Positions 1 to 64,000 of a DNA stretch of 64,000 nucleotides are shown one piece after another. Positions within the stretch are counted from its first letter, which is position 1; each line of letters starts with the position of its first letter. The DNA comes from a virus. The DNA lies in IMG/VR virus record IMGVR_UViG_3300021957_000004; one strand, written 5' to 3'. Position numbers and translations under genes: made by a program. A model generated the notes under the pieces. That model had not been told where the DNA came from. It did no database searches and saw only the letters and a program-made list of their open reading frames with translations.

Positions 1-1347
1 GGAAAAATACGCCTGTTTGATACGCGTAAAAAAACTCTATATAATGGTTTGTATAAGTATCTTAAACAATTTGCAGCAGAGCGCGAATACGAAGTCCTGA
101 CCAATGATTCAGCACAGTATGGAAGTGTAGAGCCAGAAAAACTCCCATTAGATTTTGGGACTGCGCCAATACTAACATCCAACCAAATACCTATTACCCC
201 AAGAGATTATCAATTAGATGCATTAGAACATGCATTAAAGAACGAAAGAAGTTTATTACTATCACCAACCGCATCTGGTAAATCCCTTATAATATATCTT
301 GCAGCGAGATGGTATATAGAACAACACCCTAGTCTTAAAATACTAATTGTAGTTCCTACAGTATCGTTAGTTGAACAAATGTATTCAGACTTCGAAGACT
401 ATAGTTCTACTGATGAGCATTTCCATACAGATGAATATGCTATGAAAATCCATGGTGGTACTGTAAAAGGTGAACGTATGGGTAGAATAGTTATATCCAC
501 GTGGCAATCAATCTACAAAAGACCAGCTGAATTCTTTCAGAACTTTGGGATGGTTATTGGCGATGAAGCACACCAATTTAAAGCTAAGTCTATGACTGCT
601 TTAATGGAAAAATGTACGGAAGCTAAATATAGAATTGGAACAACAGGTACATTAGATGGAACACAAACACACCAATTAGTGTTAGAAGGATTATTCGGTC
701 CAGTACATAAAGTAACTACAACCAAAGATTTAATAGATGACGGGCAATTAGCTAAGTTAAATATTAGTATGCTTTTATTAAAGTATAAAGAAGAACACTG
801 TAAAGAAATATCTAAACTAAAATACCAAGAAGAAATAGATTTTATTGTAAGGTATACACCAAGAAATAATTTTATATCTAACCTTGCTATTGACCAAGAT
901 GGTAATACATTAGTCCTGTTTAATTACGTCGAAAAGCACGGCAAACCCTTACATAACATCTTAAAAGATAAACTAAAGAATAAGAATAGAAAGCTTTTTT
1001 ATGTCTCGGGCGAGACGGACGTGGACACCCGCGAGAGCGTAAGATCAATAACCGAAAAAGAAAATGATGCTATTATTGTTGCTTCATTAGGTACATTTTC
1101 TACAGGTATAAATATTAGAAACCTACATAACATTATCTTTGCTTCTCCGAGTAAATCACAGATAAGAGTATTACAAAGTATTGGTAGAGGTTTAAGAAAA
1201 AGTGATAGAGATACAAAAGTATTTGATATAGCAGATGATTTACATTGGAAGACAAATAAGAATTATACCCTAAATCATGCAGCAGAAAGAATTAAAATAT
1301 ATTCAAAAGAAAAATTTGATTATGAATTATTTGAGATAAATATATAA
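1..1347 (+). CDS. uvsW: UvsW DNA helicase (SF2), 5'-truncated by window edge
   Basis: Frame is open from base 1 (GKIRLFD...); SPTASGKS, DEAH, TTGT and QSIGRGLR motifs. Confidence 0.95.
   Translation, partial: GKIRLFDTRKKTLYNGLYKYLKQFAAEREYEVLTNDSAQYGSVEPEKLPLDFGTAPILTSNQIPITPRDYQLDALEHALKNERSLLLSPTASGKSLIIYLAARWYIEQHPSLKILIVVPTVSLVEQMYSDFEDYSSTDEHFHTDEYAMKIHGGTVKGERMGRIVISTWQSIYKRPAEFFQNFGMVIGDEAHQFKAKSMTALMEKCTEAKYRIGTTGTLDGTQTHQLVLEGLFGPVHKVTTTKDLIDDGQLAKLNISMLLLKYKEEHCKEISKLKYQEEIDFIVRYTPRNNFISNLAIDQDGNTLVLFNYVEKHGKPLHNILKDKLKNKNRKLFYVSGETDVDTRESVRSITEKENDAIIVASLGTFSTGINIRNLHNIIFASPSKSQIRVLQSIGRGLRKSDRDTKVFDIADDLHWKTNKNYTLNHAAERIKIYSKEKFDYELFEINI
1003..1040. other. CpG-rich island inside uvsW
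   Basis: gtctcgggcgagacggacgtggacacccgcgagagcgt in an AT-rich gene; contains CGCTCTCGCGGGTG on the minus strand. Confidence 0.7.
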
Positions 1348-1348
1348 T

Positions 1349-1741
1349 ATGGAAGATTTAAATATAAGACATTTTAAACTTATGAATGGTGAAGATATCA
1401 TAGGTGTTGTATCTGTTAAAAATGATGATAGTTGGCTAATAGAAAGACCAGTACTTATTCAATCCAACATACTTGGCGGATTTCAGTTTACACATTGGTT
1501 CCCTTTTTCAAATACGAAAGTACATAAGCTACAATTTACTAGTATTATTAACAGTACTGGTATCGATCAAGACATAAAAGAAGATTACCTTAATTTTGTG
1601 CTCACTGCTAAGAAACGCACACGTAAGATAGAATCAGATATGGATGTGATGGCACAAATGGAAGCAGCCGTTGATCGTAGAGTAGAGGATGAGTTTAATG
1701 AAGGTAACCTTATTAAGGATAAGAAGAAGATAATTCATTAG
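1349..1741 (+). CDS. Conserved T4-like phage protein, Sm-like fold
   Basis: FKLMNGEDIIG...W-PFS pattern; position between uvsW and gp55. Confidence 0.6.
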   Translation: MEDLNIRHFKLMNGEDIIGVVSVKNDDSWLIERPVLIQSNILGGFQFTHWFPFSNTKVHKLQFTSIINSTGIDQDIKEDYLNFVLTAKKRTRKIESDMDVMAQMEAAVDRRVEDEFNEGNLIKDKKKIIH

Positions 1742-1770
1742 TGTACCTCTTCCCTCGAAAGTACTCTATT

Positions 1771-1800
1771 ATTATATCATATAAACTACGATTTGTAAAC
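1771..1800 (-). promoter_or_regulatory. Antisense early-type promoter
   Basis: Minus strand reads GTTTACaaatcgtagtttatatgaTATAAT, same spacing as the + strand early promoters. Confidence 0.75.
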
Positions 1801-1833
1801 CTTTTTTTTAATTATTTTTAAATTAATTTAATG

Positions 1834-1863
1834 GTTTACTTTTAGTTAAAACTATGGTATAAT
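1834..1863 (+). promoter_or_regulatory. T4-type early promoter for gp55-47-46
   Basis: GTTTAC-N18-TATAAT with extended TG. Confidence 0.85.
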
Positions 1864-1896
1864 ATACATTACTATGCTAAATTATGGAGATTAATA

Positions 1897-2463
1897 ATGG
1901 CAACAAAAAAGAACAAAGCTCATTATATTAACAATAAAGAGTTTTCTTTAGCTGTAGTAGATTACGTTAAATCTGCCACACTAGCTAAAGAGAAAAATAA
2001 AACAATACCTGTCGTAACAGATTATATTGCTAGATGCTTTATAAAGATTGCGGAAGGATTATCCCACAGACCAAACTTTGTAAGATATACCTATAGAGAA
2101 GAAATGGTTATGGATGCAGTAGAAAACTGTTTAAGAGCTATAAACAATTATAATATTGACACAGCTACAAGAACAGGAAATCCAAATGCATTCTCTTACT
2201 TTACTCAGATTTGCTTCTACGCTTTTATTCGTAGGATTACTAAAGAGAAAAAACAACAAGAGATTAAATTTAAATTCATCGAAAAGATGGGTATAGAGGA
2301 TTTTGTTGAAATGGGTATGGATGGAAATGTAGCTCAGGAAACAATGAACTACGTAGATACTTTAAGGCAAAGAATTAGCCAGATCGCAACTAAAGATAAG
2401 GCAGTAAAAGAATTTGCTCAAAAGGAAAAGAAAGAAAAGAAATTAGAACTGTTTATGGGGTAA
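1897..2463 (+). CDS. gp55: Late-transcription sigma factor gp55
   Basis: HYINNKEF, LSHRPNF..YTYREEMVMD, NAFSYFTQI motifs; synteny. Confidence 0.95.
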   Translation: MATKKNKAHYINNKEFSLAVVDYVKSATLAKEKNKTIPVVTDYIARCFIKIAEGLSHRPNFVRYTYREEMVMDAVENCLRAINNYNIDTATRTGNPNAFSYFTQICFYAFIRRITKEKKQQEIKFKFIEKMGIEDFVEMGMDGNVAQETMNYVDTLRQRISQIATKDKAVKEFAQKEKKEKKLELFMG

Positions 2464-2465
2464 TT

Positions 2466-2654
2466 ATGAAGAAGATGTCAACCAAACAAAAAACTGCTCA
2501 CAATAGAGTGACCGCCAAAAGGCGTAAGTCATTTATGAAAAGACGAGCACATGTTGCTATACTAAAAGCAGCTTATAAAAAATCATCTGAGATATCTAGA
2601 CAATTAGAAAAGATTAGATATAGACAAGTCAAAGCGGCCAAGGCAGCACAATGA
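2466..2654 (+). CDS. Small, very basic hypothetical protein
   Basis: Tightly packed ORF, K/R-rich. Confidence 0.55.
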   Translation: MKKMSTKQKTAHNRVTAKRRKSFMKRRAHVAILKAAYKKSSEISRQLEKIRYRQVKAAKAAQ

Positions 2655-3712
2655 AGGTAGCAATATTAAATGACACCCACTGCGGTGTTAGGAATTCAAG
2701 TGATATATTTTTAAACTATCAAGGTGCTTTTTATAGGGATGTATTTTTTCCATATTTAAAAGAGCATGGTATTAAAAACATATTACACTTAGGTGATTAC
2801 TATGAGCATAGAAAGTTTGTTAACTTTAAAGCTTTAAACCAAAATAGAAAAGACTTCTTAGAACCTATGCGTGATGCTGGTATTACTATGGATATTATTC
2901 CTGGCAATCATGATGTATACTTTAAGAATACCAATGAGCTATGCTCCCTTAAAGAGCTTCTAGGCTACTTTACATCTAATGTTAACATTATCATGAAGCC
3001 AACCGTATTAGATTACGATGGTTTGGGCGTAGCAGTTATACCATGGATCAACAATGCTAACTATGAAGAATACACAAAATGGGCTATGAATTGCAAAGCT
3101 CCTATCCTTGGTGCACATCTAGAATTAAAAGGTTTTGAAATGATGGCAGGTATGCCTAATCCACATGGCATGAATGCAGATATATTTGGTAATTATGAAT
3201 CAGTATTATCTGGACACTTCCATACAAAATCATCACAGAACAATGTACATTATCTAGGTTCGCAAATGGAATTCACCTGGGCAGATGTTGACGATCCTAA
3301 ATATTTTCATATATTAGATACTGAGACACGCGAGATCACGCCCGTGCGTAACCCTATTACTATGTTTAAAAAGATTGTATACGATGATAGCAAAACAGAT
3401 TATAACGCTGTAGATGTTAGCGAATACGAAAAGAAATTTATTAAACTAATTGTTCTTAAGAAAGACGATTTATACATGTTTGATAAGTTCATAGATAAAC
3501 TACAGAGTATAGAAACTTATGAGCTAAAGATAGCAGAATCATTTGAAGAGTATATGGGAGAAAGCGTCGAAGACGAGAAAATATCCCTCGAAGATACAAC
3601 ACAACTTCTAGATTCCTATGTCGATGCAGTAGAAACCGATCTGGATAAAGATCACATTAAGGTAGAGTTAAGAAAACTTTACACTGAGGCGCAGAACCTA
3701 GAGGTAGTATGA
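2651..3712 (+). CDS. gp47: Recombination endonuclease subunit gp47 (Mre11/SbcD-like)
   Basis: DTH, HLGD, GNHD, SGHFH metallophosphoesterase motifs. Confidence 0.95.
   Translation: MKVAILNDTHCGVRNSSDIFLNYQGAFYRDVFFPYLKEHGIKNILHLGDYYEHRKFVNFKALNQNRKDFLEPMRDAGITMDIIPGNHDVYFKNTNELCSLKELLGYFTSNVNIIMKPTVLDYDGLGVAVIPWINNANYEEYTKWAMNCKAPILGAHLELKGFEMMAGMPNPHGMNADIFGNYESVLSGHFHTKSSQNNVHYLGSQMEFTWADVDDPKYFHILDTETREITPVRNPITMFKKIVYDDSKTDYNAVDVSEYEKKFIKLIVLKKDDLYMFDKFIDKLQSIETYELKIAESFEEYMGESVEDEKISLEDTTQLLDSYVDAVETDLDKDHIKVELRKLYTEAQNLEVV
3325..3349. other. CpG-rich island inside gp47
   Basis: gacacgcgagatcacgcccgtgcgt. Confidence 0.6.
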
Positions 3713-5424
3713 TACAATTTAAATCATGTAAGTGGGAGAATTTTCTTTCCACAGGCAGTGACCCAATAACAATATTATTAGATAAATCCCCAACAACATT
3801 AATCGTAGGACAAAACGGAGCAGGTAAATCTACTTTACTTGACGCTTTATCGTTTGCTTTATTTAATAAACCACATAGAGATATAAACAAAAACCAATTA
3901 GTGAATAGTATTAATGGTAAGAAAACTTTAGTAGAAGTAGAATTTAAAATAGGAAACCAAGACTTTAAAATTGTAAGAGGTATTAAGCCTGCACGATTTG
4001 AAATTTGGCAGAACAATAATATGATTAATCAATCTAGTAATGCTAGAGATTATCAAAAGTTCCTAGAGCAGAACATATTAAAGCTAAATCATAAATCATT
4101 CCACCAAGTGGTTGTATTAGGATCTAGTTCTTTTATTCCTTTTATGCAATTACCTGCTTGGTCACGTAGATCTGTTATAGAAGACTTATTGGATATTAAT
4201 ATATTCTCTAAGATGAATACACTGTTAAAAGAACGTAACTCCAAAATAAAAGACGAGTTAGTTGATATTAACCATAGGATAGAATTACTTAAAACAAAGA
4301 TAACTGGGCAAAATAAGTACATTAAAGATTTACAATCGCTTAACCAAGACCAGATAGAAAAGAAAGAAGATTCAATCGAAGTACATAAAAAAGAAATTAA
4401 ATCTACCTTTGAGGAAAGCAGAGACTTAGGACAAAATCTCGAGACCTTATTAAAAGAGGAGGATAAACGGTATAAAACTACTAATGACGAAATGTCCAAT
4501 TTAAAGTCCCATGACCTCCAGCATACCAGTAAGATTAAAGAGTTAGTAGGTCAGGCAAGATTTTATGAAGATAATGATCAATGCCCAACCTGTGATCAAG
4601 ATATAGAACAATCATTAAAAGAAAGTAAAATAGAAGATATTAAAAAATCTGCTGCTAACGTTCAACAAAATAAAACTATATTAAGTAAACAGATAGAAGA
4701 TGCTAAGGCAGAACTACAGGATATTCAAAACAAAACTAATCAGCTTAGACAGAAACAACAAAAGATTAATTCTAACAATGAGAAGATTACGGTATTACAA
4801 AAAGAAATAGATCGGGTACAAAAAGAAATTGGTCAGCTAAGTAGCGCCACGGGAGATGTATCTAAGGCTAAGAAAGAGCTAAACAATAGCAGAAAATCCA
4901 AAGAAGATATTACCGAAAAGAAATTACAGTATGTAGAAGAAAGAACATACAATGAAGTCATTGGGGAAATGCTTAAAGACACCGGTATTAAAACTAAGGT
5001 CATTAAGCAGTACCTACCGGTTATGAATAGGTTAATTAATCAATACTTACAAATACTAGACTTCTTCGTAGCATTCCACTTAGATGAAAACTTTAATGAA
5101 ACAATTAGATCAAGACATAGAGATAGTTTTAATTATAGCTCTTTTTCTGAAGGTGAAAAACAAAGAATCGATTTAAGTTTATTATTTACTTGGAGACAGG
5201 TTGCTAAGATGAAGAATAGTGCAGCTACCAATTTGTTGGTCCTCGATGAAACATTTGATAGTTCATTAGACCACGATGGAATAGAAAGCTTAACTAAGAT
5301 TTTATCTACTTTAGAAGATGGAACAAACGTATTCATTATCTCCCATAAAGGTGATATCCTGGAGAACAAGTTCAGATCTAAGATAGAATTCTTTAAACAA
5401 AAGAACTTCTCAAAGATAAAATAA
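3709..5424 (+). CDS. gp46: Recombination ATPase gp46 (Rad50/SbcC-like)
   Basis: GQNGAGKS, CPTC zinc hook, coiled coil, FSEGEK, LVLDE. Confidence 0.95.
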   Translation: MIQFKSCKWENFLSTGSDPITILLDKSPTTLIVGQNGAGKSTLLDALSFALFNKPHRDINKNQLVNSINGKKTLVEVEFKIGNQDFKIVRGIKPARFEIWQNNNMINQSSNARDYQKFLEQNILKLNHKSFHQVVVLGSSSFIPFMQLPAWSRRSVIEDLLDINIFSKMNTLLKERNSKIKDELVDINHRIELLKTKITGQNKYIKDLQSLNQDQIEKKEDSIEVHKKEIKSTFEESRDLGQNLETLLKEEDKRYKTTNDEMSNLKSHDLQHTSKIKELVGQARFYEDNDQCPTCDQDIEQSLKESKIEDIKKSAANVQQNKTILSKQIEDAKAELQDIQNKTNQLRQKQQKINSNNEKITVLQKEIDRVQKEIGQLSSATGDVSKAKKELNNSRKSKEDITEKKLQYVEERTYNEVIGEMLKDTGIKTKVIKQYLPVMNRLINQYLQILDFFVAFHLDENFNETIRSRHRDSFNYSSFSEGEKQRIDLSLLFTWRQVAKMKNSAATNLLVLDETFDSSLDHDGIESLTKILSTLEDGTNVFIISHKGDILENKFRSKIEFFKQKNFSKIK

Positions 5425-5425
5425 C

Positions 5426-5512
5426 GTAACGTCACAGCCACGTCACAAATACGTAACGAATCGTCACAGATGCAAAATAGTTGTTTACATCTACCTTGAA
5501 CTACGGTATAAT
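5426..5512 (+). promoter_or_regulatory. Early promoter with upstream phased GTNAC repeats
   Basis: GTCAC/GTAAC at 5431, 5442, 5453, 5463; GTTTAC 5483; TATAAT 5507. Confidence 0.85.
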
Positions 5513-5544
5513 ACATCTATACTTTAAAAAAATAAGGAGTTTTA

Positions 5545-7737
5545 ATGTTACAATCATCTATATTACCAAAATTACTAGCTAAGGAAGATATTACTATTAG
5601 ACATGGTAATTATCATACTGCCTGGTTCGATGTAAAAAATAGGGTCCTAGGATTACCTAATTGGAAAGATATGGGCAAAGACGTTTATGATCTATTATGT
5701 GGTCATGAAGTTGGTCATGCATTATTTACTCCAGAGTCTGGATGGCATGATAGCCCAGAAAAATTAAAAGGCGCTCCTAGATCTTACTTAAATGTTATCG
5801 AAGATGCTAGAATAGAAAGAGAAATTAGAAACACATATCCTGGTTTAATCGCTGCAATGCAACGTGGTTATAACCAATTACTTAAAAGAGATTTCTTTGG
5901 TGATATCTATAATTTAGAATGGGACCAAATTAAACTTATTGATAAGATTAACCTTAAAACAAAATTAGGTTCTATGATCGAAGTTCCATTTAATGATGTA
6001 GAACAAGGATTTTTAGATAGAGCTTTTACCAACAAAACTTGGGATCAAGTAGTTCAGTTAGCAAAAGACGTCCTAAAGTATACTCAAGAAAACCAAGACG
6101 AGCTATTACAGCCACAGGAATTACCGCAAGTTGTTCAAGACGTTATGGATAAAATCGAAGAGATGGAAGATAACCAAGAGCAAGAAGATCAGGGCCCACA
6201 AGGCGGTCATGATGATTATCCAGCAGACCAGGAAGAAGCTCCAGAGTCTAATGAAGGTGAAGAAGAAGTTCAGAATGCAAACGCAGAAGAATCTGAAGAA
6301 GAATCCCTAGAATCATTAAAAGAAAAATTAGAAGAATTATCTTCTCGACCAGAATATCAACCAGATGAAGATATATCTGTTACAGATGAAACCTATAGAT
6401 CTAAAGAAGAAGAGTTATTGGATCTCGGCAGAGATGGTAGTGGTTATACTACAATAAACGAACTAAGACCTTTTCATATTGAAAATGCTGTTATTGGATA
6501 TGACCAATTAACAAAAGAAAGAGAATGGAAAGCTAAGTACTTTGAAGAAGATCTAACTAAGGATGTAGAAAATTTTAAAAAGTATGTTAAAGAAACTAAA
6601 AGATCTGTTAACTTTGCAGTTAAAGAATTCGAGCAAAGAAAGGCAGCGTTTAGATATCAAAGAGCAACTACTGCCAAAACCGGTAGATTGGATGTTGGCA
6701 AGCTTTGGTCTTACAAAACTTCAGAAGATATATTCTCTCAAGTAACTACCTTAGCAGATGCTAAAAATCACGGTATGATTATGCTTGTAGATTATTCTGG
6801 TTCAATGGCTAATTCAATGCCTTATGTTATGGATCAGCTTTTACATATGGTTCACTTCTGTAAAGCTATTAATATCCCATTCGATGTTTATGGATTTACT
6901 ACACAAAACTCAGCATTCAAATATGACGAAACTACATTTACTAGCCAAATTCAAGATGGCGATTTAGACATGGGTGATCTTTCTATGCCTTTAGTTTGTT
7001 CTTCAAGCTTTAATAAAAAACAATTTACAGATGCTATCTATCACATGTACTTAAGAAAGGCAGATGATTACTGGGGATCAAGAGCACCTTTAGCTAAAAG
7101 CGAAGAGTATGGCGGCACTCCACTAGATCAAGCGCTAGTGGTATCTCACCACTTGGTTAAAGAGTTTAAGAATAAGCATAGAGTAGAAAAAATGAATTTC
7201 GTTACTTTTACAGATGGCGATTCAGGAACTATGCATGCAATCCAAGACGAAAAGATGGCAAGCAAAAAAGTTAGTTCTAGAAGTTATAGAGGCGAAAGAA
7301 TTATTATTATAAACAAAAAAAGAATAGAGCTAAATAGCTATAGAGCTACTGAGGATCTTCTTCAAAATATGGCTAAGACCCTAAACGTAAAAACAATGGG
7401 CTTTTTTATGGCAGATGATGCTCATCACTTTAGACAAAGAGTTGGTATGCTAGCACAATACTGTGATCAAGATATCTATCATAATGAAGATTTTAGAAAA
7501 GAATGTACTAAAGAATTTACTAAAAACAAATGCATCCACAAACCGAATGCTTTTGGATATGATAACTACTACTTGCTTAAAGGTGGTAAAACTCTATCTG
7601 CAGAGAATGGTGAATTCGAAGAAAAGGTTACAGAAGATATGTCAGATGCTCAGATCAGAACAGCGTTTAAGAAGTTTAGCAAAGGTAAGAAAACCAATAA
7701 GGTTCTTATGACATCCATTGGTCAAGCAGTTGCTTAA
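5545..7737 (+). CDS. Metallopeptidase-like (HExxH) plus VWA-domain protein, CobT-like partner of the AAA ATPase
   Basis: HEVGH, acidic linker, MIDAS DYSGS...T...TDGD. Confidence 0.8.
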   Translation: MLQSSILPKLLAKEDITIRHGNYHTAWFDVKNRVLGLPNWKDMGKDVYDLLCGHEVGHALFTPESGWHDSPEKLKGAPRSYLNVIEDARIEREIRNTYPGLIAAMQRGYNQLLKRDFFGDIYNLEWDQIKLIDKINLKTKLGSMIEVPFNDVEQGFLDRAFTNKTWDQVVQLAKDVLKYTQENQDELLQPQELPQVVQDVMDKIEEMEDNQEQEDQGPQGGHDDYPADQEEAPESNEGEEEVQNANAEESEEESLESLKEKLEELSSRPEYQPDEDISVTDETYRSKEEELLDLGRDGSGYTTINELRPFHIENAVIGYDQLTKEREWKAKYFEEDLTKDVENFKKYVKETKRSVNFAVKEFEQRKAAFRYQRATTAKTGRLDVGKLWSYKTSEDIFSQVTTLADAKNHGMIMLVDYSGSMANSMPYVMDQLLHMVHFCKAINIPFDVYGFTTQNSAFKYDETTFTSQIQDGDLDMGDLSMPLVCSSSFNKKQFTDAIYHMYLRKADDYWGSRAPLAKSEEYGGTPLDQALVVSHHLVKEFKNKHRVEKMNFVTFTDGDSGTMHAIQDEKMASKKVSSRSYRGERIIIINKKRIELNSYRATEDLLQNMAKTLNVKTMGFFMADDAHHFRQRVGMLAQYCDQDIYHNEDFRKECTKEFTKNKCIHKPNAFGYDNYYLLKGGKTLSAENGEFEEKVTEDMSDAQIRTAFKKFSKGKKTNKVLMTSIGQAVA

Positions 7738-7744
7738 TCGAAAA

Positions 7745-7810
7745 GTTACGTCACAATTTCGTGAACTTTTCAAATTAGGGGTTTACATCCCCTTAAAAAT
7801 ACGGTATAAT
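7745..7810 (+). promoter_or_regulatory. Early promoter with GTCAC-N6-GTGAA upstream element
   Basis: GTCAC 7750, GTGAA 7761, GTTTAC 7781, TATAAT 7805. Confidence 0.85.
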
Positions 7811-7845
7811 GGTACCTATATTTAAAAAGATAAGGAGTCTATATA

Positions 7846-8973
7846 ATGAATAACATGAAAATATCAACCCAAAGAATCTTAGAAGAAATTTCTAATAAGT
7901 TTCCAGGCCAAACGGATTTCCGTAGAGCCATAATCGAAGACGTGGCAAAATCCATGGGCTTTACCGCTAAGGATTTTTATCCTTTACTTTCTTCTGACAA
8001 CAGAGTTAAGATCGGTACTTATTCCCTAGAAGGATTATTACCAGAAGCAGCTCCGGCAGCTATGGACCAGGTCCCAGCTACTGCGGCTCAAATGCAATCT
8101 ATTACAAGCGATGAAAGAACTTTCGCTACAGTGGATCCTACATTCGTCCCATGGGGTTCTTTTAAAGATGTTACTCAGATTATTAAATCTGAAATGTTTT
8201 ATCCTACTTACGTTTCTGGCTTATCCGGAAATGGTAAAACTTTTATGATCGAGCAAGCTTGTGCTAAGCTCGGCAAAGAATTCATTAGAGTTCAAATCAA
8301 TCCAGAAACGGATGAAGATGATTTACTTGGTGGATTTAGATTAATTAACGGCGAAACAGTTTTCGCTAAAGGCCCAGTTCTAAAAGCAATGGAATCCGGT
8401 GCAATACTTTTACTCGATGAGATCGATAGAGCTACCAACAAGATCATGTGTCTTCAAGGTATCTTAGAAGGCAAACCAGTACTTGTTAAAAAGACTGGTG
8501 AAACAATTACACCTAAAAAAGGTTTCAACGTATTCGCTACTGCCAATACTAAAGGCAAAGGTTCAGACGATGGTAGATTTACCGCAGCTAGTATCTTAGA
8601 TGATGCTTTCTTAGAAAGATTTACTATCTCAGTAGATATGCAATTCCCTTCAGTTTCTGTAGAGAAAAGAATTCTACAAAAACATATGGATAAATTTGAT
8701 ACCCAAGATACAGAGTTTGTAACCAAGCTTGTTACTTGGGCAGATATTATCCGTAAAACATTTTACGATGATGGCGTAGACGAAGTTATTTCTACTAGAA
8801 GACTTTGCCACGTTGTCCAAACATTCTCGATCTTTAAAGACAAAATGAAATCAATCGATCTTTGTATTTCTAGATTCGACGAAGATACAAAAATAGCTTT
8901 CTTGGATCTCTATACAAAAGTAGATTCAGGGGTAGAGCTAGAAATACCAGGAGATGAAGATGCCCAAATCTAA
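7846..8973 (+). CDS. cobS: CobS-like / MoxR-type AAA+ ATPase
   Basis: GLSGNGKT, LLLDEID, ATANTKGKG, AFLERF. Confidence 0.85.
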   Translation: MNNMKISTQRILEEISNKFPGQTDFRRAIIEDVAKSMGFTAKDFYPLLSSDNRVKIGTYSLEGLLPEAAPAAMDQVPATAAQMQSITSDERTFATVDPTFVPWGSFKDVTQIIKSEMFYPTYVSGLSGNGKTFMIEQACAKLGKEFIRVQINPETDEDDLLGGFRLINGETVFAKGPVLKAMESGAILLLDEIDRATNKIMCLQGILEGKPVLVKKTGETITPKKGFNVFATANTKGKGSDDGRFTAASILDDAFLERFTISVDMQFPSVSVEKRILQKHMDKFDTQDTEFVTKLVTWADIIRKTFYDDGVDEVISTRRLCHVVQTFSIFKDKMKSIDLCISRFDEDTKIAFLDLYTKVDSGVELEIPGDEDAQI

Positions 8974-9241
8974 ACCAAACTATAAATTTAACGAAGGAGC
9001 TTTGATTGCAGAGCTCCAAGGTTATATCGATGCTACCTATAATGGTCACTATTCTAAAAACAAATTCCAATCAACGGAATTTATTTCAGACTGCGGTCAT
9101 GGTATGGGTTTTGCAATTGGTAATATACTTAAATACGCGCAGAGGTACGGCCGTAAGGGCACACGCGACGATCACCGAAAAGATCTAATGAAAGTATTAC
9201 ATTACTCTTTAATTGCGCTTAGCGAACACGACAGGTCTTAA
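8954..9241 (+). CDS. DUF3310-like phage protein
   Basis: HY...GFAIGNILKYAQRYGRK...DLMKVLHY. Confidence 0.7.
   Translation: MKMPKSKPNYKFNEGALIAELQGYIDATYNGHYSKNKFQSTEFISDCGHGMGFAIGNILKYAQRYGRKGTRDDHRKDLMKVLHYSLIALSEHDRS
9134..9177. other. CpG-rich island
   Basis: tacgcgcagaggtacggccgtaagggcacacgcgacgatcaccg. Confidence 0.65.
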
Positions 9242-9242
9242 T

Positions 9243-9773
9243 ATGAATGTAATACTTAATTTTTGGAACAAACACATATGGACAATAACATTTGTTATTT
9301 GTTTACCCCTTATATTAGCTTTTATTTCCCAAAAGGTATATGGATCAAATAGTGACATTGGAGAACAAAGAGTATGCTTAGCACAAAACATTTACTTTGA
9401 ATCTGCTAACCAACCTGATGCAGGTAGAGTGGCAGTAGCCCAAGTGGTTTTAAATAGAGTGGACGATTTACAATTTCCCAATACAATTTGTGGAGTAGTT
9501 TATCAAGCTAAGATGAGAACTAATTGGAAAGGACAAGAAGTACCTATCCTAAACCAATGTCAATTTAGCTGGTTTTGTGATGGTAAGTCTGATGAACCTA
9601 CAGATTCTATTACTTGGATGCAATCCATTCGTATAGCAGATCAGGTTATGTTTGATTTTAACTTTGATCTTACCGAAGGTGCTTTATACTATCACACAAT
9701 TCATATCGATCCTTACTGGAACGATTACTTAACCCCCACGGTTATTATTAATGACCATATTTTTTACAAATAG
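9243..9773 (+). CDS. Cell wall hydrolase, SleB/Hydrolase_2 family, with N-terminal membrane anchor
   Basis: CLAQNIYFES, VAQVVLNRV, FPNTICGVVYQ, CQFSW, HIFY. Confidence 0.9.
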   Translation: MNVILNFWNKHIWTITFVICLPLILAFISQKVYGSNSDIGEQRVCLAQNIYFESANQPDAGRVAVAQVVLNRVDDLQFPNTICGVVYQAKMRTNWKGQEVPILNQCQFSWFCDGKSDEPTDSITWMQSIRIADQVMFDFNFDLTEGALYYHTIHIDPYWNDYLTPTVIINDHIFYK

Positions 9774-9775
9774 GG

Positions 9776-9805
9776 ATTTACATTCAACACAAACTATGGT
9801 ATAAT
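9776..9805 (+). promoter_or_regulatory. Early promoter
   Basis: ATTTAC-N18-TATAAT. Confidence 0.8.
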
Positions 9806-9834
9806 AGTACCATTAAACTAAAAAGGAATATATT

Positions 9835-10506
9835 ATGCAATTATCAACCGACACAGTAGAAGTTCTAAAAAACTTTTCTACAATTAACCCAAACCTAGTT
9901 ATCGAACCTGGTCAAAAACTACATACGATCTCTGAATCTAAAACAGTTATGGCTAAGGCAGAAATCGTAGAAGACTTTCCTAATCAGGTTGGGATTTATG
10001 ATATGAATGAATTCCTTTCTGTGTTAAATCTAATACCAGGAAACAATATTGATTTCCACGATAAACATCTAACGATTTCTTCTGGACAACAGAATGTAAA
10101 TTACTTTTATTCTAATACGGAAATTCTAACTACACCACAGAAAGACATTAATATGCCTGATGTAGATGTTGGCGTTACCTTATCAGAAGATGTACTATCT
10201 AAAATTAAACAAGCAGCAAATGTTTTAGGACATACAGATTTATCTATTACAGGTAACGAAGGTTCTATCATAGCTAAAGTATTCGACGCAAAAGATGCTA
10301 CAGCAAATGATTATACTTTTAGTATTGAATCAGATAATACAGCTAAAGGCAAATTTAATTTTGATTTTAACATTGGTAACCTTAAGTTAATCCCAGGTGA
10401 TTACTTTTTAAGCTTATCAGAAAAGAAAATATCCCACTGGCAGAATATGAATTTCCCAGTAGAATATTTTGTTGCCCTAGAGCAATCAACAAATTTTAAT
10501 GTATAA
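9835..10506 (+). CDS. gp45: Sliding clamp gp45
   Basis: LKNFSTINPNL, GIYDMNEFL, YFVALE; synteny. Confidence 0.93.
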   Translation: MQLSTDTVEVLKNFSTINPNLVIEPGQKLHTISESKTVMAKAEIVEDFPNQVGIYDMNEFLSVLNLIPGNNIDFHDKHLTISSGQQNVNYFYSNTEILTTPQKDINMPDVDVGVTLSEDVLSKIKQAANVLGHTDLSITGNEGSIIAKVFDAKDATANDYTFSIESDNTAKGKFNFDFNIGNLKLIPGDYFLSLSEKKISHWQNMNFPVEYFVALEQSTNFNV

Positions 10507-10608
10507 ATATATGCATGAAAAGAATTCTCCATTTAATTATGGGGATAATGGTGGAGGTGCTGATTATCAGGCCTCTATATTTAGTCTACTTTGCAAAGGA
10601 GAAATAAA
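10502..10608 (+). promoter_or_regulatory. Late promoter TATAAATA plus structured leader
   Basis: TATAAATA at 10502 followed by inverted repeats, the last overlapping the SD. Confidence 0.6.
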
Positions 10609-10860
10609 ATGACAGACGCAGTAGAAACTCAAGCAGCAGAAGAGCCTGTACAACTCTCGCTAGGGGATATCCAATTATTTGTTCAGATCATAGATCTATG
10701 TTCAAAAAGAGGAGCATTCGAAGGCCAAGAGTTAGAACCAATTGGAGCATTAAGAGGAAAGGTTGTAAGATTCCTGGAAGCTAATGTACCAGCCGAAGAA
10801 GGCGCACCGGTTCAAGGTGAAATGGATGTTGAACCTTCAGAAGAAGAAGCATCAAGCTAA
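10609..10860 (+). CDS. Small acidic hypothetical protein
   Basis: AAGGAG SD before ATG 10609; IIDLCSKRGAFEG motif. Confidence 0.7.
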   Translation: MTDAVETQAAEEPVQLSLGDIQLFVQIIDLCSKRGAFEGQELEPIGALRGKVVRFLEANVPAEEGAPVQGEMDVEPSEEEASS

Positions 10861-10877
10861 ACTTGAAAACAAGCCTA

Positions 10878-10902
10878 TTGCGGGAGGGTCAAATCCCGCT
10901 AA
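10878..10902 (+). terminator. Stem-loop, possible terminator or processing site
   Basis: GCGGGA...TCCCGC inverted repeat; weak U-tract. Confidence 0.45.
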
Positions 10903-10921
10903 CCTTAATTAGGATTATATA

Positions 10922-11179
10922 ATGGATAAAAATGAAAAACAAGAGCTAATCACAGCTCTAAAAAATGGTACCGTTCAGGTAACATTTCAAAAGGTAAACT
11001 CAGATGAAATTAGAGTTATGCCTTGTACCCTTAACCCACTTGTATTAGAAGCACATAATGTTAAGCCAACAATTGGTGGTATAACATCTGATTCAGATCA
11101 AATACCTGCCTGGTCTATAGACAAACAGGCTTGGCGTTCTTTTATTGCTGATACAGTATTAGGTTGGGAAGTACTATGA
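10922..11179 (+). CDS. WYL-like/SH3 beta-barrel phage protein
   Basis: VTFQKVN..IRVMPCTL...AWRSF. Confidence 0.65.
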   Translation: MDKNEKQELITALKNGTVQVTFQKVNSDEIRVMPCTLNPLVLEAHNVKPTIGGITSDSDQIPAWSIDKQAWRSFIADTVLGWEVL

Positions 11180-12111
11180 ATGAATTCTTATGGGTCGAGA
11201 AATATCGACCACAAATTATTGCAGACGTAATACTGCCTTCTCATATAAAAGCTACATTCGAGGATATTGTTAACGGAGGTGAATTACACAATATGCTTTT
11301 AACCGGAACAGCCGGTCTGGGAAAAACCACCGTAGCAAAGGCATTATGCAATGAACTAGATTTAGATTACCTACTGATCAATGGATCAGAAGAGGGTAAT
11401 ATAGACACGCTTAGAAATAAGATTAAACAATTTGCCAGCACAGTAAGTTTACAGGGTGGATACAAGGTGGTGATTTTAGATGAAGCAGATTATCTAAACC
11501 CCCAGTCCACCCAACCAGCACTAAGAGGTTTCATAGAAGAATTCTCAGGTAACTGTAGGTTTATACTTACTTGCAATTTTAAAAACAGAATTATAGAACC
11601 ACTACATTCCAGATGTTCGGTTATAGAATTCAATATAGCTAAAAAGGACATGCCTCCTCTTCTTTCAGATTTTATGAAAAGAGTGGAATACATCCTCGGC
11701 GCAGAAGGCGTTAGCTACGATAAGCAAGTAATTGCGGATCTAATTATGAAGCATATGCCAGATTGGCGTAGAGTCTTAAACGAATTACAAAGATATAGTA
11801 CCAGTGGAAACATTGATACAGGCATCCTAGTGAGCGTTAGCGAGACTTCTATCAATGATCTAATGCTTCATATTAAAGTAAAAGACTTTAAACGTATGCG
11901 TCAATGGGTAGCAGACAACATGGATACGGAACCAGCTTCCGTCTTTAGAAAGATCTATGATAACATGTATGAATATATTGACCCTAAATCTATACCTCAG
12001 TTAGTTCTTATTCTAGCTGATTATCAATACAAGAATGCATTCGTGGCAGATCACGAACTAAATCTTGTGGCGTGTTTAACCGAAATAATGGCAGGAGTAG
12101 AAATAAAATGA
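11176..12111 (+). CDS. gp44: Clamp loader large subunit gp44
   Basis: LWVEKYRP, GTAGLGKT, ILDEAD, SRC. Confidence 0.95.
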   Translation: MNEFLWVEKYRPQIIADVILPSHIKATFEDIVNGGELHNMLLTGTAGLGKTTVAKALCNELDLDYLLINGSEEGNIDTLRNKIKQFASTVSLQGGYKVVILDEADYLNPQSTQPALRGFIEEFSGNCRFILTCNFKNRIIEPLHSRCSVIEFNIAKKDMPPLLSDFMKRVEYILGAEGVSYDKQVIADLIMKHMPDWRRVLNELQRYSTSGNIDTGILVSVSETSINDLMLHIKVKDFKRMRQWVADNMDTEPASVFRKIYDNMYEYIDPKSIPQLVLILADYQYKNAFVADHELNLVACLTEIMAGVEIK

Positions 12112-12278
12112 TCTATGAAATTAACCAAGTATATTATGAAAAGGGTAGAACTGCATATAGGGTATGTATTAAAGATGCAGATAGCAATGAGCTTAAATCC
12201 GAAAGAATATTTAGAACAAAAGAAGATGCTAAGAGTTACATAGCACTTAAGAAGTTATATAAAAATGAATCCCTTTGA
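12108..12278 (+). CDS. Hypothetical protein
   Basis: ORF overlapping gp44 stop and gp62 start. Confidence 0.5.
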   Translation: MIYEINQVYYEKGRTAYRVCIKDADSNELKSERIFRTKEDAKSYIALKKLYKNESL

Positions 12279-12645
12279 TTACATAAATGCAATTAATTTT
12301 ACTAAGAAGAATCTAATAGTAGATGATGAGACAGAAAAAGCTTATCAACCATTCTTAGTTAATAGAACTTTATCTCACTTTAGAGATACTGTATTATATG
12401 CTAATGAGATGAACATAAATCACCACCTAGATAGTGCGCTTCAGAATCAATTTTATATAAATATAATAAGAAAGAAGAAAAGATTCTCTAAGTGGGTTAA
12501 GCCATCAGAGATAGAATGTTTGGAAGTGATTAAAGAAAATTATGGATATAGTAATGAAAAAGCAAAATCAGTATTGTCCCTTTTTACTCCAGACCAAATT
12601 GAACAGTTGAAACATAGGATTTATAAAGGTGGAAAAAGAAAATAA
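12265..12645 (+). CDS. gp62: Clamp loader small subunit gp62
   Basis: YQPFLVNR.LS, ANEMN, RKKKRFSKW, YGYSNEKA. Confidence 0.92.
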   Translation: MNPFDYINAINFTKKNLIVDDETEKAYQPFLVNRTLSHFRDTVLYANEMNINHHLDSALQNQFYINIIRKKKRFSKWVKPSEIECLEVIKENYGYSNEKAKSVLSLFTPDQIEQLKHRIYKGGKRK

Positions 12646-13057
12646 TGAAATAAAAGAATGGGTCCCAGCTGATATGCTGGAAGTGACTCTAAACGAACCG
12701 GATGACTTTCTTAAGATAAGAGAAACATTAACACGTATCGGTGTTGCATCCCGCAAAGATCAAAAGCTATATCAATCTTGCCATATATTACATAAGCAAG
12801 GTAGATACTTTATAGTTCACTTTAAAGAACTATTTCTATTGGATGGTAAGCCATCTAATTTAATTGAAAATGATGTACAACGTAGAAATACAATTGCTAC
12901 ATTATTATCGGACTGGGGATTGGTTACAATGAATAAGCCATCTCAAGCCCAAGACACTGCGCCTCTCAGGCAGATCAAGGTCATACCTTTCAAAGAGAAA
13001 ACTGAGTGGGAGCTATGTCCTAAATATAATATCGGAAATACTAAGCAACAAGATTAA
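12629..13057 (+). CDS. regA: Translational repressor RegA
   Basis: DDFLKIRETLTRIG, LYQSCHILHKQGRYFIVHFKELF. Confidence 0.96.
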   Translation: MEKENNEIKEWVPADMLEVTLNEPDDFLKIRETLTRIGVASRKDQKLYQSCHILHKQGRYFIVHFKELFLLDGKPSNLIENDVQRRNTIATLLSDWGLVTMNKPSQAQDTAPLRQIKVIPFKEKTEWELCPKYNIGNTKQQD

Positions 13058-13183
13058 TTAGATATGCATTATCTTTACAATCTTGTTAATTCTCCCGGCT
13101 TTCATAAACTTATGAAATCGTTTGAATAATTTTTTCATATTATTATTTATACGTATAAAAATAGCATCTAGTTAATTAGTACG

Positions 13184-13255
13184 TATAAATATAATCGAAG
13201 AATGCGGCATTGGGCCGGTTCTCAATAACCTTGCTATATATAGGAGGAAATAACT
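13184..13255 (+). promoter_or_regulatory. Late promoter plus ROSE-like RNA thermometer of hsp20
   Basis: TATAAATA 13184; hairpin 13199-13222; CCUUGCU pairs with AGGAGG leaving a bulged G. Confidence 0.7.
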
Positions 13256-13711
13256 ATGGTAAGAAGTAATCTGAACGTACCACGTTCACTATTCGTTGGT
13301 TTTGATGGATTGTTTGAAGACTTAGAAAGGATTCACAATTCGGCTAGAACTGGAACTGATAACTACCCACCACACAACATTGTTCGTGTAGATGATGAAA
13401 ATTTCATTATTGAACTAGCAGTGGCTGGATTCAGCATGGATGATCTCGAGATTGAGGTCAAAGATGGGATCTTAAAGGTGAAAGGTAATACTGGTGACGA
13501 TGAAAGGTCGTATGCGTACAAGGGTATCTCATCCCGCAAATTCGAGAAGAGCTTCCGACTCTCTGAATTTGTCGTAATCGATGGGGCTGACCTTAAAGAT
13601 GGAATACTCGTGGTGAATGCCAGGGTCGAAATCCCAGAGGAACAGCGTCCAAGGAAGATCAAAATAGGGTCTACTGGGGCATCAAAGAAGAAGGAATTCT
13701 TGAAAGAGTAA
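13256..13711 (+). CDS. hsp20: Small heat shock protein Hsp20 (IbpA-like)
   Basis: NYPPHNI, IELAVAGF, YKGISSRKF, ADLKDGIL. Confidence 0.93.
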   Translation: MVRSNLNVPRSLFVGFDGLFEDLERIHNSARTGTDNYPPHNIVRVDDENFIIELAVAGFSMDDLEIEVKDGILKVKGNTGDDERSYAYKGISSRKFEKSFRLSEFVVIDGADLKDGILVVNARVEIPEEQRPRKIKIGSTGASKKKEFLKE

Positions 13712-13767
13712 TTCCGGTGAGCAGCGAAACTCGGTAGGTTATAATAATAATTTACCGGAGATAAATC

Positions 13768-13908
13768 ATGACACAATTAAAAGCTTACTTAGCTGATAAT
13801 CATGACATCGTTAGGACCTTAAAAGATATGTTGGTAACTGCTATGATCGCCATAGCCTGCGCAGGTACAGCACCTGCACTGATTTGGTTATCATTATTAT
13901 CTTATTAA
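13768..13908 (+). CDS. 46-aa small membrane protein, not in ORF track
   Basis: GGAG SD; MTQLKAYLADNHDIVRTLKDMLVTAMIAIACAGTAPALIWLSLLSY. Confidence 0.55.
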   Translation: MTQLKAYLADNHDIVRTLKDMLVTAMIAIACAGTAPALIWLSLLSY

Positions 13909-13930
13909 GGCTCTCGATATACAATTCATG

Positions 13931-13955
13931 CGGGGGGTAAGAAATTACCCCACCG
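13931..13955 (+). terminator. GC-rich stem-loop, likely terminator
   Basis: cggggggtaa-gaaa-ttaccccaccg. Confidence 0.6.
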
Positions 13956-13974
13956 TTCCTTGATTGAAAAAAAG

Positions 13975-14004
13975 GTTTACAAACCTTCTAAACTATGGTA
14001 TAAT
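13975..14004 (+). promoter_or_regulatory. Early promoter for DNA polymerase
   Basis: GTTTAC-N18-TATAAT. Confidence 0.85.
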
Positions 14005-14013
14005 ATACTCACT

Positions 14014-16575
14014 ATGCAATTTTATACAAACATTTCTCGCTATGGCAATATGCTACTTTATCGTGGTATAGAAAACGGCCAAAGAGTTCAAAAGAAAATT
14101 AAATACAAGCCCACATTATTCGTGGCAACCACCAAAGCAACCAAATGGAAATCCTTAGATGGATATCCTGTTGCTCCCATACAATTCGAATCTATGCGTG
14201 ATGCTAAAGATTGGGTTCAGCAAAACAAAGATGTAGCTGGCCGTAAGATCTTTGGTAATACTAAACATCAGGCAGCTCTGGCTAACGATCTATTTCCTGG
14301 CCATATAGAGTTTGATAGATCTAAAATTAACGTAACCACTATTGATATAGAAGTTCAATCCGATGATGGATTCCCAGAACCTTCTGCAGCAGCTAAAATA
14401 GTTACGGCTATATGTCTTAAAAATAATATCGACAATACATATTATGTTTGGGGCTTAGGCGATTACGATGTAAGTAAATCCCTAATGAAAACCAATCGCG
14501 TGATCTATAAAAAATGTGTCGATGAACAAGAACTTCTTATAGACTTTATTAATCATTGGGCTACACCTTCGCACACGCCCGATGTTATTACTGGCTGGAA
14601 CTCTAAGTTCTTCGATATACCTTATTTGGTTAATCGTATTCGTAGAGTCTTCGGCCCAGATCTTGGCGAACAAAATATTAAAAAGCTTTCACCTTGGGGT
14701 ATGGTAGAATCCAGAGAGGTGGCAATTGGCTACAAATCTAGCAACAGAAATCAAACGTATGACTTCCAGGGTATATCCCAAATGGATTATATGGAAGTAT
14801 TTAAAAAGTTTGGTTATGCTTATGGTCAACAAGAATCATATTCACTTAATAATATTGCTCACGTAGTTCTTGGCGAAGAGAAACTATCATACGAAGAACA
14901 CGGATCACTATTCGATTTATATAAAGCTGATCATCAAAAGTTTATTGATTATAATATTAAAGATGTAGAATTGGTAGATCGCTTCGAGGATAAAATGGGT
15001 TTAATTACCCTTGGCCTTACTATGGCATACCGAGGCGGAGTTAACTATACTGACGTATTTGGTACTACCGCAATATGGGATTCTATTATCTTCCGTGATC
15101 TATATCAAAACAACGTAATAGTTCCTTTCCCGAAAGATCAACTCAAAGGTGATTACCCTGGTGGTTATGTAAAAGAACCACAGGTTGGCATGCACGATCA
15201 TGTAGTTAGTTTCGATTTAAACTCTCTATATCCATCGCTCATTATGCAATACAATATGTCACCAGAAACAATTCTGAATAAAACAACAGCAGGAGTAGAT
15301 GTAGAAAATGTATTAAAAGCAACTAAGATCGAAAGATCATCAGATGAATGCATAGCAGTTGGCGGACAACATTTTAGAACAGATGTCCAAGGTGTATTAC
15401 CTAAGATCATCGAAGAGATGTACACTGAACGGGTAGATGTTAAAAAAGCTATGATTAAAGCTCAGCAAGAATTACAGAGAATAGACAAAAGTGACAAACA
15501 AGAACTCTACAGAATACAAAAAGAAATATCGCTCAACGAAAATAGACAAATGGCAATTAAGATTCTTCTTAATAGTCTTTACGGTGCTCTCGGCAATCGT
15601 TATTTTAGGTTCTTCGACCAACGGGTCGCAGAAGCAATTACGCTATCCGGACAAGCCATCATACGATGGGGTGAAAATGCAGCCAATGATTACCTAAACA
15701 AGGCCCTTAAAACCTCCTCAGACTACGTCTTAGCAATAGATACTGATTCATTATATATTGGGTTAGGTCCTTTAGTAGATGCGGTTAAACCGGATAATCC
15801 TATAGATTTCCTAGATAAAGTTGGCCGTGAAGCCATAGAACCTGTCTTTGAAAAAGCATATCAAAAGTTCTACGACATATTTGGCGGCTACGGAAACAAA
15901 ATGGTTATGTCCCGAGAGGTTATAGCAGATCGTGGTATATATCTGGCTAAGAAAAGATATATTCTAAATGTGTTAGATAATGAAGGCGTTAGATATGCAC
16001 AACCTAAAATTAAAACAATTGGCGTAGAAGCTAATAAAAGTTCTACTCCGCAAGCTTGCCGTGAAGCTCTAAAAGAAATGTTTAAGCTAATTATTTCTTC
16101 TGATGAAGCTACAGTCCAGGCAGCAGTACAACAATTCAAAGATCATTACTTTGCTCTTAGACCAGACCAGATTGCTTTCCCGCGTGGTGCTAATAATATT
16201 ACTGGTTGCATAGAAAGACGTACGTATAGAAACCAAGCGGGCGAGCAGGTTACTACCGAATTTTATAAGAAAGGTACACCGATTCACGTGCGTGCGGCCC
16301 TCGCGTACAACTGGCTAAGAAAAGATCTAGATCTAAAACAATATCCAGAACTTAGAAATGGCGATAAGATTAAATTCTTATATTTAAAAGAAGGTAAGTT
16401 TAAGCAAAATGTAATTGCTTTCCCAGACTTTCTCCCAAAAGAATTTAACTTAGAACAACACATTGATAAGGAATTACAATTCCAAAAAACATTTACCGAT
16501 GCAATAGAACCAATTCTAAATGCTATTGGCTGGACATCAGTCAAAGTTAATTCACTGGAGGATTTCTTTGGATAA
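14014..16575 (+). CDS. gp43: Family B DNA polymerase gp43
   Basis: DIEV exonuclease motif, SFDLNSLYPS, KILLNSLYG, IDTDS; start placed downstream of the promoter. Confidence 0.97.
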   Translation: MQFYTNISRYGNMLLYRGIENGQRVQKKIKYKPTLFVATTKATKWKSLDGYPVAPIQFESMRDAKDWVQQNKDVAGRKIFGNTKHQAALANDLFPGHIEFDRSKINVTTIDIEVQSDDGFPEPSAAAKIVTAICLKNNIDNTYYVWGLGDYDVSKSLMKTNRVIYKKCVDEQELLIDFINHWATPSHTPDVITGWNSKFFDIPYLVNRIRRVFGPDLGEQNIKKLSPWGMVESREVAIGYKSSNRNQTYDFQGISQMDYMEVFKKFGYAYGQQESYSLNNIAHVVLGEEKLSYEEHGSLFDLYKADHQKFIDYNIKDVELVDRFEDKMGLITLGLTMAYRGGVNYTDVFGTTAIWDSIIFRDLYQNNVIVPFPKDQLKGDYPGGYVKEPQVGMHDHVVSFDLNSLYPSLIMQYNMSPETILNKTTAGVDVENVLKATKIERSSDECIAVGGQHFRTDVQGVLPKIIEEMYTERVDVKKAMIKAQQELQRIDKSDKQELYRIQKEISLNENRQMAIKILLNSLYGALGNRYFRFFDQRVAEAITLSGQAIIRWGENAANDYLNKALKTSSDYVLAIDTDSLYIGLGPLVDAVKPDNPIDFLDKVGREAIEPVFEKAYQKFYDIFGGYGNKMVMSREVIADRGIYLAKKRYILNVLDNEGVRYAQPKIKTIGVEANKSSTPQACREALKEMFKLIISSDEATVQAAVQQFKDHYFALRPDQIAFPRGANNITGCIERRTYRNQAGEQVTTEFYKKGTPIHVRAALAYNWLRKDLDLKQYPELRNGDKIKFLYLKEGKFKQNVIAFPDFLPKEFNLEQHIDKELQFQKTFTDAIEPILNAIGWTSVKVNSLEDFFG
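16285..16308. other. CpG-rich island inside gp43
   Basis: cacgtgcgtgcggccctcgcgtac. Confidence 0.65.
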
Positions 16576-16900
16576 GATAATATATGTAGGTACTAAGCCA
16601 GGTAATTTCCCACCAGAGAAATCACCGACTATTCGTAGGATAACTAAATGGTCAGAGCAGGCTGGAGTACAAGATTGGGATTGGACCAATCTATCAGATA
16701 ACAACATGATAGAAAAGATTAAAGGTTGCAAAGTAATAGCTATGGGTAATGAAGTCCATAATTACTTTGTAAAGAATAAAATAGAACACTTAAAGGTTCC
16801 ACATCCATCTGGATTGAACCGAATGTGGAATAACCCAGAACTAGAACCTTCGGTAATAGATCAAATTAGGGGTTTACATTTAAATGAAACTATGGTATAA
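16568..16900 (+). CDS. Minimal uracil-DNA-glycosylase-superfamily protein
   Basis: GGAGGA SD and TTG start; IIYVGTKPG, VIAMG, PHPSGLN resemble UDG/MUG motifs. Confidence 0.6.
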   Translation: MDKIIYVGTKPGNFPPEKSPTIRRITKWSEQAGVQDWDWTNLSDNNMIEKIKGCKVIAMGNEVHNYFVKNKIEHLKVPHPSGLNRMWNNPELEPSVIDQIRGLHLNETMV

Positions 16901-16901
16901 T
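16872..16901 (+). promoter_or_regulatory. Early promoter
   Basis: GGGGTTTAC-N18-TATAAT. Confidence 0.85.
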
Positions 16902-16923
16902 ATACCACTATACGGAGAAATAT

Positions 16924-17223
16924 ATGAAAAATATACAATTAGTTAGGCTTACATCCGGCGAAGAAATAATCGCTAACGTAGATCTAAATGGTATCGATAC
17001 TGATACTATAATCTTAAAAGATAGCATTGTTCTTATCCCAGCCGGCGAAGGCAAGATTGGATTTATGCCTTTTATGCCATACACTGAAGCTAAAGATGGA
17101 TTAGAAATTGATCTTAAGTTTGTTATGTTTATGGTCGAACCAAACAAACAGCTAGTGGAACAACACAGAGCAGCTACTTCTGAAATACAGATAGCAACAC
17201 CAAACACAGGAATCATAGTATAA
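16924..17223 (+). CDS. Sm-like conserved T4-like phage protein
   Basis: LVRLTSGEEIIA...FMPFMPY. Confidence 0.65.
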   Translation: MKNIQLVRLTSGEEIIANVDLNGIDTDTIILKDSIVLIPAGEGKIGFMPFMPYTEAKDGLEIDLKFVMFMVEPNKQLVEQHRAATSEIQIATPNTGIIV

Positions 17224-17624
17224 TGTCTAAGAACTGGGTACAAGATATAGCTTTAATGCATAGCAAATATGGCGTTAAACAATGGGTTGCAGATAACCCT
17301 GAAAAGCTAGAACAGCTATTGCATTTTCGTATATCATTCTTAAAAGAAGAATATGAAGAAACATTTAAAGCAGTTGGAGAAAAAGATCCTGAAGAAATAG
17401 TAGATGGTCTAATAGATCTATGCGTTGTAGCAATTGGAACATTAGATGCATTCGGTATTGATTCCGAAAAAGCATGGGATGAAGTACTAAAAGCCAATAT
17501 GAAAAAAGAAGTTGGAGTAAAAGAAACAAGACCTAACCCTTTAGGTTTACCAGATTTGATTAAACCCGAAGGTTGGACAGCTCCATCACACGAGGATAAC
17601 CATGGTAAGTTGCACAATATTTAA
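17223..17624 (+). CDS. MazG-superfamily (PRA-PH-like) dNTP pyrophosphohydrolase
   Basis: EEYEE...EIVDGLIDL, VLKANMKK, DLIKPEGW. Confidence 0.8.
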   Translation: MSKNWVQDIALMHSKYGVKQWVADNPEKLEQLLHFRISFLKEEYEETFKAVGEKDPEEIVDGLIDLCVVAIGTLDAFGIDSEKAWDEVLKANMKKEVGVKETRPNPLGLPDLIKPEGWTAPSHEDNHGKLHNI

Positions 17625-18519
17625 TAGCATTTATGATAACAAAACAGACAAAAGAATGGACTACGAGTCCTTCGAAGAGTTTGAAGCAGTCCTCGTTGGA
17701 CTACACAACTCTGACAAATATTCTAAAAAGTCTGAAGCTCCTCTTATCAGTCCTGCTACATATTTGCCTGATAGTACTCGTGCTAACGATAACGTGGTTT
17801 CTTGGGGCGGTTTTGGTATTCTTGATGTCGATGACTTTGTAGGTGAAATGAATGAGATCGAAAAGAAATACGAGCAATATAGATATTTCTGTTATTCGAC
17901 TGCTAGTTCTAGCTTAACAAATCCTAAATTTCGTTTAGTATTTCCTTTAACCCAATGGGTGAATAAAGAAGATATTAAACACTTTTGGTTTGCACTAAAT
18001 AAAGAAATCGGTGATATCGCTGATGCACAAACTAAAGACCTTTCCCGAATGTATTATGTTCCATCGCAATATAAAGATGCGAACAACTTCTGCTTTTCAC
18101 ACGATGGTGATATAATGGATCCGACAGTATTAATGTCTAAGCATCCATATCTAAATCCAGCAGAATCTTTCTTTGATAGATTACCTAATAAAATAAAAGA
18201 AGGTTTAATTGAACATAGAAAGTCACAATTAAAAAACACAAACTATACCTGGACATCTTATTTTGATTGTCCATTTGTTAATAAAAAACAGGTCGAAGAA
18301 TACAAAGGTATTTCCGGCACTGGTTGGTATTTAAAAATGTATCAGATAATGGTTTCAACCGCAGGCAATGCAATGCAACGTGGTTATCCTATTACTCCTG
18401 AAGAAATTGCCCATATCTGTAGATCTTTAGATATGGACACAGGTAATTGGTATGCAAAAAGAGATCTAGTAACAGAAGCAAATAGAGCAATCGACTTTGT
18501 CTTTAAAAATAATTTATAA
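17602..18519 (+). CDS. Archaeo-eukaryotic primase (AEP/Prim-Pol)-like protein
   Basis: LDVDD, YSTASS, PKFRLVFPL, KDLSRMYYVP; helical C-terminal domain. Confidence 0.7.
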   Translation: MVSCTIFNSIYDNKTDKRMDYESFEEFEAVLVGLHNSDKYSKKSEAPLISPATYLPDSTRANDNVVSWGGFGILDVDDFVGEMNEIEKKYEQYRYFCYSTASSSLTNPKFRLVFPLTQWVNKEDIKHFWFALNKEIGDIADAQTKDLSRMYYVPSQYKDANNFCFSHDGDIMDPTVLMSKHPYLNPAESFFDRLPNKIKEGLIEHRKSQLKNTNYTWTSYFDCPFVNKKQVEEYKGISGTGWYLKMYQIMVSTAGNAMQRGYPITPEEIAHICRSLDMDTGNWYAKRDLVTEANRAIDFVFKNNL

Positions 18520-18524
18520 TATAT

Positions 18525-18600
18525 GGGGCGGTAGCTCAGTAGGGAGAGCGCCTGGTTTGCAACCAGGAGGTCGTGGGTTCGATCCCCTCTCGCTCCACCA
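18525..18600 (+). tRNA. tRNA-Ala (anticodon TGC), CCA encoded
   Basis: GGGGCGG acceptor with G3:U70, CCTGG-TTTGCAA-CCAGG anticodon arm, GTTCGA T-loop, ends ACCA. Confidence 0.97.
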
Positions 18601-18614
18601 TTTAGGAGAATAAT

Positions 18615-18908
18615 ATGGGAATACAAGTACTAGGTGATAATGTTTTAATCGCCGAAACAGAAAAAGAAGAACAAACAGCAGGTGGGATTATTCTTACTGA
18701 AGCTATTGATAAAGGTAATAAACCAGGATTGGTATTAGCAATTGGTGATTATATCCAACAAGATAATGCAGATCCAGAAAACGTATTTGCTAAGATAGAA
18801 CCAGGAAACAGAGTGTTTGTTAAATGGTCAGAGGCAATGCCAGTTAACGTCGAAGGACAAGCTGCGGTATTAATAGATCGAAATCACATCAAAGCGATAT
18901 TAAGTTAA
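18615..18908 (+). CDS. groES: Co-chaperonin GroES-like (gp31 analogue)
   Basis: LGDNVLI, EQTAGGIILT, GLVLAIG. Confidence 0.85.
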   Translation: MGIQVLGDNVLIAETEKEEQTAGGIILTEAIDKGNKPGLVLAIGDYIQQDNADPENVFAKIEPGNRVFVKWSEAMPVNVEGQAAVLIDRNHIKAILS

Positions 18909-18913
18909 AAGGG

Positions 18914-18943
18914 GTTTACAAATACCTGAAACTATGGTATAAT
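18914..18943 (+). promoter_or_regulatory. Early promoter
   Basis: GTTTAC-N18-TATAAT. Confidence 0.85.
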
Positions 18944-18954
18944 ACATCTATATT

Positions 18955-19467
18955 ATGGAAAAATTAATCGAATATATTAACACCTTAGACTTAAAAATAA
19001 GTCAGGAAATGTTTGACCGACATGATGAAGAATATGCTACTACTAAACGTGGCTATTCTTCTCGTGCTAATCTGGATTCAGAATATCTAGAAGACATGGT
19101 CGTAGAAAATGTAAAAGGCGCTAAAGAAGTTACTGGCAAAGATAGATATTTTGCCGATATTAAATACAAAGGTATGGTTATAGACTTTAAAGAAATAGCT
19201 TCTGTTTGGTATAACTTACAACATGATTACATTAGATATATGGATGCTAACCGCAAAGGTAAGCTTACCCATTTTCTATTTTTTAAAAGCAATAGACTAA
19301 GATACGACAACAATCTTCCAGATGTTATCCCAGTAGATTATGATCTAAAGTTTGAATTTTTAGGTATTTACGATGTAGATACCGTTATGAGTGGATTGGA
19401 TAGAAACATGAAACGAGTGAATGTATATAATTTAGGAGACAATTATGGCAGGCGAATCAACATTTAA
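18955..19467 (+). CDS. Hypothetical protein, possible PD-(D/E)xK nuclease
   Basis: EYLE...FADIKY...IDFKEI. Confidence 0.45.
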   Translation: MEKLIEYINTLDLKISQEMFDRHDEEYATTKRGYSSRANLDSEYLEDMVVENVKGAKEVTGKDRYFADIKYKGMVIDFKEIASVWYNLQHDYIRYMDANRKGKLTHFLFFKSNRLRYDNNLPDVIPVDYDLKFEFLGIYDVDTVMSGLDRNMKRVNVYNLGDNYGRRINI

Positions 19468-20356
19468 AAAAGTAGGTATCACAGATACACTACATCATAG
19501 AATGGAAATACCAGAGGATTATCATGGTAAAGATATTATTATTGGTGATTGGTTGGGCGAAATATATCACACACCTACAGATCAATATTACACACAAAGT
19601 ACTAGATCACAATACTATTTTCCAGATGTAAAACCAGAAGGTGGATTCGATAAACATATTTGTCCAGGACATTGGTCTGGATATAGATGGGCAGTTCAAC
19701 AATTTACAAATCCTGGTGATTATGTTTTAGATCCTACAGTAGGTACAGGAACAGCAGTTGTAGAATCTATGAATCATGGAAGACATGGCGTAGGAATAGA
19801 ATTAGAATTCTCAGAGATTACAAGAAGAACAATTCAAGTACAAACAGACAGAGGTGCACCAGGTAATGGTACTATTATAGAAGGTGACGCTAGAGATCTA
19901 CACGAACACGTTGGAGATCAACAATTTGATATGGTAATTAATGGAACACCTTATCCAGTTCTTGGCGGTGGTCAATCAGATGCACCAGAAAGAGGTATGA
20001 CTTCTAAAGGTTTAGGAGCATCGATACAATATCAGAAAGATAAAAACGTTGGTGTTCTAAAAGGTAAAGTATACTGGGAAACCATACTAGAAATATATAC
20101 AGCTTCTATAGAGAAATTAAAACCAGGCGGAAAGTTTATTACGCTTATTAAAGATCCAACACAAAAGAAAGCTCCATGGTTATTACACAAAATGGTTGCT
20201 GAATTACTAATGGAAAATCTTCCAGTAAAACCTTATGGTACTTTTGTACACAAGCATTTGCCACAAACTTTGTTTATGAATACATATCCAAAACAATGGC
20301 CAGATGCAAAACAGATTCCCTTATATCAAACAGGTACAGTGCTTGAAAAATATTAG
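19445..20356 (+). CDS. SAM-dependent amino-methyltransferase-like protein with atypical motif IV
   Basis: VLDPTVGTGT, GIELE, GDAR, NGTPY in place of D/N/S-PPY, LKPGG. Confidence 0.75.
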   Translation: MAGESTFKKVGITDTLHHRMEIPEDYHGKDIIIGDWLGEIYHTPTDQYYTQSTRSQYYFPDVKPEGGFDKHICPGHWSGYRWAVQQFTNPGDYVLDPTVGTGTAVVESMNHGRHGVGIELEFSEITRRTIQVQTDRGAPGNGTIIEGDARDLHEHVGDQQFDMVINGTPYPVLGGGQSDAPERGMTSKGLGASIQYQKDKNVGVLKGKVYWETILEIYTASIEKLKPGGKFITLIKDPTQKKAPWLLHKMVAELLMENLPVKPYGTFVHKHLPQTLFMNTYPKQWPDAKQIPLYQTGTVLEKY

Positions 20357-20358
20357 GG

Positions 20359-20388
20359 GTTTACTTTTAACTAAAACTATGGTATAAT
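20359..20388 (+). promoter_or_regulatory. Early promoter, leaderless start of the modification operon
   Basis: GTTTAC-N18-TATAAT, 7 nt gap to ATG 20396. Confidence 0.85.
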
Positions 20389-20395
20389 ATACATT

Positions 20396-20743
20396 ATGAA
20401 ACCACTACACATACTTAAACAAGCCGCTGATCTTATAGCTAAGAAAGGCAATGACTACCAAAATCCTAAATCTAGGATTAGACAATCAGACTACTATCCA
20501 AATGGCGCACAAACCATTTTAGATATTATGACTGGCAAAGTTAATCGTATGCATTCTGTTTTGGATGCTATGAAAGACGATGAAAACTATATGGAAAACT
20601 TCGAATCACTACAAGATTCTGCAATAGATTTAATTAACTATTCTGCCTTCTTCTCATCATATTTAGATTATGATATTGACGGCCAAACCCCAGACAAAGA
20701 CATATTTAACAGGAACATAATCAGAGATGACAATAGCAAGTAA
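20396..20743 (+). CDS. Nucleotide-modification-associated domain 1 (Nmad1/DUF1599-like, MazG-like fold)
   Basis: KKGNDY...K..R...ESLQDSAIDLINYS. Confidence 0.7.
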   Translation: MKPLHILKQAADLIAKKGNDYQNPKSRIRQSDYYPNGAQTILDIMTGKVNRMHSVLDAMKDDENYMENFESLQDSAIDLINYSAFFSSYLDYDIDGQTPDKDIFNRNIIRDDNSK

Positions 20744-21458
20744 TTTAAAACTAGGATTACACGACTTAAGAAGTAATTTATTAAATCTTGGTTATGAAAT
20801 AGAAACCGAAAGATGGCAAGGTGGAACAGAACATCCTGCCTTCCTAGAAATATTACATGCAAGTATGAAAGCAAATATGTACGATAATGCAGAAGAAGCT
20901 AGTACAGAATTAAAAGCTACCCAACCATGGGCAGATATTCATTTCGACGAAAGAGTAGGTGGTATACCTTGCAATCCACCGCCATCACATACAATGTGGT
21001 TAAAAGACACAGATAAATATTTAATGGATACGGCTTTTTCACATAGCTATCCAGAAAGAATGTGGCAAGATACAGAACAAATGGGAGTTAGATTTAATAT
21101 AGCAGATCTAAACACAGCAGTTAAACTATTACAAAAAGAACCTAAAACAAGGCAATGTTATATACCAATCTGGTTTCCAGAAGATGGTACAGCCGCTCTC
21201 GCGGGCGAACGCGTCCCGTGCACGTTCGGGTGGCATTTTATGTTACGTGATGGTAAATTACATTGTGCATATCATATGCGATCATGCGATGTAATGCGAC
21301 ACTTACATAACGATTTATATTTCGCTAATAGGTTATGCTTATGGTTAATAGAACAATCAGGCTTAGATGCAGTACCAGGAATCATGCATTTCTCTGCTAG
21401 CTCTTTACATTGCTTTACAGTAGATAAATATGGACTTAACAATTTGGTAAATGAATAA
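20727..21458 (+). CDS. Thymidylate-synthase-superfamily enzyme with dCMP-type specificity residue
   Basis: Catalytic VPCT; MRSCDVMRHLHND has Asp at the position of E. coli ThyA Asn177; SLH. Confidence 0.85.
   Translation: MTIASNLKLGLHDLRSNLLNLGYEIETERWQGGTEHPAFLEILHASMKANMYDNAEEASTELKATQPWADIHFDERVGGIPCNPPPSHTMWLKDTDKYLMDTAFSHSYPERMWQDTEQMGVRFNIADLNTAVKLLQKEPKTRQCYIPIWFPEDGTAALAGERVPCTFGWHFMLRDGKLHCAYHMRSCDVMRHLHNDLYFANRLCLWLIEQSGLDAVPGIMHFSASSLHCFTVDKYGLNNLVNE
21192..21234. other. CpG-rich island over the TS catalytic codons
   Basis: gccgctctcgcgggcgaacgcgtcccgtgcacgttcgggtggc. Confidence 0.75.
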
Positions 21459-22774
21459 TGTGCGGATTTTTAATAAGCAATAGAACACAAACAACAGCTA
21501 ATGGAATGCAATCTCTTAAAGAGATGGAATACCGTGGGCTAAGAACTAAGTATCGTGGATATAAAACATGGAAAGATTATGATATGTTCCATACTGCTTT
21601 ACCTATGATCGATGCAGATCCAGCTATAGCAATCCAACCTATTCAATACGATGACGAACCACCTTCACTTTTTGTTGGTGAAATATTTAATTATAAAGAC
21701 TTTGGTGAATATGCAAGCGATGCTCATATGATACATCAAAGATATAGAGAAGAACTTTCACATGAATTCTTTCATAAGTTCGATGGCTTCTGGAGTTATG
21801 TTACATTTTTTAATGAACATCCAATTGCTTATACAGATTTCCTAGGTATTAAACCAATCTATTATCGTAAAGATGTAGAAGTTATGGCATCAGAACCTGA
21901 TGTACTAAAAGCCTATGGCCCAGTCACACCGGATGAAATATTCCATTCTAATGTTATGAAATGGGGTTATGATCCCCAAGGCGGAACACCATGGAATGAA
22001 ATACATCAACTAAAGCCTGGACACTTTTTATATAAAGGTCGAGAATATCCTTATTGGGATTGGGCTTCAGTTCCGGTGACCAATTTGTACGATGACCTAG
22101 CCTTAGCGGTTAAATTAAGATTAGGTGGATTCAGAGAAGCAGCCGTTCTACTGTCAGGTGGGTTAGACTCCACTATCGTATACCAACTTATTAAACAGCA
22201 AGGACTAAACGTTACAGCTATTCATGTTGATAACCACGAAGAAAAATATGCTAAGATGGTAGAAGCCGATTTAGTAAAAGTTACTTTAGAAGAGGTTAGC
22301 GATCAGGATGCTATTAGAATACACCAAAGCCCTGTAGATCTTGGATCAGTTAAACCACAAATTGCTATGGCAAGAAAGCTAAAAGAAGAAGGTTACCATA
22401 TGGTATTAACCGGCGATGGCGCAGATGAACTATTTGGTGGCTATAGAAGAGCAGAAGAATATGATTCTCAAATGTCAGATGTGTTCTGTGAATTACCTTT
22501 TTACCATTTGCCTAAGCTAGATAGAACTATGATGAGATCAACTGTAGAGCTACGTGCTCCATTCTTATCGCCAGCAGTTATAGTTCATGCATTATCTATT
22601 CCATACGAAGATAGAAACGGCGAAAAGAAAGTATTAAAAGAAACATTTAAAGATATTGTTCCACCTAAAATACTAAATCGTAAAAAAGAACCATTAAAGA
22701 CAGATGCTATACGTGAAGATAAAATGAAGCAAAGACAAATTAATAATAAAATATGGAGAGAGCTTTATGAGTGA
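21458..22774 (+). CDS. Asparagine synthetase B-like glutamine amidotransferase
   Basis: N-terminal MCG, GEIFNY, LGIKPIYY, LLSGGLDS, TGDGADELFGGY, ELRAPFL. Confidence 0.88.
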   Translation: MCGFLISNRTQTTANGMQSLKEMEYRGLRTKYRGYKTWKDYDMFHTALPMIDADPAIAIQPIQYDDEPPSLFVGEIFNYKDFGEYASDAHMIHQRYREELSHEFFHKFDGFWSYVTFFNEHPIAYTDFLGIKPIYYRKDVEVMASEPDVLKAYGPVTPDEIFHSNVMKWGYDPQGGTPWNEIHQLKPGHFLYKGREYPYWDWASVPVTNLYDDLALAVKLRLGGFREAAVLLSGGLDSTIVYQLIKQQGLNVTAIHVDNHEEKYAKMVEADLVKVTLEEVSDQDAIRIHQSPVDLGSVKPQIAMARKLKEEGYHMVLTGDGADELFGGYRRAEEYDSQMSDVFCELPFYHLPKLDRTMMRSTVELRAPFLSPAVIVHALSIPYEDRNGEKKVLKETFKDIVPPKILNRKKEPLKTDAIREDKMKQRQINNKIWRELYE

Positions 22775-23213
22775 TAAATGGGATAAAAGATACTTAGCTT
22801 TAGCTGAGCAGGTCGCTGGTTGGAGTAAAGATCCAAGTACGCAGGTTGGCGCAGTTGCTGTAAACGATCAAGGTAATGTTGTTGCTCAAGGATATAATGG
22901 ATTTCCAAGAGGCATAGAAGACACCGAATTAAGATATAATGACAGAGAGCTTAAATATAAATATGTGGTACATGCAGAAACAAACTGTATATACAATGCG
23001 GCATTTAATGGTAATTCATTAGATGGATGTACAATGTATGTTTGGCCATTACCAGTATGCCATGAATGTGCAAAAGCCATTATACAATCAGGAGTTTGCA
23101 GAGTTGTGTCCCCACAATTTACTAATTCCGAAACCGAGCTAAGATGGAAAGATTCATGCTCACAAACCCTGGATATGTTTGAAGAAGCTTATATCCAATA
23201 TGATTTCATTTAG
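22767..23213 (+). CDS. cd: dCMP deaminase
   Basis: SKDPSTQVGA, GYNGFPRG, HAE, PVCHEC. Confidence 0.93.
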   Translation: MSDKWDKRYLALAEQVAGWSKDPSTQVGAVAVNDQGNVVAQGYNGFPRGIEDTELRYNDRELKYKYVVHAETNCIYNAAFNGNSLDGCTMYVWPLPVCHECAKAIIQSGVCRVVSPQFTNSETELRWKDSCSQTLDMFEEAYIQYDFI

Positions 23214-23215
23214 GG

Positions 23216-23245
23216 GTTTACAAACACCTTAATCTGTGGTATAAT
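23216..23245 (+). promoter_or_regulatory. Early promoter
   Basis: GTTTAC-N18-TATAAT. Confidence 0.85.
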
Positions 23246-23276
23246 GTACCATACAAACAAATAATAAGAGGAATTA

Positions 23277-23528
23277 ATGCCAAGTATAAATTTAATGCCT
23301 AGGAAAAGACATCCTAAGGATAAAAGACCTTCTAGCCCAATGCCATTCGATATTGCGTTAAGAAAGTTTAGAAAGGCCTGCGATAGAGCAGGTATTGTTA
23401 ACGAAGTTCGTAAAAGAGAATTTTATGAAAAACCAACCGCAAAGCGCAAACGTAAAAAAGCAGAGGCAGTAGCCCGAACCAGAAAAGAAGAGCGTATGAA
23501 TAAACTAGGACCAGCAAGGAGATATTAA
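23277..23528 (+). CDS. rpsU: Ribosomal protein bS21 with N-terminal extension
   Basis: [10 protein letters not shown]...[23 protein letters not shown]. Confidence 0.92.
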
Positions 23529-23529
23529 T

Positions 23530-24579
23530 ATGGGAATAATGGATAAACTAAAAAAGAATAGCAGGATTAAAGGTACAGCAGTACTAGAAGATTCTATTTA
23601 CTTTGGAGAAAAAGACGTAGTAACGACAGAAGTTCCTATGATTAATGTTGCTTTAAGTGGCGATATAGAAGGTGGGCTTACAAACGGTTTAACTGTTTTA
23701 GCAGGTCCAAGTAAACATTTTAAAACATCATTTGCCTTATTAATGGCAGGTGCTTATATGAAAGAACACGATGATGCAGTTCTAATGTTCTATGATTCAG
23801 AGTTTGGATCACCACAATCATATTTCGAATCATTCGGTATCGATACTTCAAGAGTATTACATACACCAATCACAGACGTAGAACAACTAAAATTCGATCT
23901 AGTTAACCAATTAGATGAGATAGAACGCGACGATAAAGTTATTATTATCATAGATTCTATTGGTAACTTAGCATCTAAAAAAGAATTAGAAGATGCTTTA
24001 AACGAAAAATCAGTTGCAGATATGTCAAGAGCTAAAGCTTTAAAGGGATTATTCAGGATGGTTACTCCTTATCTTACCATGAAGAATATCCCTTTGCTTG
24101 CTGTGAATCACACTTATCAAGAAATGGGATTATTTCCTAAAGCAATCGTATCAGGCGGAACAGGTATTTACTATTCAGCAGATAACATTTGGATTATAGG
24201 AAGACAACAACAAAAAGTTGGAACAGAAGTTAAAGGTTATAACTTTGTTATTAATGTAGAGAAATCTAGATTCGTAAAAGAAAAAAGCAAAGTACCTATT
24301 TCGGTTACCTGGGAAGGTGGCATTAGCCAATATAGTGGACTACTAGATGTAGCACTGGCAGGTGGATATGTACAAAAACCTAACGTTGGTTGGTATTGTA
24401 GAGTCGATAGAGAAACTGGCGAACTAGTACAACCAAAGGTTAGAGAGAAAGATACCCTCACAGAAGAATTCTGGGATCCAATATTCACTGGCACAGATTT
24501 TAAAAAGTTTGTTAAAGCCCACTACTCTATTGGACATAAACCAATGTTAGATGTAGAAATAGATTTACAAGAAGAGTAA
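23530..24579 (+). CDS. uvsX: RecA-like recombinase UvsX
   Basis: AGPSKHFKT, YDSEFG, DSIGNLAS, SGGTGIYYSA. Confidence 0.96.
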   Translation: MGIMDKLKKNSRIKGTAVLEDSIYFGEKDVVTTEVPMINVALSGDIEGGLTNGLTVLAGPSKHFKTSFALLMAGAYMKEHDDAVLMFYDSEFGSPQSYFESFGIDTSRVLHTPITDVEQLKFDLVNQLDEIERDDKVIIIIDSIGNLASKKELEDALNEKSVADMSRAKALKGLFRMVTPYLTMKNIPLLAVNHTYQEMGLFPKAIVSGGTGIYYSADNIWIIGRQQQKVGTEVKGYNFVINVEKSRFVKEKSKVPISVTWEGGISQYSGLLDVALAGGYVQKPNVGWYCRVDRETGELVQPKVREKDTLTEEFWDPIFTGTDFKKFVKAHYSIGHKPMLDVEIDLQEE

Positions 24580-24583
24580 AATA

Positions 24584-24916
24584 GTGTATAATATAACACA
24601 TAATGATTATACCTTTGTTGAACATGAGGATATCGATTTCTACGGAATTAGATTAAATAATAAATACAAAGGCGTAAAACTTATATACGGTAAAGTCGGG
24701 ATTAAAGAATCCCCTGAACTAGACATAGCAACTTTATCTTTTACATATCAGATCCAAGATCCATCAGATCACGATCATGACGAATTATGTAAAGATGAAT
24801 ATTTTAATAACTATATCGGAGCCGTTTTACAACATATAATTGATGAAGCGGTAGAAGACAAATTAAACGAGGATATAATTGGACATAACAAATCAAATAC
24901 AGACACATTCGCTTAA
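24584..24916 (+). CDS. Conserved protein in the gp40 position
   Basis: Size and location between uvsX and gp41. Confidence 0.5.
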   Translation: MYNITHNDYTFVEHEDIDFYGIRLNNKYKGVKLIYGKVGIKESPELDIATLSFTYQIQDPSDHDHDELCKDEYFNNYIGAVLQHIIDEAVEDKLNEDIIGHNKSNTDTFA

Positions 24917-26267
24917 TCACTTATTAAACAACGAGGATTATTGCAGGCGTGTTATACCTTTCTTAAAGAAAGAATACTTTGACGAATCACATAAAGTTGT
25001 ATTCGATCTTATGGTTAAGTTTGTTGCAGCTCATAACAAACTACCTACAGCCAAAGTTCTAGAGTTAGAACTACAAAAACTAAAACTACCGCATGAACAA
25101 TTAAATTCATCTGCGGTATTAATTAATGAGCTAAGAACTAAATCAGATGTTGATACTGAATATTTAATTAATGAAACTGAGAAATGGTGCAAAGAAAAAG
25201 CAGTCTATAATGCTATTATGGAATCCATTCAGATCATTGATGGTAAAACCGAAAAGAGCGACGGAGCTATCCCAGAGATATTATCCGAAGCTCTTGGTAC
25301 ATCTTTCGACCAAGCTATTGGTCATGATTATATTGACAACTCAGATGATAGGTTTGATTTCTATAATAAGAAAGAAAACAGAATACCATTTGATCTAGAT
25401 TATATGAATAAGATTACGAAGGGAGGCTTACCCAATAAGACCTTAAACATTGCGCTAGCAGGTACCGGCGTGGGTAAGTCCCTATTCATGTGTCATTGTG
25501 CAGCATCTAATTTACAACTCGGCAAAAACGTTTTATACATTACAATGGAAATGGCAGAAGAACGTATAGCAGAAAGAATAGATGCTAACCTAATGGATTA
25601 TCCAATACAATCTCTTGGTACTTTACCAAAGAATGTGTTTAACAGTAAGATCGAAAAGATTGCTCAGGCATCTATCGGTAAGCTTATTGTTAAAGAATAT
25701 CCAACAGGCGCAGCACACACTGGACATTTCAGAGCTTTACTCAATGAGTTAAAGCTAAAAAAGAACTTCAAGCCCGATATAATTTATATCGATTACTTGA
25801 ACATTTGTGCTTCTTCCCGTATGCGTGGGCTCGGAGGAAGTATAAATAGTTATTCGTACATCAAAGCTATCGCAGAGGAAATGCGTGGTCTTGCTGTCGA
25901 ATTTAATGTGCCGATAATGTCAGCAACCCAGACCACGAGGTCTGGATTCGGTAATACCGACGTTGGCTTAGAGGACACTTCGGAATCATTTGGATTACCG
26001 GCGACAGCTGATCTAATGTTTGCTCTAATATCTACAGAGGAACTTGATGAGCTAGGTCAAATTCTGGTAAAACAGTTGAAGAATCGTTATAACGATCCGA
26101 CCAAATACAAACGCTTTGTTATTGGTATAGATCGTTCCCGCATGAAACTATACGATGTAGAGGAATCCGCTCAGACAGATATTATGTCTGACATGATACC
26201 GGATAAACCAATAAATAATTTTGGTAATAGGGATTCGAAAGATACCTTTACCGATTTTAAAATATAG
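24879..26267 (+). CDS. gp41: Replicative DnaB-like helicase gp41
   Basis: AGTGVGKS, TMEM, IDYLN, SATQ, QLKNRY. Confidence 0.96.
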   Translation: MDITNQIQTHSLNHLLNNEDYCRRVIPFLKKEYFDESHKVVFDLMVKFVAAHNKLPTAKVLELELQKLKLPHEQLNSSAVLINELRTKSDVDTEYLINETEKWCKEKAVYNAIMESIQIIDGKTEKSDGAIPEILSEALGTSFDQAIGHDYIDNSDDRFDFYNKKENRIPFDLDYMNKITKGGLPNKTLNIALAGTGVGKSLFMCHCAASNLQLGKNVLYITMEMAEERIAERIDANLMDYPIQSLGTLPKNVFNSKIEKIAQASIGKLIVKEYPTGAAHTGHFRALLNELKLKKNFKPDIIYIDYLNICASSRMRGLGGSINSYSYIKAIAEEMRGLAVEFNVPIMSATQTTRSGFGNTDVGLEDTSESFGLPATADLMFALISTEELDELGQILVKQLKNRYNDPTKYKRFVIGIDRSRMKLYDVEESAQTDIMSDMIPDKPINNFGNRDSKDTFTDFKI

Positions 26268-26279
26268 AGGAAAAAAAAT

Positions 26280-26462
26280 ATGGACGTATTATTAAACGCC
26301 AAAAACTGGTTACTCGATCGAGTAAAAGAAAGAACTTCACATGATGGAATCTTATTGATTGCATGTTGTGGGTCTGTGCTTTTATTTGGTGGACTTGCCA
26401 AACTACTCGCATGGGTAGGATTATTATGGGGTGTATACACACTCGTAGGGAAGGAGAGCTAA
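26280..26462 (+). CDS. Small two-TM membrane protein
   Basis: RVKERTSHDG followed by hydrophobic segments. Confidence 0.65.
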   Translation: MDVLLNAKNWLLDRVKERTSHDGILLIACCGSVLLFGGLAKLLAWVGLLWGVYTLVGKES

Positions 26463-26463
26463 T

Positions 26464-27087
26464 ATGTTTAAGAAATTATTAATGCCATTATTTGTGGCAA
26501 CTTGTTTCTCACCTTTCACGTTTGCTGATGTTTCAGGTAAAGTTGGAGTAATGTCTGACTATATGTGGAGAGGGCAAACACAATCCATGGGAGATACTTC
26601 CTACAATCTAGGCATAGATTATAATCACGACAACGGATTATACGGAAGCGCTTGGATGGGACAGGTCGACTTTGGAGACGAAGCTGAATGGGAATATGAT
26701 TTAGCAGTAGGATATAATCTTACCGTTACTGATAATCTTTCACTCGGTGGTGGAGTTATACAATACTCTTATAATGAAGGCTATGATGATATTGAAGAGC
26801 TTTTTGTTAACGCAAGTTACAAGAACTCAAGTATATATTACTATGTAGATAGCGACAACTCAGATAATACATATATGGAATTTACGCAACATCTTGCGTT
26901 TCTTTCAGATGTACCTGGGGATTTCTATGTTAAATATGGCGACTTTAACAATGGGGATGATTGGGCAGCGCTCAAGTATTCCAACATGGTAGCTCCGAAT
27001 GTACAATTAAGTTTGCACATTATGGATGGAGTTAGACATGGAGATGCCACAGATAGCATGGTACTAGCTATGCATTACCTTTTCTAA
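26464..27087 (+). CDS. TorF/Gcw_chp-like outer-membrane beta-barrel porin
   Basis: Signal peptide, SDYMWRGQTQS, EYDLAVGY, C-terminal Y-x-F. Confidence 0.8.
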   Translation: MFKKLLMPLFVATCFSPFTFADVSGKVGVMSDYMWRGQTQSMGDTSYNLGIDYNHDNGLYGSAWMGQVDFGDEAEWEYDLAVGYNLTVTDNLSLGGGVIQYSYNEGYDDIEELFVNASYKNSSIYYYVDSDNSDNTYMEFTQHLAFLSDVPGDFYVKYGDFNNGDDWAALKYSNMVAPNVQLSLHIMDGVRHGDATDSMVLAMHYLF

Positions 27088-27113
27088 AAGAATCGGGAAT
27101 TTATATCATAACG

Positions 27114-27149
27114 AAGCCAGGTAGGAATTCTCTTATCTGGCTTTTTTTT
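27114..27149 (+). terminator. Rho-independent terminator
   Basis: aagccagg...tctggc followed by a T run. Confidence 0.8.
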
Positions 27150-27222
27150 ACGTCACGATTACGTGAATTTTTCAAATTAATTGCAATTAGGGGTTTACAA
27201 GCCTCCTCTTTTATGGTATAAT
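27150..27222 (+). promoter_or_regulatory. Early promoter with GTCAC-N6-GTGAA element
   Basis: GTCAC 27152, GTGAA 27163, GTTTAC 27193, TATAAT 27217. Confidence 0.85.
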
Positions 27223-27256
27223 ACACCTATCATTTAAAATAATATAGGAGTTAAAA

Positions 27257-27571
27257 ATGAAAAAAGCAAAATCAACTTACAACGGACTTAACTGGGATAC
27301 CACCGGTAAGATTGCGGTTGAGATAAATGGCCTTGATAACATGCAAGATCTAAACGATATAATTGCAGTTCTGAAAGCTAAACAAAAAGCCCTAAGAAAT
27401 GAATTGGCTAGAACAGCTAGATCCCAATTCTCTATTGGTGATAAAGTTTCAGTTAAAGCCAAAGGCAGAATCTTAAAAGGTTCTATTATGGAAATTAAAA
27501 TAAAAAATGCTACCGTTAAAATTAACGACATTCTTTATAATGTTCCACTATCAATTATGGAGGCAGCGTAA
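27257..27571 (+). CDS. Early hypothetical protein, SH3/KOW-like C-terminus
   Basis: AGGAG SD; FSIGDKVSV. Confidence 0.65.
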   Translation: MKKAKSTYNGLNWDTTGKIAVEINGLDNMQDLNDIIAVLKAKQKALRNELARTARSQFSIGDKVSVKAKGRILKGSIMEIKIKNATVKINDILYNVPLSIMEAA

Positions 27572-27801
27572 TGTACGATAAACCAATTATTAAACCAAAT
27601 CTTTTAAAGATGACACACCTCGCAACAGGATACCCTGTAGAGGTAGAACTATCAGATGCTGAAATGACTTTAGCTAAAGACAAATCAGATAGCATGAACG
27701 CATCATGGGAAATTATGTGTAATTCTGTACAGTGGAGAACTGGAATAGAAATCATAGGTCAAATGGAGCTTGATAGCTTAGGCGGGAGACCATGTCACTA
27801 A
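27571..27801 (+). CDS. Early hypothetical protein
   Basis: GGAGG SD, coupled start. Confidence 0.65.
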   Translation: MYDKPIIKPNLLKMTHLATGYPVEVELSDAEMTLAKDKSDSMNASWEIMCNSVQWRTGIEIIGQMELDSLGGRPCH

Positions 27802-28163
27802 TGAGAGCTGAAATAGATACACTAATCGAAGACATTAAATCTGACTTTGTAAAATTCGCAAACGGAGATGAAAGACAAATAGATTCTTTTAATAACAATA
27901 TAAGAATTAGCGAAGGTTCTAAGTATATTAAGATCGAAACAGGAACATCTGTTTGGGGTTTTATAAATAAGACTAACAAGAATTTTCATCCAGGTGATAT
28001 ATTTAAATCCAAGAATTGGAAAACACCTACGTTGAACAGAGCAAGAGGTAATATACTTTCTGGCAAATATGTAGTTAGATGGACTGGTCCTTTATATCTA
28101 CATGATATAGCTGGTAAAGGTTTTTATAGTTGGCAATCAGATGAACTTGCAAGAAAATCTTAA
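27792..28163 (+). CDS. Early conserved phage hypothetical protein
   Basis: KYIKI...SVWGFI...GDIFKS..WKTP...ARGNI. Confidence 0.7.
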   Translation: MSLMRAEIDTLIEDIKSDFVKFANGDERQIDSFNNNIRISEGSKYIKIETGTSVWGFINKTNKNFHPGDIFKSKNWKTPTLNRARGNILSGKYVVRWTGPLYLHDIAGKGFYSWQSDELARKS

Positions 28164-28314
28164 TAAAGTCTGGGAATGCATAGAGTCATTCGATACGGAA
28201 AAAGAAAGAACTCATAGAAGATGGGTTCTTAAAGACCGTAAAGAAAACGTCCAGAATCTAGTAGATTTTCAATTGGATGAAAAATTTAACCTGAGGTATG
28301 AAATATGGAAATAA
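28141..28314 (+). CDS. 57-aa hypothetical protein, not in ORF track
   Basis: MNLQENLNKVWEC...YEIWK fills the gap and overlaps both neighbours. Confidence 0.45.
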   Translation: MNLQENLNKVWECIESFDTEKERTHRRWVLKDRKENVQNLVDFQLDEKFNLRYEIWK

Positions 28315-28490
28315 CATTAGCGCATTTTATATTAGCTAGCATTATCACGGGATATGCATGTCTTTATTATTATAAGCAAGGAATGAAAGAAGGTGCAGAA
28401 AGATGCATCCGAGTATTGCACGAACAAAAAGTAATTGCATACGATAGCACGGGGGAAATTTACCCCAATCCATTCTTTAAGAAAAAATAA
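28305..28490 (+). CDS. Small membrane protein
   Basis: GAGG SD; N-terminal TM segment. Confidence 0.6.
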   Translation: MEITLAHFILASIITGYACLYYYKQGMKEGAERCIRVLHEQKVIAYDSTGEIYPNPFFKKK

Positions 28491-28505
28491 GTCATAAATA
28501 GATCT

Positions 28506-29894
28506 ATGAATTCATTTAAATCTTTTACAGTTGAACCTATTCTTATTAAAGAAGTTTCTGGGTTGTCGGCAACAGAGTTAGACAAACCAAACGGACAAAC
28601 TGGCGAACATCGTTTAGAGATCCTAAAGAAACTTATAAAAGGTAAAACACCTTTGGAATTAAAGAAAGGCGGAACTACGGTCGTTACTGATATAGAAGAT
28701 GCATTAGCTAAACTTGATGTTTTCCTTAAGCAACCTTCTAACTTAGTATTCCAAACAAAAAATGGTCCAATTAAACTAACACAATTAGCAAAGAGTAAAG
28801 TCTTTGGCGGTGGTGTTGGTGGAGCAGGAGCTGGTACGGCAGACACAGAAAGAAATGAATCTCATAATGCATGTATGATGAAAGCTATGGTAGATAACCC
28901 AGGGCACGATTTATCATACTATGATGACGAAGTAATAGCTCAGGCTTACAAAGATAATGGCACATCAAATGTTAGTGCTAATACAGACAAGATATTAGAA
29001 ACTCCAGAAAATTGGTGGGCATCGTCATACTATATAACAAAATACCTAGTTAGTAAAAAGCTAATTCATAAGAACATGGAATTCCATCGTGGATCAAAAG
29101 AGATGATAAAGATATATGCTATGAAAAATCTAGCATTTAAAAATTCAGGCTTTGCCCCACTAAAAGATGATAAGTGGAATCCAGGCGATGTATGGGCAAT
29201 ACAAAAAGGATTTAATTTAGATAAGTTAAATACTATGTCAATACACGGTTTTAATAAATCTTTAATTGCGGCATTTACAAAAAGAGAAATAGTAGGTATA
29301 TCACTAAAACTAGTTAAGAATGATTCTGTTCCTTTTAGTGTAAATAATTATAAACAACCACCGGAAGTACTCCTACACAAGATAGCTTCTATGGGGTTTG
29401 AATCTGGAAGAGGATCGTTTTGGTCTTCAAAAGGTTCTTTTATTAAAACTACGTCATTACAATTAGACTTAAAAGATAACACTCCTGGTGGAACTATTAA
29501 GGCTGAAGTAAAAGGTAAAACATCTAGAGGTGGTGGAATTAGCTGGGGCATTATGCAAGATATAGTCCAACATGAAGCAGGTAAAAAATTACCTAAACAT
29601 ACTGGTGGTATAACTAAATCAGCTAAAAATATCGCAATGGGTAAACCAAAAGATGTACAAGCTATGTACAAAATGTTTAATGAATTTTATAAGAACGTAA
29701 GCTATGAAGCTTTTGTAGCTGAACTAGAAGAAAAAGATTGGCAATGGATTAGTGCTAAACTAGCTTCTTTAACTTTACTTTATACTATAAACAAAGCTGG
29801 TGGCAAGAAATCTAATGCCATCGTAACAAGAATGATTAACTACGCCGGATCAACGACTGCTGAAGGCGGAGTATATGTTAAATTAGGAAAATAA
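28506..29894 (+). CDS. Late protein, possible PD-(D/E)xK nuclease fold, CTS-like N-terminus
   Basis: CATAAATA late-type promoter just upstream; KWNPGDVW...IVGISLK; MNSFKSF. Confidence 0.55.
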   Translation: MNSFKSFTVEPILIKEVSGLSATELDKPNGQTGEHRLEILKKLIKGKTPLELKKGGTTVVTDIEDALAKLDVFLKQPSNLVFQTKNGPIKLTQLAKSKVFGGGVGGAGAGTADTERNESHNACMMKAMVDNPGHDLSYYDDEVIAQAYKDNGTSNVSANTDKILETPENWWASSYYITKYLVSKKLIHKNMEFHRGSKEMIKIYAMKNLAFKNSGFAPLKDDKWNPGDVWAIQKGFNLDKLNTMSIHGFNKSLIAAFTKREIVGISLKLVKNDSVPFSVNNYKQPPEVLLHKIASMGFESGRGSFWSSKGSFIKTTSLQLDLKDNTPGGTIKAEVKGKTSRGGGISWGIMQDIVQHEAGKKLPKHTGGITKSAKNIAMGKPKDVQAMYKMFNEFYKNVSYEAFVAELEEKDWQWISAKLASLTLLYTINKAGGKKSNAIVTRMINYAGSTTAEGGVYVKLGK

Positions 29895-31133
29895 ATGATA
29901 TCATTTAAAAACCATAACCTTACAGAAGCCAAAAACACTCACATGACTCATATAGAGGATTTAGTGTTGGATGGCGGAGTTAAGGGAGCCCGCCAAGCTA
30001 TCAACGCTCTACGCAGTATGAGAGATATGTTGAGTGGTCACGCAAAATCACCTGTAGACGTGACCGTAAAATGGGACGGGGCTCCCGCCGTATTCGCAGG
30101 TGAAGATCCAAGAGATGGATCGTTCTTCGTAGCTAAAAAAGGAATCTTTAATGCAGATCCTAAAGTATATAAAAGCCACGAAGATATAAAGGCTGATACC
30201 TCAGGTGATCTATCCAAAAAGCTTATTATGGCTTTTGATGGATTAAAGGACTTAGGTATCAAGGGTGTAATACAAGGTGACTTTATGTTTGATAAATCGG
30301 ACCTTAAAGGTGAAACGATTAACGGACAAAAGATGATTACCTTTCACCCAAACACTATTGTTTATGCAGTACCATATGGATCTAAATTAGAGAAAGATAT
30401 ATCTAAAGCAGATGTTGGTATTGTATGGCATACATCTTATAAAGGTGGAACATTCGAAACTATGCAAGCTTCTTTTGGCGGTGACATAGTTGGTAAATTA
30501 AAAAAGAGTTCTAAGGTATGGCAGGTAAATGCAGACCTAGAAGAGCTATCAGGTAAAGCTACATTTACCGCAGCAGACAATATGAAAGTAACTAAATTGT
30601 TATCTGAAGCTGGTAAACTATTCCAAAAGATATCTTCTGGGGTATTAAAAGAATTAGAAAACAATAAAGAATTAAATTTAGTTATTAATGTTTATAATAA
30701 TAGTATGGTGAGAAAAGGCCAAAGAATTAAAGACGAGAAGAAACACGCTAAGGGATTAATCCAGTTTGTTACTGATCGATACGCTAAACAAATCGATAAG
30801 CGTAGTTCACAGAAAGGAAAAGATATACAAATAGGTAAAAGAGATGAATTATTATCGTTTTTCTCTACTAGTAACTTAAAAAACTTAGAAAATGTCTTTA
30901 AATTACAGAATTATCTTGTAGACAGTAAATTAATTATTATAAATAAACTTAACAAACTAAATAAAATCGGAACGTTTGTTAAAACAACATCCGGATTTAA
31001 AGTAACCAACCCAGAAGGTTTTGTTGCTATAGATCGTATGGAAGGTGGAGCAGTTAAGCTTGTTGATAGATTGGAATTTTCTGCCAACAACTTTAGCAAA
31101 GATATTATAAAAGGTTGGGATAATCCTAACTAA
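29895..31133 (+). CDS. DUF6267-like protein with ligase/capping-enzyme nucleotidyltransferase motifs
   Basis: HIEDLV, KWDG, QGDFMF, EGFV, VKLVDR; N-terminus MISFKNHNLTEA. Confidence 0.7.
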   Translation: MISFKNHNLTEAKNTHMTHIEDLVLDGGVKGARQAINALRSMRDMLSGHAKSPVDVTVKWDGAPAVFAGEDPRDGSFFVAKKGIFNADPKVYKSHEDIKADTSGDLSKKLIMAFDGLKDLGIKGVIQGDFMFDKSDLKGETINGQKMITFHPNTIVYAVPYGSKLEKDISKADVGIVWHTSYKGGTFETMQASFGGDIVGKLKKSSKVWQVNADLEELSGKATFTAADNMKVTKLLSEAGKLFQKISSGVLKELENNKELNLVINVYNNSMVRKGQRIKDEKKHAKGLIQFVTDRYAKQIDKRSSQKGKDIQIGKRDELLSFFSTSNLKNLENVFKLQNYLVDSKLIIINKLNKLNKIGTFVKTTSGFKVTNPEGFVAIDRMEGGAVKLVDRLEFSANNFSKDIIKGWDNPN

Positions 31134-31151
31134 AATGGGAATTCAAAGGAT

Positions 31152-32618
31152 ATGCAAATTAAATCATTTAGTGATTACTTAGTCGAAGACACAAAAGAAG
31201 TCACATTCGTGTTCGGGCGTTTTAATCCGCCTACTATTGGTCATGAGAAACTATTTGACCAAACAAAAAAACTAGCCAGATCTGGCACATATCGTATATA
31301 CGCATCTAAATCTGTAGATGCTAAAAAGAATCCATTACAATTTAAAGACAAAGTTAAGTTTTTACGTAAGATGTTTCCTAAACATGCTCGCCAAGTTATG
31401 GCTGATAAGGATGTAAGAAACGTTTTAGATATTGCTACCAAATTATACGATCAAGGATTTACAAAAGCAAGTATGGTAGCAGGTTCAGATAGAGTAAAAG
31501 AGTTTGAAGTATTACTTAACAAATATAATGGTGTTAAGTCTAGACATGGTTTTTATGAATTCCAAGGTCTGATTAAAGTTTTAAGCGCAGGCGAGCGCGA
31601 CCCGGACGCAGAAGGTATATCAGGTATGTCAGCATCTAAAATGCGACAAGCAGCAGTAGATGGTAACCTACCATTATTTGCAAAAGGATTACCAGCAAGA
31701 TTTTATCCAACAGATTTATATAATGCTGTTAGAGCAGGTATGGGTTTAAAATCAGAAGGATTTAGACCACACGTTGAATTAGAAACTGTATCAGATATCA
31801 GAGAAGATTACGTGGAAGGAAAAATATTTAGAATTGGTACTATGATTCGTATGAAAGAATCAGGTGAAGTAGGTAAAGTGGTTATAAGAGGAACTAATTA
31901 TATTCTTGCAGAATTCAACGGAAGAAAAAGACGTTGTTGGCTAGATTCAATTCAAGAAGAAGGCGGTGCTGGAGATCATGGCACAGGCAAGCTTACCAAG
32001 AAATACAAAAAAGATACTCCGAAGATGGAGCTAAAAGATTCACCTTATAATAAAATAGTTAAAGACAATACGATCTTATCCTTCGGTAAGAAGAAAGATA
32101 AGAAAGAAGGTTATAACGACGGTGATTCTTCCCGTGGAGATAAAAATTACGATTCATTTAAGACTGGAAAAAAATCTACAGATTCTAAAAGAAGAGCTCA
32201 GCAGAATAAGCAAAAGGATATGAAAGATGATAATCCAGATGCATACAAAGATTTACCAGGTGATAAGAAAGCAAGAAAGAAAGGTTTACCACAATCTAAG
32301 TTTACAAGTAAATATAAACAGATGTATGGTGAAAACTTTGAAATGACTTTTGAAGATTTTATTATAGAGAATAAAGGTCAGGTAAAAACAGCTTTAAAAA
32401 AGAAATCAAAAGCAACAGGTGTTTCAATGTCTATACTAAATAAAGTATTTGATAGAGGATATGCTGCATGGAAAACAGGTCATAAACCAGGAACAACTCC
32501 AGTACAATGGGGATTGGCAAGAGTTAACTCTTTCTTAGTTGGCGGTCCAGTTTGGAAAAAGTTTGATAGCGATCAAGCGGAACTAGCAAGAAAGGGCGGA
32601 TTTAGCCCAGGAAAATAA
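31152..32618 (+). CDS. HIGH-superfamily cytidylyltransferase-like protein with C-terminal extensions
   Basis: FGRFNPPTIGHEKL, AGSDRV, SAGERDPD, SASKMR; N-terminus MQIKSFSDYLVE. Confidence 0.85.
   Translation: MQIKSFSDYLVEDTKEVTFVFGRFNPPTIGHEKLFDQTKKLARSGTYRIYASKSVDAKKNPLQFKDKVKFLRKMFPKHARQVMADKDVRNVLDIATKLYDQGFTKASMVAGSDRVKEFEVLLNKYNGVKSRHGFYEFQGLIKVLSAGERDPDAEGISGMSASKMRQAAVDGNLPLFAKGLPARFYPTDLYNAVRAGMGLKSEGFRPHVELETVSDIREDYVEGKIFRIGTMIRMKESGEVGKVVIRGTNYILAEFNGRKRRCWLDSIQEEGGAGDHGTGKLTKKYKKDTPKMELKDSPYNKIVKDNTILSFGKKKDKKEGYNDGDSSRGDKNYDSFKTGKKSTDSKRRAQQNKQKDMKDDNPDAYKDLPGDKKARKKGLPQSKFTSKYKQMYGENFEMTFEDFIIENKGQVKTALKKKSKATGVSMSILNKVFDRGYAAWKTGHKPGTTPVQWGLARVNSFLVGGPVWKKFDSDQAELARKGGFSPGK
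31585..31609. other. CpG-rich island
   Basis: gcgcaggcgagcgcgacccggacgc. Confidence 0.6.
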
Positions 32619-32629
32619 AAAGGAATAAA

Positions 32630-33088
32630 ATGAAATCATTTAAAGAATTAAGAGAAAATAATACTAAGTTTAAGTCATCTAATCCTACGAAAGATGTTGC
32701 AGGATATCCTGAAGCAAAGGGCGTAGTTGGAAAAATTATTAAGTTTAGTGATAGAGATGGCAGAGGAGTTGGCATCGGAACAACAGTCTTAGATAATGGT
32801 AAACCTGCAAAAAATGGAAGTAGAGACGAAGTTATTAAAGTAATTAAAAAACATGATATTAAAGGATTTAGATTTGGTGGAGACTTTATGAGAAAAGAAG
32901 TTAACGCAAACAAAAACCTAGAATATCCAACTTCTCTTGCTAAGAAAACCGGACTAGTTAAATCAATAGATGGTTATAATGCATCTAAATTTTTACTAGA
33001 CGTAATTAAAAAATTTCCAAAAACGGAAACAAAAGGTAAAGAATATGTGGATTACGATAATGTAATGATCCACTTCATCGAGGTATAA
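32630..33088 (+). CDS. Putative internal head protein
   Basis: N-terminus MKSFKELRE. Confidence 0.55.
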   Translation: MKSFKELRENNTKFKSSNPTKDVAGYPEAKGVVGKIIKFSDRDGRGVGIGTTVLDNGKPAKNGSRDEVIKVIKKHDIKGFRFGGDFMRKEVNANKNLEYPTSLAKKTGLVKSIDGYNASKFLLDVIKKFPKTETKGKEYVDYDNVMIHFIEV

Positions 33089-33089
33089 A

Positions 33090-34106
33090 ATGAAATTTAA
33101 AGAATTAAGAGACGTAGTAGAAAAAATGTCAGGTTCTAAATTAACAGGACAAGAGATATCTGTTTGGTACAGAAAGAACAAAGACGTAGATAAAGCAGCT
33201 AAGAAAGACAAGAATATTAAAAAAGCTGTTGAGATAGCATTAGATCACGGCGGAGCTATGAACTTTGCTATTAAGAAGATCGAAAAGATTAAAAGAGGTT
33301 TAGCTGACAATCCTCATGTAGCTAAAGCACTATCTTTTGCAAACTTTGGTGAAGACAAAGATACTATTTCAGAAGGTACATGGGCAGTTCCTGATTCATA
33401 TGAGAATTTACAAAAACTACAATTTAATTTCTTAAATAAAAAAACCCCTGGTACTAAAGCCAATGCTAAACTACTCGCTAGAAAAATATACGGCATATTC
33501 GGGGATGATTCTTTCTTTGATGATTTACTAAGAATAGAAACCGATCCAGACCCTAAAGTCGATCTAAGAGATATAATTGTTAAGCATCTAGAAGATTGGA
33601 ACATGAAATTTAAAAAGGGTGGAGTCTATGTAATCACCCACGCACCTAAAGACTGGTGGGAAAAAGAAGGAGTAGGTGAATCAGCTAAGAAAAGAAAATC
33701 TGGTAATATTAAACCAACAGGTCTTGGTTCTCCTGTAAGAGGTAAACTTATGCCTGTAACGGAAGGTGTTAAAAAAGTAGATTCATTGGATAAAGCAGAA
33801 AGAATGCTTAACTATAAGATTAAAGAACTACAATATAAAACAGCATTAAAAACGTTTAATGAATATGATGCAGATCCAGAAGTAAAGAAAGAAGCTAAAG
33901 GAGCTACAGGATTAAACAATGCAGCTTTAGCAAAAAGAGTTCCAGAAAGATTTAAAGGGATAGATCAAAAAACAGCCCAAAGAGTAGCAGATGCAGTTAA
34001 GCCAAAAGGTATGATTAGCACTAAACTCTATATGGAGTTAGGTGATCTTTGGGATAAAAAGAATACAAAAGGGTTTGAAGCTCTTCTTAAGAAACATAAG
34101 GTATAA
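33090..34106 (+). CDS. Putative internal head protein, modular
   Basis: MKFKELRD; internal ISEG and VTEG sites; K-rich. Confidence 0.55.
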   Translation: MKFKELRDVVEKMSGSKLTGQEISVWYRKNKDVDKAAKKDKNIKKAVEIALDHGGAMNFAIKKIEKIKRGLADNPHVAKALSFANFGEDKDTISEGTWAVPDSYENLQKLQFNFLNKKTPGTKANAKLLARKIYGIFGDDSFFDDLLRIETDPDPKVDLRDIIVKHLEDWNMKFKKGGVYVITHAPKDWWEKEGVGESAKKRKSGNIKPTGLGSPVRGKLMPVTEGVKKVDSLDKAERMLNYKIKELQYKTALKTFNEYDADPEVKKEAKGATGLNNAALAKRVPERFKGIDQKTAQRVADAVKPKGMISTKLYMELGDLWDKKNTKGFEALLKKHKV

Positions 34107-34108
34107 AC

Positions 34109-34624
34109 ATGAGAAAATATAATCCAACAAATTCAAAAATTACAGTAGACGAAAGCGGTAGAGTAAAATTTAAATATCCGCAAGAAGATATATCTGAAGC
34201 TAAGATGAAAGATCTTCTTCGTAAACATAAAAGAGAATTACAAAAAGCACAAAGAAGCGGTAATTTAGAATTATCTAAAAAAGCAGAAGAAGATCTAATG
34301 CAATGGGCAATGGATGCTGGAGAAATTAAAACTGACGATCCAGATGATTTTAGCGATTGGTTAGATGATAACCTTGACGATATAATTAAAGGTAGAATTA
34401 AAGAAGATGTAGATTTATCAGAAGCTAAATTTAATTCAAAGAAAGAATTATCAGATGTTGCAAAGCTAGATAAACTACTAGAGAATGCATACAAAGGTAT
34501 GGGTAAATTACAACATGGTAAGTCAGAATACCTAAGAAAATTAAATGATGGTATTGTAGAAGCTAGAAGAGCTCTAGATACTTACGTTGATGCTATTAAG
34601 AGTGGAAAGTTAGACGACAAATGA
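34109..34624 (+). CDS. Putative internal head protein
   Basis: Repeated DISEAK/DLSEAK. Confidence 0.5.
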   Translation: MRKYNPTNSKITVDESGRVKFKYPQEDISEAKMKDLLRKHKRELQKAQRSGNLELSKKAEEDLMQWAMDAGEIKTDDPDDFSDWLDDNLDDIIKGRIKEDVDLSEAKFNSKKELSDVAKLDKLLENAYKGMGKLQHGKSEYLRKLNDGIVEARRALDTYVDAIKSGKLDDK

Positions 34625-34953
34625 AAAAGTTTAAAGCATTTAAGAAAGAAGAAGATTCACCTTGTTGGCCTGGATATAAGCAGGTTGGAACTAAGATGAA
34701 GAATGGTAAAGAAGTTCCTAACTGTGTTCCAATTGGGGAAGATTTAGACGAAGCTCCATTAGTAATGAATGATATGGATATGGTAAAAGCTATATTAAAA
34801 AAGGTCGAAGATGATATAGCAAAGCTTAGTTTAAGGAAGAAAATAGAACAAGCCTGGCCGAAGATTCAGATACTAGCTAAAATGGCTGGTTATAAAGTAA
34901 CCAAAACTGCACAAGAAAAAGGCAGAATATTTAGGTCGGACATTAAGAAATAA
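34621..34953 (+). CDS. Putative internal head protein
   Basis: MKKFKAFKKEE; CWPGYKQVG...VPNCVP mini-domain; LDEA. Confidence 0.55.
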   Translation: MKKFKAFKKEEDSPCWPGYKQVGTKMKNGKEVPNCVPIGEDLDEAPLVMNDMDMVKAILKKVEDDIAKLSLRKKIEQAWPKIQILAKMAGYKVTKTAQEKGRIFRSDIKK

Positions 34954-35327
34954 TGTATACTTTTAAAGAAAAGGATTTTGGAATGTATGAAGGTAAAACT
35001 TATCCACTAGAAACTCCTATGTTAGAAGGTGGACCAGAGCCAGAGTTAAATAAACCAAAGCGAAGCGGACCAGATGATCCTAAAAAATTCGTGGTTTATG
35101 TAAAAGACCCAAAGACAGGAAACGTTAGAAAAATAAATTTTGGTAATGAAAAAGATTTTGATGGCGGTAACGCTAAGATAAATAATAAAGATAGAGCTAA
35201 GGCTTTCTCAGATAGACATAATTGTCCAGCTAAGAAAGATAAACTATCTCCAGGTTATTGGTCTTGTAACTTACCGAGATATGCTAAAGAGCTAGGACTT
35301 ACAGGTGGTGGAAATTACTTTTGGTAA
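34953..35327 (+). CDS. Conserved phage protein
   Basis: LNKPKR...KKFVVYVK...FSDRHNC...GYWSC. Confidence 0.7.
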   Translation: MYTFKEKDFGMYEGKTYPLETPMLEGGPEPELNKPKRSGPDDPKKFVVYVKDPKTGNVRKINFGNEKDFDGGNAKINNKDRAKAFSDRHNCPAKKDKLSPGYWSCNLPRYAKELGLTGGGNYFW

Positions 35328-35580
35328 ACCATACGAAGACTCTAGTAACATAAGAGAATTCGATGTTAAACGGGATGATGCCGAATATGTATGGCATAAG
35401 GATCCTGAGAACAGAGAATGTGAAATATTGGAAGGGGATGGATGGCAATTCCAATACGAAAATGCACTACCTTGGGCTATTCACCCAGGGATGATTTTTG
35501 AAATAAGAGGAAAGAATCATATGCATAGGTTAATTAAAGGAAAGAATAACTTAAAAATTAGGATAAAAAAACATGAGTAG
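35305..35580 (+). CDS. Small cupin-like protein
   Basis: VWHKD...E.ILEGDGW...HRLIKG. Confidence 0.6.
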   Translation: MVEITFGKPYEDSSNIREFDVKRDDAEYVWHKDPENRECEILEGDGWQFQYENALPWAIHPGMIFEIRGKNHMHRLIKGKNNLKIRIKKHE

Positions 35581-35890
35581 AGAAACTCAGGCGACCAAAC
35601 TTTCGCGTATAGAGGCGGATGCTACCGCAAGATTTGATCGTATAGAAAACAAAATGGACAAACTGTCCGAAGCAATCATCGCGCTTGCGAGGGCAGAAGA
35701 AAAGATTTTAACTCTTACATCTTTCAGTAAACAACAATCTGAACAGATTCAAAGGGTTATAAATAGGGTTGATAGTATAGAAGAACTGGTTACATCCAAT
35801 GCTTCAACTATCAATATTATTAACAAGATATTCTGGATTATCATGGCCTCAGCGGCCACTGTGATTACTGGAATGCTTATATTGCAATAG
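35573..35890 (+). CDS. Coiled-coil protein with C-terminal TM helix
   Basis: Heptad pattern followed by hydrophobic tail. Confidence 0.65.
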   Translation: MSRETQATKLSRIEADATARFDRIENKMDKLSEAIIALARAEEKILTLTSFSKQQSEQIQRVINRVDSIEELVTSNASTINIINKIFWIIMASAATVITGMLILQ

Positions 35891-35902
35891 AGGAAAATAT
35901 AA

Positions 35903-36742
35903 ATGAATAATTTATGGAACGATGACCTAACTCAAAGCATTGCTAGCACAGTAAACGATGTACTAGAAGGTAAAAAGAGTTATAAAAAAGAAGAAATGGA
36001 TCCAAAAGATCATGTCAAATCTGGCAAAGATGGTGGATTCGATGTTGTAGATGCTAATGGCGACGTAGTTAAATCTTTCGGTAAGAAAGAAGAAGCTGAA
36101 GGTTATGCTATTAAAAACCACGACAAATTAATGTCTGCTAAAAACGAAGTAGCAGAACCAGAACCAAAAGGCGAGAAGGAATTCAAAGCTAAGCATAAGG
36201 TTAAAAAGTCTGGCGACAAAGAAGACGGTACTAACATGAAAGAAGAGATTACTATCTCTATTGATTACATGCATAAGATCGACGAAAAGCTTAAGCCAGG
36301 AAAAGGTAAAGAAACAATCGATGTAGATTACATTGGTGATAAAGGTCTTACCAAAAAACTAGAAAGCAAGTTTAAAGTAAAGATTAAACAAACTGGTTCT
36401 ACAACAGCTGATATAACAGGCGAGAAGAAAAATATTCTATCTTTCATGAAATCAGATGCTTATATGATGGATGATGGAGATATCGAAGAACTATTTCCAG
36501 AACTATTAGAATCTGTTTCTCCAGAGATGGCAGACGAACTTCCAGCAGCTGGTAAAGAAACTGGTTACATGGACGAAGAAGAAAAAGATCTTTCTCCAGC
36601 TCAGAAAAAATATCAAGCGTTTTTTAAGAAAGCTCTTAAGAAATTTGACGCTGAATCACCAGCTGATTTAGACGACGAAAAGAAAAAAGAATTCTTTAAC
36701 TACATTGATAAAAATTATAAAGGCGACAACGAAAGCGACTAA
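35903..36742 (+). CDS. Highly charged late protein, possible head core/internal protein
   Basis: E/K-rich with VLEG and LLES sites. Confidence 0.55.
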   Translation: MNNLWNDDLTQSIASTVNDVLEGKKSYKKEEMDPKDHVKSGKDGGFDVVDANGDVVKSFGKKEEAEGYAIKNHDKLMSAKNEVAEPEPKGEKEFKAKHKVKKSGDKEDGTNMKEEITISIDYMHKIDEKLKPGKGKETIDVDYIGDKGLTKKLESKFKVKIKQTGSTTADITGEKKNILSFMKSDAYMMDDGDIEELFPELLESVSPEMADELPAAGKETGYMDEEEKDLSPAQKKYQAFFKKALKKFDAESPADLDDEKKKEFFNYIDKNYKGDNESD

Positions 36743-36754
36743 ACAGGAAAAAAA

Positions 36755-37210
36755 ATGAAAACATTTAAAGAAATGAAACAATACATTCAGGTACATGAAA
36801 GGTTTAAAGCTAAACCGCCTATGTCAGGTATGCACTTAACAGGGTTTGAGGGCAAATTAAAACTAAATCAACAATCTGGGCACGAAGATAATCATAGTGA
36901 TGCAGTTATTAAGGACTTCAAAGCTGCGGTTAAAATAGTAGATAAACATCTTAAAAAATTAGGAATGAAATCTGTTCCTGAAGTTTTTGTTGGACCTAAA
37001 GACGTTGCAAAAGAAAAAGGCGTTAAGGTTGGAGCATTTGCTAGTGATTTTGCTATTAGCGTATATCCAGGATTTCGAGATGGCCCTAAATTGCCATCTG
37101 GTAAAAAAGATTCTGAAATTAATTTAGACCCAATGGTAGCTGAATTAGGCAAGCTAAAATCCTTCGTCAACTTTCCAAGAAGCGACTGGAGCGATAACTG
37201 GGACAAATAA
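36755..37210 (+). CDS. Putative internal head protein
   Basis: MKTFKEMKQYIQVHE. Confidence 0.55.
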   Translation: MKTFKEMKQYIQVHERFKAKPPMSGMHLTGFEGKLKLNQQSGHEDNHSDAVIKDFKAAVKIVDKHLKKLGMKSVPEVFVGPKDVAKEKGVKVGAFASDFAISVYPGFRDGPKLPSGKKDSEINLDPMVAELGKLKSFVNFPRSDWSDNWDK

Positions 37211-37228
37211 GCTATCATAGATAGTTAC

Positions 37229-37600
37229 ATGATGAAAATATTTGACGAGCTAAACGCTAAGAACTTTAAACTGTTCGCAGCCAAACATTATAGCAATCCA
37301 GAATGCACTGATGCATCTGAGTTTGAAGAAGATCTTTCTAGATTTAAATATCTAAAAAGGTTATTAAGACGATATGAAGAAGCAGAAGATTTACAGGAAC
37401 GACTGATTCTTAACCATATAATTGTCTTATATAATGTATTTGGAATAAAAGCTGCGAACAAAATGATGTGGTATAAAATACAACCAGAATACTGGCATTA
37501 TATAAAACCGTTCTTAGTATTTTTAAATTATCTACCTGAACAGGAAAAGGTAGATGTACCATTAGATCCATTAATAGTAGAGAGGTTACGAAATATATAA
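37229..37600 (+). CDS. Conserved T4-like phage protein
   Basis: FAAKHYSNPEC...FKYLKRL...RLILNHIIVLYNVFG. Confidence 0.75.
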   Translation: MMKIFDELNAKNFKLFAAKHYSNPECTDASEFEEDLSRFKYLKRLLRRYEEAEDLQERLILNHIIVLYNVFGIKAANKMMWYKIQPEYWHYIKPFLVFLNYLPEQEKVDVPLDPLIVERLRNI

Positions 37601-38187
37601 TGGGAATATTATCAAGAGCAGCAGATTTAGGATATGCATTTAGATTCCTAAAACTTTTGACCACTAAGTGGGAAAAGCTACCTGCCTATGAATTAGGTAT
37701 AATTGATAAGCGTGGACGTAATATTAAAAAAGCAAAAGAGCTTACAACCCCAGAAGAAAAATCTGCATATACTATTTTTCATAGATTAGTATTTAATGTT
37801 AAAAGATTAATACAATTAGTTCCTGGTGGTAAATCTACCTTAGGTTCTTATGCAGCAGCTTTATTTTTAATTAAAGAACATACGGGTATGTCTGACAATA
37901 AGATAGAAGAAGTATTAGGTAAAGCTCTTGATGGTGATTTAGATAATTCTATTACAGAAAGTACTTGGTTTATAAAAGAGGGAATGCTAAACCCTGGTGT
38001 GTATTGTTTAACTAAAGACATAGTTTCATATAATACAGGTGAAATCATAGCACAAAAGAATTCAAAAGTAAAAGTAGATGAACATTCTGATCCATATTCC
38101 TCAATATTTGGTCATAACATCTATGAGGTTAAACACGTTTTAACAAAACAAAACTTATATATAAGTAATGAGGATATAAAAAGATGA
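37600..38187 (+). CDS. Conserved T4-like phage protein
   Basis: FRFLKLL...AYELGIID...FHRLVFNVKRL. Confidence 0.75.
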   Translation: MGILSRAADLGYAFRFLKLLTTKWEKLPAYELGIIDKRGRNIKKAKELTTPEEKSAYTIFHRLVFNVKRLIQLVPGGKSTLGSYAAALFLIKEHTGMSDNKIEEVLGKALDGDLDNSITESTWFIKEGMLNPGVYCLTKDIVSYNTGEIIAQKNSKVKVDEHSDPYSSIFGHNIYEVKHVLTKQNLYISNEDIKR

Positions 38188-38420
38188 GACGAACATTTCA
38201 AGAATATATAAAACAATGGGAAGATTCCGCAGCTAATAGCGTCGGAAATGGTGGTGTTTCCATGCCTTCTGATATGATGCCAAAAGATAAACATAAGAAA
38301 CACAAAGATAATAATAAAATCCAAAAAAGAATCTATGACGGACGTACTAAAGAAGGGCGTAAATTTGTAGAAAGGATTATGGCTAAAAGAGCAGCAAGAG
38401 AAGCAGCTAAGAATAAATAA
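38184..38420 (+). CDS. Small protein with CTS-like N-terminus
   Basis: MRRTFQEYIKQWED; DGRTK motif. Confidence 0.6.
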   Translation: MRRTFQEYIKQWEDSAANSVGNGGVSMPSDMMPKDKHKKHKDNNKIQKRIYDGRTKEGRKFVERIMAKRAAREAAKNK

Positions 38421-38701
38421 TGAGAAAATATTTTGTTATAATAGGTAATTTTTTATCCAGAGCCTGGCAATTCTTACTTTCCTTATTCGAGGAACATCAG
38501 CACTTACATGTAACCCATGCGAAATATAATTCCGAAGGTGAAGTGGTAGATGTATTAATTAAATCATTTAAAGTCCGTAAGTTTTATAAAAAAACTCCAA
38601 AGCACATGAAGTTTAAGACAATGGAAGGAACATTCGTAGAGCTAAATGCAGCTACGCCTATGGATTACATGACAGAATCAATGTTAAAGTCGGAGATATA
38701 A
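38420..38701 (+). CDS. Hypothetical protein
   Basis: Coupled ORF. Confidence 0.6.
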   Translation: MRKYFVIIGNFLSRAWQFLLSLFEEHQHLHVTHAKYNSEGEVVDVLIKSFKVRKFYKKTPKHMKFKTMEGTFVELNAATPMDYMTESMLKSEI

Positions 38702-38702
38702 T

Positions 38703-39098
38703 ATGCAACAATTTTTTATAGCAATAATATTAGTATTAGGTTTAGGATGTTGGTGGCTATACAGCGAAAACCAAACCCTTACATTTAATAATATGCAATT
38801 AGAAGTAGCAATAACTCAACAAGAGGAAGCTATGGAAGCGATGAGAGAATCGTATGAAAAACAAGGTGAAAGCCTTAATCAAATGATGAGTAGGAATGCT
38901 CAGATAGAAGCTGAAAAGAACAGATACATGGATATATTTAAAAGACATGATTTAAACAAATTAGCTATAGCAAAACCTGGTTTATTAGAAACCAAAGTGA
39001 ATAGAGGTACAAAAAATGTTTTTGACACAATTGAAAACGACAGCCGTGAGTTGGACTCGCTTGACGATCCTTCCGGCGATATTAATCCTAACAACTAG
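38703..39098 (+). CDS. Inner-membrane spanin (Rz-like)
   Basis: N-terminal TM, coiled coil, AKPGL; overlaps a downstream lipoprotein gene. Confidence 0.7.
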   Translation: MQQFFIAIILVLGLGCWWLYSENQTLTFNNMQLEVAITQQEEAMEAMRESYEKQGESLNQMMSRNAQIEAEKNRYMDIFKRHDLNKLAIAKPGLLETKVNRGTKNVFDTIENDSRELDSLDDPSGDINPNN

Positions 39099-39612
39099 TT
39101 GTTCGACATTCGGGGTTAAACCTATCCAGGTTAGTTCCAAGCCGGTAGAGATTAATATTATCCAACCAGCAATGCCACGTGGTATTGATTTAGAAGATAT
39201 TAAATGGAACGTAGTTTCAACTGCACCTATTGCTAATCCATGTGTTAAGAATAGTGACTCAGACCCAGACAAACCAGGTGCTAGAGAAAAAGAAGATCAT
39301 CCAGATGGATTATTAAAAGAAGATGGTACGCCAGTAAGAGTGTGCAAGAACGGAAAAGAAAATCCAGAATGGCCAGAAGGTTATTCTTATTTAGATCAAT
39401 TCTTAGACAACAATAGAAAATTAAATAATGGTGATGTGGTTTTTATGGCTATATCAGTAGGTGATTATGAAATTATGAGTGGTAATATGCAAGAGCTTCG
39501 TAGGTACATAAGAGAAGTACAAGAGGTTGTGGTTTATTATCGTAATGTTACAATCAAAACTCCAAAAGGCGACGTAGATGCAGTTGGGGTAAAAGCTAAG
39601 GTAAAACAATAA
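39016..39612 (+). CDS. Outer-membrane spanin lipoprotein (Rz1-like); true start may be ~39046
   Basis: Lipobox-like LTTSC, Pro-rich segment, NMQELRRYI; overlap with the Rz-like gene. Confidence 0.65.
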   Translation: MFLTQLKTTAVSWTRLTILPAILILTTSCSTFGVKPIQVSSKPVEINIIQPAMPRGIDLEDIKWNVVSTAPIANPCVKNSDSDPDKPGAREKEDHPDGLLKEDGTPVRVCKNGKENPEWPEGYSYLDQFLDNNRKLNNGDVVFMAISVGDYEIMSGNMQELRRYIREVQEVVVYYRNVTIKTPKGDVDAVGVKAKVKQ

Positions 39613-40370
39613 TGGCAAGCACAAAACATAAAGAAGAAATGACCCAAATGGAAAGAGCACTAATAGGTGCAAAGCTATCTGCACATGCTTATAAGACAGA
39701 GAAACAAGCAATTGCAGCTACAAAGAAAATGGGATTTCCATGGTGTAAATTAATATCTAAAGATGGAGCAGAATGTTTAGTCGTAAAAGATAGAAACGAT
39801 TTATGGTTTGCATTTAGAGGAACAGAACCTAGTAAACTAAACGACGTTATGGCGGACTTAAATGTAATTAAGAATTCGGCTATGGCAGGCGGCAAAGTTC
39901 ATGGCGGATTCCAGCAAGAGGTTAATGACCTTTGGATGGATATATTAGCAGAGATAGAACATAACCAACAATTAAAAATACAGAAAGACATTTATATGAC
40001 CGGACATTCTTTAGGTGCAGCAATGGCAACAATCGCAGCCACTCGTCACCAACCGGTTGAACTATTCACATTCGGATCACCAAGAGTTGGTGGACATAAA
40101 TTTATTAAAAATATAAAATGCCCACACTTAAGGTTTATGAATAACAACGATATCGTGGCACGAATCCCACCAGCATGGCTAGGGTTTACACACCACGGAG
40201 AGATGATTTACTTTAACAGGTTTGGCGAAAAGCAAGATAAACCAACATGGAAAGATATGTTCCATGGTATGTTAAATAGTTGGAAGAGATGGAAATTCTT
40301 TGATGGCATAGTAGATCACGGTATGCCAAACTATGTGAAAGCAATTGCTAAGCTTGCAAAGGTAAAGTAA
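39612..40370 (+). CDS. Class 3 lipase (alpha/beta hydrolase)
   Basis: AFRGTE, VHGGF, TGHSLGAA, TFGSPRVG, NDIV, DHGM. Confidence 0.92.
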   Translation: MASTKHKEEMTQMERALIGAKLSAHAYKTEKQAIAATKKMGFPWCKLISKDGAECLVVKDRNDLWFAFRGTEPSKLNDVMADLNVIKNSAMAGGKVHGGFQQEVNDLWMDILAEIEHNQQLKIQKDIYMTGHSLGAAMATIAATRHQPVELFTFGSPRVGGHKFIKNIKCPHLRFMNNNDIVARIPPAWLGFTHHGEMIYFNRFGEKQDKPTWKDMFHGMLNSWKRWKFFDGIVDHGMPNYVKAIAKLAKVK

Positions 40371-40372
40371 TT

Positions 40373-40693
40373 GTGTATTTGCTTTTCATCCTAACAGTAA
40401 AGTCTATATTTACTTCTGTTGTAGGTTCCAAATTTTATAAATGGTATCAAACAACAACCCTCGGGATTAGATCTCAAAAGCGTTTAGATGACTTTATGGA
40501 ATACTTATCTAACAAGTATGACATAGAGCTAATTAAACAGCAATCCAAATTTGAAGCGGACTATCCGTTAATTATGAAGAGAATAGAAGAGCTAGAAAAA
40601 ATAGCCCATCCGAAATGTGGCATCGAAAGCTTTGATGGTTATCAAGATATAATTGATAGCATCGAAGCATGTAATAAAAAACACGATAAATAA
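40373..40693 (+). CDS. Hypothetical protein
   Basis: ORF fills the gap. Confidence 0.6.
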   Translation: MYLLFILTVKSIFTSVVGSKFYKWYQTTTLGIRSQKRLDDFMEYLSNKYDIELIKQQSKFEADYPLIMKRIEELEKIAHPKCGIESFDGYQDIIDSIEACNKKHDK

Positions 40694-40695
40694 AT

Positions 40696-40725
40696 ATTTA
40701 CTTTCTCACGAAAGTATGATATAAT
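40696..40725 (+). promoter_or_regulatory. Early promoter for nrdAB
   Basis: ATTTAC-N18-TATAAT. Confidence 0.75.
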
Positions 40726-40733
40726 ATATTATT

Positions 40734-43034
40734 ATGAACGGAACTAATGTAATGGAAATTAAAGTCGCTAAACGAGATGGAACACATCAAACTTTTGATT
40801 TAGATAAAGTACACAAAGTATTGGAATGGGCAGTAGAAGACATAACAGGTGTTTCTATGTCCGAGATAGAAATAAAAGCCAATATCCAATTGTACGATAA
40901 AATCCCAGCTTATGATATACATGAGCTATTAATTAAATCAGCAGCTGAGCTTATCTCAGAACACACCCCAAATTATCAATTTGTAGCAGCAAGGTTAATA
41001 TCCTATAAGCTAAGAAAAGAAGCTTATGGTCAATACAAACCTTTGCCACTTGTTGATATTATAAAACGAAATATTAATTTAGGAGTATATGATAATGCTA
41101 TTCTAAATAGTTATTCAGAAAATGAATTAAACGAATTAGATGCTTATATTAAACACGACCGAGATGATAACTTTACCTATGCAGGTATGGAACAATTTAG
41201 AGGTAAGTACTTAGTCCAAGATAGAAGCACTAAAGACATATATGAAACTCCACAGGTTTTGTATATGATGGTTGCGGCAACTTTGTTTGCTAAATATAAT
41301 GAAGGAAGAATAAAATATGTTAAAGATTATTATGATGCAATATCTCAATTCTATATCTCTTTACCTACGCCGATTATGGCTGGTGTACGTACTCCAACCC
41401 GTCAGTTTTCAAGTTGTGTGCTTATTGAATCTGGCGACAGTCTTGATTCTATCAATGCTACTGCAACTTCCATAGTAAGATATATCTCTAAGAAAGCTGG
41501 TATAGGCATCGGTACGGGCTCCGTACGTGCTGCAGGAGCGCGCGTAGGCGATGGTTCAATAGTTCATACGGGTTTAATTCCATTTTTAAAGTACTTTCAA
41601 TCGGCCGTTAAGTCGTGCTCGCAGGGAGGCGTACGCGGGGGCGCGGCGACCGTGTACCTACCATTATGGCATTATGAGTTTGAAGATCTTGTTGTATTAA
41701 AAAATAACAAAGGTACTGAAGAGAATAGGGTTAGGCATATGGATTATGCTTTCCAATTAAACAAACTAATGTATGAAAGACTTATAACTGGTGGTAATAT
41801 AACATTGTTTGATCCTAATGACGTACCAGGACTATACGATGCATTCTATGAAGACCAAGACAAGTTTAAAGAACTATATGAAAAGTATGAACGTGCATAT
41901 AGTGTAAGAAAGAAAACATTACCTGCTTTAGAAGTATTCCAAGCTTTATTGACAGAAAGAAAAGATACTGGTAGAATATATATTATGAACGTAGATCATG
42001 CGAATGAGCACGGTTCATTTAAACCAGATTTAGCTCCTATCCGTATGAGTAATTTATGTTGTGAAATTGATTTACCAACTAAGCCTTTAGAATATCCAGA
42101 TGATCCAAATGGTGAAATATCTTTGTGTACTCTGTCTGCTATTAATTGGGGATTAATTAATGCACCACATGAATTTAAAAAGTATTGTAATCTAGCAGTT
42201 AGAGCATTAGATGAACTATTAGATTATCAAGACTATCCTATTCAGGCAGCTAAAAAAGGTACTATGAATCGTAGACCTCTAGGTATAGGTATTATTAACC
42301 TTGCTTATTTCTTAGCTAAGCGTGGATTAAAATATGACGAATCTGCATTTGAAGTTGTAGATGAATATGCAGAAGCATGGAGTTATTACTTAATTAAAGC
42401 TTCTTCTAAGCTAGCACGAAAAAAAGGTGCATGTTTATTAAATAATCAAACAAAATACGCGTCTGGAGAGTTGCCAATCGATACATATAAGAGTGCGATA
42501 GATAATTTAACAGAGCATAAAACACGCATGCCATGGGAAGAGCTCAGAACTGATCTCAAAGAAAATGGCATTCGTAATTCGACTCTCATGGCATTAATGC
42601 CCGCAGAAACAAGCGCACAGATTTCTAATAGTACAAATGGTATTGAACCACCAAGAGCTTTAGTATCTTACAAGCAATCTAAGGATGGGGTAATGGCACA
42701 GGTAGTGCCTGGGTATCATCACCTTAAAAACAAGTATGACCTTTTATGGGATCAAAAATCCCCAGATGGTTATTTAAAGATCTGCGCTATTTTACAGAAA
42801 TATATAGATCAAGGTATATCTGTAAACACATCTTATAATCCAGAACATTATGAGGATAATAAGATACCAATGTCTGCTATGATCCAAGATCTAGTGACAG
42901 CTTACAAGTATGGTTTAAAACAACTATACTATTTTAACACACATGACGGCTCAGGCGAAATGAAAGACATTGAATTGCCCGAGCTTGATATTACAATTGA
43001 AGATGACGAGGACTGCGAAAGCTGCAAAATATGA
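40734..43034 (+). CDS. nrdA: Class Ia ribonucleotide reductase alpha subunit
   Basis: ATP cone, QFSSC, SNLCCEI, MPAETS, C-terminal CESC. Confidence 0.97.
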   Translation: MNGTNVMEIKVAKRDGTHQTFDLDKVHKVLEWAVEDITGVSMSEIEIKANIQLYDKIPAYDIHELLIKSAAELISEHTPNYQFVAARLISYKLRKEAYGQYKPLPLVDIIKRNINLGVYDNAILNSYSENELNELDAYIKHDRDDNFTYAGMEQFRGKYLVQDRSTKDIYETPQVLYMMVAATLFAKYNEGRIKYVKDYYDAISQFYISLPTPIMAGVRTPTRQFSSCVLIESGDSLDSINATATSIVRYISKKAGIGIGTGSVRAAGARVGDGSIVHTGLIPFLKYFQSAVKSCSQGGVRGGAATVYLPLWHYEFEDLVVLKNNKGTEENRVRHMDYAFQLNKLMYERLITGGNITLFDPNDVPGLYDAFYEDQDKFKELYEKYERAYSVRKKTLPALEVFQALLTERKDTGRIYIMNVDHANEHGSFKPDLAPIRMSNLCCEIDLPTKPLEYPDDPNGEISLCTLSAINWGLINAPHEFKKYCNLAVRALDELLDYQDYPIQAAKKGTMNRRPLGIGIINLAYFLAKRGLKYDESAFEVVDEYAEAWSYYLIKASSKLARKKGACLLNNQTKYASGELPIDTYKSAIDNLTEHKTRMPWEELRTDLKENGIRNSTLMALMPAETSAQISNSTNGIEPPRALVSYKQSKDGVMAQVVPGYHHLKNKYDLLWDQKSPDGYLKICAILQKYIDQGISVNTSYNPEHYEDNKIPMSAMIQDLVTAYKYGLKQLYYFNTHDGSGEMKDIELPELDITIEDDEDCESCKI
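41510..41658. other. Two CpG-rich islands inside nrdA (41510-41550, 41602-41658)
   Basis: cggtacgggctccgtacgtgctgcaggagcgcgcgtaggcg and cggccg...gcgtacgcgggggcgcggcgaccgtgtacc. Confidence 0.7.
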
Positions 43035-44101
43035 TATTAAAGAAAAATAAAAAATCCCATTTAGAAAAGAATATGTTTTTGGATGAAGAAGTAGATATCC
43101 AAAGATTCGATATTTTAAAATATCCAGCACTAGATAAGATTACAGAAAAACAACTAGGATTCTTTTGGAGACCAGAAGAAGTAGATGTGTCAAAAGACAA
43201 AAAAGATTTTAACGGACTAACTTTAAATGAACAACATATTTTCACATCTAATCTCAAAAGGCAAATTTTACTGGACTCTGTACAAGGTCGGGCACCGAAC
43301 CTTGCTTTCCTTCCTATTGCTTCGTTACCCGAGATTGAGAATTGGATTGAAACTTGGAGCTTTTTTGAAACTATTCATAGTCGTAGCTACACCCATATTA
43401 TTAGGAATATCTATCCTAACCCTTCTACTGTTTTTGACGGCATGCTTGATGTAAAAGAAATACTAGAATGTGGAAATGACATAGCACAATACTATGATGA
43501 TCTAATCGATTGTAATAGTTCAGCTACAAATAGAATGCAGCACAAACAAGCTTTATGGATGTGTATGTTATCAGCAAATGCACTAGAAGGAATTAGATTC
43601 TATGTATCCTTCGCGTGCTCGTGGGCGTTCGCGGAACTTAAAAAGATGGAAGGCAATGCTAAGATCATTAAGTTTATCGCAAGAGACGAGAATGTGCATT
43701 TGGCGGCGACCACAACCATAATTAAAAATATGTTAAAAGAAGATCCAGACTTTGTTAAGATACAAAAACAAACAGAAAATGAATCAGTAAATTTATTCGT
43801 AAGAGTTATTGAACAAGAAAAAGAATGGGCTAAGTTCTTATTTAAAAATGGTTCAATGATTGGTTTAAATGAACAAATACTATGTGATTATATAGAGTGG
43901 ATTGGATGTAAACGTATGAGAGCAATAGGATTACCTTGTCCTTATACCGTATCTAAAATGAATCCATTACCATGGACTGAAAAGTGGATTGGCGGTGGTA
44001 ACGTACAAGTTGCTCCACAAGAAACAGAAATAACATCTTATATAACTGGCGGTGTTAAACAAGATGTTGATGATAAAACTTTATCTGGATTAAGCTTATG
44101 A
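43031..44101 (+). CDS. nrdB: Class Ia ribonucleotide reductase beta subunit
   Basis: FFWRPEEV, ETIHSRSY, LEGIRFY, RDENVH, APQETE. Confidence 0.97.
   Translation: MILKKNKKSHLEKNMFLDEEVDIQRFDILKYPALDKITEKQLGFFWRPEEVDVSKDKKDFNGLTLNEQHIFTSNLKRQILLDSVQGRAPNLAFLPIASLPEIENWIETWSFFETIHSRSYTHIIRNIYPNPSTVFDGMLDVKEILECGNDIAQYYDDLIDCNSSATNRMQHKQALWMCMLSANALEGIRFYVSFACSWAFAELKKMEGNAKIIKFIARDENVHLAATTTIIKNMLKEDPDFVKIQKQTENESVNLFVRVIEQEKEWAKFLFKNGSMIGLNEQILCDYIEWIGCKRMRAIGLPCPYTVSKMNPLPWTEKWIGGGNVQVAPQETEITSYITGGVKQDVDDKTLSGLSL
43608..43634. other. CpG-rich island inside nrdB
   Basis: ccttcgcgtgctcgtgggcgttcgcgg. Confidence 0.6.
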
Positions 44102-44316
44102 TGGATAAAATAGTAGAAAAAAGCATGCAGCGAAAAGCTGACCGCCAAAACAAGCTTTTGCAATACGTGAATTTATCACCTAGCGAAAGCTGGATGGAAA
44201 GATTAGAAAACGTTCATCCAATGAAACAAATATTTTGGGCTTCGGTCATACAAGTAAGTGTATTTGGATTTATGTTGGTTTCTTTTAGTTTGATAAATTT
44301 ATATTTAAAAGGATAA
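44098..44316 (+). CDS. Small membrane protein
   Basis: C-terminal TM segment. Confidence 0.6.
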   Translation: MMDKIVEKSMQRKADRQNKLLQYVNLSPSESWMERLENVHPMKQIFWASVIQVSVFGFMLVSFSLINLYLKG

Positions 44317-44320
44317 TAAT

Positions 44321-44761
44321 ATGAAAGAATTAGGAATGAGTTTAGTAGGATGTTTAGCAATAGGATTATTCTTTGTTGCTAAAGTATATCCAAATCTTGA
44401 GTATACTGGTTATAGCAGTAACCAATCTTGTACTGGTGAATGCTATGAAGAATATGTTAAAGTGAATGGAACATCAGTAGAAATAGAACAAAAAAAGAAA
44501 GCACTAGCTGCGGGTGATCCGTTTAGTTCAATTAAACCTTTATGGGCTGGTTGTGCTGCATGTCATGGAGTAGATGGTGGCGGAGGTGTAGGACCTAAAC
44601 TTGCTGGTCAATCATCAGACTATATAATTAATAGACTTACAGCATACAAGAACAACGAACAGGTAGGACCAATGAGTGCTATGATGTGGGGTCAAGCAGG
44701 TATGCTATCAGATAATGATATAGATACTATAGGAAAATTCATACAGGAGACAATGAAATGA
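44321..44761 (+). CDS. Membrane-anchored class I cytochrome c (c553/c4-like)
   Basis: CAACH haem motif, GPKLAGQ, Met-rich distal ligand region, LSDNDI. Confidence 0.9.
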   Translation: MKELGMSLVGCLAIGLFFVAKVYPNLEYTGYSSNQSCTGECYEEYVKVNGTSVEIEQKKKALAAGDPFSSIKPLWAGCAACHGVDGGGGVGPKLAGQSSDYIINRLTAYKNNEQVGPMSAMMWGQAGMLSDNDIDTIGKFIQETMK

Positions 44762-44991
44762 TAGAGATTTATGGAAAAAAACCATGTCCTTTCTGTGATA
44801 GAGCAATACAGCTTTGTGAAAAAGAAAATTTAGAATACACATATAAACTATTGGGCAAAGATTTTAACAGAGAAGAAATGCTAGAAATATTTCCTAATGC
44901 AAGAACCTTTCCTCAGATAAAGATAGAAGGAAAATCAATTGGTGGATATACGGAGCTAGTAGAATGGCACGGAGATCCGCGATATGGATAA
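44758..44991 (+). CDS. Glutaredoxin
   Basis: CPFC, TFPQI, IGGY. Confidence 0.93.
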   Translation: MIEIYGKKPCPFCDRAIQLCEKENLEYTYKLLGKDFNREEMLEIFPNARTFPQIKIEGKSIGGYTELVEWHGDPRYG

Positions 44992-45133
44992 TATTATAAT
45001 CGATTGTGAATTTTGTTTTATACGTACAGTTATAAAAGTAGAGGATGATCAGGCTATAGCTAAGTACTGCCCGATATGTGGAGAGACTCCAGAGATCGAA
45101 ACCGACGAGGAAGAGCTTTTATTTGATTCATAA
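44984..45133 (+). CDS. 49-aa zinc-ribbon protein, not in ORF track
   Basis: CEFC...CPICG and acidic tail. Confidence 0.65.
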   Translation: MDNIIIDCEFCFIRTVIKVEDDQAIAKYCPICGETPEIETDEEELLFDS

Positions 45134-45141
45134 ATACTATT

Positions 45142-45564
45142 ATGGATTGGATATATAAAGGCAAAACATTCGTACCACCAGAAGACTTCTCTCCCGAGAA
45201 GATGTATGGATTCATTTATCAGATAAGAAATACTGAGAATGATATGAAGTACATAGGCAAGAAATTCTTTTGGAGTAAGAAAACCCTCCCACCTTTAAAG
45301 GGACAAAAAAGAAAAAGAAGATCAATCGTTGAATCTGATTGGCGTAAGTATTGCGGTTCTTCCAAAAGATTAGTAGAAGATATAGCCGAAGTAGGACTGG
45401 ATAAGTTCCACAGAGAGATACTTTATATTGGTACTATGAAAGGAGAACTAGCCTACATGGAAGCTAAACTCCAGTTTGATCATGAGGTATTACTAAAAGA
45501 TGACTATTATAATGGCATTATTAATATCAGATTGGGATCAAATAGTGTAAATATATTGAAATAA
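45142..45564 (+). CDS. GIY-YIG family endonuclease-like protein
   Basis: GFIY...KYIGKK, ESDW..YCGS, YYNG. Confidence 0.8.
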   Translation: MDWIYKGKTFVPPEDFSPEKMYGFIYQIRNTENDMKYIGKKFFWSKKTLPPLKGQKRKRRSIVESDWRKYCGSSKRLVEDIAEVGLDKFHREILYIGTMKGELAYMEAKLQFDHEVLLKDDYYNGIINIRLGSNSVNILK

Positions 45565-45567
45565 AAG

Positions 45568-45597
45568 GTTTACATTGGCTTAAAACTATGGTATAAT
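45568..45597 (+). promoter_or_regulatory. Early promoter, leaderless start
   Basis: GTTTAC-N18-TATAAT, 6 nt gap to ATG. Confidence 0.85.
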
Positions 45598-45603
45598 ACA
45601 TAC

Positions 45604-46029
45604 ATGGTAAAAGATAATATAATACAGTTTCCAACCCCAGAGCAAGTTAGCAAAAAAGAAGCAGAAGAGATTATAAATCAAGCTTCAAATGAATGCAATG
45701 AACTAGCCCAACATCTTTGTCATGTACTAGCAGAAGAGATATTTGCAGCAGACCATTACTTTGAAGATGCGGAATACTTCGATGAGACTTATCAGGAGTC
45801 TCGAGACATATATGTTATAACAAACTTAATTAACGCAATGTTATTAAGACAACTAGAAATACCACACACATTACAAAGATCGCTAGATAAGCTTTACATT
45901 AAGATAAAGCAGTTAGCACAATTACCAGAGCAAGACTTCGAGGTAAGCTTTGACCCTGAGTTCGAGGTAACATTCGAACCAGATTTTGATATAAATGATG
46001 AGGATGATAAGGATGATACAGATACATAA
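45604..46029 (+). CDS. Acidic hypothetical protein
   Basis: NIIQFP N-terminus; C-terminal FEVxFxPx repeat. Confidence 0.65.
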   Translation: MVKDNIIQFPTPEQVSKKEAEEIINQASNECNELAQHLCHVLAEEIFAADHYFEDAEYFDETYQESRDIYVITNLINAMLLRQLEIPHTLQRSLDKLYIKIKQLAQLPEQDFEVSFDPEFEVTFEPDFDINDEDDKDDTDT

Positions 46030-47125
46030 GTTACCCACACTTTACAAAAGGGATTCAACAGGAAAAATTAGGGAATGGACTCAGTCATACCAAACAGGTA
46101 TAACTCCAGGCACATTTACTATCTCTGGGGTAAAGAATGGCAAAATGGTTCAGAGCGGATTAAATAGTTCTGAAGCTAAAAACGTAGGTAGATCTAATGC
46201 TACTACAGCAGATGAACAAGCACAGAAAGAAGCCGAAGCCAAATGGCAAATAAACCTAGATGGTGAATATTTCCAAACAATAGATTCAGTAGATACTTAC
46301 GATAAGTTTAAACCTATGTTGGCTCAAGACTATACTAAACGTCCACAAGATTTTGGTTGGTCACAGCCTAAGCTAGATGGTATTAGATGTATTGCTAGAA
46401 AAGATGGATTATATACTAGAGCAGGTAAAGAGATTACAACATGCGATCACATATTCCAAGAACTAAAACCTTTCTTTGAATCACAACCAAATATGATATT
46501 AGATGGTGAACTATATAACCACGAGCTTAAATCAGACTTTAACAAGATTACTTCTTTAGTTAGAAAAGTAAAACCTAGTAGCTTAGAAAAAGAAGAATGC
46601 TATAAACTAGTTCAATATCATGTATATGATGTTTATGATCCATCGTTTAAAGAATGGAACTTCGAACAAAGAATACATTTTGTGCATATTATGATTCCAG
46701 GTAAAACTTGTAAAGCAGTAGAAACAACACAAACTAAAACACAAGATCAACTAGATGCTTTATATTCTGCTTATACTGAACATGGATATGAAGGTCAAAT
46801 GGTTCGTAATAATACACCTTATGAAAACAAAAGGTCTAAGAATCTTCTTAAAAGAAAAGAATTTATCACTGAAGAATTTAACGTATTAGAAGTTATGGAA
46901 GGTGATGGAAATTGGGCAGGTTATGCTAAACACTTTAGATTAGAACTAGGAGATGGAAGAGAATTTAAAAGTGGCGTAAGAGGTAATTTCGATACACTAA
47001 AAGAACTATTAAACAACCCTGACAAACCTACTTGGGTCACTGTTAGATATTTTGAAAAAACACCAGATGGCATTCCCCGCTTTCCGGTTGTAATTGATTG
47101 GGGAAAAGGTAAAAGGATAGATTAA
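46013..47125 (+). CDS. ATP-dependent DNA ligase
   Basis: PMLA, QPKLDGIRC, LDGELY, YEGQMVR, LLKRK, PRFP. Confidence 0.92.
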   Translation: MIQIHKLPTLYKRDSTGKIREWTQSYQTGITPGTFTISGVKNGKMVQSGLNSSEAKNVGRSNATTADEQAQKEAEAKWQINLDGEYFQTIDSVDTYDKFKPMLAQDYTKRPQDFGWSQPKLDGIRCIARKDGLYTRAGKEITTCDHIFQELKPFFESQPNMILDGELYNHELKSDFNKITSLVRKVKPSSLEKEECYKLVQYHVYDVYDPSFKEWNFEQRIHFVHIMIPGKTCKAVETTQTKTQDQLDALYSAYTEHGYEGQMVRNNTPYENKRSKNLLKRKEFITEEFNVLEVMEGDGNWAGYAKHFRLELGDGREFKSGVRGNFDTLKELLNNPDKPTWVTVRYFEKTPDGIPRFPVVIDWGKGKRID

Positions 47126-47979
47126 TGATTATAGTAGATTATTCACAGATTGCTCTTAGCAATATAATAGTACAAAAGATAGATGATAAAGACCTAATTA
47201 GGCATATGATTCTAAACTCTCTGCGTATGTACAACAAAAAATATAGAGATGAATACGGCCAAATGGTCTTAGCATGCGATGGTTTTAATACCTGGAGAAA
47301 AGATTTCTTTCCAGAATATAAAGGTGCACGTAAAAAGAATAGAGCTAAATCTGACTTAGATTGGAATAACATCTTTACATCTTTAAATGAAATAAGAGAA
47401 GAGATTAAACAAAACTTCCCATGGAAAGTATTACACCTAGATGGTACTGAAGCAGATGATATTATTGGTACACTAACTAATCAAACCCAAGAGTTTGGTC
47501 AGCATGAACCAGTTATGATTATATCATCGGACAAAGACTTTATACAATTACATAAGTTTAATAATGTAAAACAATTTAGCCCAATACAAAAGAAGTTAGT
47601 TCAAGATCCTCACCCTATTACATATAAGTGGAATCATATCATGCGTGGCGACTCAGGCGATGGTATACCCAACGTCTTATCACCAGATGATACGTTTATG
47701 ACTGAATCACACCAGAATCAATTAAGACAAACTAGAGTCGATGAATGGATAAATAACTTAGATAACCTAAGAGAATTAATGGGGGATGAAATATATCGTA
47801 ACTTCCAAAGGAATCAAACGTTAATTGATTTTGACTTTATTCCAGAAGCTATCCAAAATAACATTATAAATACTTTTAACGAGACAAAACCAGCACCAAG
47901 AATGAAGGTATTGACTTACTTAATAAACAACAGATGCAATCAATTGATTGAATGCGTAGAGGAATTTTACAATGGCTAA
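47125..47979 (+). CDS. rnh: T4 RNase H (5'-3' exonuclease/flap nuclease)
   Basis: IVDYSQ, YKGAR, EADD, SSDKDF, GDSGDGIPN. Confidence 0.93.
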   Translation: MIIVDYSQIALSNIIVQKIDDKDLIRHMILNSLRMYNKKYRDEYGQMVLACDGFNTWRKDFFPEYKGARKKNRAKSDLDWNNIFTSLNEIREEIKQNFPWKVLHLDGTEADDIIGTLTNQTQEFGQHEPVMIISSDKDFIQLHKFNNVKQFSPIQKKLVQDPHPITYKWNHIMRGDSGDGIPNVLSPDDTFMTESHQNQLRQTRVDEWINNLDNLRELMGDEIYRNFQRNQTLIDFDFIPEAIQNNIINTFNETKPAPRMKVLTYLINNRCNQLIECVEEFYNG

Positions 47980-48454
47980 ATTATTAATACCTGAAGTACT
48001 AGAATTAGTATCAAAGGCAAAAACCAAAAAAGAAAAAGTTGAGATATTACAAAAACATAATCATCCAGCTTTAAAAGATATTATAAGGGTCGCATGCGAT
48101 GACGACGTAGTATCTTTATTACCAGAAGGCACCCCGCCTTATCAGAAAGACGATGCACCTATAGGATATAGTGTATCATCTTTATATAAAGTACACAAAC
48201 AATTTAAATACTTTTTTAAAGGACCAATTGGAAATCAAGTAAAGCCAGTCCGTAGAGAAAGTTTATTTATTAATGCATTAGAAAGTATACATCCGATAGA
48301 AGCAGAATTACTTTGTCTAGCAAAAGATAAAAAATCAGACTTAGATCCTAAGTTTTATAATGAAGTTTTCCCAGGGTTAATTGTTAAGGTTCATAAACCG
48401 AAAGCAGTTAAGAAAGCAACAAAAACTAAAAAGGAGAAAAAGCCTATGAAATAA
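47972..48454 (+). CDS. Conserved T4-like phage protein (DUF6433-like)
   Basis: LPEGTPPY...RRESLFI..LESIHP.EAELL. Confidence 0.7.
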   Translation: MAKLLIPEVLELVSKAKTKKEKVEILQKHNHPALKDIIRVACDDDVVSLLPEGTPPYQKDDAPIGYSVSSLYKVHKQFKYFFKGPIGNQVKPVRRESLFINALESIHPIEAELLCLAKDKKSDLDPKFYNEVFPGLIVKVHKPKAVKKATKTKKEKKPMK

Positions 48455-48497
48455 ACTCTTAATTATGTAATTTTAACCGACAACAAAGGGAGATGAT

Positions 48498-48656
48498 ATG
48501 ATTACATCCGAGCGACTTAAGAAAGATCAAAGGGAAGCGTTTCGCTATAAAAGGCGATTAAGGGAGAAAGGGAAAGATGGTAAAGCTTTTAGAATGGGAA
48601 AAAAAGCAATCAATCTAACTCATCACATTCGAGAATTACAAACAATAGGAGGATAG
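48498..48656 (+). CDS. 52-aa basic protein, not in ORF track
   Basis: GGGAG SD; MITSERLKKDQRE... Confidence 0.5.
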   Translation: MITSERLKKDQREAFRYKRRLREKGKDGKAFRMGKKAINLTHHIRELQTIGG

Positions 48657-48663
48657 ATTATTA

Positions 48664-48695
48664 GGGGAAGCCCTGGTAATCACTAGGGCGAACCC
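48664..48695 (+). terminator. Stem-loop
   Basis: gccctggt-aatc-actagggc. Confidence 0.5.
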
Positions 48696-48701
48696 ACAAT
48701 T

Positions 48702-48911
48702 ATGATGACAACAAGCACAGAATTACACACCTATCAAAGAGGTGAAAGAAAATCAAAAGTCTTTCGTTCATACGAAGGATTCTACGTAGAATTTTACGTT
48801 GGTGGTAAACTAGTAGAGCGAAGAGCTTTATATGAACACTCAGAAACATATGCAGAAAATGCAGCAGAAAATTTTGTAGACGAGGTGATTACTTTAAATG
48901 AAGGAGAATAA
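48702..48911 (+). CDS. Hypothetical protein
   Basis: HSETYAENAAENFV. Confidence 0.65.
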   Translation: MMTTSTELHTYQRGERKSKVFRSYEGFYVEFYVGGKLVERRALYEHSETYAENAAENFVDEVITLNEGE

Positions 48912-49191
48912 ATTTGATCCTAAAGAGCTAGCGAATTCAAAACGAATATTTAAATCAGCAACTCCAAAATATACTCTTGATTGGTATATTAAATGGGTAG
49001 CTTCAGCATTTGTTTTATCAGCTATGTCAATTAGAGGAATAGAAGGATATGCATTTACGGATGTGGTTCTATCTATGATAGGAATATCACTATGGCTTAT
49101 CGTTAGTATTATATGGAACGATAGAGCTCTTATATTACTGAATGGTTTAGGACTAGGTTTACTATTAAGAACTTTTGCACAATCAATTTAG
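48898..49191 (+). CDS. Three-TM membrane protein
   Basis: DWYIKW...W.DRALILLN. Confidence 0.7.
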   Translation: MKENKFDPKELANSKRIFKSATPKYTLDWYIKWVASAFVLSAMSIRGIEGYAFTDVVLSMIGISLWLIVSIIWNDRALILLNGLGLGLLLRTFAQSI

Positions 49192-49193
49192 GG

Positions 49194-49223
49194 GTTTACA
49201 AACACCTTGAACTGTGGTATAAT
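49194..49223 (+). promoter_or_regulatory. Early promoter, leaderless start
   Basis: GTTTAC-N18-TATAAT, 7 nt gap to ATG 49231. Confidence 0.85.
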
Positions 49224-49230
49224 ATACATT

Positions 49231-49551
49231 ATGATTCAAATACTAAGAGAAATAACAGACTGGGGTAACCAGCAAATATCAAATGGCGACTATTATGTTA
49301 ATAGTCATGGATATCTTATTGGCTATATGCCAAGAGGTAAAGCTTACAAAGAGTTTAAAAATCCAATAAAGCAGTTTTCCAAATCAAGACGTAAATTCCA
49401 ACTTATTGGCGAATGGCCAGAAGAATTACCAGATGGAGCAATAACTGTGAAAGGCAGTAAAGGCAATACATACACAATCATCGATAACAAATGCTCTTGC
49501 CCCGGATTTAAATTCAGGGGTCAGTGCAAACACCTGGAGCAAGCAGCATGA
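49231..49551 (+). CDS. SWIM zinc-finger protein
   Basis: GSKGNTY...CSCPGFKFRGQCKH. Confidence 0.8.
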   Translation: MIQILREITDWGNQQISNGDYYVNSHGYLIGYMPRGKAYKEFKNPIKQFSKSRRKFQLIGEWPEELPDGAITVKGSKGNTYTIIDNKCSCPGFKFRGQCKHLEQAA

Positions 49552-50171
49552 ATATATTCGTATTAAACAATGATCCTATTATTGCAGCACAAGAACAATG
49601 CGACAAACATGTTGTAAAAATGATACTAGAATCCGGTCAAATGCTATCTACAGCACACCGAATGCTAGATGCTACTGAAACACGTGGTCCATCTAAGTCA
49701 GGTAAAACAATGGTCAAGAAATGGATCTTTGAAAATGACGAAAGAGAAGATACACTATACAAAGCAGTTCACATGTATCACCCATGCACAACTTGGACTA
49801 TTGAATCTAAAGATAATTATATCTGGCATTACAAACACTTTGTTGCCTTATGCGAAGAATATACTTACAGATATGGTAAAGTCCACGTAACAGATACAAG
49901 ACTTAGAAAACCATTAGAAAGATTACCAGACAATATAGAAGATAATGGATTAACACAATTTGCATTAGCAATGAAAGCTTTTCCCGATTGTATTACAGAA
50001 TGTCCAGTAGAATCATATCAGAATTATTACCATACTAAATTAGCTTATATGCCAATGGTATGGTCTAAAAGAAAACAACCAGAATGGTTTAATCCTAAGG
50101 CTTATGAAAAAAGCTTTAATAAAATAGACTGGGTAGGTCAAAATTGGGAGCAAGCAAATGCCAACGTATGA
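49548..50171 (+). CDS. Pyrimidine-dimer DNA glycosylase (DenV family)-like protein
   Basis: MNIFVL, DKHVVKMILESGQMLST, HPCT.W, EYTYRYGKVH. Confidence 0.75.
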   Translation: MNIFVLNNDPIIAAQEQCDKHVVKMILESGQMLSTAHRMLDATETRGPSKSGKTMVKKWIFENDEREDTLYKAVHMYHPCTTWTIESKDNYIWHYKHFVALCEEYTYRYGKVHVTDTRLRKPLERLPDNIEDNGLTQFALAMKAFPDCITECPVESYQNYYHTKLAYMPMVWSKRKQPEWFNPKAYEKSFNKIDWVGQNWEQANANV

Positions 50172-50409
50172 TTTTAAAAATTTAGAAACTGGTGAGATAG
50201 AGATAGATAGAATAATGACTATTGCTCAGATGGAAGAATATGTTAAAGATCCTAATATCACACAACTTATCAATCCGCCTAAACATAATCTTATTGGCGG
50301 TAAAGATGGTGCAGTATTGAAACAAGCTGGAGATGGTTGGAAAGAGGTTCAAGATAGAATAAAAAGCGGTATGCCGCCAGCTGATAGAGGTTTAATTAAT
50401 ACGAAATAA
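50158..50409 (+). CDS. FmdB-like small protein
   Basis: MPTYDFKN..TGE. Confidence 0.6.
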   Translation: MPTYDFKNLETGEIEIDRIMTIAQMEEYVKDPNITQLINPPKHNLIGGKDGAVLKQAGDGWKEVQDRIKSGMPPADRGLINTK

Positions 50410-51065
50410 TGATAGAATATGATCCAATAGAAATCAATACTGATTTAGAACAACACACAAAAAAGACTGGTAGGTATTATACCGATCCAGATGGTAATAG
50501 ATATTATTCTGTTACAACAGTATTATCCATATTAAATAAAGCAGCTATAATGGCATGGCGCAAGCGCGTAGGAAACGAAGAAGCAAATCGTATATCTTCG
50601 CAAGCTGCTACTCGTGGTACAAAAGTACACGATATGATAGAAAAATATATTGTAGGAGAAGATTTTGCTAAGGATAATTTAGTAGCATTATCTAACTTTA
50701 AAGATATACAACCTATTATAGATAAGAATTTAACAAAAATCCATGCAGTCGAAGCAAGGTTATTCTCTAAGCATTTAGGGTTAGCTGGAACAGTAGATTG
50801 TGTAGGTATTTGGGATGGCAAACTTAGCATTATTGATTGGAAAACATCCAAGAAATTTAAAAAGAAAGAGTGGTGCGAAAACTACTTTATGCAAGCTTCC
50901 GCGTATGCAATTATGTGGGAAGAAAGAACTGGTATACCTATTACTAATTTGGTAGTAGCAATTGCTGGTGACGAAGGTACTCAGATCTTTATTGAACATA
51001 GAGATGACTGGGATAAAAAATTAATTGAAACTATAACAGAATATAATAGGAGAAAAAACAAATGA
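50409..51065 (+). CDS. PD-(D/E)xK exonuclease (Cas4/RecB-like)
   Basis: YSVTTVL, RGTKVH, AGTVDC, IIDWKTS, Q..AY. Confidence 0.88.
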   Translation: MIEYDPIEINTDLEQHTKKTGRYYTDPDGNRYYSVTTVLSILNKAAIMAWRKRVGNEEANRISSQAATRGTKVHDMIEKYIVGEDFAKDNLVALSNFKDIQPIIDKNLTKIHAVEARLFSKHLGLAGTVDCVGIWDGKLSIIDWKTSKKFKKKEWCENYFMQASAYAIMWEERTGIPITNLVVAIAGDEGTQIFIEHRDDWDKKLIETITEYNRRKNK

Positions 51066-51565
51066 TAGGAGTAAACGAAACGTTCCCGACATTCCATATG
51101 AATGGAGTAGAAGGAGAAGAAATAGTAACAAGAAATAGTTCCGACTATACTGGATGGAGAGTATTTTACTTTTACCCAAAAGACTTTACCTTTATTTGTC
51201 CGACAGAGATCTGTGCAATGGATAAATTACTTGGAGAAGCTATCGTGGTAGGATTTAGTGGAGACAATGAATTCTGTAAAAAAGCTTGGAAAGAATCTAA
51301 CGAAGCGTTAGGTAATATCAGACATCCACTATTAGCAGATTGCGGATTAAAATTATCCCATGAACTAGGTATAGTAGACTTTGGAGCACTTGCATCTTTA
51401 AGAGCAACATACATTGTTGACCCAGAAGACAAGATCCAACATGTATCAGTAAATGCATTAGATACAGGAAGAAATGCAGATGAGGTTTTAAGAACTGTAC
51501 AAGGTCTTAAAGCTGGCGGTTTAACAGGTTGCTCGTGGAATCCGGGTGACGATTTTGTGGTATAA
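51062..51565 (+). CDS. ahpC: Peroxiredoxin AhpC
   Basis: FYPKDFTFICPTEI, RATYIVDP, GRNADEVLR. Confidence 0.93.
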   Translation: MIGVNETFPTFHMNGVEGEEIVTRNSSDYTGWRVFYFYPKDFTFICPTEICAMDKLLGEAIVVGFSGDNEFCKKAWKESNEALGNIRHPLLADCGLKLSHELGIVDFGALASLRATYIVDPEDKIQHVSVNALDTGRNADEVLRTVQGLKAGGLTGCSWNPGDDFVV

Positions 51566-51568
51566 AAT

Positions 51569-51778
51569 ATGGTAAATTACACAGGACCTTTATTAGAAGC
51601 TTTGATTGTAAAATTAGAAGGCGATATCGCAGTAGCAAAGGCTAACATTAATGTTTACAAAAGAAATGCTGCCGGCATCGGTGAGCATTCAGGTATAGTA
51701 GAATCTTTAGAGATAGAGATAGCTAAAATTGCTGAAGCAGATGATAAAATTGAAACAATAAGAAAACATTTTATATAA
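51569..51778 (+). CDS. Conserved small phage protein
   Basis: GIGEHS motif, coiled coil. Confidence 0.65.
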   Translation: MVNYTGPLLEALIVKLEGDIAVAKANINVYKRNAAGIGEHSGIVESLEIEIAKIAEADDKIETIRKHFI

Positions 51779-51814
51779 ATAGTAGTTTACAAACCACTAA
51801 AACTGTGGTATAAT
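51774..51814 (+). promoter_or_regulatory. Tandem late (TATAAATA) and early promoters
   Basis: TATAAATA 51774; GTTTAC 51785; TATAAT 51809. Confidence 0.8.
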
Positions 51815-51820
51815 ACTACT

Positions 51821-52417
51821 ATGATAAACTTTAAAACATATCTGTCGGAAGCGTCTAATAAAGGTTTAACGATCTTTGATATTGATGACACTATGTTTAA
51901 GACAAAAGCTAGAGTTAAGGTTATGCCTTCTGGCAAAGTTCTTACCCCAAAACAATTTAACACTTATAAATTAGGTAAAGGCGAAGAGTTTGACTTTGGT
52001 GAATTTAAATCAGCAGAGTTATTTAAACAAACTGCTGTGCCAATTGGTAAGATGATTAATAAGTTTAATGCTATTCTGAAAAACGCTGTTAGATCAGGAT
52101 CAAAAGTTATCATAGTAACTGCTCGTGCAGATATGGACGACAAGAAACTTTTCCTAGATACATTTAGATCTCATGGGATAGATATTGATAAAGCACATAT
52201 TATTCGAGCAGGTAATCTAGGTATGAAATCAAGTGCTGCAGCCAAAGCACAAGTATTCAAACAATTTCTAGACACAAATGAATACAGTAGAATTAGGCTA
52301 TTTGATGATGATAAGAGTAACTTAAAAGCATTGTTATCTCTCAAAAGCGATTATAACGACATAGAGTTTGAAGCTTGGCTAGCGAATGACAAAGGTCAAA
52401 TTAAAAAGGTGAGATAG
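51821..52417 (+). CDS. HAD-superfamily phosphatase with CTS-like N-terminus
   Basis: IFDIDDT, VTAR, K, LFDDD..N; MINFKTYLSEA. Confidence 0.8.
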   Translation: MINFKTYLSEASNKGLTIFDIDDTMFKTKARVKVMPSGKVLTPKQFNTYKLGKGEEFDFGEFKSAELFKQTAVPIGKMINKFNAILKNAVRSGSKVIIVTARADMDDKKLFLDTFRSHGIDIDKAHIIRAGNLGMKSSAAAKAQVFKQFLDTNEYSRIRLFDDDKSNLKALLSLKSDYNDIEFEAWLANDKGQIKKVR

Positions 52418-52418
52418 T

Positions 52419-52631
52419 ATGCCCATTAAATTTAAAGAATCCCAAACAGTAAGGGATAGAAACACTGGTAAGTTAACAACAACAAATTACTGGATGAAAG
52501 GTATTTCGAAAGAAGAGTTATTTGAATATATCAATAACGACAACGGAAGAAATAAAATTAAACAAAAGTGTAGAAACGAATTAGTTCGTAGAGGTGTTGA
52601 AATAGTATATGTCCCGAAAGAAGGAATATGA
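52419..52631 (+). CDS. Hypothetical protein
   Basis: KIKQKCRNELVRRG. Confidence 0.6.
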   Translation: MPIKFKESQTVRDRNTGKLTTTNYWMKGISKEELFEYINNDNGRNKIKQKCRNELVRRGVEIVYVPKEGI

Positions 52632-52715
52632 TTGGATGCTTAAACCTATTAGCGCAAGAGCTAAAAGAATTCGTGACGTTTCTAAAAAGGTAGATGCGTA
52701 TAGAGCAGGTGTAAG

Positions 52716-52946
52716 ATGAGTATTAATAAAAGTAATTGGCATGGTGGAAAGGGTTCCAAAAGAAGAAACTCTAATGAATCCGCGTATGCTGACAATTGGG
52801 AAAAAATCTTTGGTAAAAAGAAGCCAGAAATAAAAGCTAGAAAGACTCAACCCGAGCATTCAAAAACCCAAGTACATAAAGATAAGTCAAAACAGCTCCC
52901 TAGAAAGTATAAATATAACCATATAGAGGATAGCATAAGTACATGA
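52716..52946 (+). CDS. Small basic hypothetical protein
   Basis: GGKGSKRR...NWEKIFGK. Confidence 0.6.
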   Translation: MSINKSNWHGGKGSKRRNSNESAYADNWEKIFGKKKPEIKARKTQPEHSKTQVHKDKSKQLPRKYKYNHIEDSIST

Positions 52947-53209
52947 GTATAGACATAGATAAGTTTGATTTTGGGTTTACTGCAGTAGATGAATCTGAAT
53001 TAGAAGCGGTACAAAAAACTACTGCTAAATTAGAATCATCAGATAGTGAATCAGCCGCGTTAGAGGACAAATTAAATAAACTCTATAATGCTATATTACC
53101 TTTATTAAGTAATTTAAAAATGAATCCAGAAAAAGAATATATACTTTGGCCGAATAGGGTAGAAAAAGTAGAAGAATTCGAAGACATGATATCGGAGATA
53201 ATTAAATAA
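52943..53209 (+). CDS. Conserved hypothetical protein (late)
   Basis: FDFGFTAVDE...YILWPNR; TATAAATA upstream at ~52908. Confidence 0.7.
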   Translation: MSIDIDKFDFGFTAVDESELEAVQKTTAKLESSDSESAALEDKLNKLYNAILPLLSNLKMNPEKEYILWPNRVEKVEEFEDMISEIIK

Positions 53210-53958
53210 TGCCACAAGTACCAACTACTAATATTTCAATGTCAGCTATTAATGCTGAGCAAGCTGGGGTTGATAGTACTAATTTAAGAGTATTATCGAC
53301 TACTGGCGCTATAACTACAGGGCAAGCGATTGCTACTCTTGATGGTACAGCACCGCATAGCATGAATGAGTTTGCTGGATATTTACATACCTCTATAGGT
53401 AGTTTCCCAAGCTTAAACGACTGGGATACAAATAACATCCGTCAAGTTTCTTCTGGTGGTTATGATAATGCACAAACTTTTTGTTCAATATCCTTTAATA
53501 ACGAACAGTCGAACAATAGGGTTAAAGTAACATATTACGGCGGAACAAATGCATCCATTGCAACCACATATACTAAATATATAGACTATACTGGGTATAC
53601 AGGAACTATTAAAGTACAATATAATAGCACTGGTTCTTTTCTTGGTAATCCTGGTACTTCTTACTATTATCCACCTTTTGGGTGGCCTGGTCATGCAAGT
53701 AATAGCACAACCATCTCTTATACTAATTCCGGGGCTAAAAAGAATCAAGCGACTGATTATGATATACCAACAAGTGGAGACGTTCAATTTAAATGGCTAG
53801 TGGTAACAAATGCTACGCGAAACCAAAGCCAACAAAGATACACAACGCATAATGGCGTAACTTTTAAAGTTAGTTTTACATCTGGTGGAGATGTTTATGA
53901 CACTACTTCGGGTTCAAAAAACATTACGAATAATGCCATTAAAGGTATGCAGCTTTAA
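53209..53958 (+). CDS. Probable virion structural/tail-fibre-associated protein
   Basis: T/S/G/N-rich; ISMSAIN.E and PHSMNEFAGY motifs. Confidence 0.5.
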   Translation: MPQVPTTNISMSAINAEQAGVDSTNLRVLSTTGAITTGQAIATLDGTAPHSMNEFAGYLHTSIGSFPSLNDWDTNNIRQVSSGGYDNAQTFCSISFNNEQSNNRVKVTYYGGTNASIATTYTKYIDYTGYTGTIKVQYNSTGSFLGNPGTSYYYPPFGWPGHASNSTTISYTNSGAKKNQATDYDIPTSGDVQFKWLVVTNATRNQSQQRYTTHNGVTFKVSFTSGGDVYDTTSGSKNITNNAIKGMQL

Positions 53959-53971
53959 TACGTATAAATAA

Positions 53972-54439
53972 ATGGTAAACATAAAAGAGGATTTAAAATT
54001 GGATATTAATAAATTAAGAGAACAACTCATCATAGATGAAGGACAAGTGAATGAAATATATAATGATCACCTTGGTTATCCTACATTCGGCATTGGCCAT
54101 CTCGTCTTGGAAGGAGACGCAGAACATGGGGCTTCGGTTGGCACTCCAGTCACAGAAGAACGTGTTAAAGCATGTTTTGAAAAAGACGTAGAAACAGTAA
54201 TTGGAGATTGTAAAATATTACATGATGCTTGGGATGGATATCCTGAAGAAGCTAAACAAGTAATAGCTAACATGATGTTCAATATGGGTAGAACAAGGTT
54301 AAGTAAATTTAAAAAACATAATACCGCACTGCAAAGTGGGGATTGGAAAACAGCCGCTGCAGAAGGAAGAGATTCCAGATGGTATAAACAAGTGACAAAT
54401 CGAGCAGAACGATTAATGTCAAGATTAGAGGAAATATAA
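53972..54439 (+). CDS. T4-type lysozyme (GH24) endolysin
   Basis: DEG...YNDHLGYPTFGIGHL, NMMFNMG, SRWYKQVTNRA; TATAAATA upstream. Confidence 0.93.
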   Translation: MVNIKEDLKLDINKLREQLIIDEGQVNEIYNDHLGYPTFGIGHLVLEGDAEHGASVGTPVTEERVKACFEKDVETVIGDCKILHDAWDGYPEEAKQVIANMMFNMGRTRLSKFKKHNTALQSGDWKTAAAEGRDSRWYKQVTNRAERLMSRLEEI

Positions 54440-54440
54440 A

Positions 54441-54692
54441 ATGTCAGTACTAAGATTATTAGGATCAGAAGGCAATTTAGGTTCAGCATCTAATGTAGGT
54501 TTTGCTAAGTTAGTAAGAGTACTAAATAACAAAACATCTGTACAAGTTATCACACATAAAAACGCTGGTGGTACTACACTAGCTACAGTTACTTTAGCAG
54601 CCGGAGAAGTTGCTATGATAGCAAAGTCCGGATCAGATACATTAACAGGCGCAGCAACTTCACTAGCAGTTAGTGTTGGGTTTGCCAATTAA
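54441..54692 (+). CDS. Small beta-rich hypothetical (virion?) protein
   Basis: Coupled ORF, A/G/T/S-rich. Confidence 0.6.
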   Translation: MSVLRLLGSEGNLGSASNVGFAKLVRVLNNKTSVQVITHKNAGGTTLATVTLAAGEVAMIAKSGSDTLTGAATSLAVSVGFAN

Positions 54693-54697
54693 GAAAA

Positions 54698-55132
54698 ATG
54701 GCTTACTCAAGTAAGGTAGTAGATCGATTCGAAGATGTACTAAAGAATCCTGCCAAACATGGTGTTGGTAGATTCGACCCCAACGATCCAAATGTTGTAA
54801 CCGGTATGACTGGTGCTCCAGCATGCGGCGATGTTATGAAGTTGGATCTTAAATTAAATCCAGACACAGAAGAAATACTAGATGTTAAATTTAAAACATA
54901 TGGGTGTGGAAGTGCAATTGCATCATCTACACTTTTTGTTGAAATGCTTAAAGGTAAAACAATTGCAGAAGCAAAACTTATTAAAGATAAAGACATTGCA
55001 GCAGCACTTGAATTACCTCCAATCAAACTCCACTGTTCTGTATTAGCAGAAGATTCAATTAGACAAGCAATTACTAAATGGGAAGAAAAAGTTTCTCATC
55101 GTAAACACAATCAACATGATAGATCTAACTGA
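54698..55132 (+). CDS. iscU: Fe-S cluster scaffold IscU
   Basis: GAPACGDVM, KTYGCGSAIASS, LPPIKLHCS. Confidence 0.95.
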   Translation: MAYSSKVVDRFEDVLKNPAKHGVGRFDPNDPNVVTGMTGAPACGDVMKLDLKLNPDTEEILDVKFKTYGCGSAIASSTLFVEMLKGKTIAEAKLIKDKDIAAALELPPIKLHCSVLAEDSIRQAITKWEEKVSHRKHNQHDRSN

Positions 55133-55433
55133 TGCTGCGATCAGTCAGGCGATTAGCCAAACGGAGAATAATGGCAACGATACTATTCGAGTTGGCATTA
55201 CTGGCGGCGGGTGTACTGGTTATAAGTATGTTATCCGTTTCGCTGGCTCTATTCATTCAACAGATCACATCCTAGATTACGGCAAGTTTTCTATAGTAAT
55301 AGATGAGGATTCTCTTCCTCTTTTAAAAGGTTCTACTCTTGACTATGTTCAGGAAGGACTTAATCAATCATATAAGATAATCAATCCCCAAGAAACTGCA
55401 TCCTGCGGTTGCGGTGTTAGTATTTCATTCTAG
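55116..55433 (+). CDS. iscA: A-type Fe-S carrier IscA/HesB
   Basis: GGGCTG, LDY, NP...SCGCG.S. Confidence 0.92.
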   Translation: MIDLTDAAISQAISQTENNGNDTIRVGITGGGCTGYKYVIRFAGSIHSTDHILDYGKFSIVIDEDSLPLLKGSTLDYVQEGLNQSYKIINPQETASCGCGVSISF

Positions 55434-55445
55434 CACTTTAAATTA

Positions 55446-55453
55446 TATAAATA
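55446..55453 (+). promoter_or_regulatory. Late promoter heading the curli-like operon
   Basis: TATAAATA, 5 nt gap to ATG 55459. Confidence 0.75.
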
Positions 55454-55458
55454 GATAC

Positions 55459-55752
55459 ATGGAAATATTTGAACTGATTATGGAAGTAGGTGCACCTGTT
55501 GCAGGCGCATTACTTATGGGTTATTTTATATTCCTAATATTAAAACAGATATTAGGTGGCTTGGTTGATTCGATTGCGACTTTAACTATGTTCTGTAAGA
55601 GCTTAGAAACAAGAGTTACAACAATGAACAACGAGATGATTAAAATAGATCTATTAGTAAGTAGTGCATTAGAGCTTACTCCACCTGTCGATAGAGTTGC
55701 TAGAGCAAGTAACTTTGTTGAAGATGGCAAAATAGACGCAAGGAGAGATTAA
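55459..55752 (+). CDS. TM plus coiled-coil protein (paralogue 1)
   Basis: GAPVAGALLMGYFIF. Confidence 0.65.
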   Translation: MEIFELIMEVGAPVAGALLMGYFIFLILKQILGGLVDSIATLTMFCKSLETRVTTMNNEMIKIDLLVSSALELTPPVDRVARASNFVEDGKIDARRD

Positions 55753-55753
55753 A

Positions 55754-56068
55754 ATGGAAGAGGTAGCTTTAGTTACTAGTAGCGATCCAACCATAGTATC
55801 ACTTATTAATGATTATGGTTTTCCAATCGTACTTGCTGTCGGAATGGGATATTTTATCTACTACGTATGGCAATTTATTTCCAATGAACTGGAACCTGAA
55901 ATAGAAAAAATGCACTTTGCATTAATCAGGTTAATTGATCAGGTAAGAATGCTTGATCAAGATATGATTAGATTACAGCAAAAAGTAAATGTTGTTCTCG
56001 AATATAGGGAAAGACAAAAATTCCTAGAAGAAGCAGAAGGAAAAATAAAGAATGAAGAAACCACCTAG
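55754..56068 (+). CDS. TM plus coiled-coil protein (paralogue 2)
   Basis: GFPIVLAVGMGYFIY. Confidence 0.65.
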   Translation: MEEVALVTSSDPTIVSLINDYGFPIVLAVGMGYFIYYVWQFISNELEPEIEKMHFALIRLIDQVRMLDQDMIRLQQKVNVVLEYRERQKFLEEAEGKIKNEETT

Positions 56069-56618
56069 CGCAGGAATGAATCCCTGGTTATTAACCGGAG
56101 TTATGTTTGTAGCAATCTTGCTACTTTCTTCTGTCAATATAAAGGCAGATGAGCTTGTACACGAATTTAAGAATCCGTCCTTTTCGGGGATTGGAAGTTC
56201 TGCCCATTACCTAACAGTAGAGAACCAAGAGAAATCTAGAAGAGATGCTATCAAAAAAGATATAGAAGCAGCTCTAAAACAGGCAGAAAGAGATGCAGAG
56301 AATACCACACTTGCTAAATTTATGCGTAACCTCGAAAGTAGGATTTACGCACAACTATCTAAACAACTGGTAGAAGAGTTATTTAAAACATGTTCAGTAG
56401 AAGCAGTAGCAGCTGGAACTTGTTCAGAAACAACATTCGGTAGTTTTGTATTAGAAGGTAATACAATAACATATCAAAAAACAATGTGTGATGCATCCCT
56501 TTGGGCTTGTACTCAAGGAGATGATGTTATTGTTATGACAATCGTGGCAGAAGATGGAACAGAAACTCAAATAGTAATACCAATAGGTGCGGGGACAGTA
56601 GGCAGTGGAGATGGTTAG
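56052..56618 (+). CDS. csgF: Curli assembly protein CsgF-like
   Basis: Signal peptide then ELVHEFKNPSFSG; LESRIYAQLS. Confidence 0.82.
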   Translation: MKKPPSAGMNPWLLTGVMFVAILLLSSVNIKADELVHEFKNPSFSGIGSSAHYLTVENQEKSRRDAIKKDIEAALKQAERDAENTTLAKFMRNLESRIYAQLSKQLVEELFKTCSVEAVAAGTCSETTFGSFVLEGNTITYQKTMCDASLWACTQGDDVIVMTIVAEDGTETQIVIPIGAGTVGSGDG

Positions 56619-57576
56619 AAATCTATTTTTAATATCATTACTTGGCTTACTTGCCAGTTGTGCCTCTGTTGTACCTCCAGGAGGATTAAAATCTACTGGT
56701 TGCAATCCTAATTTAAATTTACAATGTGTAGAAGAACCACAAGTGGTTGAAATGCCTACACATAAAGAATTAAGAAGTTTACCGTCACCAGCTAAACCGG
56801 TTGTTGTAGCTGTATATCAATATATGGACAAGACTGGGCAAAGAAAACAGAAAGGTAATGCAGCAATGTTTAGTACTGCAGTATCACAGGGCGGTGAAAC
56901 AATGCTAATCGATGCATTGAAAAGTGCTGGTGAAGGAACGTGGTTTAGAGTGGTAGAAAGAGTAGGATTAGATCACCTTACTCGAGAACGACAGATCGTT
57001 CGTACTACTAGAGAACAGTATAACACTGATGGAAAAGATGAAACAGGTCTTGCTCCATTATTGTTCGCTGGAATTATTCTTGAAGGCGGTATCATAGGTT
57101 TTGATACTAATATTGAGACAGGAGGAATAGGAGCTAGAACGCTTGGTGTTGGTTACTCACAACAATACCGAAGAGATATAGTTACAGTATCCCTCCGAGC
57201 AGTGAGTACTTTAACTGGAGAAATCCTATTAAATGTACAGACATCAAAAACTATTCTGTCGATCGCAGATGGTTATGATGTATTTAAATTCGTTGACTTA
57301 GATACCCAATTGATAGAGATCGAAGATGGTATGACAGAAAACGAATCAGTAACACGGTCGCTTCGCTCAACAATTGAAGCAGCTGTGTTGGAAATAATCT
57401 ATCAGGGAGATGAACGAGGATTCTGGGAAATCAATTGGCCAGTAAATAAAATAATAGAAGGTAAAGTTGGTGAGATTATCGACGAAGCTGAAATTATTCT
57501 TACTAAGCCTATTGAAAAATCAGATCTACCTATTGAAGTTCCTACTCCTGATAATATAGAGGAAATAAGAGGATGA
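56605..57576 (+). CDS. csgG: Curli secretion channel CsgG lipoprotein
   Basis: LASC lipobox, DKTGQRK, FSTAVSQG, WFRVVER, ERQIVR, EGGIIGFD. Confidence 0.92.
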   Translation: MEMVRNLFLISLLGLLASCASVVPPGGLKSTGCNPNLNLQCVEEPQVVEMPTHKELRSLPSPAKPVVVAVYQYMDKTGQRKQKGNAAMFSTAVSQGGETMLIDALKSAGEGTWFRVVERVGLDHLTRERQIVRTTREQYNTDGKDETGLAPLLFAGIILEGGIIGFDTNIETGGIGARTLGVGYSQQYRRDIVTVSLRAVSTLTGEILLNVQTSKTILSIADGYDVFKFVDLDTQLIEIEDGMTENESVTRSLRSTIEAAVLEIIYQGDERGFWEINWPVNKIIEGKVGEIIDEAEIILTKPIEKSDLPIEVPTPDNIEEIRG

Positions 57577-58301
57577 AAATGTTTAAAAGATATATCGCAT
57601 TTTTAATTTTATTATGCCCTGTGGTTTTATTTGCCGGAGTAAACGATAACGAAGTTAAGCTTGACCAGGCTGGTGACACACTTAAATTATACATTGACCA
57701 AATAGGTTATGGTAATAAGATTTGTGGAACTATTTCATCTGGAGCTTGTGCTAGTGATTGGACACTAACCGGTAATACCGTAACAATGGATATTGATATG
57801 ATTGGTAATCTAAACCAAATCTTCGGTCCAACCTTATTTGATAGTACTGATGTTGACTTAAAGTTAACTGGTAATAGCAATATATGGGATTGGAACGTAG
57901 GCTATGGTGGAAGTGCTGATAGTTCAACATTAGATGTAGACATTACTGGAAACTCAAATACATTCGATATAGACTGGGCTTATTCAGCTTCAGCCGAAAG
58001 ATTGGATTTTGATTTAGATATTACTGGTAGTTCAAACGTCTGGAATATTGATATTGAAAACGATGATGCAACTTGGAATGTTGATGTTGTAGGAAGTTCG
58101 AATAACTTCTTAACAACCCAATCCGATGGTGCTTATAATTCAATCACTATGGAATACATAGGTTCGAATGGAGACATCGATATATTACAATCTTCAGGTA
58201 CATGCCCAACGGGTATATCTGGATGTTACGGAGTTATAAATGCAGATTTTGATTCAGAGAATGCAATTATTGACATTAAGCAAAAAGATACTGGCGACTA
58301 G
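57573..58301 (+). CDS. Secreted curlin-like beta-solenoid protein
   Basis: Signal peptide; repeated IDQ.G..N and ITG.SN units. Confidence 0.7.
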   Translation: MKMFKRYIAFLILLCPVVLFAGVNDNEVKLDQAGDTLKLYIDQIGYGNKICGTISSGACASDWTLTGNTVTMDIDMIGNLNQIFGPTLFDSTDVDLKLTGNSNIWDWNVGYGGSADSSTLDVDITGNSNTFDIDWAYSASAERLDFDLDITGSSNVWNIDIENDDATWNVDVVGSSNNFLTTQSDGAYNSITMEYIGSNGDIDILQSSGTCPTGISGCYGVINADFDSENAIIDIKQKDTGD

Positions 58302-59403
58302 TTTATTAGTTAGTTCTTTTGCTTTTGCAGATAATATTGGTGATATAACAGAACACAAGGGCAGTGGTGGGATTACTCGCGAAGGTGAGAGCTTTACCAC
58401 TGAACTTGGACTAGGTGTTCAACAACTGGACGCAATTGAAACGGCTAAAGGTCGGATTAAATTGACATTCCTAGATGATACAGTATTAAGGTTAGTAGAA
58501 CACACAGAGGTTATACTAACTGAATACTATTTTGATCCAAATAATACTAAGAAAAATACTCTTGGTATGAAGTTTGTATCAGGTACTGCACGATTCGCTA
58601 CGGGCGGATTAGGATTAGTACCAAAAGAGAATATAGTAATAACAACCCCAACAGCTACCATAGCAGTTAGGGGAACAGATTTTACTACTACTGTGGATGA
58701 ATTAGGCCGAAGTTTAGTTATACTTCTACCGGAAACAGAATGTACAATCGATGGAGATTGTTCACCATCTGGATCTATCACAGTAACAAATGAAGGCGGT
58801 ACAGTAGCTTTAACCGAAGCATACCAAGCAACAATGGTATCAAGCTTTGATAAAATACCTACACAGCCCGTTACATTAGATAATATAAATTTAAATATGA
58901 TAGACAATATGTTTATCGTTTCTCCACCCCAGGAAATAAAAGAGGTGGTAGAAGAAGAAAGTAAAGGCTCAGACACTAGTACTTCTTTACTAGATTTTAC
59001 TGAGCTAGATCAGGATTTATTAAAAGAAGAATGGGAAGAAGAAGATTTAGAATATACTGAACTTGATATGGATCTATTGGATGTAGATTTCTTACAAGAT
59101 GTTTTAGTTGCTATTGAAGAAGTTAATATATTAAAACGTAGTACTCAGTCAGCTAACAATTCATCAGGTACAGCTGATATTCAAGGAACCATTTTAGGCT
59201 TTGATAAAGATACACAATATAATACTATCATAGATCAAGGTATGGGACAGATATGGTTTTATAGAGAGGTGAATGGAATCATTTCTGTAAAAATACCTAT
59301 AGATAGTAACACAACATTAAGGAGCGAGAATGAGGGGAAAGAAAACCTTATCACTGTTGGCGATGGTCAGTCTATCGTTATCGTCATACGTCAAGGCGGG
59401 TGA
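58261..59403 (+). CDS. FecR-domain protein
   Basis: Signal peptide, D.IET..G, FLDDT, TPTATIAVRGTDF. Confidence 0.85.
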   Translation: MQLLTLSKKILATSLLVSSFAFADNIGDITEHKGSGGITREGESFTTELGLGVQQLDAIETAKGRIKLTFLDDTVLRLVEHTEVILTEYYFDPNNTKKNTLGMKFVSGTARFATGGLGLVPKENIVITTPTATIAVRGTDFTTTVDELGRSLVILLPETECTIDGDCSPSGSITVTNEGGTVALTEAYQATMVSSFDKIPTQPVTLDNINLNMIDNMFIVSPPQEIKEVVEEESKGSDTSTSLLDFTELDQDLLKEEWEEEDLEYTELDMDLLDVDFLQDVLVAIEEVNILKRSTQSANNSSGTADIQGTILGFDKDTQYNTIIDQGMGQIWFYREVNGIISVKIPIDSNTTLRSENEGKENLITVGDGQSIVIVIRQGG

Positions 59404-60142
59404 TGAACACAACCACGTAGAAATAGACCAAGTTAGTTCTAGTGATAACTTTAACCTGACTATAGAACAGATCGGGTATGAAACCCATGCAAGATTCTCT
59501 TTTGACCACAATAACAATACTGTAAATCTTTTACAATCAGGAAACAATATGTATTTTGGATATTCAGATGCATGGGGTTCTGGTTATAGTTGGGGTGGGG
59601 ATTTAGATGGATTACGTAATGAGATAGATGTAAGACAAAAATGTTCTGTGACTGTTTGTAATGCTAATGATTTCCAATTTCACGTTTGGGGTGATGACAA
59701 TAAAGTCGTATTCGGACAAGGATATGAAAACAATAATAGTACTACACCAAACTGGAATTATGACGGGACAGAGCCAGGTGGAAATTTTGTTAGATTAGAT
59801 ATTCACGGGGACAATAACGAATTTAAGGGAAGTCAAAAGCAGGATACGAATACTATATCCCATTCTATAATAGCAAATATATACACTGATAATAATGATG
59901 TATACGTTAAACAAATGCAAAATGGAAACAAATCATTTACTCTTACAATTAGAAATTCGCATGGTAATGAAGTTGACGTTGTACAGAAAAATGACGGAGC
60001 TCATACAGCAACAGTAAATTTATTAGGATCACAGCCAACAGATTTATCTTTAACACAATCAGGTAGTACAACCCAATCATATACGTTATCCCAAAATTGC
60101 GTGACAGTTGGTGGTTGTAGTATATCAGTAACACAGAATTAG
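59330..60142 (+). CDS. Secreted curlin-like repeat protein
   Basis: Signal peptide; IEQIG, LLQSG, LTQSG, HGDNN units; N/Q/G-rich. Confidence 0.7.
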   Translation: MRGKKTLSLLAMVSLSLSSYVKAGDEHNHVEIDQVSSSDNFNLTIEQIGYETHARFSFDHNNNTVNLLQSGNNMYFGYSDAWGSGYSWGGDLDGLRNEIDVRQKCSVTVCNANDFQFHVWGDDNKVVFGQGYENNNSTTPNWNYDGTEPGGNFVRLDIHGDNNEFKGSQKQDTNTISHSIIANIYTDNNDVYVKQMQNGNKSFTLTIRNSHGNEVDVVQKNDGAHTATVNLLGSQPTDLSLTQSGSTTQSYTLSQNCVTVGGCSISVTQN

Positions 60143-60164
60143 TATTGCATAGTATAACACTTTT

Positions 60165-62012
60165 ATGAAATATATAACAACGATTTGGACAAGTATTGCA
60201 CTTTGTATTGCACTTTTAGGCATAAGAGTTTTAGACCCAGTTTTAGTAGAACAATTAAGATTAAATAGTTTCGATCAATATATTCAGAGCTTACCCGACA
60301 AGGAATCCGATGTTGTTCTACTATCATTCGGAGAAGAAACTCTAGCTACATATGGCCAATACCCTTTTCCAAGACATACCTACGCACAACTGATATCAGA
60401 TCTAAGAGCTGCTAACGCTGGGATGATTGGGTTTACTATTATGTTTCCAGAAGCAGATAGGTTTGGTGGTGATGAGGTATTTATTTCCTGGGTAAACAAT
60501 AACGGAGTCATTCTCGCGCAAGACGCGTCCTCTCGCGGGCGCTCGGATACGGCCCCGTACGTGGGTACGGCCACGCTCGGCGAGGGCGACGCGTACGACT
60601 TTGTTCCTAAATATAGTGGGTTAGTAACAAATATAAAAGAATTAGAAGACGCTGCATGGGGTGTAGGATTAATAAATGCAGGTCAAGAAGTAGATAATAT
60701 AACAAGACGGATTCCTTTATTGTCCCAAATAAACGGACAGTTATATCCATCAATGCCTTTAGAAATCATAAGAGTAATACAAGATAAAAAGTCTTATTCA
60801 CTAAAAGCAAACTATGATGGTATAGAAAATGTAATGATTCCACCATATGAACCTATTCAAACAGATTACAATAGTTCTATATGGTTAAATATGAATTATA
60901 CTCATAAAGAATATGAATACGGTAAAGATGTATTACCTAATCTTCAAGGTCAAACAGTCTTGGTTGGTCTAACAGCAAGTGGCCTTGCTTCTCAAATACC
61001 AACTCCTCAAGGTTTGTTCTCTGCTCACCAATTGCAGGCGTCGGCACTTCAGACTGTGATAGATGGGAATTCGATATCTCGTCCTGGTTGGACATACTTA
61101 GTTGAATTGTTAGCTCTCGCCATAGGATCGGTTCTGATTGTTCTAGGGATATATCAGATGTCTGTCTTGACAGGTGCTGTATTCTCCGCCGTGATCGTGC
61201 TTGGCTACTCTGTATATGTTTGGTACGTCTGGACCTCAATGGGTATACTCCTTGATCTAACCTATCCTATAATAGTATATATACTTTCTTTTTCCTCAGC
61301 CGCATTTAATAATTTTTATATACAATTTAAATTAAGACAACAGATTAAAGGTCAATTCTCTACATACCTTTCTCCAGATATGGTTAACATGCTAGTCAAA
61401 GATCCTAGCTTAATGAAGCTCGGTGGTGATAGAAAAGAAATGACATTCCTCTTTATGGATATATGTGGTTTTACCCCTATCTCGGAATACTATAAGAACA
61501 ATGATGATCCAGAAGGATTAGTAGAATTAGTCAATGAATTCCTAGATGCTATGACTACTATCATCTTATCCAACGGCGGAACCATCGATAAATATATGGG
61601 TGACTGTATAATGGCATTTTGGAATGCTCCATTACCTTGTAAGAACCATGCTGAAATGGCAGTTAAGTCAGCAATAGAAATAGAAGAAAAAACAAATGAA
61701 CTTAAAGAACTTTATAAAGAACGTGGCCTTCCCGATATTAACGTTGGCACTGGTGTTAACACCGGCGATTGCATTGTTGGTAATATGGGTAGTAAATCCA
61801 GATTTGATTATTCGGTCATTGGAGATGCAGTCAACCTTGCCGCCAGGCTCGAGGCTACCGCGGCTCGTCATGAGTATGTAGAATACAAAACCATTATATC
61901 ATCCTTCACACAACAACTTCTTCCTCAGGGTTATGTCTCTCATAACATCGGAACCATCAAGGTTAAGGGTAAAGAAGAAGAAATCACTATATATTCCCCT
62001 AAAAAGAAATAG
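60165..62012 (+). CDS. CHASE2-domain class III adenylate/guanylate cyclase
   Basis: YPFPR CHASE2 motif, TM cluster, FMDICGFT, DKYMGDCIMAFW, GDAVNLAARLE, VKGK. Confidence 0.93.
   Translation: MKYITTIWTSIALCIALLGIRVLDPVLVEQLRLNSFDQYIQSLPDKESDVVLLSFGEETLATYGQYPFPRHTYAQLISDLRAANAGMIGFTIMFPEADRFGGDEVFISWVNNNGVILAQDASSRGRSDTAPYVGTATLGEGDAYDFVPKYSGLVTNIKELEDAAWGVGLINAGQEVDNITRRIPLLSQINGQLYPSMPLEIIRVIQDKKSYSLKANYDGIENVMIPPYEPIQTDYNSSIWLNMNYTHKEYEYGKDVLPNLQGQTVLVGLTASGLASQIPTPQGLFSAHQLQASALQTVIDGNSISRPGWTYLVELLALAIGSVLIVLGIYQMSVLTGAVFSAVIVLGYSVYVWYVWTSMGILLDLTYPIIVYILSFSSAAFNNFYIQFKLRQQIKGQFSTYLSPDMVNMLVKDPSLMKLGGDRKEMTFLFMDICGFTPISEYYKNNDDPEGLVELVNEFLDAMTTIILSNGGTIDKYMGDCIMAFWNAPLPCKNHAEMAVKSAIEIEEKTNELKELYKERGLPDINVGTGVNTGDCIVGNMGSKSRFDYSVIGDAVNLAARLEATAARHEYVEYKTIISSFTQQLLPQGYVSHNIGTIKVKGKEEEITIYSPKKK
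60513..60599. other. Largest CpG-rich island, inside the cyclase gene
   Basis: 25 of 29 consecutive codons end in G/C; contains CCTCTCGCGGGCG. Confidence 0.85.
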
Positions 62013-62015
62013 TTT

Positions 62016-62076
62016 CGTCACAATCTCGTGAACTTTGCAAAAAAAGGTTTACATCCATGCTGTTTTACGGTATAAT
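62016..62076 (+). promoter_or_regulatory. Early promoter with GTCAC-N6-GTGAA element
   Basis: GTCAC 62017, GTGAA 62028, GTTTAC 62047, TATAAT 62071. Confidence 0.85.
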
Positions 62077-62105
62077 ACACCTATATTCAACAAAAAGGAG
62101 TTAAT

Positions 62106-62201
62106 ATGAAAACATTAAAAAAGCACGGATTACTAGATTCTGATTTTCTAGGGCCAATGATTACTTTGGCAGTATTTCTAATTATAGGAGAGATAGTATA
62201 A
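62106..62201 (+). CDS. 31-aa single-TM early peptide, not in ORF track
   Basis: AAGGAG SD; MKTLKKHGLLDSDFLGPMITLAVFLIIGEIV; stop overlaps the next ATG. Confidence 0.6.
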   Translation: MKTLKKHGLLDSDFLGPMITLAVFLIIGEIV

Positions 62202-62641
62202 TGAAAATAATATTTGACGTAGACGGAACACTTTTGGATATCGAACACAGAAGACATTTCGTAGAAGGTCCTAATAAAGACTGGGATACATTTATGGATC
62301 CAGCAGAAATGTTTAAGGACATTCCAAATCAACCAGTAGTTGATATAGCCATAGCTATGGAAAAAGCTGGACATGAAATAATCGTAGTTTCAGCAAGAAA
62401 CGAAAGACATAGAACAGTTACAGAAAACAGTCTTAACAGTGCTGGTGTATTTAGATCAGCTCTTTTTCTAAGACCAGATGGTGACTTTAGAACAGATAGT
62501 GAATTTAAGCAAGAAGTTCTTGACAGTCTTATTGCTAACGATTGGAAACCTGATTTGGTCTTCGATGACAGAAATCAAGTGGTTAACATGTGGAGACAAA
62601 ACGGTCTTACATGTGTACAAGTTGCAGAAGGTGACTTCTAA
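62201..62641 (+). CDS. Stand-alone PseT-type polynucleotide 3'-phosphatase (HAD)
   Basis: FDVDGTL, VSAR, FK, FDDR.QVV.MWR..G..C.QVAEGDF. Confidence 0.85.
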   Translation: MKIIFDVDGTLLDIEHRRHFVEGPNKDWDTFMDPAEMFKDIPNQPVVDIAIAMEKAGHEIIVVSARNERHRTVTENSLNSAGVFRSALFLRPDGDFRTDSEFKQEVLDSLIANDWKPDLVFDDRNQVVNMWRQNGLTCVQVAEGDF

Positions 62642-62705
62642 GATGGGACGAGTGGGTGTAATGCGTAAGGCTTTAAATAGCGAACCGTTTCCCAGAATCC
62701 TTTCT

Positions 62706-62781
62706 TGTGACGTAACTGTGACAATTCGTGACGAAATAGTCACAAAAAAAGGTTTACAAACTACCAAAACTACGGTATAAT
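62706..62781 (+). promoter_or_regulatory. Early promoter with four phased GTSAC repeats
   Basis: GTGAC 62707, 62718, 62728; GTCAC 62739; GTTTAC 62752; TATAAT 62776. Confidence 0.85.
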
Positions 62782-62812
62782 ACATACATCATTTAAAAAT
62801 TAAGGAGTTAAA

Positions 62813-63313
62813 ATGAAATTAGTAATTAACACACAATATAGAGAAAACTACGCGGCTCATGACGAAGATTATGTTCACGGTGTTTCTGAAGCATATTGGA
62901 AATTCAAAGGCGGTACTACTTACGTGGTTCCTAATTTTACGGATTCCGTAAACATCACAGAGGTTATGAAAAACCTTACTACTCTTATCGAGTACGGTAA
63001 TGCTGGTTCAGAGGAATATATCCTCGGTTACGAAATCTTTGAAGATAACGCAAAGGTCTGTGAAAACTGGGAAACTGTTACTCAGGTATTTTATAATACG
63101 GATAATGTTACTGCTCTTAAGGTTACAGATAACCGCGAAGATGGTTGGATGAGATCAGAGATCTTGGAAAAGACCGAAGCTTGGACTATGCTTCCTGAAT
63201 CAAAAAGAGGAAAATATGCAGCATCTTACCTAATGCGTGATGGTGACATTTGTGAAAGCCAAAAAGATCTTGAAAACTGGTTCGATACATGCGGCCAAGT
63301 GGAGGTAGTATAA
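62813..63313 (+). CDS. Early hypothetical protein
   Basis: TAAGGAG SD; TQYRENYAAH...YWKFKGG. Confidence 0.7.
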   Translation: MKLVINTQYRENYAAHDEDYVHGVSEAYWKFKGGTTYVVPNFTDSVNITEVMKNLTTLIEYGNAGSEEYILGYEIFEDNAKVCENWETVTQVFYNTDNVTALKVTDNREDGWMRSEILEKTEAWTMLPESKRGKYAASYLMRDGDICESQKDLENWFDTCGQVEVV

Positions 63314-63540
63314 TGAGAATTAGTACCTATTTAATGACTGTCGATCCTTTAGATGCAGGCGGTATGCTAGAATTAGAAACCATTAGAAAAGCTTTAAAGA
63401 TCGCAGGTAATGTATTTGGTCTACACGTAAGAGGAAGAGGACCAAGAAAAGAAGCTGGTCTAAAAGATGGTAAAAATTATACATCGTATTTACCTCTTAG
63501 ACATGCAACAAGATACGATGTTTATTTAAGGAGAAGATAA
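63313..63540 (+). CDS. Early hypothetical protein
   Basis: GGAGG SD; RGRGPRK. Confidence 0.6.
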   Translation: MRISTYLMTVDPLDAGGMLELETIRKALKIAGNVFGLHVRGRGPRKEAGLKDGKNYTSYLPLRHATRYDVYLRRR

Positions 63541-63734
63541 TGGAAAGATATTTAATAACAACAGAGTCATACGTATATGCTAAAGACGAGAAAGCTGCAA
63601 AGTCACTCGCAGGATATATTCAAGGCAAACAAAGAAAGTCATATGACAACCAATGTCATGTAACAAAATTAGAGTACGCCCCGTTTGGTGGTGGATTCTC
63701 AGACAAGAATTTAATCGAAGGAGAGATACTATAA
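63540..63734 (+). CDS. Early hypothetical protein
   Basis: Coupled ORF. Confidence 0.6.
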   Translation: MERYLITTESYVYAKDEKAAKSLAGYIQGKQRKSYDNQCHVTKLEYAPFGGGFSDKNLIEGEIL

Positions 63735-64000
63735 TGCATCAGTCCAAATATAGGGTATCAGTTAACAAAGTTAATAATGGTGTTCAACACATATATTCAT
63801 TTCCAAATGGTTATGGAGCTAGTGTAATTAAACATGATGGTAGCTATGGTGGTAACCTAGGACTATGGGAATTAGCTGTATTAGATGATGAAGGATCTTT
63901 ATGTTATTCTACACCTATTACATCTGATGTTATAGGACATCTTTCCGATGAGGAAGTTATTTTGAAATTAAATGAAATTAGGGGTTTACAAACATCGTAA
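63734..64000 (+). CDS. Conserved phage hypothetical protein
   Basis: FPNGYGASVI...SYGG..GLWELAVL...TPITSDVIGHL; -35 of the next promoter at 63984. Confidence 0.7.
   Translation: MHQSKYRVSVNKVNNGVQHIYSFPNGYGASVIKHDGSYGGNLGLWELAVLDDEGSLCYSTPITSDVIGHLSDEEVILKLNEIRGLQTS

Follow-up and report, generated by a model that had tools for sequence, protein, structure and literature searches.

RESULTS

GC-rich codon islands in an AT-rich phage genome

The window analyzed here, a stretch of 64,000 nucleotides, is part of a 130-kb contig of a marine T4-like phage with 35.5% GC and a genome-wide frequency of G or C at third codon positions (GC3) of 0.20. It contains islands of 25 to 90 bp in which conserved peptides whose first and second codon positions are G/C-rich are encoded at near maximal duplex stability. 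The whole contig has about 20 islands, five of them outside the window, and all those located below are on the plus strand.

The first island (1003 to 1040; 71% GC, 7 CpG, GC3 12/13) encodes the peptide VSGETDVDTRESV in a UvsW-like SF2 helicase, whose reading frame extends from beyond the window start to 1347 and matches ResIII/DEAD/Helicase_C. Others lie in a gp47/Mre11-like phosphoesterase (Metallophos; island 3325 to 3349 in gene 2651 to 3712; 68% GC, 5 CpG, GC3 7/9), in a small DUF3310 protein (9134 to 9177 in 8954 to 9241; 66% GC, 8 CpG, GC3 11/15), at residues 776 to 783 of the family-B DNA polymerase gp43 (16285 to 16308 in 13960 to 16575; 75% GC, GC3 7/8), and in a cytidylyltransferase-like protein (31585 to 31609 in 31152 to 32618; 84% GC, 6 CpG, GC3 7/9). 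As the sequence-only reading had noticed, islands also overlie catalytic motifs. The island at 21192 to 21234 (77% GC, 9 CpG, with 8 of 8 possible CpG in its core) covers the catalytic-Cys motif of a thymidylate synthase (TS)-like, dCMP-type enzyme (20727 to 21458), a weak island (25452 to 25474) covers the Walker A motif (ALAGTGVG) of a gp41-like DnaB-family helicase (24879 to 26267), and a third (30073 to 30100; 75% GC) starts at the KWDG (ligase-like KxDG) motif of a DUF6267 protein (29895 to 31133). The ribonucleotide reductase large subunit NrdA (40734 to 43034) has two islands, at residues 258 to 273 (41505 to 41550) and at residues 290 to 309 in the SCSQGGVRGGAAT loop (41602 to 41658; 74% GC, 11 of 13 possible CpG). 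The NrdB gene (43031 to 44101) has one over SFACSWAFAE (43608 to 43634; 74% GC, 6 of 7 possible CpG, GC3 9/10), a stretch that extends to an iron-ligand Glu. The largest island (60513 to 60599; 74% GC, 19 of 24 possible CpG) is in the CHASE2 domain of a CHASE2-adenylate/guanylate cyclase (60165 to 62012), and 25 of its 29 codons end in G or C, as had been reported, versus the genomic GC3 of 0.20. Another (61839 to 61869; 77% GC, GC3 7/11) covers the class III cyclase catalytic motif VNxAxRLE (VNLAARLE...) in the Guanylate_cyc domain. The motifs under islands are conserved and rich in Gly, Ala, and Arg. Islands are found in a sensor domain as well as in enzymes, and they occur in structural genes; two fibre-like genes outside the window have islands, too.

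The islands are real. All 12 CpG-rich patches listed in the sequence-only reading are present at the coordinates given there, with 66 to 84% GC, 4 to 19 CpG, and flanks of ordinary AT-rich codons; three weaker sites named there (25815, 35600, and 50557) are present but modest, with 40 to 45% GC and 5 to 6 CpG. Three null models were run, of which the shuffling of synonymous codons within each gene holds amino acid content constant. The GC3/CpG excess survives this control, with 12 log-likelihood segments that score 10 nats or higher versus 1.8 expected (maximum, 5) and 5 segments of at least 15 nats versus 0.07. Mononucleotide shuffles gave 1.35 segments of at least 10 nats (13 observed), a third-position-only scan found 10 segments versus 1.5 expected, and 24-nt windows with at least 20 G/C numbered 16 versus 0.25 expected. 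One GC-rich segment of the window (18525 to 18600) does not count as an island, being a tRNA-Ala gene. Assembly chimeras are ruled out, as the same islands recur in many metagenome assemblies and in contigs of independent studies: contigs of four studies span the 60513 to 60599 island with 0 to 11 differences per ~1 kb, and a contig of an independent study crosses NrdA island 2 without any difference.

Islands are DNA-level recodings of native motifs

Islands are in-frame recodings, aligning without gaps to AT-coded homologues and encoding the native motif. In this they are unlike the mobile GC clusters of yeast mitochondria and the palindromic elements of Rickettsia, which are insertions, although these too are GC-rich patches in AT-rich genomes and sometimes lie in genes. 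Islands hold 78% of the maximum CpG that their peptides permit and reach 95% of the maximum nearest-neighbor DNA duplex stability. CG and GC steps are raised and GG/CC steps lowered, and these steps govern the choice between G and C at third positions: GGC is preferred over GGG, CGC over CGG, CCG over CCC, and CTC over CTG. By published stacking energies, this pattern fits DNA-DNA duplexes and not RNA-RNA or RNA-DNA duplexes; RNA hairpins were rejected as an explanation. The proposal of a DNA-level signal overlaid on coding sequence therefore holds, because third-position choice tracks dinucleotides rather than codon rarity and synonymous sites are two- to fourfold better conserved in islands (synonymous divergence of 0.08 to 0.26 versus 0.31 to 0.38 in flanks).

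Few codons of this genome end in G or C, and clusters of rare codons that slow ribosomes at catalytic motifs were considered. Rare-codon clusters whose position is conserved are known, and they resemble islands as runs of genome-rare codons at fixed protein positions. However, the rarest synonym is not the one taken in islands, the choices follow dinucleotides, and the orthologues in sister phages write the same motifs with common codons, which makes this reading very unlikely.

Some islands have sharp boundaries, and local amino acid differences travel along with them, as would be the case for conversion tracts from a GC-rich relative or host. The codon usage argues against such a donor: CTG is the dominant Leu codon of GC-rich bacteria but accounts for 0 of 11 Leu codons in islands, and GTA, CAA, GAA, and GGT are still used. 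Graded intermediate states exist among AT-rich relatives, and a GC-rich context was found in none of ~230 related loci. We consider a GC-rich donor highly improbable.

Other DNA-level functions had been suggested from the sequence. A common protein-binding motif was not supported, as the shared word CCCGCGAG is not significant (P ~0.1 to 0.2) once the null retains the peptides together with the codon preferences of islands, and these two jointly account for the shared 8- to 12-mers. Alternating purine-pyrimidine steps are enriched as claimed (59% versus 52% in the null), but the effect is small and the longest runs average only ~8 nt, so that a Z-DNA reading is weak. We regard islands as a compositional, DNA-level recoding rather than as a collection of specific binding sites.

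The mean G/C frequency at codon positions 1 and 2 (GC12) is 0.61 in windows whose GC3 reaches 0.8 or more, versus 0.42 overall, yet Gly-rich low-complexity linkers (GC12 of 0.9) are never islands. This indicates that islands need both high GC12 and conservation. Amino acid differences within islands are mostly GC raising (I to V, K to R, E to A, Q to A, and L to A), as expected from a coding-blind force.

Islands are constrained and turn over in blocks

Islands are constrained, differ from one lineage to another, and are gained and lost blockwise. Syntenic sister phages have 0 to 2 islands, and T4 has none in 50 kb, replication genes included. The polymerase island is common to a subset of relatives, and the gp41 island exists in stronger versions in relatives; in both, third-position G/C is kept while G and C are swapped, so that composition rather than sequence is maintained. 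The gp41 island is mostly confined to one clade, inside which it was lost completely, by 6 to 8 substitutions, on a short branch. The TS-like island has 91 to 100% nucleotide identity across relatives (flanks, 60 to 90%), with half-islands in loci L091, L095, and L096; L037 has a half-island in nrdA. NrdA island 1 is restricted to the closest clade (L001 to L013), in which the core of island 2 is nearly invariant, and 67 other relatives write island 2 with AT codons. The DUF6267 ligase-like island is also present in sister lineages.

In island-free alleles, 4 of 7 island sites rank with the most conserved 30-nt windows (83rd to 99.6th percentile), but the nrdA sites reach only the 54th to 62nd percentile of nucleotide identity. 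The left-right phylogenetic correlation is low everywhere (0.57 to 0.65); in nrdA it reaches its minimum 30 to 60 nt past island 2, and it also dips where the TS island ends on the right.

Candidate genes linked to islands

Beside the polymerase gene, a plus-strand gene (16520 to 16900) encodes a candidate mini uracil-DNA glycosylase (UDG)-superfamily protein of 105 to 126 amino acids with GxxPG and HPSGLN motifs. All 11 homologues match Pfam UDG as their sole family, but the match (best E value, 1.3e-4) falls short of the curated Pfam cutoff; the nearest clusters in the Atlas are of viral proteins, 15 to 36% of whose members carry UDG. The gene is absent from the island-poor sister genomes. 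Loci with it have 11.1 islands per 100 kb versus 4.3 and 1.2, and 14 of 16 such loci have at least one island versus 7 of 20 without it (Fisher P = 0.002, uncorrected for shared ancestry). The association is confounded by that ancestry. The gene is confined to the island-rich clade, and islands persist in loci lacking it (L086, L102, L121, and L143).

Near-maximal duplex stability, near-saturated CpG, and constrained silent sites would also be expected if the patches themselves were selected, either as very stable duplex clamps or because they pack as much hypermodified cytosine as possible into both strands. Such patches would shield conserved sequences or serve as marks recognized by a phage protein during packaging, replication, or nicking. 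The phage encodes the dCMP-type TS homologue, an AsnB-like amidotransferase, a methyltransferase-like protein, and a PD-(D/E)xK nuclease-like protein (18955 to 19467) with weak resemblance to type II restriction enzymes; sister genomes with 0 to 2 islands have none of the four at the syntenic position. Island density is 7.3 per 100 kb in contigs that carry the TS-like gene versus 2.6 in those that do not, an association without phylogenetic control that is suggestive of a link to cytosine modification. Gene by gene, however, TS-positive and TS-negative lineages differ little (a dense window in 45 of 187 versus 8 of 53 sequences), distant TS-positive lineages have few islands, the ligase-like island is also present without this module, and T4, with its hydroxymethylcytosine, has none. 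Neither regular spacing nor a shared motif was found, Gly-rich linkers, the cheapest clamp sites, are unused, and the syntenic sisters manage with almost no islands. Selection on the patches themselves is an unlikely explanation.

Homing endonucleases as the main rival explanation

Homing nucleases target conserved sequences and drive local gene conversion (PMC2988022; PMC2677866). Islands could thus be targets of inteins, introns, or free-standing nucleases of related phages, recoded at many silent positions to G/C and CpG states that are rare in the population; recoded alleles would no longer be cut and, acting as templates for repair, could spread. In gp41 homologues with an intein (41 to 53% identical overall, 810 to 836 amino acids, LAGLIDADG plus Hint), the intein lies exactly inside the Walker A motif of the island. 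The nrdA and nrdB islands are 1.5 to 3.6 kb upstream of a SegE-type GIY-YIG gene, and blockwise gain and loss would fit as well. On the other hand, the SegE-like gene is conserved in sister genomes that lack nrdA islands, and the two intein sites of NrdA homologues (residues 227/228 and ~441) are off the islands and not recoded here (GC3 of 0.1 to 0.3). The phage's own contig has no match to inteins, classical GIY-YIG, or HNH_3, such nucleases and inteins were not found in 50 related contigs (~2.2 Mb), and the fetched loci contain no split genes. Escape from cutting needs neither G/C nor CpG, T4 has 15 homing nucleases and replication genes without islands, and islands also occur in the CHASE2 sensor domain and structural genes. 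Homing-site recoding is the main rival to the explanation that we favor, and we hold it to be possible but doubtful.

DISCUSSION

Several known systems share features with the islands. GC-biased gene conversion at recombination hot spots occurs in eukaryotes and has been proposed for bacteria; it is tied to sites of heteroduplex and, like islands, raises GC locally at silent and some replacement sites, independently of coding and variably between lineages. Unlike its products, islands are 25 to 90 bp long, near saturated, biased to CG and GC steps, and placed on catalytic motifs in phage genes. To our knowledge, GC-biased conversion has not been described in T4-like phages. Very-short-patch (Vsr) repair shapes oligonucleotide frequencies in Escherichia coli and causes marker effects in phage crosses. 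Its context-specific T:G correction on heteroduplex DNA enriches the corrected word, a likeness to islands; no Vsr homologue was identified in the phage, and the candidate effector here is of the UDG superfamily. In T-even tail-fibre genes, recombination occurs between short conserved coding motifs (His boxes and Gly-rich motifs), which serve as linkers when diverged genes exchange sequence, but most islands are in enzymes, and we know of no report that the fibre motifs are GC3 or CpG saturated.

The seg and mob endonucleases of T-even phages cause intronless homing and marker exclusion, and inteins have homing sites of their own (PMC2988022; PMC2677866). Like islands, their targets are conserved motifs in replication and nucleotide metabolism genes, and short conversion tracts spread between relatives. 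Homing immunity polymorphisms, however, amount to a few substitutions and not to CpG saturation.

As our leading guess for the cause of the islands, we tentatively prefer a recombination-linked process, either heteroduplex repair biased toward GC or homology anchoring. Counted in its favor are the mosaic or blockwise turnover (half-islands and block loss), the maintenance of composition rather than sequence, the near-maximal CpG and duplex stability, the need for both high GC12 and conservation, the lower synonymous divergence within islands, the GC-raising amino acid differences, the low left-right correlation with its nrdA minimum and TS dip, and the restriction of the UDG-like gene to the island-rich clade. 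Several observations argue against it: a simple GC-biased conversion does not predict CTC over CTG (9:0), CGC over AGG, or edges so sharp and codons so nearly saturated; islands give only a weak breakpoint signal; identity among island-free alleles does not peak at the nrdA islands; islands persist in loci without the UDG-like gene, whose assignment falls short of the Pfam cutoff; and T4 is highly recombinogenic yet shows no islands in 50 kb.

T4-like phages depend on recombination, and we infer a recombination link, the direction of the repair bias, and a role for the UDG-like protein. Recombination between co-infecting relatives would both create and maintain islands. Heteroduplex DNA may form preferentially at conserved motifs, where mismatches at silent positions would be repaired toward G:C and above all toward CpG; the small UDG-superfamily protein is a candidate source of this bias, removing T, U, or hmU opposite G. 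As a short conversion tract, the repaired patch would then become uniform across genomes and, in that state, may serve as an even better, more stable homology anchor.

Short GC-rich islands in the AT-rich genes of a marine phage

The window comprises bases 26452-90451 of a 130,478-bp IMG/VR viral contig (35.5% GC; estimated to be ~72% complete), in which the plus strand carries nearly all genes. Judged from its gene content, the phage appears to be a T4-like myovirus. Besides a family-B DNA polymerase (PolB), for which the closest named relatives are cyanomyophage gp43 proteins (44 to 48% identity), it encodes a gp41-like helicase, UvsX, gp46/47, a clamp, and NrdAB. Hundreds of related contigs are found in marine metagenomes, and the same phage is present in runs of 16 studies, with no near-identical record in the phage collection searched. 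An odd cargo for a phage is a cytochrome c domain (E value of 1.5e-9) in a 146-amino-acid open reading frame (ORF) at 44321-44761 (+), between nrdB and a SegE-like gene.

All 12 of the main GC-rich patches listed in the sequence-only reading are present at the positions given there, with 66 to 84% GC and 4 to 19 CpG each and ordinary AT-rich codons on either side, in a genome with a GC3 of 0.20. GC-rich 24-mers form a heavy tail far above the binomial expectation, and a log-likelihood scan returned 13 segments compared to 1.35 in mononucleotide shuffles. That reading had called for a scan against codon-shuffled nulls, and the enrichment survived it. When synonymous codons were shuffled inside each gene, which holds amino acid content constant, 12 segments of at least 10 nats were observed versus 1.8 expected, and 5 of at least 15 nats versus 0.07 expected; a scan of third positions only gave 10 versus 1.5. 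Therefore, the excess remains significant once amino acid content is controlled. The same islands recur in many independent IMG/VR contigs, and contigs of four separate SRA studies run across those in nrdA, nrdB, and the cyclase gene, differing at few positions or none. This rules out an assembly chimera or artifact, which had been named as a possible refutation.

The whole contig contains ~20 islands, five of which lie beyond the window in structural genes. Two fibre-like genes (G000:C1:121049-124663 and 127401-129638 on the whole phage contig) have one island each, on a similar peptide, ...R-A-x-I-S-x-G..., an arrangement that recalls the conserved-motif recombination of T-even tail-fibre genes.

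Islands are in-frame recodings of conserved peptide motifs

In codon alignments, the islands are in frame and gap-free relative to homologues that specify the same peptides with A/T-ending codons. They are therefore recodings rather than insertions, and an inserted GC-rich mobile element was rejected on the same absence of gaps. As the earlier reading had proposed, the recoded peptides include catalytic motifs. Hallmark motifs among them are the Walker A motif of the helicase, the iron-site helix of NrdB, VNxAxRLE of a class III cyclase, the catalytic Cys region of a thymidylate synthase-like (TS-like) enzyme (20727-21458), an invariant loop of NrdA, and KxDG of a DUF6267 protein (29895-31133, +). 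In relatives, islands also fall on the N-terminal motif of dCMP deaminase and on the P-loop of the clamp loader. The KWDG motif of the DUF6267 protein resembles motif I of nucleotidyltransferases and ligases, and longer DUF6267 homologues carry cytidylyltransferase/DUF5824 or kinase-like domains as fusions, in keeping with the neighboring gene at 31152-32618.

Four of five islands fall at the 5th to 19th percentile of entropy in close relatives, a conservation above average. Where alleles lack the islands, the sites of four islands out of seven rank with the best-conserved 30-nt windows, while the nrdA sites do not. Across the genome, GC3 falls as GC12 rises, but GC12 is 0.61 in island-like windows versus 0.42 overall. 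Windows with high GC12 are mostly Gly-rich low-complexity linkers and not islands. An island seems to require conservation as well as a peptide frame rich in G/C.

Codon choice within islands follows dinucleotides

The choice between G and C within islands tracks dinucleotides: CG and GC steps are in excess (118 versus 90 and 83 versus 69 expected, respectively), and GG and CC steps are depleted (38 versus 53 and 27 versus 45). Island CpG reaches 78% of the maximum that the peptides allow, and nearest-neighbor DNA duplex stability reaches 95% of its maximum. GGC, CGC, CCG, and CTC are favored over the rarer GGG, CGG, CCC, and CTG. This avoidance of rarer synonyms, together with the lack of such clusters in sister phages (syntenic relatives almost without islands), led us to reject a translational rare-codon cluster. 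None of the 11 leucine codons in islands is CTG, and GTA, CAA, and GGT are kept; this usage is unlike that of a GC-rich organism, and foreign GC-rich DNA, including the GC-richer donor suggested earlier, was rejected on this basis. The commonest island codon is GCG (Ala), with 24 uses; its match with the sole tRNA gene of the window, tRNA-Ala (UGC) at 18525-18600 (+), may be a coincidence.

The islands show no strand asymmetry, G and C being about equally frequent. A structured mRNA element was rejected, as 10 islands folded no better than composition-matched shuffles (z = -0.9 to +1.1). Z-DNA tracts are unbroken alternating purine-pyrimidine, (CG)n-like runs of about 12 nt or more. The alternating richness noted in the sequence-only reading does exist but is modest (59% of steps versus 52% in the null), and the longest run averages ~8 nt, which argues against its Z-DNA option. 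Its binding-site option fared no better. The word CCCGCGAG occurs in four islands, which is improbable under uniform G/C recoding (P = 0.008) but not when island codon preferences are retained (P = 0.12), and 10- and 12-mers shared between islands gave P values of 0.11 to 0.24. Words of 8 to 12 nt common to several islands reflect similar peptides (ALAG, RES) combined with island codon preferences, and a repeated protein-binding motif was therefore rejected. CG-type palindromic restriction sites are not in excess across the genome. We conclude that the islands recode conserved, G/C-framed peptide motifs synonymously, to CpG/GpC saturation.

Islands across lineages

The NrdA islands are confined to the 13 closest of 80 relatives, in which they are almost invariant while flanking silent sites vary. 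The TS-like island is 91 to 100% identical among relatives with flanks at 60 to 90%, and synonymous codon differences are 0.08 to 0.26 in islands versus 0.31 to 0.38 in flanks. In the PolB and gp41 islands, third positions stay G/C, with G or C differing by lineage and graded intermediates present; what is kept is therefore composition rather than exact sequence. When the gp41 tree was computed with the island columns removed, it pointed to a largely single origin, an abrupt loss of the block in one case, and independent occurrence in two others. Half-islands exist in some relatives. One count gives three syntenic sister genomes (NrdA ~82% identical) 0, 0, and 2 islands of the CpG type; counting every kind of GC-rich segment gives 1, 3, and 7, versus 13 to 16 in this phage. 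A 50-kb replication region of T4 contains none. Close relatives keep the islands, other lineages have islands at different motifs, and the sisters have almost none.

Relatives lacking the TS-like gene have a conserved, terminator-like, GC-rich intergenic inverted repeat downstream of UvsX (locus L181:12965-13003; same place in L184, L186, L187, L192, L194, and L219). This repeat, which is not a coding island, was left out of the counts.

These comparisons, with codon choices that follow dinucleotides, bear out the initial proposal of a DNA-level signal overlaid on coding sequence and show that the islands are constrained at the DNA level, lineage-specific, and subject to block turnover. No account of such islands in phages was found in the literature searched.

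Neighboring genes and a possible modification-linked function

The islands could have a direct structural or modification-linked function, which we regard as unlikely. At the syntenic place, the sisters lack four genes, encoding TS-like (dCMP-type), AsnB-like, methyltransferase (MTase)-like, and PD-(D/E)xK nuclease-like proteins, and at the level of whole contigs islands are more numerous where the TS-like gene is present, a suggestive pattern. However, gene-by-gene comparison for the TS-like/AsnB/MTase module showed little difference in islands, and distant TS-positive lineages have few. The overlapping nuclease-like and MTase-like genes (18955-20356, +) lie upstream of the TS-like, AsnB, and dCMP deaminase genes. 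The model of the PD-(D/E)xK protein (pLDDT of 86) gave weak Foldseek matches (E values of 0.01 or higher) to the type II restriction enzymes EcoRV, HincII, and SwaI and to Hjc, and none to Vsr. The MTase-like protein has a DPxxGxGT motif plus an unusual TPYP motif. The pair, missing in sister genomes, looks like a restriction-modification system.

Possible homing endonuclease targets

Recoding of homing endonuclease target or immunity sites is a somewhat better prospect, though still improbable. In gp41 homologues with inteins, the insertion point falls precisely inside the Walker A motif, the motif recoded in the gp41 island. At least two intein types occur at this motif in metagenomic gp41-like helicases (P0003, P0005, P0007, P0010, and P0012), one starting after AGTG and the other within GGINVGK. 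In contrast, inteins of NrdA homologues, at residues 227/228 and about 441, lie off both NrdA islands, at sites that are not recoded here. Among 50 related contigs (~2.2 Mb), searched with the Intein_splicing, HNH_3, and GIY-YIG profiles, there was no match to the first two and one weak match to GIY-YIG, and the fetched loci held no split or interrupted genes. Inteins in DUF6267 homologues were rejected, the longer homologues being domain fusions.

A screen of island neighbors for nucleases returned a PNKP-type HAD phosphatase (62201-62641, +), a cell wall hydrolase (9213-9773, +), and the gp45-like sliding clamp (9835-10506, +). The single GIY-YIG gene on the phage contig encodes a SegE-type protein of 140 amino acids (45142-45564, +; E value of 3.6e-35) that consists of the nuclease domain only and lies ~1 kb downstream of nrdB. 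Island-poor sisters keep it in the same place at 57 to 59% identity, and it therefore looks resident rather than mobile. For the homing explanation, the gp41 match is thus a single striking coincidence set in a largely negative context.

Possible biased repair and homology anchoring

Recombination-linked GC-biased repair or homology anchoring ranks first among the three explanations, ahead of recoded homing sites and then of a structural or modification function, and even so is offered tentatively. The W-to-S shift spans silent and replacement sites: GC3 is near saturation, and six of seven amino acid differences in islands raise GC. Such a shift without use of the rarest codons is independent of codon optimality, as expected of GC-biased conversion. 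Half-islands and the one block loss may be signs of conversion tracts, and close to islands the left-right distance correlation dips weakly, which is suggestive of recombination breakpoints.

A candidate effector is encoded by a small ORF (16520-16900, +) that overlaps the end of the polymerase gene and belongs to a family of 105- to 126-amino-acid proteins with GxxPG and HPSGLN motifs. Pfam UDG was the only family matched by all 11 homologues, always below the cutoff, which weakly but consistently places the ORF in the UDG superfamily; PDB sequence and profile searches with the family gave nothing meaningful. The gene is missing in the three syntenic sister genomes. Island density is 11.1 per 100 kb in loci with this UDG-like gene, against comparison values of 4.3 and 1.2, and at least one island was found in 14 of 16 loci with the gene versus 7 of 20 without it (P = 0.002, uncorrected for shared ancestry). 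Some loci without the gene still have islands. The UDG-like protein is a candidate source of G:C-biased repair.

It is conceivable, although we consider it unlikely, that this marine T4-like clade follows an undescribed DNA-level anchor convention. Conserved peptide motifs would be written in the synonymous codons that give the greatest stability and CpG saturation, and diverged genomes would thereby have identical anchors of 25 to 90 bp in common. A phage-encoded mini UDG-type mismatch glycosylase would make and police these anchors, possibly coupled to cytosine hypermodification.

Implications

Silent sites in phages are commonly regarded as drifting with genome composition. Here, at least 12 unrelated genes carry short patches at the opposite compositional extreme, held in ocean-wide populations and missing from the same genes of sister phages. 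If biased repair is responsible, GC-biased conversion would be at work in viruses, and the islands would mark exchange points of mosaic phage genomes. An anchor convention would amount to phage-borne directed, biased gene conversion that sets where genomes swap modules or resist nucleases. Nuclease escape would instead provide a sequence signature for charting past homing endonuclease pressure, and a modification-linked signal would suggest a novel reader of hypermodified DNA. Whatever the cause, a strong DNA-acting force lies behind the islands and can be read directly from sequence.

Follow-up and report, generated by a model that had tools for sequence, protein, structure and literature searches.

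The question raised by this locus is which DNA base, if any, a virus might make with four overlapping genes that set a thymidylate synthase (TS) homologue beside an AsnB-like amidotransferase. The source is an uncultured marine T4-like phage, which is AT-rich, and the window is the whole 64,000-nucleotide stretch analysed from it. The cassette (20396-23213, all ORFs on the plus strand) lies between a primase-like gene and uvsX; in T4, gene 42 lies between gene 43 (DNA polymerase) and uvsX. The features of the region are:

17223-17624, plus strand: PRA-PH/MazG-type NTP pyrophosphohydrolase, 133 aa (Pfam PRA-PH)
18915-18943, plus strand: promoter-like site TTTACA-17-TATAAT with TG, a consensus match only (11/12)
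19445-20356, plus strand: SAM-dependent N-methyltransferase-like protein, 303 aa (Pfam N6_N4_Mtase)
20360-20388, plus strand: promoter-like site TTTACT-17-TGgTATAAT, a consensus match only (10/12; extended -10)
20396-20743, plus strand: small DUF1599/Nmad1-like ORF, 115 aa
20727-21458, plus strand: TS homologue, 243 aa
21458-22774, plus strand: AsnB-like amidotransferase, 438 aa
22767-23213, plus strand: dCMP/dCTP-family deaminase (putative), 148 aa

The four ORFs stand as an earlier note on this DNA had them, with neighbours overlapping by 17, 1 and 8 nt, in order. That note also gave the cassette its own early promoter. A sigma-70-like site (10 of 12 positions) does lie in the 39-nt gap ahead of the first cassette ATG, and "early" is a reading of this consensus, by which the promoter may be an early one. 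The ATG at 20396 is 7 nt past the -10 element; thus, the message would be nearly leaderless. Sites as good as this one also occur at 18915, ahead of a 170-aa ORF and the methyltransferase-like gene, and at 23217, and such sites thus flank the four genes as a single unit.

The TS homologue matches Pfam Thymidylat_synt (30.5 bits, cut-off 24.3) and scores 19-33 bits against the NCBIfam ThyA equivalog profiles (cut-offs 108-405). It keeps Cys146, Arg166, Ser167, Asp169 and Tyr94 (ThyA numbering) and the catalytic core PC...RSCD with ThyA spacing. The changes relative to ThyA are Asn177 to Asp, Leu143 to Arg, His147 to Thr, Gln165 to Met, Gly173 to His and Arg127 to Gln, and the C-terminal segment (lid) is missing, the protein ending 15 residues past His207. 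None of these residues varies among 22 homologues, the most distant of which is 52% identical. The Asp that the earlier note placed where ThyA has Asn177 is the last residue of RSCDVMRHLHND (residues 185-196); it falls at position 177 both when counted without gaps from the catalytic Pro-Cys and in a MAFFT alignment alongside E. coli ThyA, T4 gp42 and Xp12 TS, which bears out the description of the enzyme as dCMP type. Asp at this position switches TS to dCMP (PMC8670742; bioRxiv 10.1101/2024.12.05.627091). The AlphaFold (AF2) model (pLDDT 85) has the CMP hydroxymethylase MilA as its closest structure (TM 0.73-0.75), and the best PDB sequence matches are 9IQU/9IQC. By its residues (Arg143, Thr147, Asp169 and Asp177), the homologue belongs to a separate dCMP-type subfamily and probably adds a one-carbon unit to C5 of dCMP.

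This subfamily matches none of ThyA, T4 gp42 and the 5-hydroxy-dCMP synthases. An acidic residue at position 143 of gp42-type enzymes is thought to admit or activate water. A ThyA-type dTMP synthase is rejected on Asp177, Arg143, Thr147, Met165, the missing C-terminal lid and the sub-cut-off NCBIfam scores. Two other phages, the uncultured L088 and Microbacterium phage Huwbert, encode a canonical Asn177 ThyA alongside the Asp177 enzyme; thus, the Asp177 enzyme is not the dTMP synthase. Neither ThyA nor ThyX was found in 130 kb of the present genome (estimated 72% complete). A gp42-type hydroxymethylase also fits poorly, as Asp177 is accompanied by an invariant Arg, not an acidic residue, at position 143, which is Leu in methyl-forming ThyA and Asp/Glu in hydroxymethylases (PMC13326640); in the alignment, the Xp12 dCMP methylase has Asn. 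The flavin-dependent 5-hydroxy-dCMP synthases (RB69 gp48, DLP3 gp80 and HY126 AfhB; PMC13326640) and MilA likewise combine the TS fold with Asp177. However, the diagnostic Asp169 to Asn change of the flavin-dependent hydroxylases is absent here, Asp169 being kept in RSCD, and the acidic residue 143 of MilA and gp42 is replaced by Arg.

The gene at 22767-23213 is predicted to encode a dCMP/dCTP-family zinc deaminase, with matches to Pfam dCMP_cyt_deam_1 (PF00383; 76 bits, cut-off 25) and phrog_174 (1.5e-45) and with the zinc motifs HAE (VHAETN) and PCxxC (PVCHEC). Of the dCMP-deaminase genes in metaviromes enriched for modified cytosine, 70% have a TS, mostly of the Asp177 kind, no more than 3 kb away, compared to 6% in unmodified contigs, and the next commonest neighbours are PRA-PH and DNA_pol_A (PMC8670742; bioRxiv 10.1101/2024.12.05.627091). 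The earlier note was right that a dCMP-family deaminase is present, but the plain interconversion of C and U forms assigned to it gives way to the roles suggested by published deaminases linked to Asp177 TS, namely dTTP formation from the modified-dC pool or pool balancing.

An Asp177 TS with a deaminase is the exact Xp12 arrangement and has been validated experimentally as a 5mC/5mdCTP-deaminase pairing (bioRxiv 10.1101/2024.12.05.627091). The cassette could in principle carry out plain cytosine replacement in Xp12 or T4 style: 5-methyl- or 5-hydroxymethyl-dCMP would be the product of the TS-like enzyme, some of the modified-dC pool would pass through the deaminase to become dT(U) nucleotides, and the AsnB-like protein would be an unrelated auxiliary metabolic enzyme (for asparagine or another small amide). 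In the Xp12 5-methylcytosine route, with its 5mdCTP-selective deaminase (mSCD; bioRxiv 10.1101/2024.12.05.627091), a separate dTMP synthase is likewise not needed; the Xp12 TS, however, has Asn143, Pro147 and Leu165 and is only ~32% identical over the C-terminal half, and Xp12 lacks an AsnB-like gene. The T4 route from dC to hmC (gp56 dCTPase, gp42, gp1 dNMP kinase and cd deaminase) follows the same logic: a pyrophosphatase comes with a TS-fold enzyme that carries Asp177 and works on dCMP, a dCMP-family deaminase and a dedicated dNMP kinase, the last being encoded in other copies of the module. Thr147, Met165 and Asn176 are common to gp42 and the homologue, in accord with plain replacement, and gp42 Asp179 corresponds to position 177. 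By contrast with T4, the phage has Arg in place of Asp at 143, Gln in place of Arg127, an added AsnB-like amidotransferase and N-methyltransferase-like gene, and as pyrophosphatases only the MazG/PRA-PH and DUF1599-like proteins, with no kinase in 130 kb. GT1 and GT2 glycosyltransferases are likewise absent from 130 kb of this genome, in agreement with the earlier view that this is not the glucosyl-hmC route of T4.

The same TS subfamily (Arg143, Thr147, His173 and Asp177) is also found, at 33-42% identity, in cassettes of cultured phages, namely Mycobacterium phage Muddy (gp45-49), Gordonia and Microbacterium phages and Serratia phage Serbin, accompanied there by genes of the deaminase, dUTPase_2 and thymidylate-kinase-like kinds. 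The AsnB-like gene is missing from these cassettes, as plain replacement would have it. They also lack the methyltransferase-like gene, and the TS is preceded, immediately so in Muddy and Serbin, by an uncharacterised protein of ~270-340 aa. We know of no published product for the Muddy-type cassette. That Muddy, the Gordonia phages and Serbin run a related cassette without the AsnB-like gene suggests that the TS-like product may be complete by itself. Plain replacement is nevertheless unlikely. It leaves unexplained an Arg143 that is invariant and matches neither the Leu, the Asp/Glu nor the Asn of the enzymes that it invokes (PMC13326640), and an AsnB-like protein that lacks the AsnB acceptor residues, scores below the equivalogs, has no cellular family member above ~31% identity and accompanies the TS-like, deaminase and kinase genes on unrelated backbones in varied order.

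The AsnB-like protein, a compact Ntn-amidotransferase/PP-loop ATP pyrophosphatase, has the two-domain architecture of E. coli AsnB (1CT9) and human ASNS (Pfam Asn_synthase, 114 bits; GATase_7, 30.9 bits), though it is ~115 residues shorter. Residues kept in common include the N-terminal Cys1 (the protein begins MCG; Cys1 in 121/135 family members), Arg30, Gly31, Glu76, Asp98, the SGGLDS PP-loop, Asp351, Glu352, Lys429 and Lys449, and the PP-loop Ser and Asp are invariant (135/135). The acceptor site, by contrast, differs from AsnB: Glu348 is Asp in 134 of the 135 members, Asp384 is His in all 135, and Lys376 is Val/Ile. Scores fall under the NCBIfam AsnB equivalog cut-offs (TIGR01536, 162 vs 267; PRK09431, 108 vs 499). 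The family comprises 192 clusters (50% identity) at E<1e-30 and is virus-only, the closest cellular match among 185,579 species genomes reaching at most 31% identity; no cultured phage in a 50,697-record collection carries the gene, all instances being metagenomic. Asparagine synthetase is rejected on these three grounds (acceptor residues, equivalog scores and viral confinement), and the earlier doubt that the protein makes asparagine is upheld. In the clade of the window, Arg49 is changed to Ala and Asn74 to Val, although Arg49 is kept in 98/135 of the wider family; as both residues bind glutamine, its use by the enzyme is uncertain. GATase_7 shows no enrichment in MetaGPA modified contigs.

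The proposed role of the enzyme is the ATP-dependent amidation of a modified pyrimidine nucleotide; the particular chemistries suggested in the earlier note (aminomethyl, carboxamide or re-amination) are conjectural. AsnB-family enzymes adenylate carboxylates, and the cassette holds no obvious carboxylate-making enzyme; thus, the step would need new chemistry or an unseen step. PP-loop enzymes such as GMP synthetase, ThiI, MnmA and TilS adenylate nucleobase carbonyls, a precedent, together with weak ThiI/MnmA/QueC PP-loop matches of the protein, for a pyrimidine 4-aminase that would adenylate O4 of dTMP or a 5-substituted dUMP, add nitrogen from glutamine or ammonia, and so open a second route to 5-substituted dCMP, balanced by the deaminase. 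Tight linkage to a dNMP kinase and to the deaminase, which would catalyse the opposite step, agrees with this scheme, as does the failure to find ThyA or ThyX in 130 kb. To our knowledge, however, no member of the AsnB branch acts on a lactam oxygen; a 4-aminase alongside a deaminase would run a futile cycle, and dCMP is already taken directly by the TS-like enzyme. The 4-aminase is quite unlikely for these reasons and because the retained acidic pocket (Asp348/Asp351/Glu352) binds the ammonium group of the substrate in ASNS (PMC6748925), a group that a dUMP derivative does not have. Amidation of a modified nucleotide stays the preferred reading, and that it takes place on the C5 substituent of a mononucleotide is a near-even call, leaning slightly against.

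The trio of TS-like, AsnB-like and deaminase genes occurs in each of the ~70-80 related viral contigs spanning this position, an arrangement far beyond chance. The TS-like gene is present in 69/69 related T4-like loci with enough upstream sequence, the deaminase lies directly 3' of the AsnB-like gene in 78/78 with enough downstream sequence, and the trio is kept where AsnB-like identity is as low as 56%. Adjacency inside the T4-like lineage could be inherited synteny, and the functional argument leans on about six independent remote contexts. In these, AsnB-like proteins of 31-44% identity are found on other backbones, including small unrelated phages, with the same partners in shuffled order and with the deaminase in every informative case: (i) PRA-PH, DUF6378, MTase, TS, AsnB, deaminase (contig L083), (ii) dNMP kinase, AsnB, dUTPase_2, MTase, TS, deaminase (L090 and L101), (iii) AsnB, dUTPase_2, C5-MTase-like, TS, deaminase (L087), and (iv) TS, dNMP kinase, AsnB, deaminase (L088). 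Identity ranks of the AsnB-like, TS-like and deaminase proteins agree across modules. Such co-travel in unrelated backbones marks the genes as a functional unit. The four-gene operon of the earlier note thus stands as a unit, but its limits were drawn too tightly, since in other phages it extends to an N-methyltransferase-like gene, a dNMP kinase and a dUTPase_2/PRA-PH pyrophosphatase.

The partners differ in how firmly they can be assigned. A dNMP-kinase-like gene lies directly 5' of the AsnB-like gene in L086 (as a UDG-domain fusion), L088, L090, L092, L100 and L101, an indication that the substrate or the product is a mononucleotide; a search of 130 kb of the present genome (estimated 72% complete) turned up no dNMP kinase. 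The pyrophosphohydrolase at 17223-17624 (Pfam PRA-PH, E 1.6e-10), which has a homologue (37% identity) within the cassette of the unrelated contig L083, is a candidate dCTPase supplying dCMP to the pathway, and PRA-PH is among the domains enriched beside TS-linked deaminases in cytosine-modified metavirome contigs (bioRxiv 10.1101/2024.12.05.627091). The Nmad1 label given earlier to the 115-aa protein is weak: its DUF1599 match (PF07659; 15.2 bits, E 0.028) is under the gathering cut-off of 25, and the PRA-PH protein is the clearer pyrophosphatase. The 115-aa protein does align with a 143-aa DUF1599-like protein encoded just upstream of the L087 AsnB-like gene (hhalign E 9e-5; motif ES..DS..D..NY). 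Its AF2 model is a four-helix bundle (pLDDT 88) with dCTPase DCTPP1 and PRA-PH as best Foldseek matches at only E ~0.2 and a VIA-align Z of 6.5-7, not above the helical-bundle background. Acidic residues picked out by eye (E70, D74 and D78) differ from the canonical MazG ExxE...ExxD. The gene is found in 46 T4-like loci, where it mostly adjoins the TS-like gene but in a few cases lies elsewhere, and its product possibly has a MazG-like fold and serves as a pyrophosphatase or nucleotide-binding accessory.

The methyltransferase-like protein matches Pfam N6_N4_Mtase (PF01555) at 33.6 bits (cut-off 26.7) over motif I only (VLDPTVGTGT, conserved); motif IV is GTPYP in this protein and PPYS in its remote orthologues, with Pro169 and Tyr170 invariant. 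It is likely an accessory member of the module, detected in 31/80 T4-like loci, with full-length orthologues (33-37% identity) inside the L083, L086 and L090 cassettes and an N6_N4_Mtase gene in the same slot of L101.

Such a recurrent methyltransferase-like partner could also signal modification at the level of DNA. In Synechococcus phage S-B43 (CmoA/CmoX/CmoY), an AsnB-family ATP-dependent enzyme has likewise been recruited to amidate a C5-modified cytosine: CmoY, an AsnB homologue, has been proven to act as an amide ligase on the 5-carboxymethylcytosine of DNA, and the same paper notes, on CmoX contigs, another cluster of putative ligases that retains the glutaminase domain (PMC12783734). 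By analogy, the AsnB-like enzyme could act after replication, amidating a carboxyl base made by another enzyme (e.g., a methyltransferase-like one using carboxy-SAM), with the TS-like enzyme and deaminase only supplying nucleotides; C5-methylase-like genes do adjoin the AsnB-like gene in L086 and L087. This is very unlikely, however, as those genes read H(T/P)ECG rather than the CmoX-defining SPPC, many T4-like loci have the trio but no detected methyltransferase-like gene, the recurrent dNMP kinase favours a mononucleotide, and the AsnB-like protein is acidic (pI 5.7). Neither CmoX (the C5-methylase; PF00145) nor CmoA (TIGR00740) was matched in 130 kb (contig estimated 72% complete), and tblastn of the AsnB-like protein at E 1e-5 did not reach S-B43. 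A C5-methylase homologue uses carboxy-SAM to install the S-B43 handle on DNA, whereas the partner here is a TS-fold nucleotide enzyme.

The locus probably encodes a cytosine-modification pathway with the AsnB-like enzyme as one of its participants, and its product is most likely a nitrogen-bearing cytosine for phage DNA. Slightly better than evenly supported is the fuller statement that 19445-23213 and the MazG gene at 17223-17624 are one copy of a mobile, virus-only module by which a non-canonical cytosine, made as a nucleotide before replication and with an extra ATP-dependent amidation, replaces or supplements dC. No paper describing this pathway was found in the literature. In the scheme, a phage pyrophosphatase would convert dCTP to dCMP. 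The TS-fold enzyme would then bind dCMP, with Cys146 adding at C6 and a one-carbon unit joining C5, probably from methylene-tetrahydrofolate given the retained Asp169 and Trp80; without the ThyA lid, and with Arg rather than Leu at 143, the enzyme probably yields something other than a plain methyl group. The AsnB-like PP-loop enzyme would use ATP to adenylate an oxygen function of the modified nucleotide, and nitrogen from glutamine or free ammonia would replace the adenylated oxygen to give an amide- or amine-bearing cytosine. A dedicated dNMP kinase, seen in other phages' copies, and then host enzymes would form the triphosphate for the phage polymerase, while the deaminase would drain (modified) dC nucleotides toward dU/dT, a role that fits an AT-rich phage without ThyA/ThyX in 130 kb. 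The methyltransferase-like protein may add an optional tailoring or DNA-level step.

A more specific and rather doubtful version is that the Arg143 subfamily, rather than releasing a methyl or hydroxymethyl product, captures its exocyclic-methylene intermediate by means of a nitrogen nucleophile or anionic co-substrate (e.g., an amino acid), or that a hydroxymethyl product is adenylated, after which the AsnB-like enzyme forms the amide or amine of a new DNA base. Conjectural examples are 5-aminomethyl-, 5-carbamoyl- and 5-(carbamoylmethylaminomethyl)-cytosine, with N-methylation by the NPPY-type methyltransferase optional, and the scheme would parallel the nm5/mnm5/cmnm5 uridine chemistry of tRNA. 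If this is true, the frequency of the cassette among marine T4-like phages would make the new base an abundant one in the ocean virome.

The gene cassette at 20396-23213 most likely specifies a nucleotide-level pathway for cytosine replacement. Its parent is a 130-kb IMG/VR virus contig (completeness estimate 72%) of a T4-like phage, the UvsX of which shares 73% identity with the protein of phage C48C1, a phage classed in Kyanoviridae. The cassette region sits between a primase-like gene and uvsX, with all listed genes on the + strand.

Genes of the cassette region
17223-17624, +, PRA-PH/MazG pyrophosphatase
17602-18519, +, primase-like gene
18615-18908, +, 97-aa ORF, GroES co-chaperonin-like by eye
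18955-19467, +, 170-aa ORF
19445-20356, +, N6_N4-methyltransferase-like gene
20396-20743, +, gene of a 115-aa helical protein
20727-21458, +, thymidylate synthase (TS) homologue
21458-22774, +, AsnB-like gene
22767-23213, +, dCMP-family deaminase
23277-23528, +, ribosomal protein S21 (Pfam, 62 bits)

The last four cassette genes, from the 115-aa gene to the deaminase, overlap by 17, 1 and 8 nt and are preceded by TTTACT-17-TGnTATAAT at 20360-20388, in agreement with the earlier note, which had described four overlapping genes behind their own promoter. Equally good sites occur at 18915 and 23217; the three near-consensus sigma-70-like promoters, each with an extended -10 (TG), lie at 18915-18943, 20360-20388 and 23217-23245 and divide the region into three units. 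As the ATG at 20396 is only 7 nt past the -10 hexamer, the cassette transcript may have little or no leader. The S21 gene (found in 45 of 80 related loci) and the GroES-like ORF flank the cassette. In C48C1 (L001), the nearest named relative, the trio of TS-like, AsnB-like and deaminase genes is absent and the same primase-uvsX slot holds a nucleotide-sugar epimerase and a UDP-glucose dehydrogenase (OQ984149.1 35326-37226); thus, the slot appears to be a hot spot for cargo that modifies DNA or the envelope.

The 115-aa gene is detected in 46 of the 80 T4-like IMG/VR loci. The label 'Nmad1' once given to its product comes down to a DUF1599 match below threshold. Fold evidence is only suggestive. 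In a VIA-align wide search, the model aligns with the MazG-type pyrophosphatases 4qgp and 2a3q at Z 6.5-7, level with unrelated helical hairpins. When the 115-aa family was compared by hhalign with the DUF6378 protein of viral contig L083 and the dUTPase_2 protein of viral contig L090, neither comparison gave support.

The TS homologue was aligned with E. coli ThyA, T4 gp42 and Xp12 TS, with references taken from annotated records. In ThyA numbering, it (i) retains Cys146, Arg166, Ser167, Asp169 and Tyr94 and (ii) carries Asp177, Arg143, Thr147, Met165, His173 and Gln127, all invariant in 22 homologues with identity down to 52%. The Asp that had been read where ThyA has Asn177 is therefore confirmed. 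Replacement of Asn177 by Asp turns TS toward dCMP, Leu143 accompanies methyl products, Asp/Glu143 accompanies hydroxymethyl products, and Asp169 to Asn is a mark of flavin-dependent 5-hydroxy-dCMP synthases (PMC13326640; PMC8670742). Set against these diagnostics, the residues predict a cytosine-nucleotide substrate, yet the enzyme fits neither the methyl, nor the hydroxymethyl, nor the 5-hydroxy product class. The structure nearest to its AF2 model (pLDDT 85) is the CMP hydroxymethylase MilA. Fused TS-like proteins (427-2000 aa) were sought and none found, a result of little weight.

The same TS subfamily occurs in cultured phages, including Mycobacterium phage Muddy (gp46), approximately 75 Gordonia phages, Microbacterium and Streptomyces phages, and Serratia phage Serbin, where its members adjoin thymidylate-kinase-like, dUTPase_2 and deaminase genes. 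These phages use the subfamily without an AsnB-like gene, which is a main difficulty for the proposed pathway and would suit a product of plain 5mC or 5hmC with an unrelated amidotransferase; that explanation is unlikely, the invariant Arg143 of the TS homologue being the residue of neither class. A canonical Asn177 ThyA is additionally encoded by Microbacterium phage Huwbert and by L088, a metagenomic T4-like contig; thus, the dTMP synthase is not the Asp177 enzyme. In L088, this ThyA (7474-8334) and a second, weak deaminase-like gene (9539-9919) lie 2-4 kb downstream of the cassette, so that the contig has two parallel pyrimidine branches. Between dUTPase_2 and the Arg143/Asp177 TS, the cultured phages have a conserved protein (approximately 270-340 aa) for which Pfam gave no credible match.

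Proteins of the dUTPase_2-TS slot
L093:4033-4926, Muddy gp47
L094:3602-4630, Huwbert gp65
L099:4192-5001, Serbin gp51 (RAP-1 match only, below threshold)

The methyltransferase-like gene fills this slot in the AsnB-containing cassettes of L090 and L101, and the slot protein of cultured phages is probably another enzyme of the same nucleotide pathway.

The AsnB-like protein has the two-domain architecture of AsnB, yet scores well under the NCBIfam AsnB cut-offs. When 135 members of the family were aligned with E. coli AsnB, the numbering of which is used here, Cys1, Arg30, Gly31, Glu76, Asp98, the PP-loop, Asp351, Glu352, Lys429 and Lys449 proved to be retained. Asp replaces Glu348 in 134 of the 135 members, His replaces Asp384 in every member, and residue 376 is hydrophobic instead of Lys. 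The human ASNS counterparts of Glu348, Asp351, Glu352 and Asp384 line the pocket that takes up the substrate amino group (PMC6748925). The altered pocket predicts an acceptor other than aspartate, which may still bear a cationic group; together with the low NCBIfam scores, it upholds the earlier view that the protein is unlikely to be an asparagine synthetase. Two glutamine-site residues, Arg49 and Asn74, are missing only in the window's clade, and this degraded site is a further main difficulty for the pathway. AsnB-type enzymes require a carboxylate, and none is evident here, likewise a main difficulty. A role of the enzyme as a pyrimidine 4-aminase is distinctly unlikely.

The AsnB-like family is large, with 192 clusters (50% identity) at E<1e-30. 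It appears to be restricted to viruses, since none of 185,579 species genomes gave a match above approximately 31% identity in a pattern scan. Against 50,697 phage records, blastn with the cassette returned zero matches and tblastn with the AsnB-like protein only generic amidotransferases at 23-27%; thus, the gene is in no cultured phage among these records.

Linkage was counted in 80 IMG/VR loci of one lineage (AsnB-like identity 100% down to 56%). Of the 69 loci that extend far enough, nearly all have the TS-like gene immediately 5' of the AsnB-like gene; in L068, L069 and L071 it lies approximately 420 nt upstream. The deaminase is downstream in 78 of the 78 loci that extend far enough on that side, and the methyltransferase-like gene (MTase) is detected in 31 of the 80. 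As all 80 are of one lineage, remote relatives (AsnB-like identity 31-44%) were checked through their contigs.

Gene content of remote viral contigs
L083 (DUF2800/Enc34 phage): PRA-PH, DUF6378, MTase, TS, AsnB, deaminase
L090, L101 (DNA pol A phages): dNMP kinase, AsnB, dUTPase_2, MTase, TS, deaminase
L087: DUF1599-like, AsnB, dUTPase_2, C5-methylase-like, TS, deaminase
L086: deaminase, kinase-UDG fusion, AsnB, dUTPase_2, MTase, C5-methylase-like
L088 (another T4-like phage): TS, dNMP kinase, AsnB, deaminase; plus canonical ThyA
L092, L100 (short contigs): kinase, then AsnB

The methyltransferase-like proteins of the remote cassettes are full-length orthologues of the window's 19445-20356 product. 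Gene order varies while membership is constant, the signature of a functional module; the survey of TS and AsnB neighbours that had been proposed thus finds the partners recurring, in shuffled order, in remote viral backbones. That a kinase gene repeatedly adjoins the AsnB-like gene suggests that a mononucleotide is consumed or made. The fusion in L086 (805-1959) is a 384-aa protein, directly 5' of the AsnB-like gene, with an N-terminal dNMP-kinase-like P-loop domain and a UDG-superfamily domain. The C5-DNA-methylase-family proteins L086:5673-6839 and L087:7961-9172 have H(T/P)ECG in place of the canonical PCQ or the SPPC of CmoX, and may be a third C5 transferase type. Most methyltransferase-like orthologues share an N-terminal Cys cluster (DYHCxCxxC...HICPGHW; alignment A4), the first cysteines of which are missing from the window's protein (DYHGK-DIIIG).

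In metaviromes physically enriched for modified cytosine, a TS (mostly Asp177) lies no more than 3 kb from 70% of the dCMP-deaminase genes, compared to 6% in unmodified contigs; PRA-PH and DNA_pol_A are enriched as neighbours too, and several TS-linked deaminases use 5-methyl- or 5-hydroxymethyl-dC nucleotides, providing dTTP (bioRxiv 10.1101/2024.12.05.627091; PMC8670742 supplement). GATase_7 is listed as not enriched among modified contigs in the MetaGPA supplement (PMC8670742), and Asn_synthase does not occur in the portion of it that was searched. CmoY, an AsnB homologue, ligates glycine to 5-carboxymethylcytosine in the DNA of Synechococcus phage S-B43, and the same study noted a ligase cluster with a glutaminase, which was not assayable there (PMC12783734). 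A CmoY-like action of the AsnB-like enzyme on DNA is very unlikely: the kinase adjacency favours a mononucleotide, and the S-B43 system needs CmoA and a C5-methylase, neither of which was found in the 130-kb contig (72% complete). This contig likewise yielded no second ThyA, ThyX, thymidylate kinase, T4 gp1-like kinase, or GT1 or GT2 glycosyltransferase. Thus, as far as this contig shows, neither the CmoX route nor the glucosyltransferase-dependent T4 glucosyl-hmC route applies, the latter as the earlier note had held. Glucuronamide-type sugar chemistry was rejected: relatives such as C48C1 carry sugar-nucleotide genes in the slot, but the 130-kb contig has neither these nor a glycosyltransferase, and C48C1 is without the trio.

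Given the observed gene set, residues and co-occurrence, the cytosine-replacement pathway can be drawn as follows, each chemical step being predicted: (i) a pyrophosphatase would supply dCMP, (ii) the TS-like enzyme would place a one-carbon unit on C5, (iii) the AsnB-like enzyme would replace an oxygen function by nitrogen at the expense of ATP, and (iv) a kinase and host enzymes would form the triphosphate, the kinase's absence from the 130-kb contig (72% complete) being another main difficulty. The deaminase would supply the dT side, and the methyltransferase-like protein would be an optional tailoring enzyme.

TS-based phage pyrimidine hypermodification with an AsnB-family tailoring enzyme is already known as a kind of system, while the TS-like/AsnB-like combination and its product appear to be new; literature searches on this pairing, pelagimyophage asparagine genes and candidate bases found no description. 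Hypermodifications of phage DNA govern how readable a virus is to restriction enzymes, CRISPR nucleases and sequencing chemistries, and are a recurrent source of new enzymes for biotechnology. The cassette is abundant, with hundreds of protein clusters of which many come from marine or freshwater viromes; it occurs across several phage lineages and joins two well-studied enzyme folds in a combination without a described product. If the product is an amide- or amine-bearing cytosine, it would add one more base to the natural DNA repertoire and a new reaction to the asparagine-synthetase family, and might explain biases of sequencing and restriction-based analysis in ocean viromes.

Follow-up and report, generated by a model that had tools for sequence, protein, structure and literature searches.

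A late operon of pelagiphages that joins curli-type secretion genes to a FecR-domain protein and a CHASE2 adenylate cyclase

The stretch of viral DNA analysed here (64,000 nucleotides of IMGVR_UViG_3300021957_000004, referred to as the window) carries eight plus-strand genes, contiguous or overlapping, between positions 55446 and 62012 behind a single conserved T4-type late promoter, TATAAATA. With moderate confidence, we read this pelagiphage curli/type VIII secretion system (T8SS) cassette as one late-transcribed, chimeric operon put together from two modules of bacterial origin, a T8SS and a FecR/CHASE2 sensor. The composition of the cassette is not new, as it corresponds to the published curli cluster of SAR11/OM43 phages (PMC9599517; GenBank, Melnitz).

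Layout and transcription of the cassette

Two paralogous small membrane proteins come first, then CsgF and CsgG; the remaining four genes encode two curlin-like proteins on either side of a FecR-domain protein and, last, a class III adenylate cyclase with a CHASE2 domain (Table 1). Junctions vary from overlaps of 4 to 74 nt to gaps of 1 to 22 nt. Every element of the initial annotation was found where it had been placed, and domain profiles bore out its gene calls. The cassette is colinear in 67 of 67 related loci; TM1, TM2 and CsgF occur in all 63 loci with upstream room, and Rep1, FecR and the cyclase in 33 of the 34 that continue for 5 kb or more beyond CsgG. A cyclase not syntenic with csgFG had been named as evidence against a joint function; instead, the cyclase accompanies csgFG in every relative with enough DNA.

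Table 1. Features of the cassette in the window
Feature	Coordinates	Strand	Description	Support
Late promoter	55446..55453	+	T4-type, TATAAATA	5 nt ahead of first ATG (55459); conserved in relatives
TM1	55459..55752	+	97 aa single-pass membrane protein, C-terminal helical/heptad region	phrog_18771 3e-23
TM2	55754..56068	+	104 aa, TM1 paralogue	phrog_18771 2e-27
CsgF-like	56052..56618	+	188 aa; signal peptide, N-terminal plug motif FKNPSFSG, additional Cys-containing C-terminal region	PF10614 2.6e-10
CsgG-like	56605..57576	+	323 aa outer-membrane lipoprotein channel, lipobox LASC	PF03783 6e-48
Rep1	57573..58301	+	242 aa Asp-rich curlin-like repeat protein, CsgB-like position	signal peptide; Rep2 paralogue
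FecR-domain protein	58240 or 58261..59403	+	exported; probable start 58261 (380 aa)	PF04773 1.8e-10
Rep2	59330..60142	+	270 aa exported curlin-like beta-solenoid (predicted)	AF2 model; closest structure CsgA 8c50
Cyclase	60165..62012	+	615 aa receptor adenylate cyclase	CHASE2 PF05226 5e-36; Guanylate_cyc PF00211 2e-19

Annotations of HTVC008M and Melnitz list these genes too, and Wittmers et al. (2022) described an identical gene order in myo- and podo-pelagiphages (PMC9599517). Comparison with the published cluster (PMC9599517; PMC7029224; Melnitz PMC9004378, GenBank MZ577097) revealed an identical order of all eight genes and no structural difference; the window represents an uncultured relative, its CsgG being 42–45% and its cyclase 33–44% identical to the HTVC008M/Melnitz copies. 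The initial annotation was right that csgF and csgG had been reported in phages, but it underestimated prior knowledge, as the whole eight-gene set is published (PMC9599517) and annotated in GenBank. The pelagiphage papers make no mention of CHASE2, and they take FecR as an iron regulator and the two small proteins as histidine kinases. Neither of these two assignments is supported.

The TATAAATA octamer is no rarity in the window, where its 15 copies (14.3 expected) correspond to chance level, with 14 of the 15 on the plus strand. The late promoter proposed at the outset holds: in 44 of 59 related loci the octamer is retained 13–35 nt upstream of the first gene despite diverged flanks, and in about eight more, read by eye from the upstream sequences, CATAAATA stands in its place. 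The single internal sigma-70-like site in the operon is not conserved.

TM1 and TM2 are 30% identical (E 5e-8), and their distance matrices correlate at r 0.88. The hydrophobic segment of TM1 spans residues 10–32. Neither protein had a Pfam or NCBIfam match at E up to 0.1, HisKA and HATPase_c included, and their nearest atlas clusters consist of viral hypothetical proteins. TM1 was labelled 'HK' by Wittmers et al. (PMC9599517); for two proteins of 97 and 104 aa in which no HisKA/DHp or HATPase_c domain was found, the histidine kinase label is unsupported.

The secretion genes and their repeat proteins

Two components of type VIII secretion, a CsgG channel and a CsgF with a barrel-plugging N-terminal segment, are encoded in the cassette. 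CsgG matches the NCBIfam CsgG family (1.5e-51) and E. coli CsgG structures in the PDB (8e-48), and a lipobox is found in 50 of 65 relatives. In its constriction, compared with E. coli, Y51 is replaced by K and N55 by M, while F56 is retained. The CsgF plug motif F-K-N-P-S-F-S-G comes after the signal peptide, and its extended form, H-x-F-K-(N/S)-P-S-F-(S/N)-G, is shared by nearly all of 65 relatives. No CsgE, CsgC/CsgH or CsgD was detected among the eight genes with Pfam, PHROGs and NCBIfam; these components are also absent from alphaproteobacterial systems (PMC9599517).

With the csgBAC/csgDEFG curli system of Enterobacteria the cassette shares CsgG, the CsgF plug motif, repeats of the Q-x-G-x-G-N type and predicted beta-solenoid subunits. 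It differs in lacking CsgE, CsgC and CsgD, in the replacement of Y51 and N55, and in its control by a phage late promoter. The phage subunits (242 and 270 aa) are also larger than enterobacterial curlins, contain Cys loops and are devoid of the Gly-rich N22-type targeting segment.

The paralogy proposed for the small membrane pair holds (E 5e-8), and the two repeat proteins are paralogues as well (hhalign probability 97%, E 2.4e-11). By sequence, the homology of Rep1 and Rep2 to curlins is weak: Rep1 matches NCBIfam CsgA at 1.4e-3 and CsgB at 0.012, and for Rep2 Curlin_rpt weakly matches 7 of 18 relatives (best E 3e-3). The AF2 model of Rep2 (pLDDT 73) is all beta, and its top structural match is Pontibacter CsgA 8c50 (Z 17.3), tied with generic SufD-type beta-helices (Z 16–17). 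Each repeat protein has two short Cys-Cys loops, of which E. coli CsgA has none. The distance matrix of Rep1 follows that of CsgF (r 0.88), and Rep2 is the hypervariable member of the cassette, with a median identity of 46% among cassettes versus 72–80% for the adjoining genes. The first module would consist of the CsgG channel, CsgF as its plug/adaptor, Rep1 as a conserved CsgB-like repeat protein and Rep2 as the fast-evolving CsgA-like one; during late infection, it would insert a pore into the outer membrane of the host, through which we infer that Rep1 and Rep2 are exported.

The FecR-domain protein and the CHASE2 cyclase

The FecR-domain protein is predicted to consist of a signal peptide, an extended FecR domain, an acidic linker and a small C-terminal beta domain; forms of 380 aa are present in databases. 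The FecR domain begins at about residue 58, after a cleavable-type signal peptide. The AF2 model is poor (pLDDT 44) and confident only for residues 23–115, the C-terminal region of about 70 aa being modelled with low confidence. A FecIR-type sigma regulator was considered and rejected, as the protein has no cytoplasmic anti-sigma domain and no Sigma70_r2 domain was found in the phage record. With FecIRA ferric citrate signalling it has in common only the Pfam FecR domain; the cytoplasmic anti-sigma domain, that type of TM anchor, the FecI sigma factor and the TonB-dependent receptor are all missing. The 'FecR' of the cassette is not an iron regulator.

The cyclase consists of a TM segment, a periplasmic CHASE2 domain (aa 14–324), three TM helices and a class III catalytic domain (aa 424–608); its hydrophobic segments, at aa 10–28 and three between aa 311 and 379, give the TM-CHASE2-TM arrangement. 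Alignment to P. aeruginosa CyaB 3r5g (1.7e-30) placed the metal Asp residues at D432/D480, the substrate Lys at K476 together with S550, and the transition-state Asn and Arg at N557/R561. All six catalytic residues are invariant across 30 cassettes, which agrees, as far as sequence can tell, with the intact ATP-type cyclase described in the initial annotation. A search for cNMP-binding domains found none in the phage record, in the complete HTVC008M and Melnitz genomes or in a 129-kb relative, and the phage record contained neither GAF nor ECF sigma domains.

In the phage, only Rep2 lies between the FecR and cyclase genes, and bacteria display the same partnership. Within a sample of 301 bacterial genomes (called 'Alphaproteobacteria' on the strength of a single MAG's label), CHASE2 was found in 129 and the phage FecR profile matched 97; at least 33 FecR-CHASE2 pairs within 4 kb were counted by hand from the listed coordinates. 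At all 20 bacterial loci fetched, a FecR-domain ORF directly adjoins a homologue of the phage CHASE2 cyclase, and no homologues of CsgG, CsgF, Rep or TM proteins were found within about 7–9 kb. Likewise, no bacterial CsgG match fell within 15 kb of the listed CHASE2 or FecR matches. Cyclases constitute 27 of the 30 top bacterial CHASE2 proteins, and phage and bacterial catalytic domains are 32–57% identical. SMc02177 of S. meliloti presumably adjoins cyaD1. A FecR domain is present in SMc02177 (PMC5498481), and in the same species NsrA acts with CyaK/CyaD to produce cAMP that is read by Clr (PMC7529298, PMC13001267). Clusters of a FecR-domain outer-membrane protein with a CHASE2 cyclase have been described (PMC9239204), as has a FecR partnered with a CHASE2 kinase in Burkholderia (PMC5192318). 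The sampled genomes and this literature (PMC9239204, PMC7529298, PMC5192318) substantiate the view, put forward at the outset, of FecR and CHASE2 cyclase as a bacterial trans-envelope signalling pair.

Like the bacterial clusters (S. meliloti NsrA/CyaK and CyaD1-SMc02177; those of Campylobacterota, PMC9239204), the phage combines an exported FecR-domain protein with a TM-CHASE2-3TM-class III cyclase. Bacterial relatives align only to positions about 28–215 of the phage FecR profile. Bacterial partners contain cadherin, Big_9, RTX, VWA or barrel-like parts; the phage protein has just its acidic linker and C-terminal region, without the adhesin-like arrays or beta-barrel often found in bacterial partners. 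Bacterial clusters may further contain a TPR protein, a CRP-type receptor and a phosphodiesterase; all three are missing from the phage, which is joined to a T8SS instead.

In a comparison of 29 cassettes, the strongest co-variation of the CHASE2 sensor is with the FecR domain, and it is independent of the cyclase's own catalytic domain (CHASE2 vs FecR_N: r 0.86, partial r 0.69, Mantel p ≤5e-4), a mirror-tree signal confounded by linkage and shared ancestry. Rep2, located between the two, gave a partial r of 0.03, and its partial r values against FecR and CHASE2 (0.03–0.23) indicate independent evolution. The FecR C-terminus, in turn, is not curlin-like. The proposal that the curlin-like proteins signal to FecR found no support in either result.

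The second module would be a periplasmic FecR-domain protein with an inner-membrane CHASE2 receptor adenylate cyclase, the bacterial counterparts of which convert extracytoplasmic cues into cAMP synthesis. The FecR protein most likely contacts the periplasmic CHASE2 domain, a physical contact that we infer, and sets cyclase activity; if so, cAMP in the infected cell would report the state of the envelope or surface.

Other readings and the meaning of the cassette

Possible, though in our view doubtful, is a complete curli fibre system coating or aggregating infected cells ('sibling capture' or a superinfection shield), with FecR regulating in response to iron and the cyclase feeding into the transcription of curli genes (Zaragoza-Solas 2020, PMC7029224; Wittmers 2022, PMC9599517). 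The CsgG and CsgF homologues are genuine, with a conserved plug motif, and two exported proteins are predicted curlin-like beta-solenoids; Rep1 co-varies with CsgF as expected of a nucleator, Rep2 is as variable as a surface-exposed subunit might be, and published arguments are accompanied by metatranscript detection (PMC9599517, PMC7029224). The regulatory part of this proposal fits less well, as the FecR protein has a signal peptide, no cytoplasmic anti-sigma part and no ECF sigma factor in the record, and its bacterial relatives are paired with CHASE2 cyclases, not with genes for iron transport or curli. Since the phage late promoter drives the operon, a CsgD-type transcriptional circuit would be unnecessary. 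Buchholz et al. observed no clumping of Melnitz-infected cells (PMC9004378). Fibres and a sensor role could nonetheless coexist in one cassette.

The CsgG/CsgF pore may alternatively serve a new purpose in the outer membrane, as a gated secretin or pinholin that times lysis (Buchholz et al. 2022), with TM1/TM2 as holin/antiholin or spanin-like partners, which we regard as improbable. Late expression, indicated by promoter conservation, the altered CsgG constriction residues, the small single-pass TM proteins with helical tails and an endolysin gene with its own TATAAATA 1 kb upstream of the cassette in the window agree with a lytic role. However, the closeness of the endolysin is not conserved, ssb, thyX or an oxygenase being found upstream in HTVC008M and Melnitz; CsgG channels reside in the outer membrane and holins in the inner one; and two conserved exported repeat proteins, FecR and a cyclase of apparently active type are left unexplained. 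Highly improbable is an ungated CsgG import pore for cofactors or macromolecules needed by the phage, with FecR sensing the imported ligand: the idea has been raised (PMC7029224, PMC9599517) and no CsgE gate is present among the eight genes, but CsgF and the curlin-like proteins are given no role, the cassette has no transporter or binding protein, and FecR relatives pair with CHASE2 cyclases, not uptake systems.

The reading of the cassette as two joined bacterial modules can be extended to a self-contained outside-in sensor of the phage, in which a variable antenna of curlin-like proteins exported by CsgG/CsgF would act through periplasmic FecR on the CHASE2 cyclase and adjust late infection via cAMP. 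We consider this extension unlikely. With or without it, the nature of the cue and the target of cAMP are conjectural, and any part in lysis timing or in sensing superinfection is purely speculative.

The hosts of these phages are the ocean's most abundant heterotrophs, and several percent of each phage genome is given over to the cassette. If the extended reading were true, an infected SAR11/OM43 cell could sense its neighbours, superinfecting phages or envelope damage, and late infection (e.g., lysis timing) would be tuned by cAMP through a receptor. Seen as a sensor pair taken whole from bacteria, and not as an iron regulator beside a generic cyclase, FecR/CHASE2 would be a rare example of a receptor-type second-messenger system that a lytic phage introduces into the host envelope, and the "curli" puzzle turns into concrete experimental questions.

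Gene content and prior descriptions of the cassette

The source record, a 130 kb IMG/VR virus with a completeness estimate of 72%, belongs to a T4-like marine myophage that is kin of Pelagibacter phage HTVC008M. It encodes eight abutting or overlapping genes in one cassette, the coordinates of which are collected in the table below together with those of the flanking features.

Features of the cassette and its surroundings (positions in the window)
Feature	Position	Strand	Description
Second TATAAATA	53963-53970		directly upstream of the lysozyme gene
Phage lysozyme gene	within 53963-54439		PF00959, 5.7e-9
Fe-S cluster assembly genes	54698-55433		NifU/IscU-like (PF01592, 1e-38), IscA/HesB-like (PF01521, 1.6e-11)
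Whole cassette	55446-62012	+	eight genes
TM1 and TM2		+	97 and 104 aa membrane proteins; paralogues, 30% identical, E 5e-8; phrog_18771 matches both
CsgF		+	PF10614, 2.6e-10
CsgG		+	PF03783, 6e-48; lipobox LASC
Rep1		+	242-aa repeat protein
Sigma-70-like site	58110-58139		11/12 match, inside Rep1
Rep1/FecR overlap	58240-58301		41-62 nt
FecR-domain protein	from Met at 58261	+	PF04773, 1.8e-10
FecR/Rep2 overlap	59330-59403		74 nt
Rep2	59330-60142	+	270-aa repeat protein
Cyclase	60165-62012	+	615 aa; CHASE2 (5e-36) and class III cyclase domain (2e-19)
Region after the cyclase gene	62013-62781		early-type promoters at 62048 and 62753
PNKP-type HAD phosphatase	62201-62641		PF25109, 3e-35

Pelagimyophage csgF and csgG were reported to share an operon with three further genes (Zaragoza-Solas et al. 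2020, PMC7029224), and the operon was also described in OM43 phage Melnitz, with a gated pore for lysis timing proposed (Buchholz et al. 2022, PMC9004378). The cluster found in podo- and myo-pelagiphages, namely HK, HK, CsgF, CsgG, CsgA/B, FecR, CsgA/B and adenylate cyclase, has exactly the same composition as the cassette analysed here, and is widespread and transcribed (Wittmers et al. 2022, PMC9599517). The GenBank annotation of Melnitz lists the same eight genes, including a 'FecR domain protein' and two 'curlin associated repeat proteins'. On account of this annotation and the published composition, the eight-gene cassette is already known. CHASE2 is mentioned in none of the three papers, and no paper tying CHASE2 to a phage cyclase was found in the literature.

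Phage CsgG matches the structures of E. coli CsgG at 8e-48, with Y51 and N55 of the constriction loop replaced by K and M, respectively, and F56 retained. The CsgF plug motif F-K-N-P-S-F-S-G directly follows the signal peptide and is present in nearly all of 65 relatives. Rep1, FecR and Rep2 start with typical signal peptides, and the exceptionally long Rep1/FecR and FecR/Rep2 overlaps are kept across relatives. TM1 and TM2 are too short to be kinases, and neither a HisKA nor a HATPase_c domain was found in them.

Synteny and transcription

The synteny set comprised 59 IMG/VR loci, seven contigs from MAGs and HTVC008M. Lack of synteny between the cyclase and csgFG in relatives would have counted against the proposal of the initial annotation; this was not observed, and gene order proved colinear in 67/67 loci with CsgG. 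TM1, TM2 and CsgF were present in all 63 loci with upstream room, while Rep1, FecR and the cyclase were present in 33 of the 34 loci with at least 5 kb downstream, the lone exception being HTVC008M, in which a Rep1 homologue is annotated that is too diverged for tblastn. All eight genes occur in 37 loci. The scan of genome contigs with the FecR alignment returned seven contigs, each with the whole phage cassette, and no true bacterial relatives. These seven fetched loci (L062-L068) are assigned to MAGs from unrelated phyla (Saprospirales, Sphingobacteriales, Synechococcus, Rhodobacterales, Planctomycetaceae) and probably represent phage DNA that was wrongly binned into species-representative genomes.

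TATAAATA lies 5 nt upstream of the first cassette ATG. The copy number of this octamer in the window is near the chance level (15 copies against 14.3 expected), and 14 of the 15 copies are on the + strand. In 44/59 related loci, the flanks of which have otherwise diverged, the late-promoter motif precedes the first gene by 13-35 nt, and visual reading of the upstream sequences revealed CATAAATA in about eight further loci. A sigma-70-like site inside Rep1, evaluated as an internal promoter for FecR, Rep2 and the cyclase, is found in just the 4 closest of 51 relatives and is probably a chance occurrence. Since the late-promoter motif is retained and the internal site is not conserved, the cassette is best read as one late operon, which bears out the eight-gene late operon of the initial annotation.

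Several features of the surroundings deserve mention. The lysozyme gene lies 1 kb upstream of the cassette in a neighbourhood that HTVC008M and Melnitz do not share. The Fe-S cluster assembly genes are located just upstream, and in many relatives the cassette likewise follows the end of an IscA-like gene. Several loci (L005, L010, L055 and others) carry an insert of 230-940 nt between Rep2 and the cyclase gene, with room for a small gene or promoter. Downstream of the cassette, the two early-type promoters are near-identical (TTTACA-17-TATAAT), each with an A-tract and GTGAC/GTCACA boxes ahead of it. The best inverted box pair near them has an 8-nt spacing, compared to 6 nt in the canonical CRP site, and no evidence of a cAMP link was found for these two promoters.

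FecR and the CHASE2 cyclase

For the cyclase, hydropathy predicts a single helix at the N-terminus and three more behind CHASE2, as is standard for CHASE2 receptors. The alignment to P. aeruginosa CyaB (3r5g, 1.7e-30) identified both metal Asp residues, the Asn/Arg pair, Ser at the Thr/Asp position, and the adenine-selecting Lys, which sits in I-D-K-Y-M-G-D. None of these six residues varies among 30 cassettes, even where the identity of the catalytic domain drops to 61%, in agreement with the intact catalytic motifs and the Lys of DKY noted initially.

Bacterial counterparts were sought in a sample of 301 genomes from the class of a MAG labelled Rhodobacterales. The phage FecR profile matched 97 genomes, in each case through its FecR-domain part alone (profile positions about 28-215); CHASE2 was found in 129 and CsgG in 39. 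Comparison of the listed coordinates by eye placed at least 33 FecR matches within 4 kb of a CHASE2 match, about a dozen more being linked to CHASE2 via a giant FecR-containing ORF, and no CsgG match within 15 kb of the listed CHASE2 or FecR matches. Among the 30 top-scoring bacterial CHASE2 proteins, 27 have a cyclase domain as well. Many FecR partners in bacteria are large proteins that contain cadherin-like, Big_9, RTX, Calx-beta, VWA or lectin domains, and others, of about 900 aa, have a barrel-like C-terminus. Twenty FecR/CHASE2 loci were fetched together with about 7-9 kb of DNA to either side, and in all of them the FecR-domain ORF is the immediate neighbour of a gene homologous to that of the phage CHASE2 cyclase (E 1e-24 to 1e-98), with no homologues of CsgG, CsgF, Rep1, Rep2, TM1 or TM2 in these flanks. 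In S. meliloti, SMc02177 presumably adjoins cyaD1.

SMc02177 is a FecR-domain protein (PMC5498481), and the outer-membrane protein NsrA of S. meliloti is required for protein signals to activate the CHASE2 cyclases CyaK and CyaD1/D2, and hence Clr (PMC7529298, PMC13001267). Clusters of a FecR-domain outer-membrane protein and a CHASE2 cyclase are known in Campylobacterota (PMC9239204), and a FecR/CHASE2-kinase operon in Burkholderia (PMC5192318). These clusters agree with the adjacency in the fetched loci, and the co-occurrence cited in the initial annotation is thereby substantiated. Because bacterial FecR/CHASE2 pairs are adjacent without CsgG and the other cassette genes, and the literature matches, the phage cassette is, as judged from gene content, a T8SS joined to a FecR/CHASE2 sensor pair. 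With no anti-sigma part in the protein and no ECF sigma factor in the virus record, FecR is not an iron regulator of the FecIR type; its AF2 model has a low mean pLDDT of 44.

Median identity to the window, computed part by part over 32 complete cassettes, was 69-80% for TM1, TM2, CsgF, CsgG, Rep1 and the N- and C-terminal parts of FecR, 78% for the cyclase catalytic domain, 60% for the FecR linker region, 52% for the CHASE2 domain, 50% for the cyclase TM region and 46% for Rep2. Pairwise-distance matrices of 29 distinct cassettes showed that TM1 and TM2 co-vary (r 0.88) and that CsgF, CsgG, Rep1, FecR and CHASE2 form one co-varying block (r 0.71-0.89), with Rep2 and the catalytic domain each independent of all other parts. 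The FecR domain is the best tracker of CHASE2 (r 0.86, Mantel p <=5e-4; partial r 0.69 once the CsgG/CsgF/TM1 background is removed), a pattern that matched interacting partners would show and to which linkage and shared ancestry may also contribute. This coupling persists across the Rep2 gene, which sits between FecR and CHASE2 and shows no co-variation with CHASE2 (partial r 0.03). CHASE2 is likewise uncoupled from its own catalytic domain (partial r 0.07). The cyclase gene is mosaic across loci L003-L066: in some relatives a CHASE2 domain of 90% identity goes with a catalytic domain of 64-67% identity, and the opposite combination also occurs. Such mosaicism implies that sensor and catalytic halves have recombined, with at least two classes of catalytic domain.

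Curlin-like proteins and the proposed circuit

The curlin-type segment I-D/E-Q-I-G-Y-x-N occurs in both Rep1 and Rep2, which hhalign identifies as paralogues (97%, E 2.4e-11). Their curlin matches are weak: NCBIfam CsgA at 1.4e-3 for Rep1, and Pfam Curlin_rpt in 7 of 18 Rep2 relatives (best E 3e-3). The AF2 model of Rep2 (pLDDT 73, pTM 0.74) is an all-beta strand-turn-strand solenoid. Among 48,161 PDB representatives Pontibacter CsgA 8c50 ranked first (Z 17.3; 219 residues aligned, 18% identity), closely followed by SufD-type helices (Z 16-17); Foldseek against the PDB returned weak generic beta-helix matches only. 'Curlin-like' is a reasonable designation, though not a proven one. Rep1 tracks CsgF (r 0.88), which fits a CsgB-like, machinery-bound role, and the hypervariability of Rep2 would suit a subunit that is exposed and exchangeable. 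No gene of the cassette varies more than Rep2: some relatives (loci L027, L030, L047) lack about 50 aa of the N-terminal half, with the signal peptide and Cys-capped C-terminus conserved.

The initial annotation proposed a circuit leading from the curlin-like proteins via FecR to cAMP. A curlin-like docking element at the FecR C-terminus was rejected, as hhalign against both Rep alignments was negative (probability 0.8-1.6%). The search for a phage-encoded cAMP receptor was likewise negative: no cNMP_binding domain was found in the virus record or the complete HTVC008M and Melnitz genomes, and no GAF domain in the virus record. The check for a host-side receptor in five small genomes of the 301-genome sample gave mixed results. 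The circuit is upheld in part: FecR/CHASE2 pairing, synteny and co-variation speak for it, but neither hhalign nor co-variation in the 29 cassettes supports a signal from the curlin-like proteins to FecR. What is added here to the known cassette is its reading as two modules, with FecR/CHASE2 as the sensor pair, and the correction of two published labels, histidine kinase for TM1/TM2 and iron regulator for FecR.
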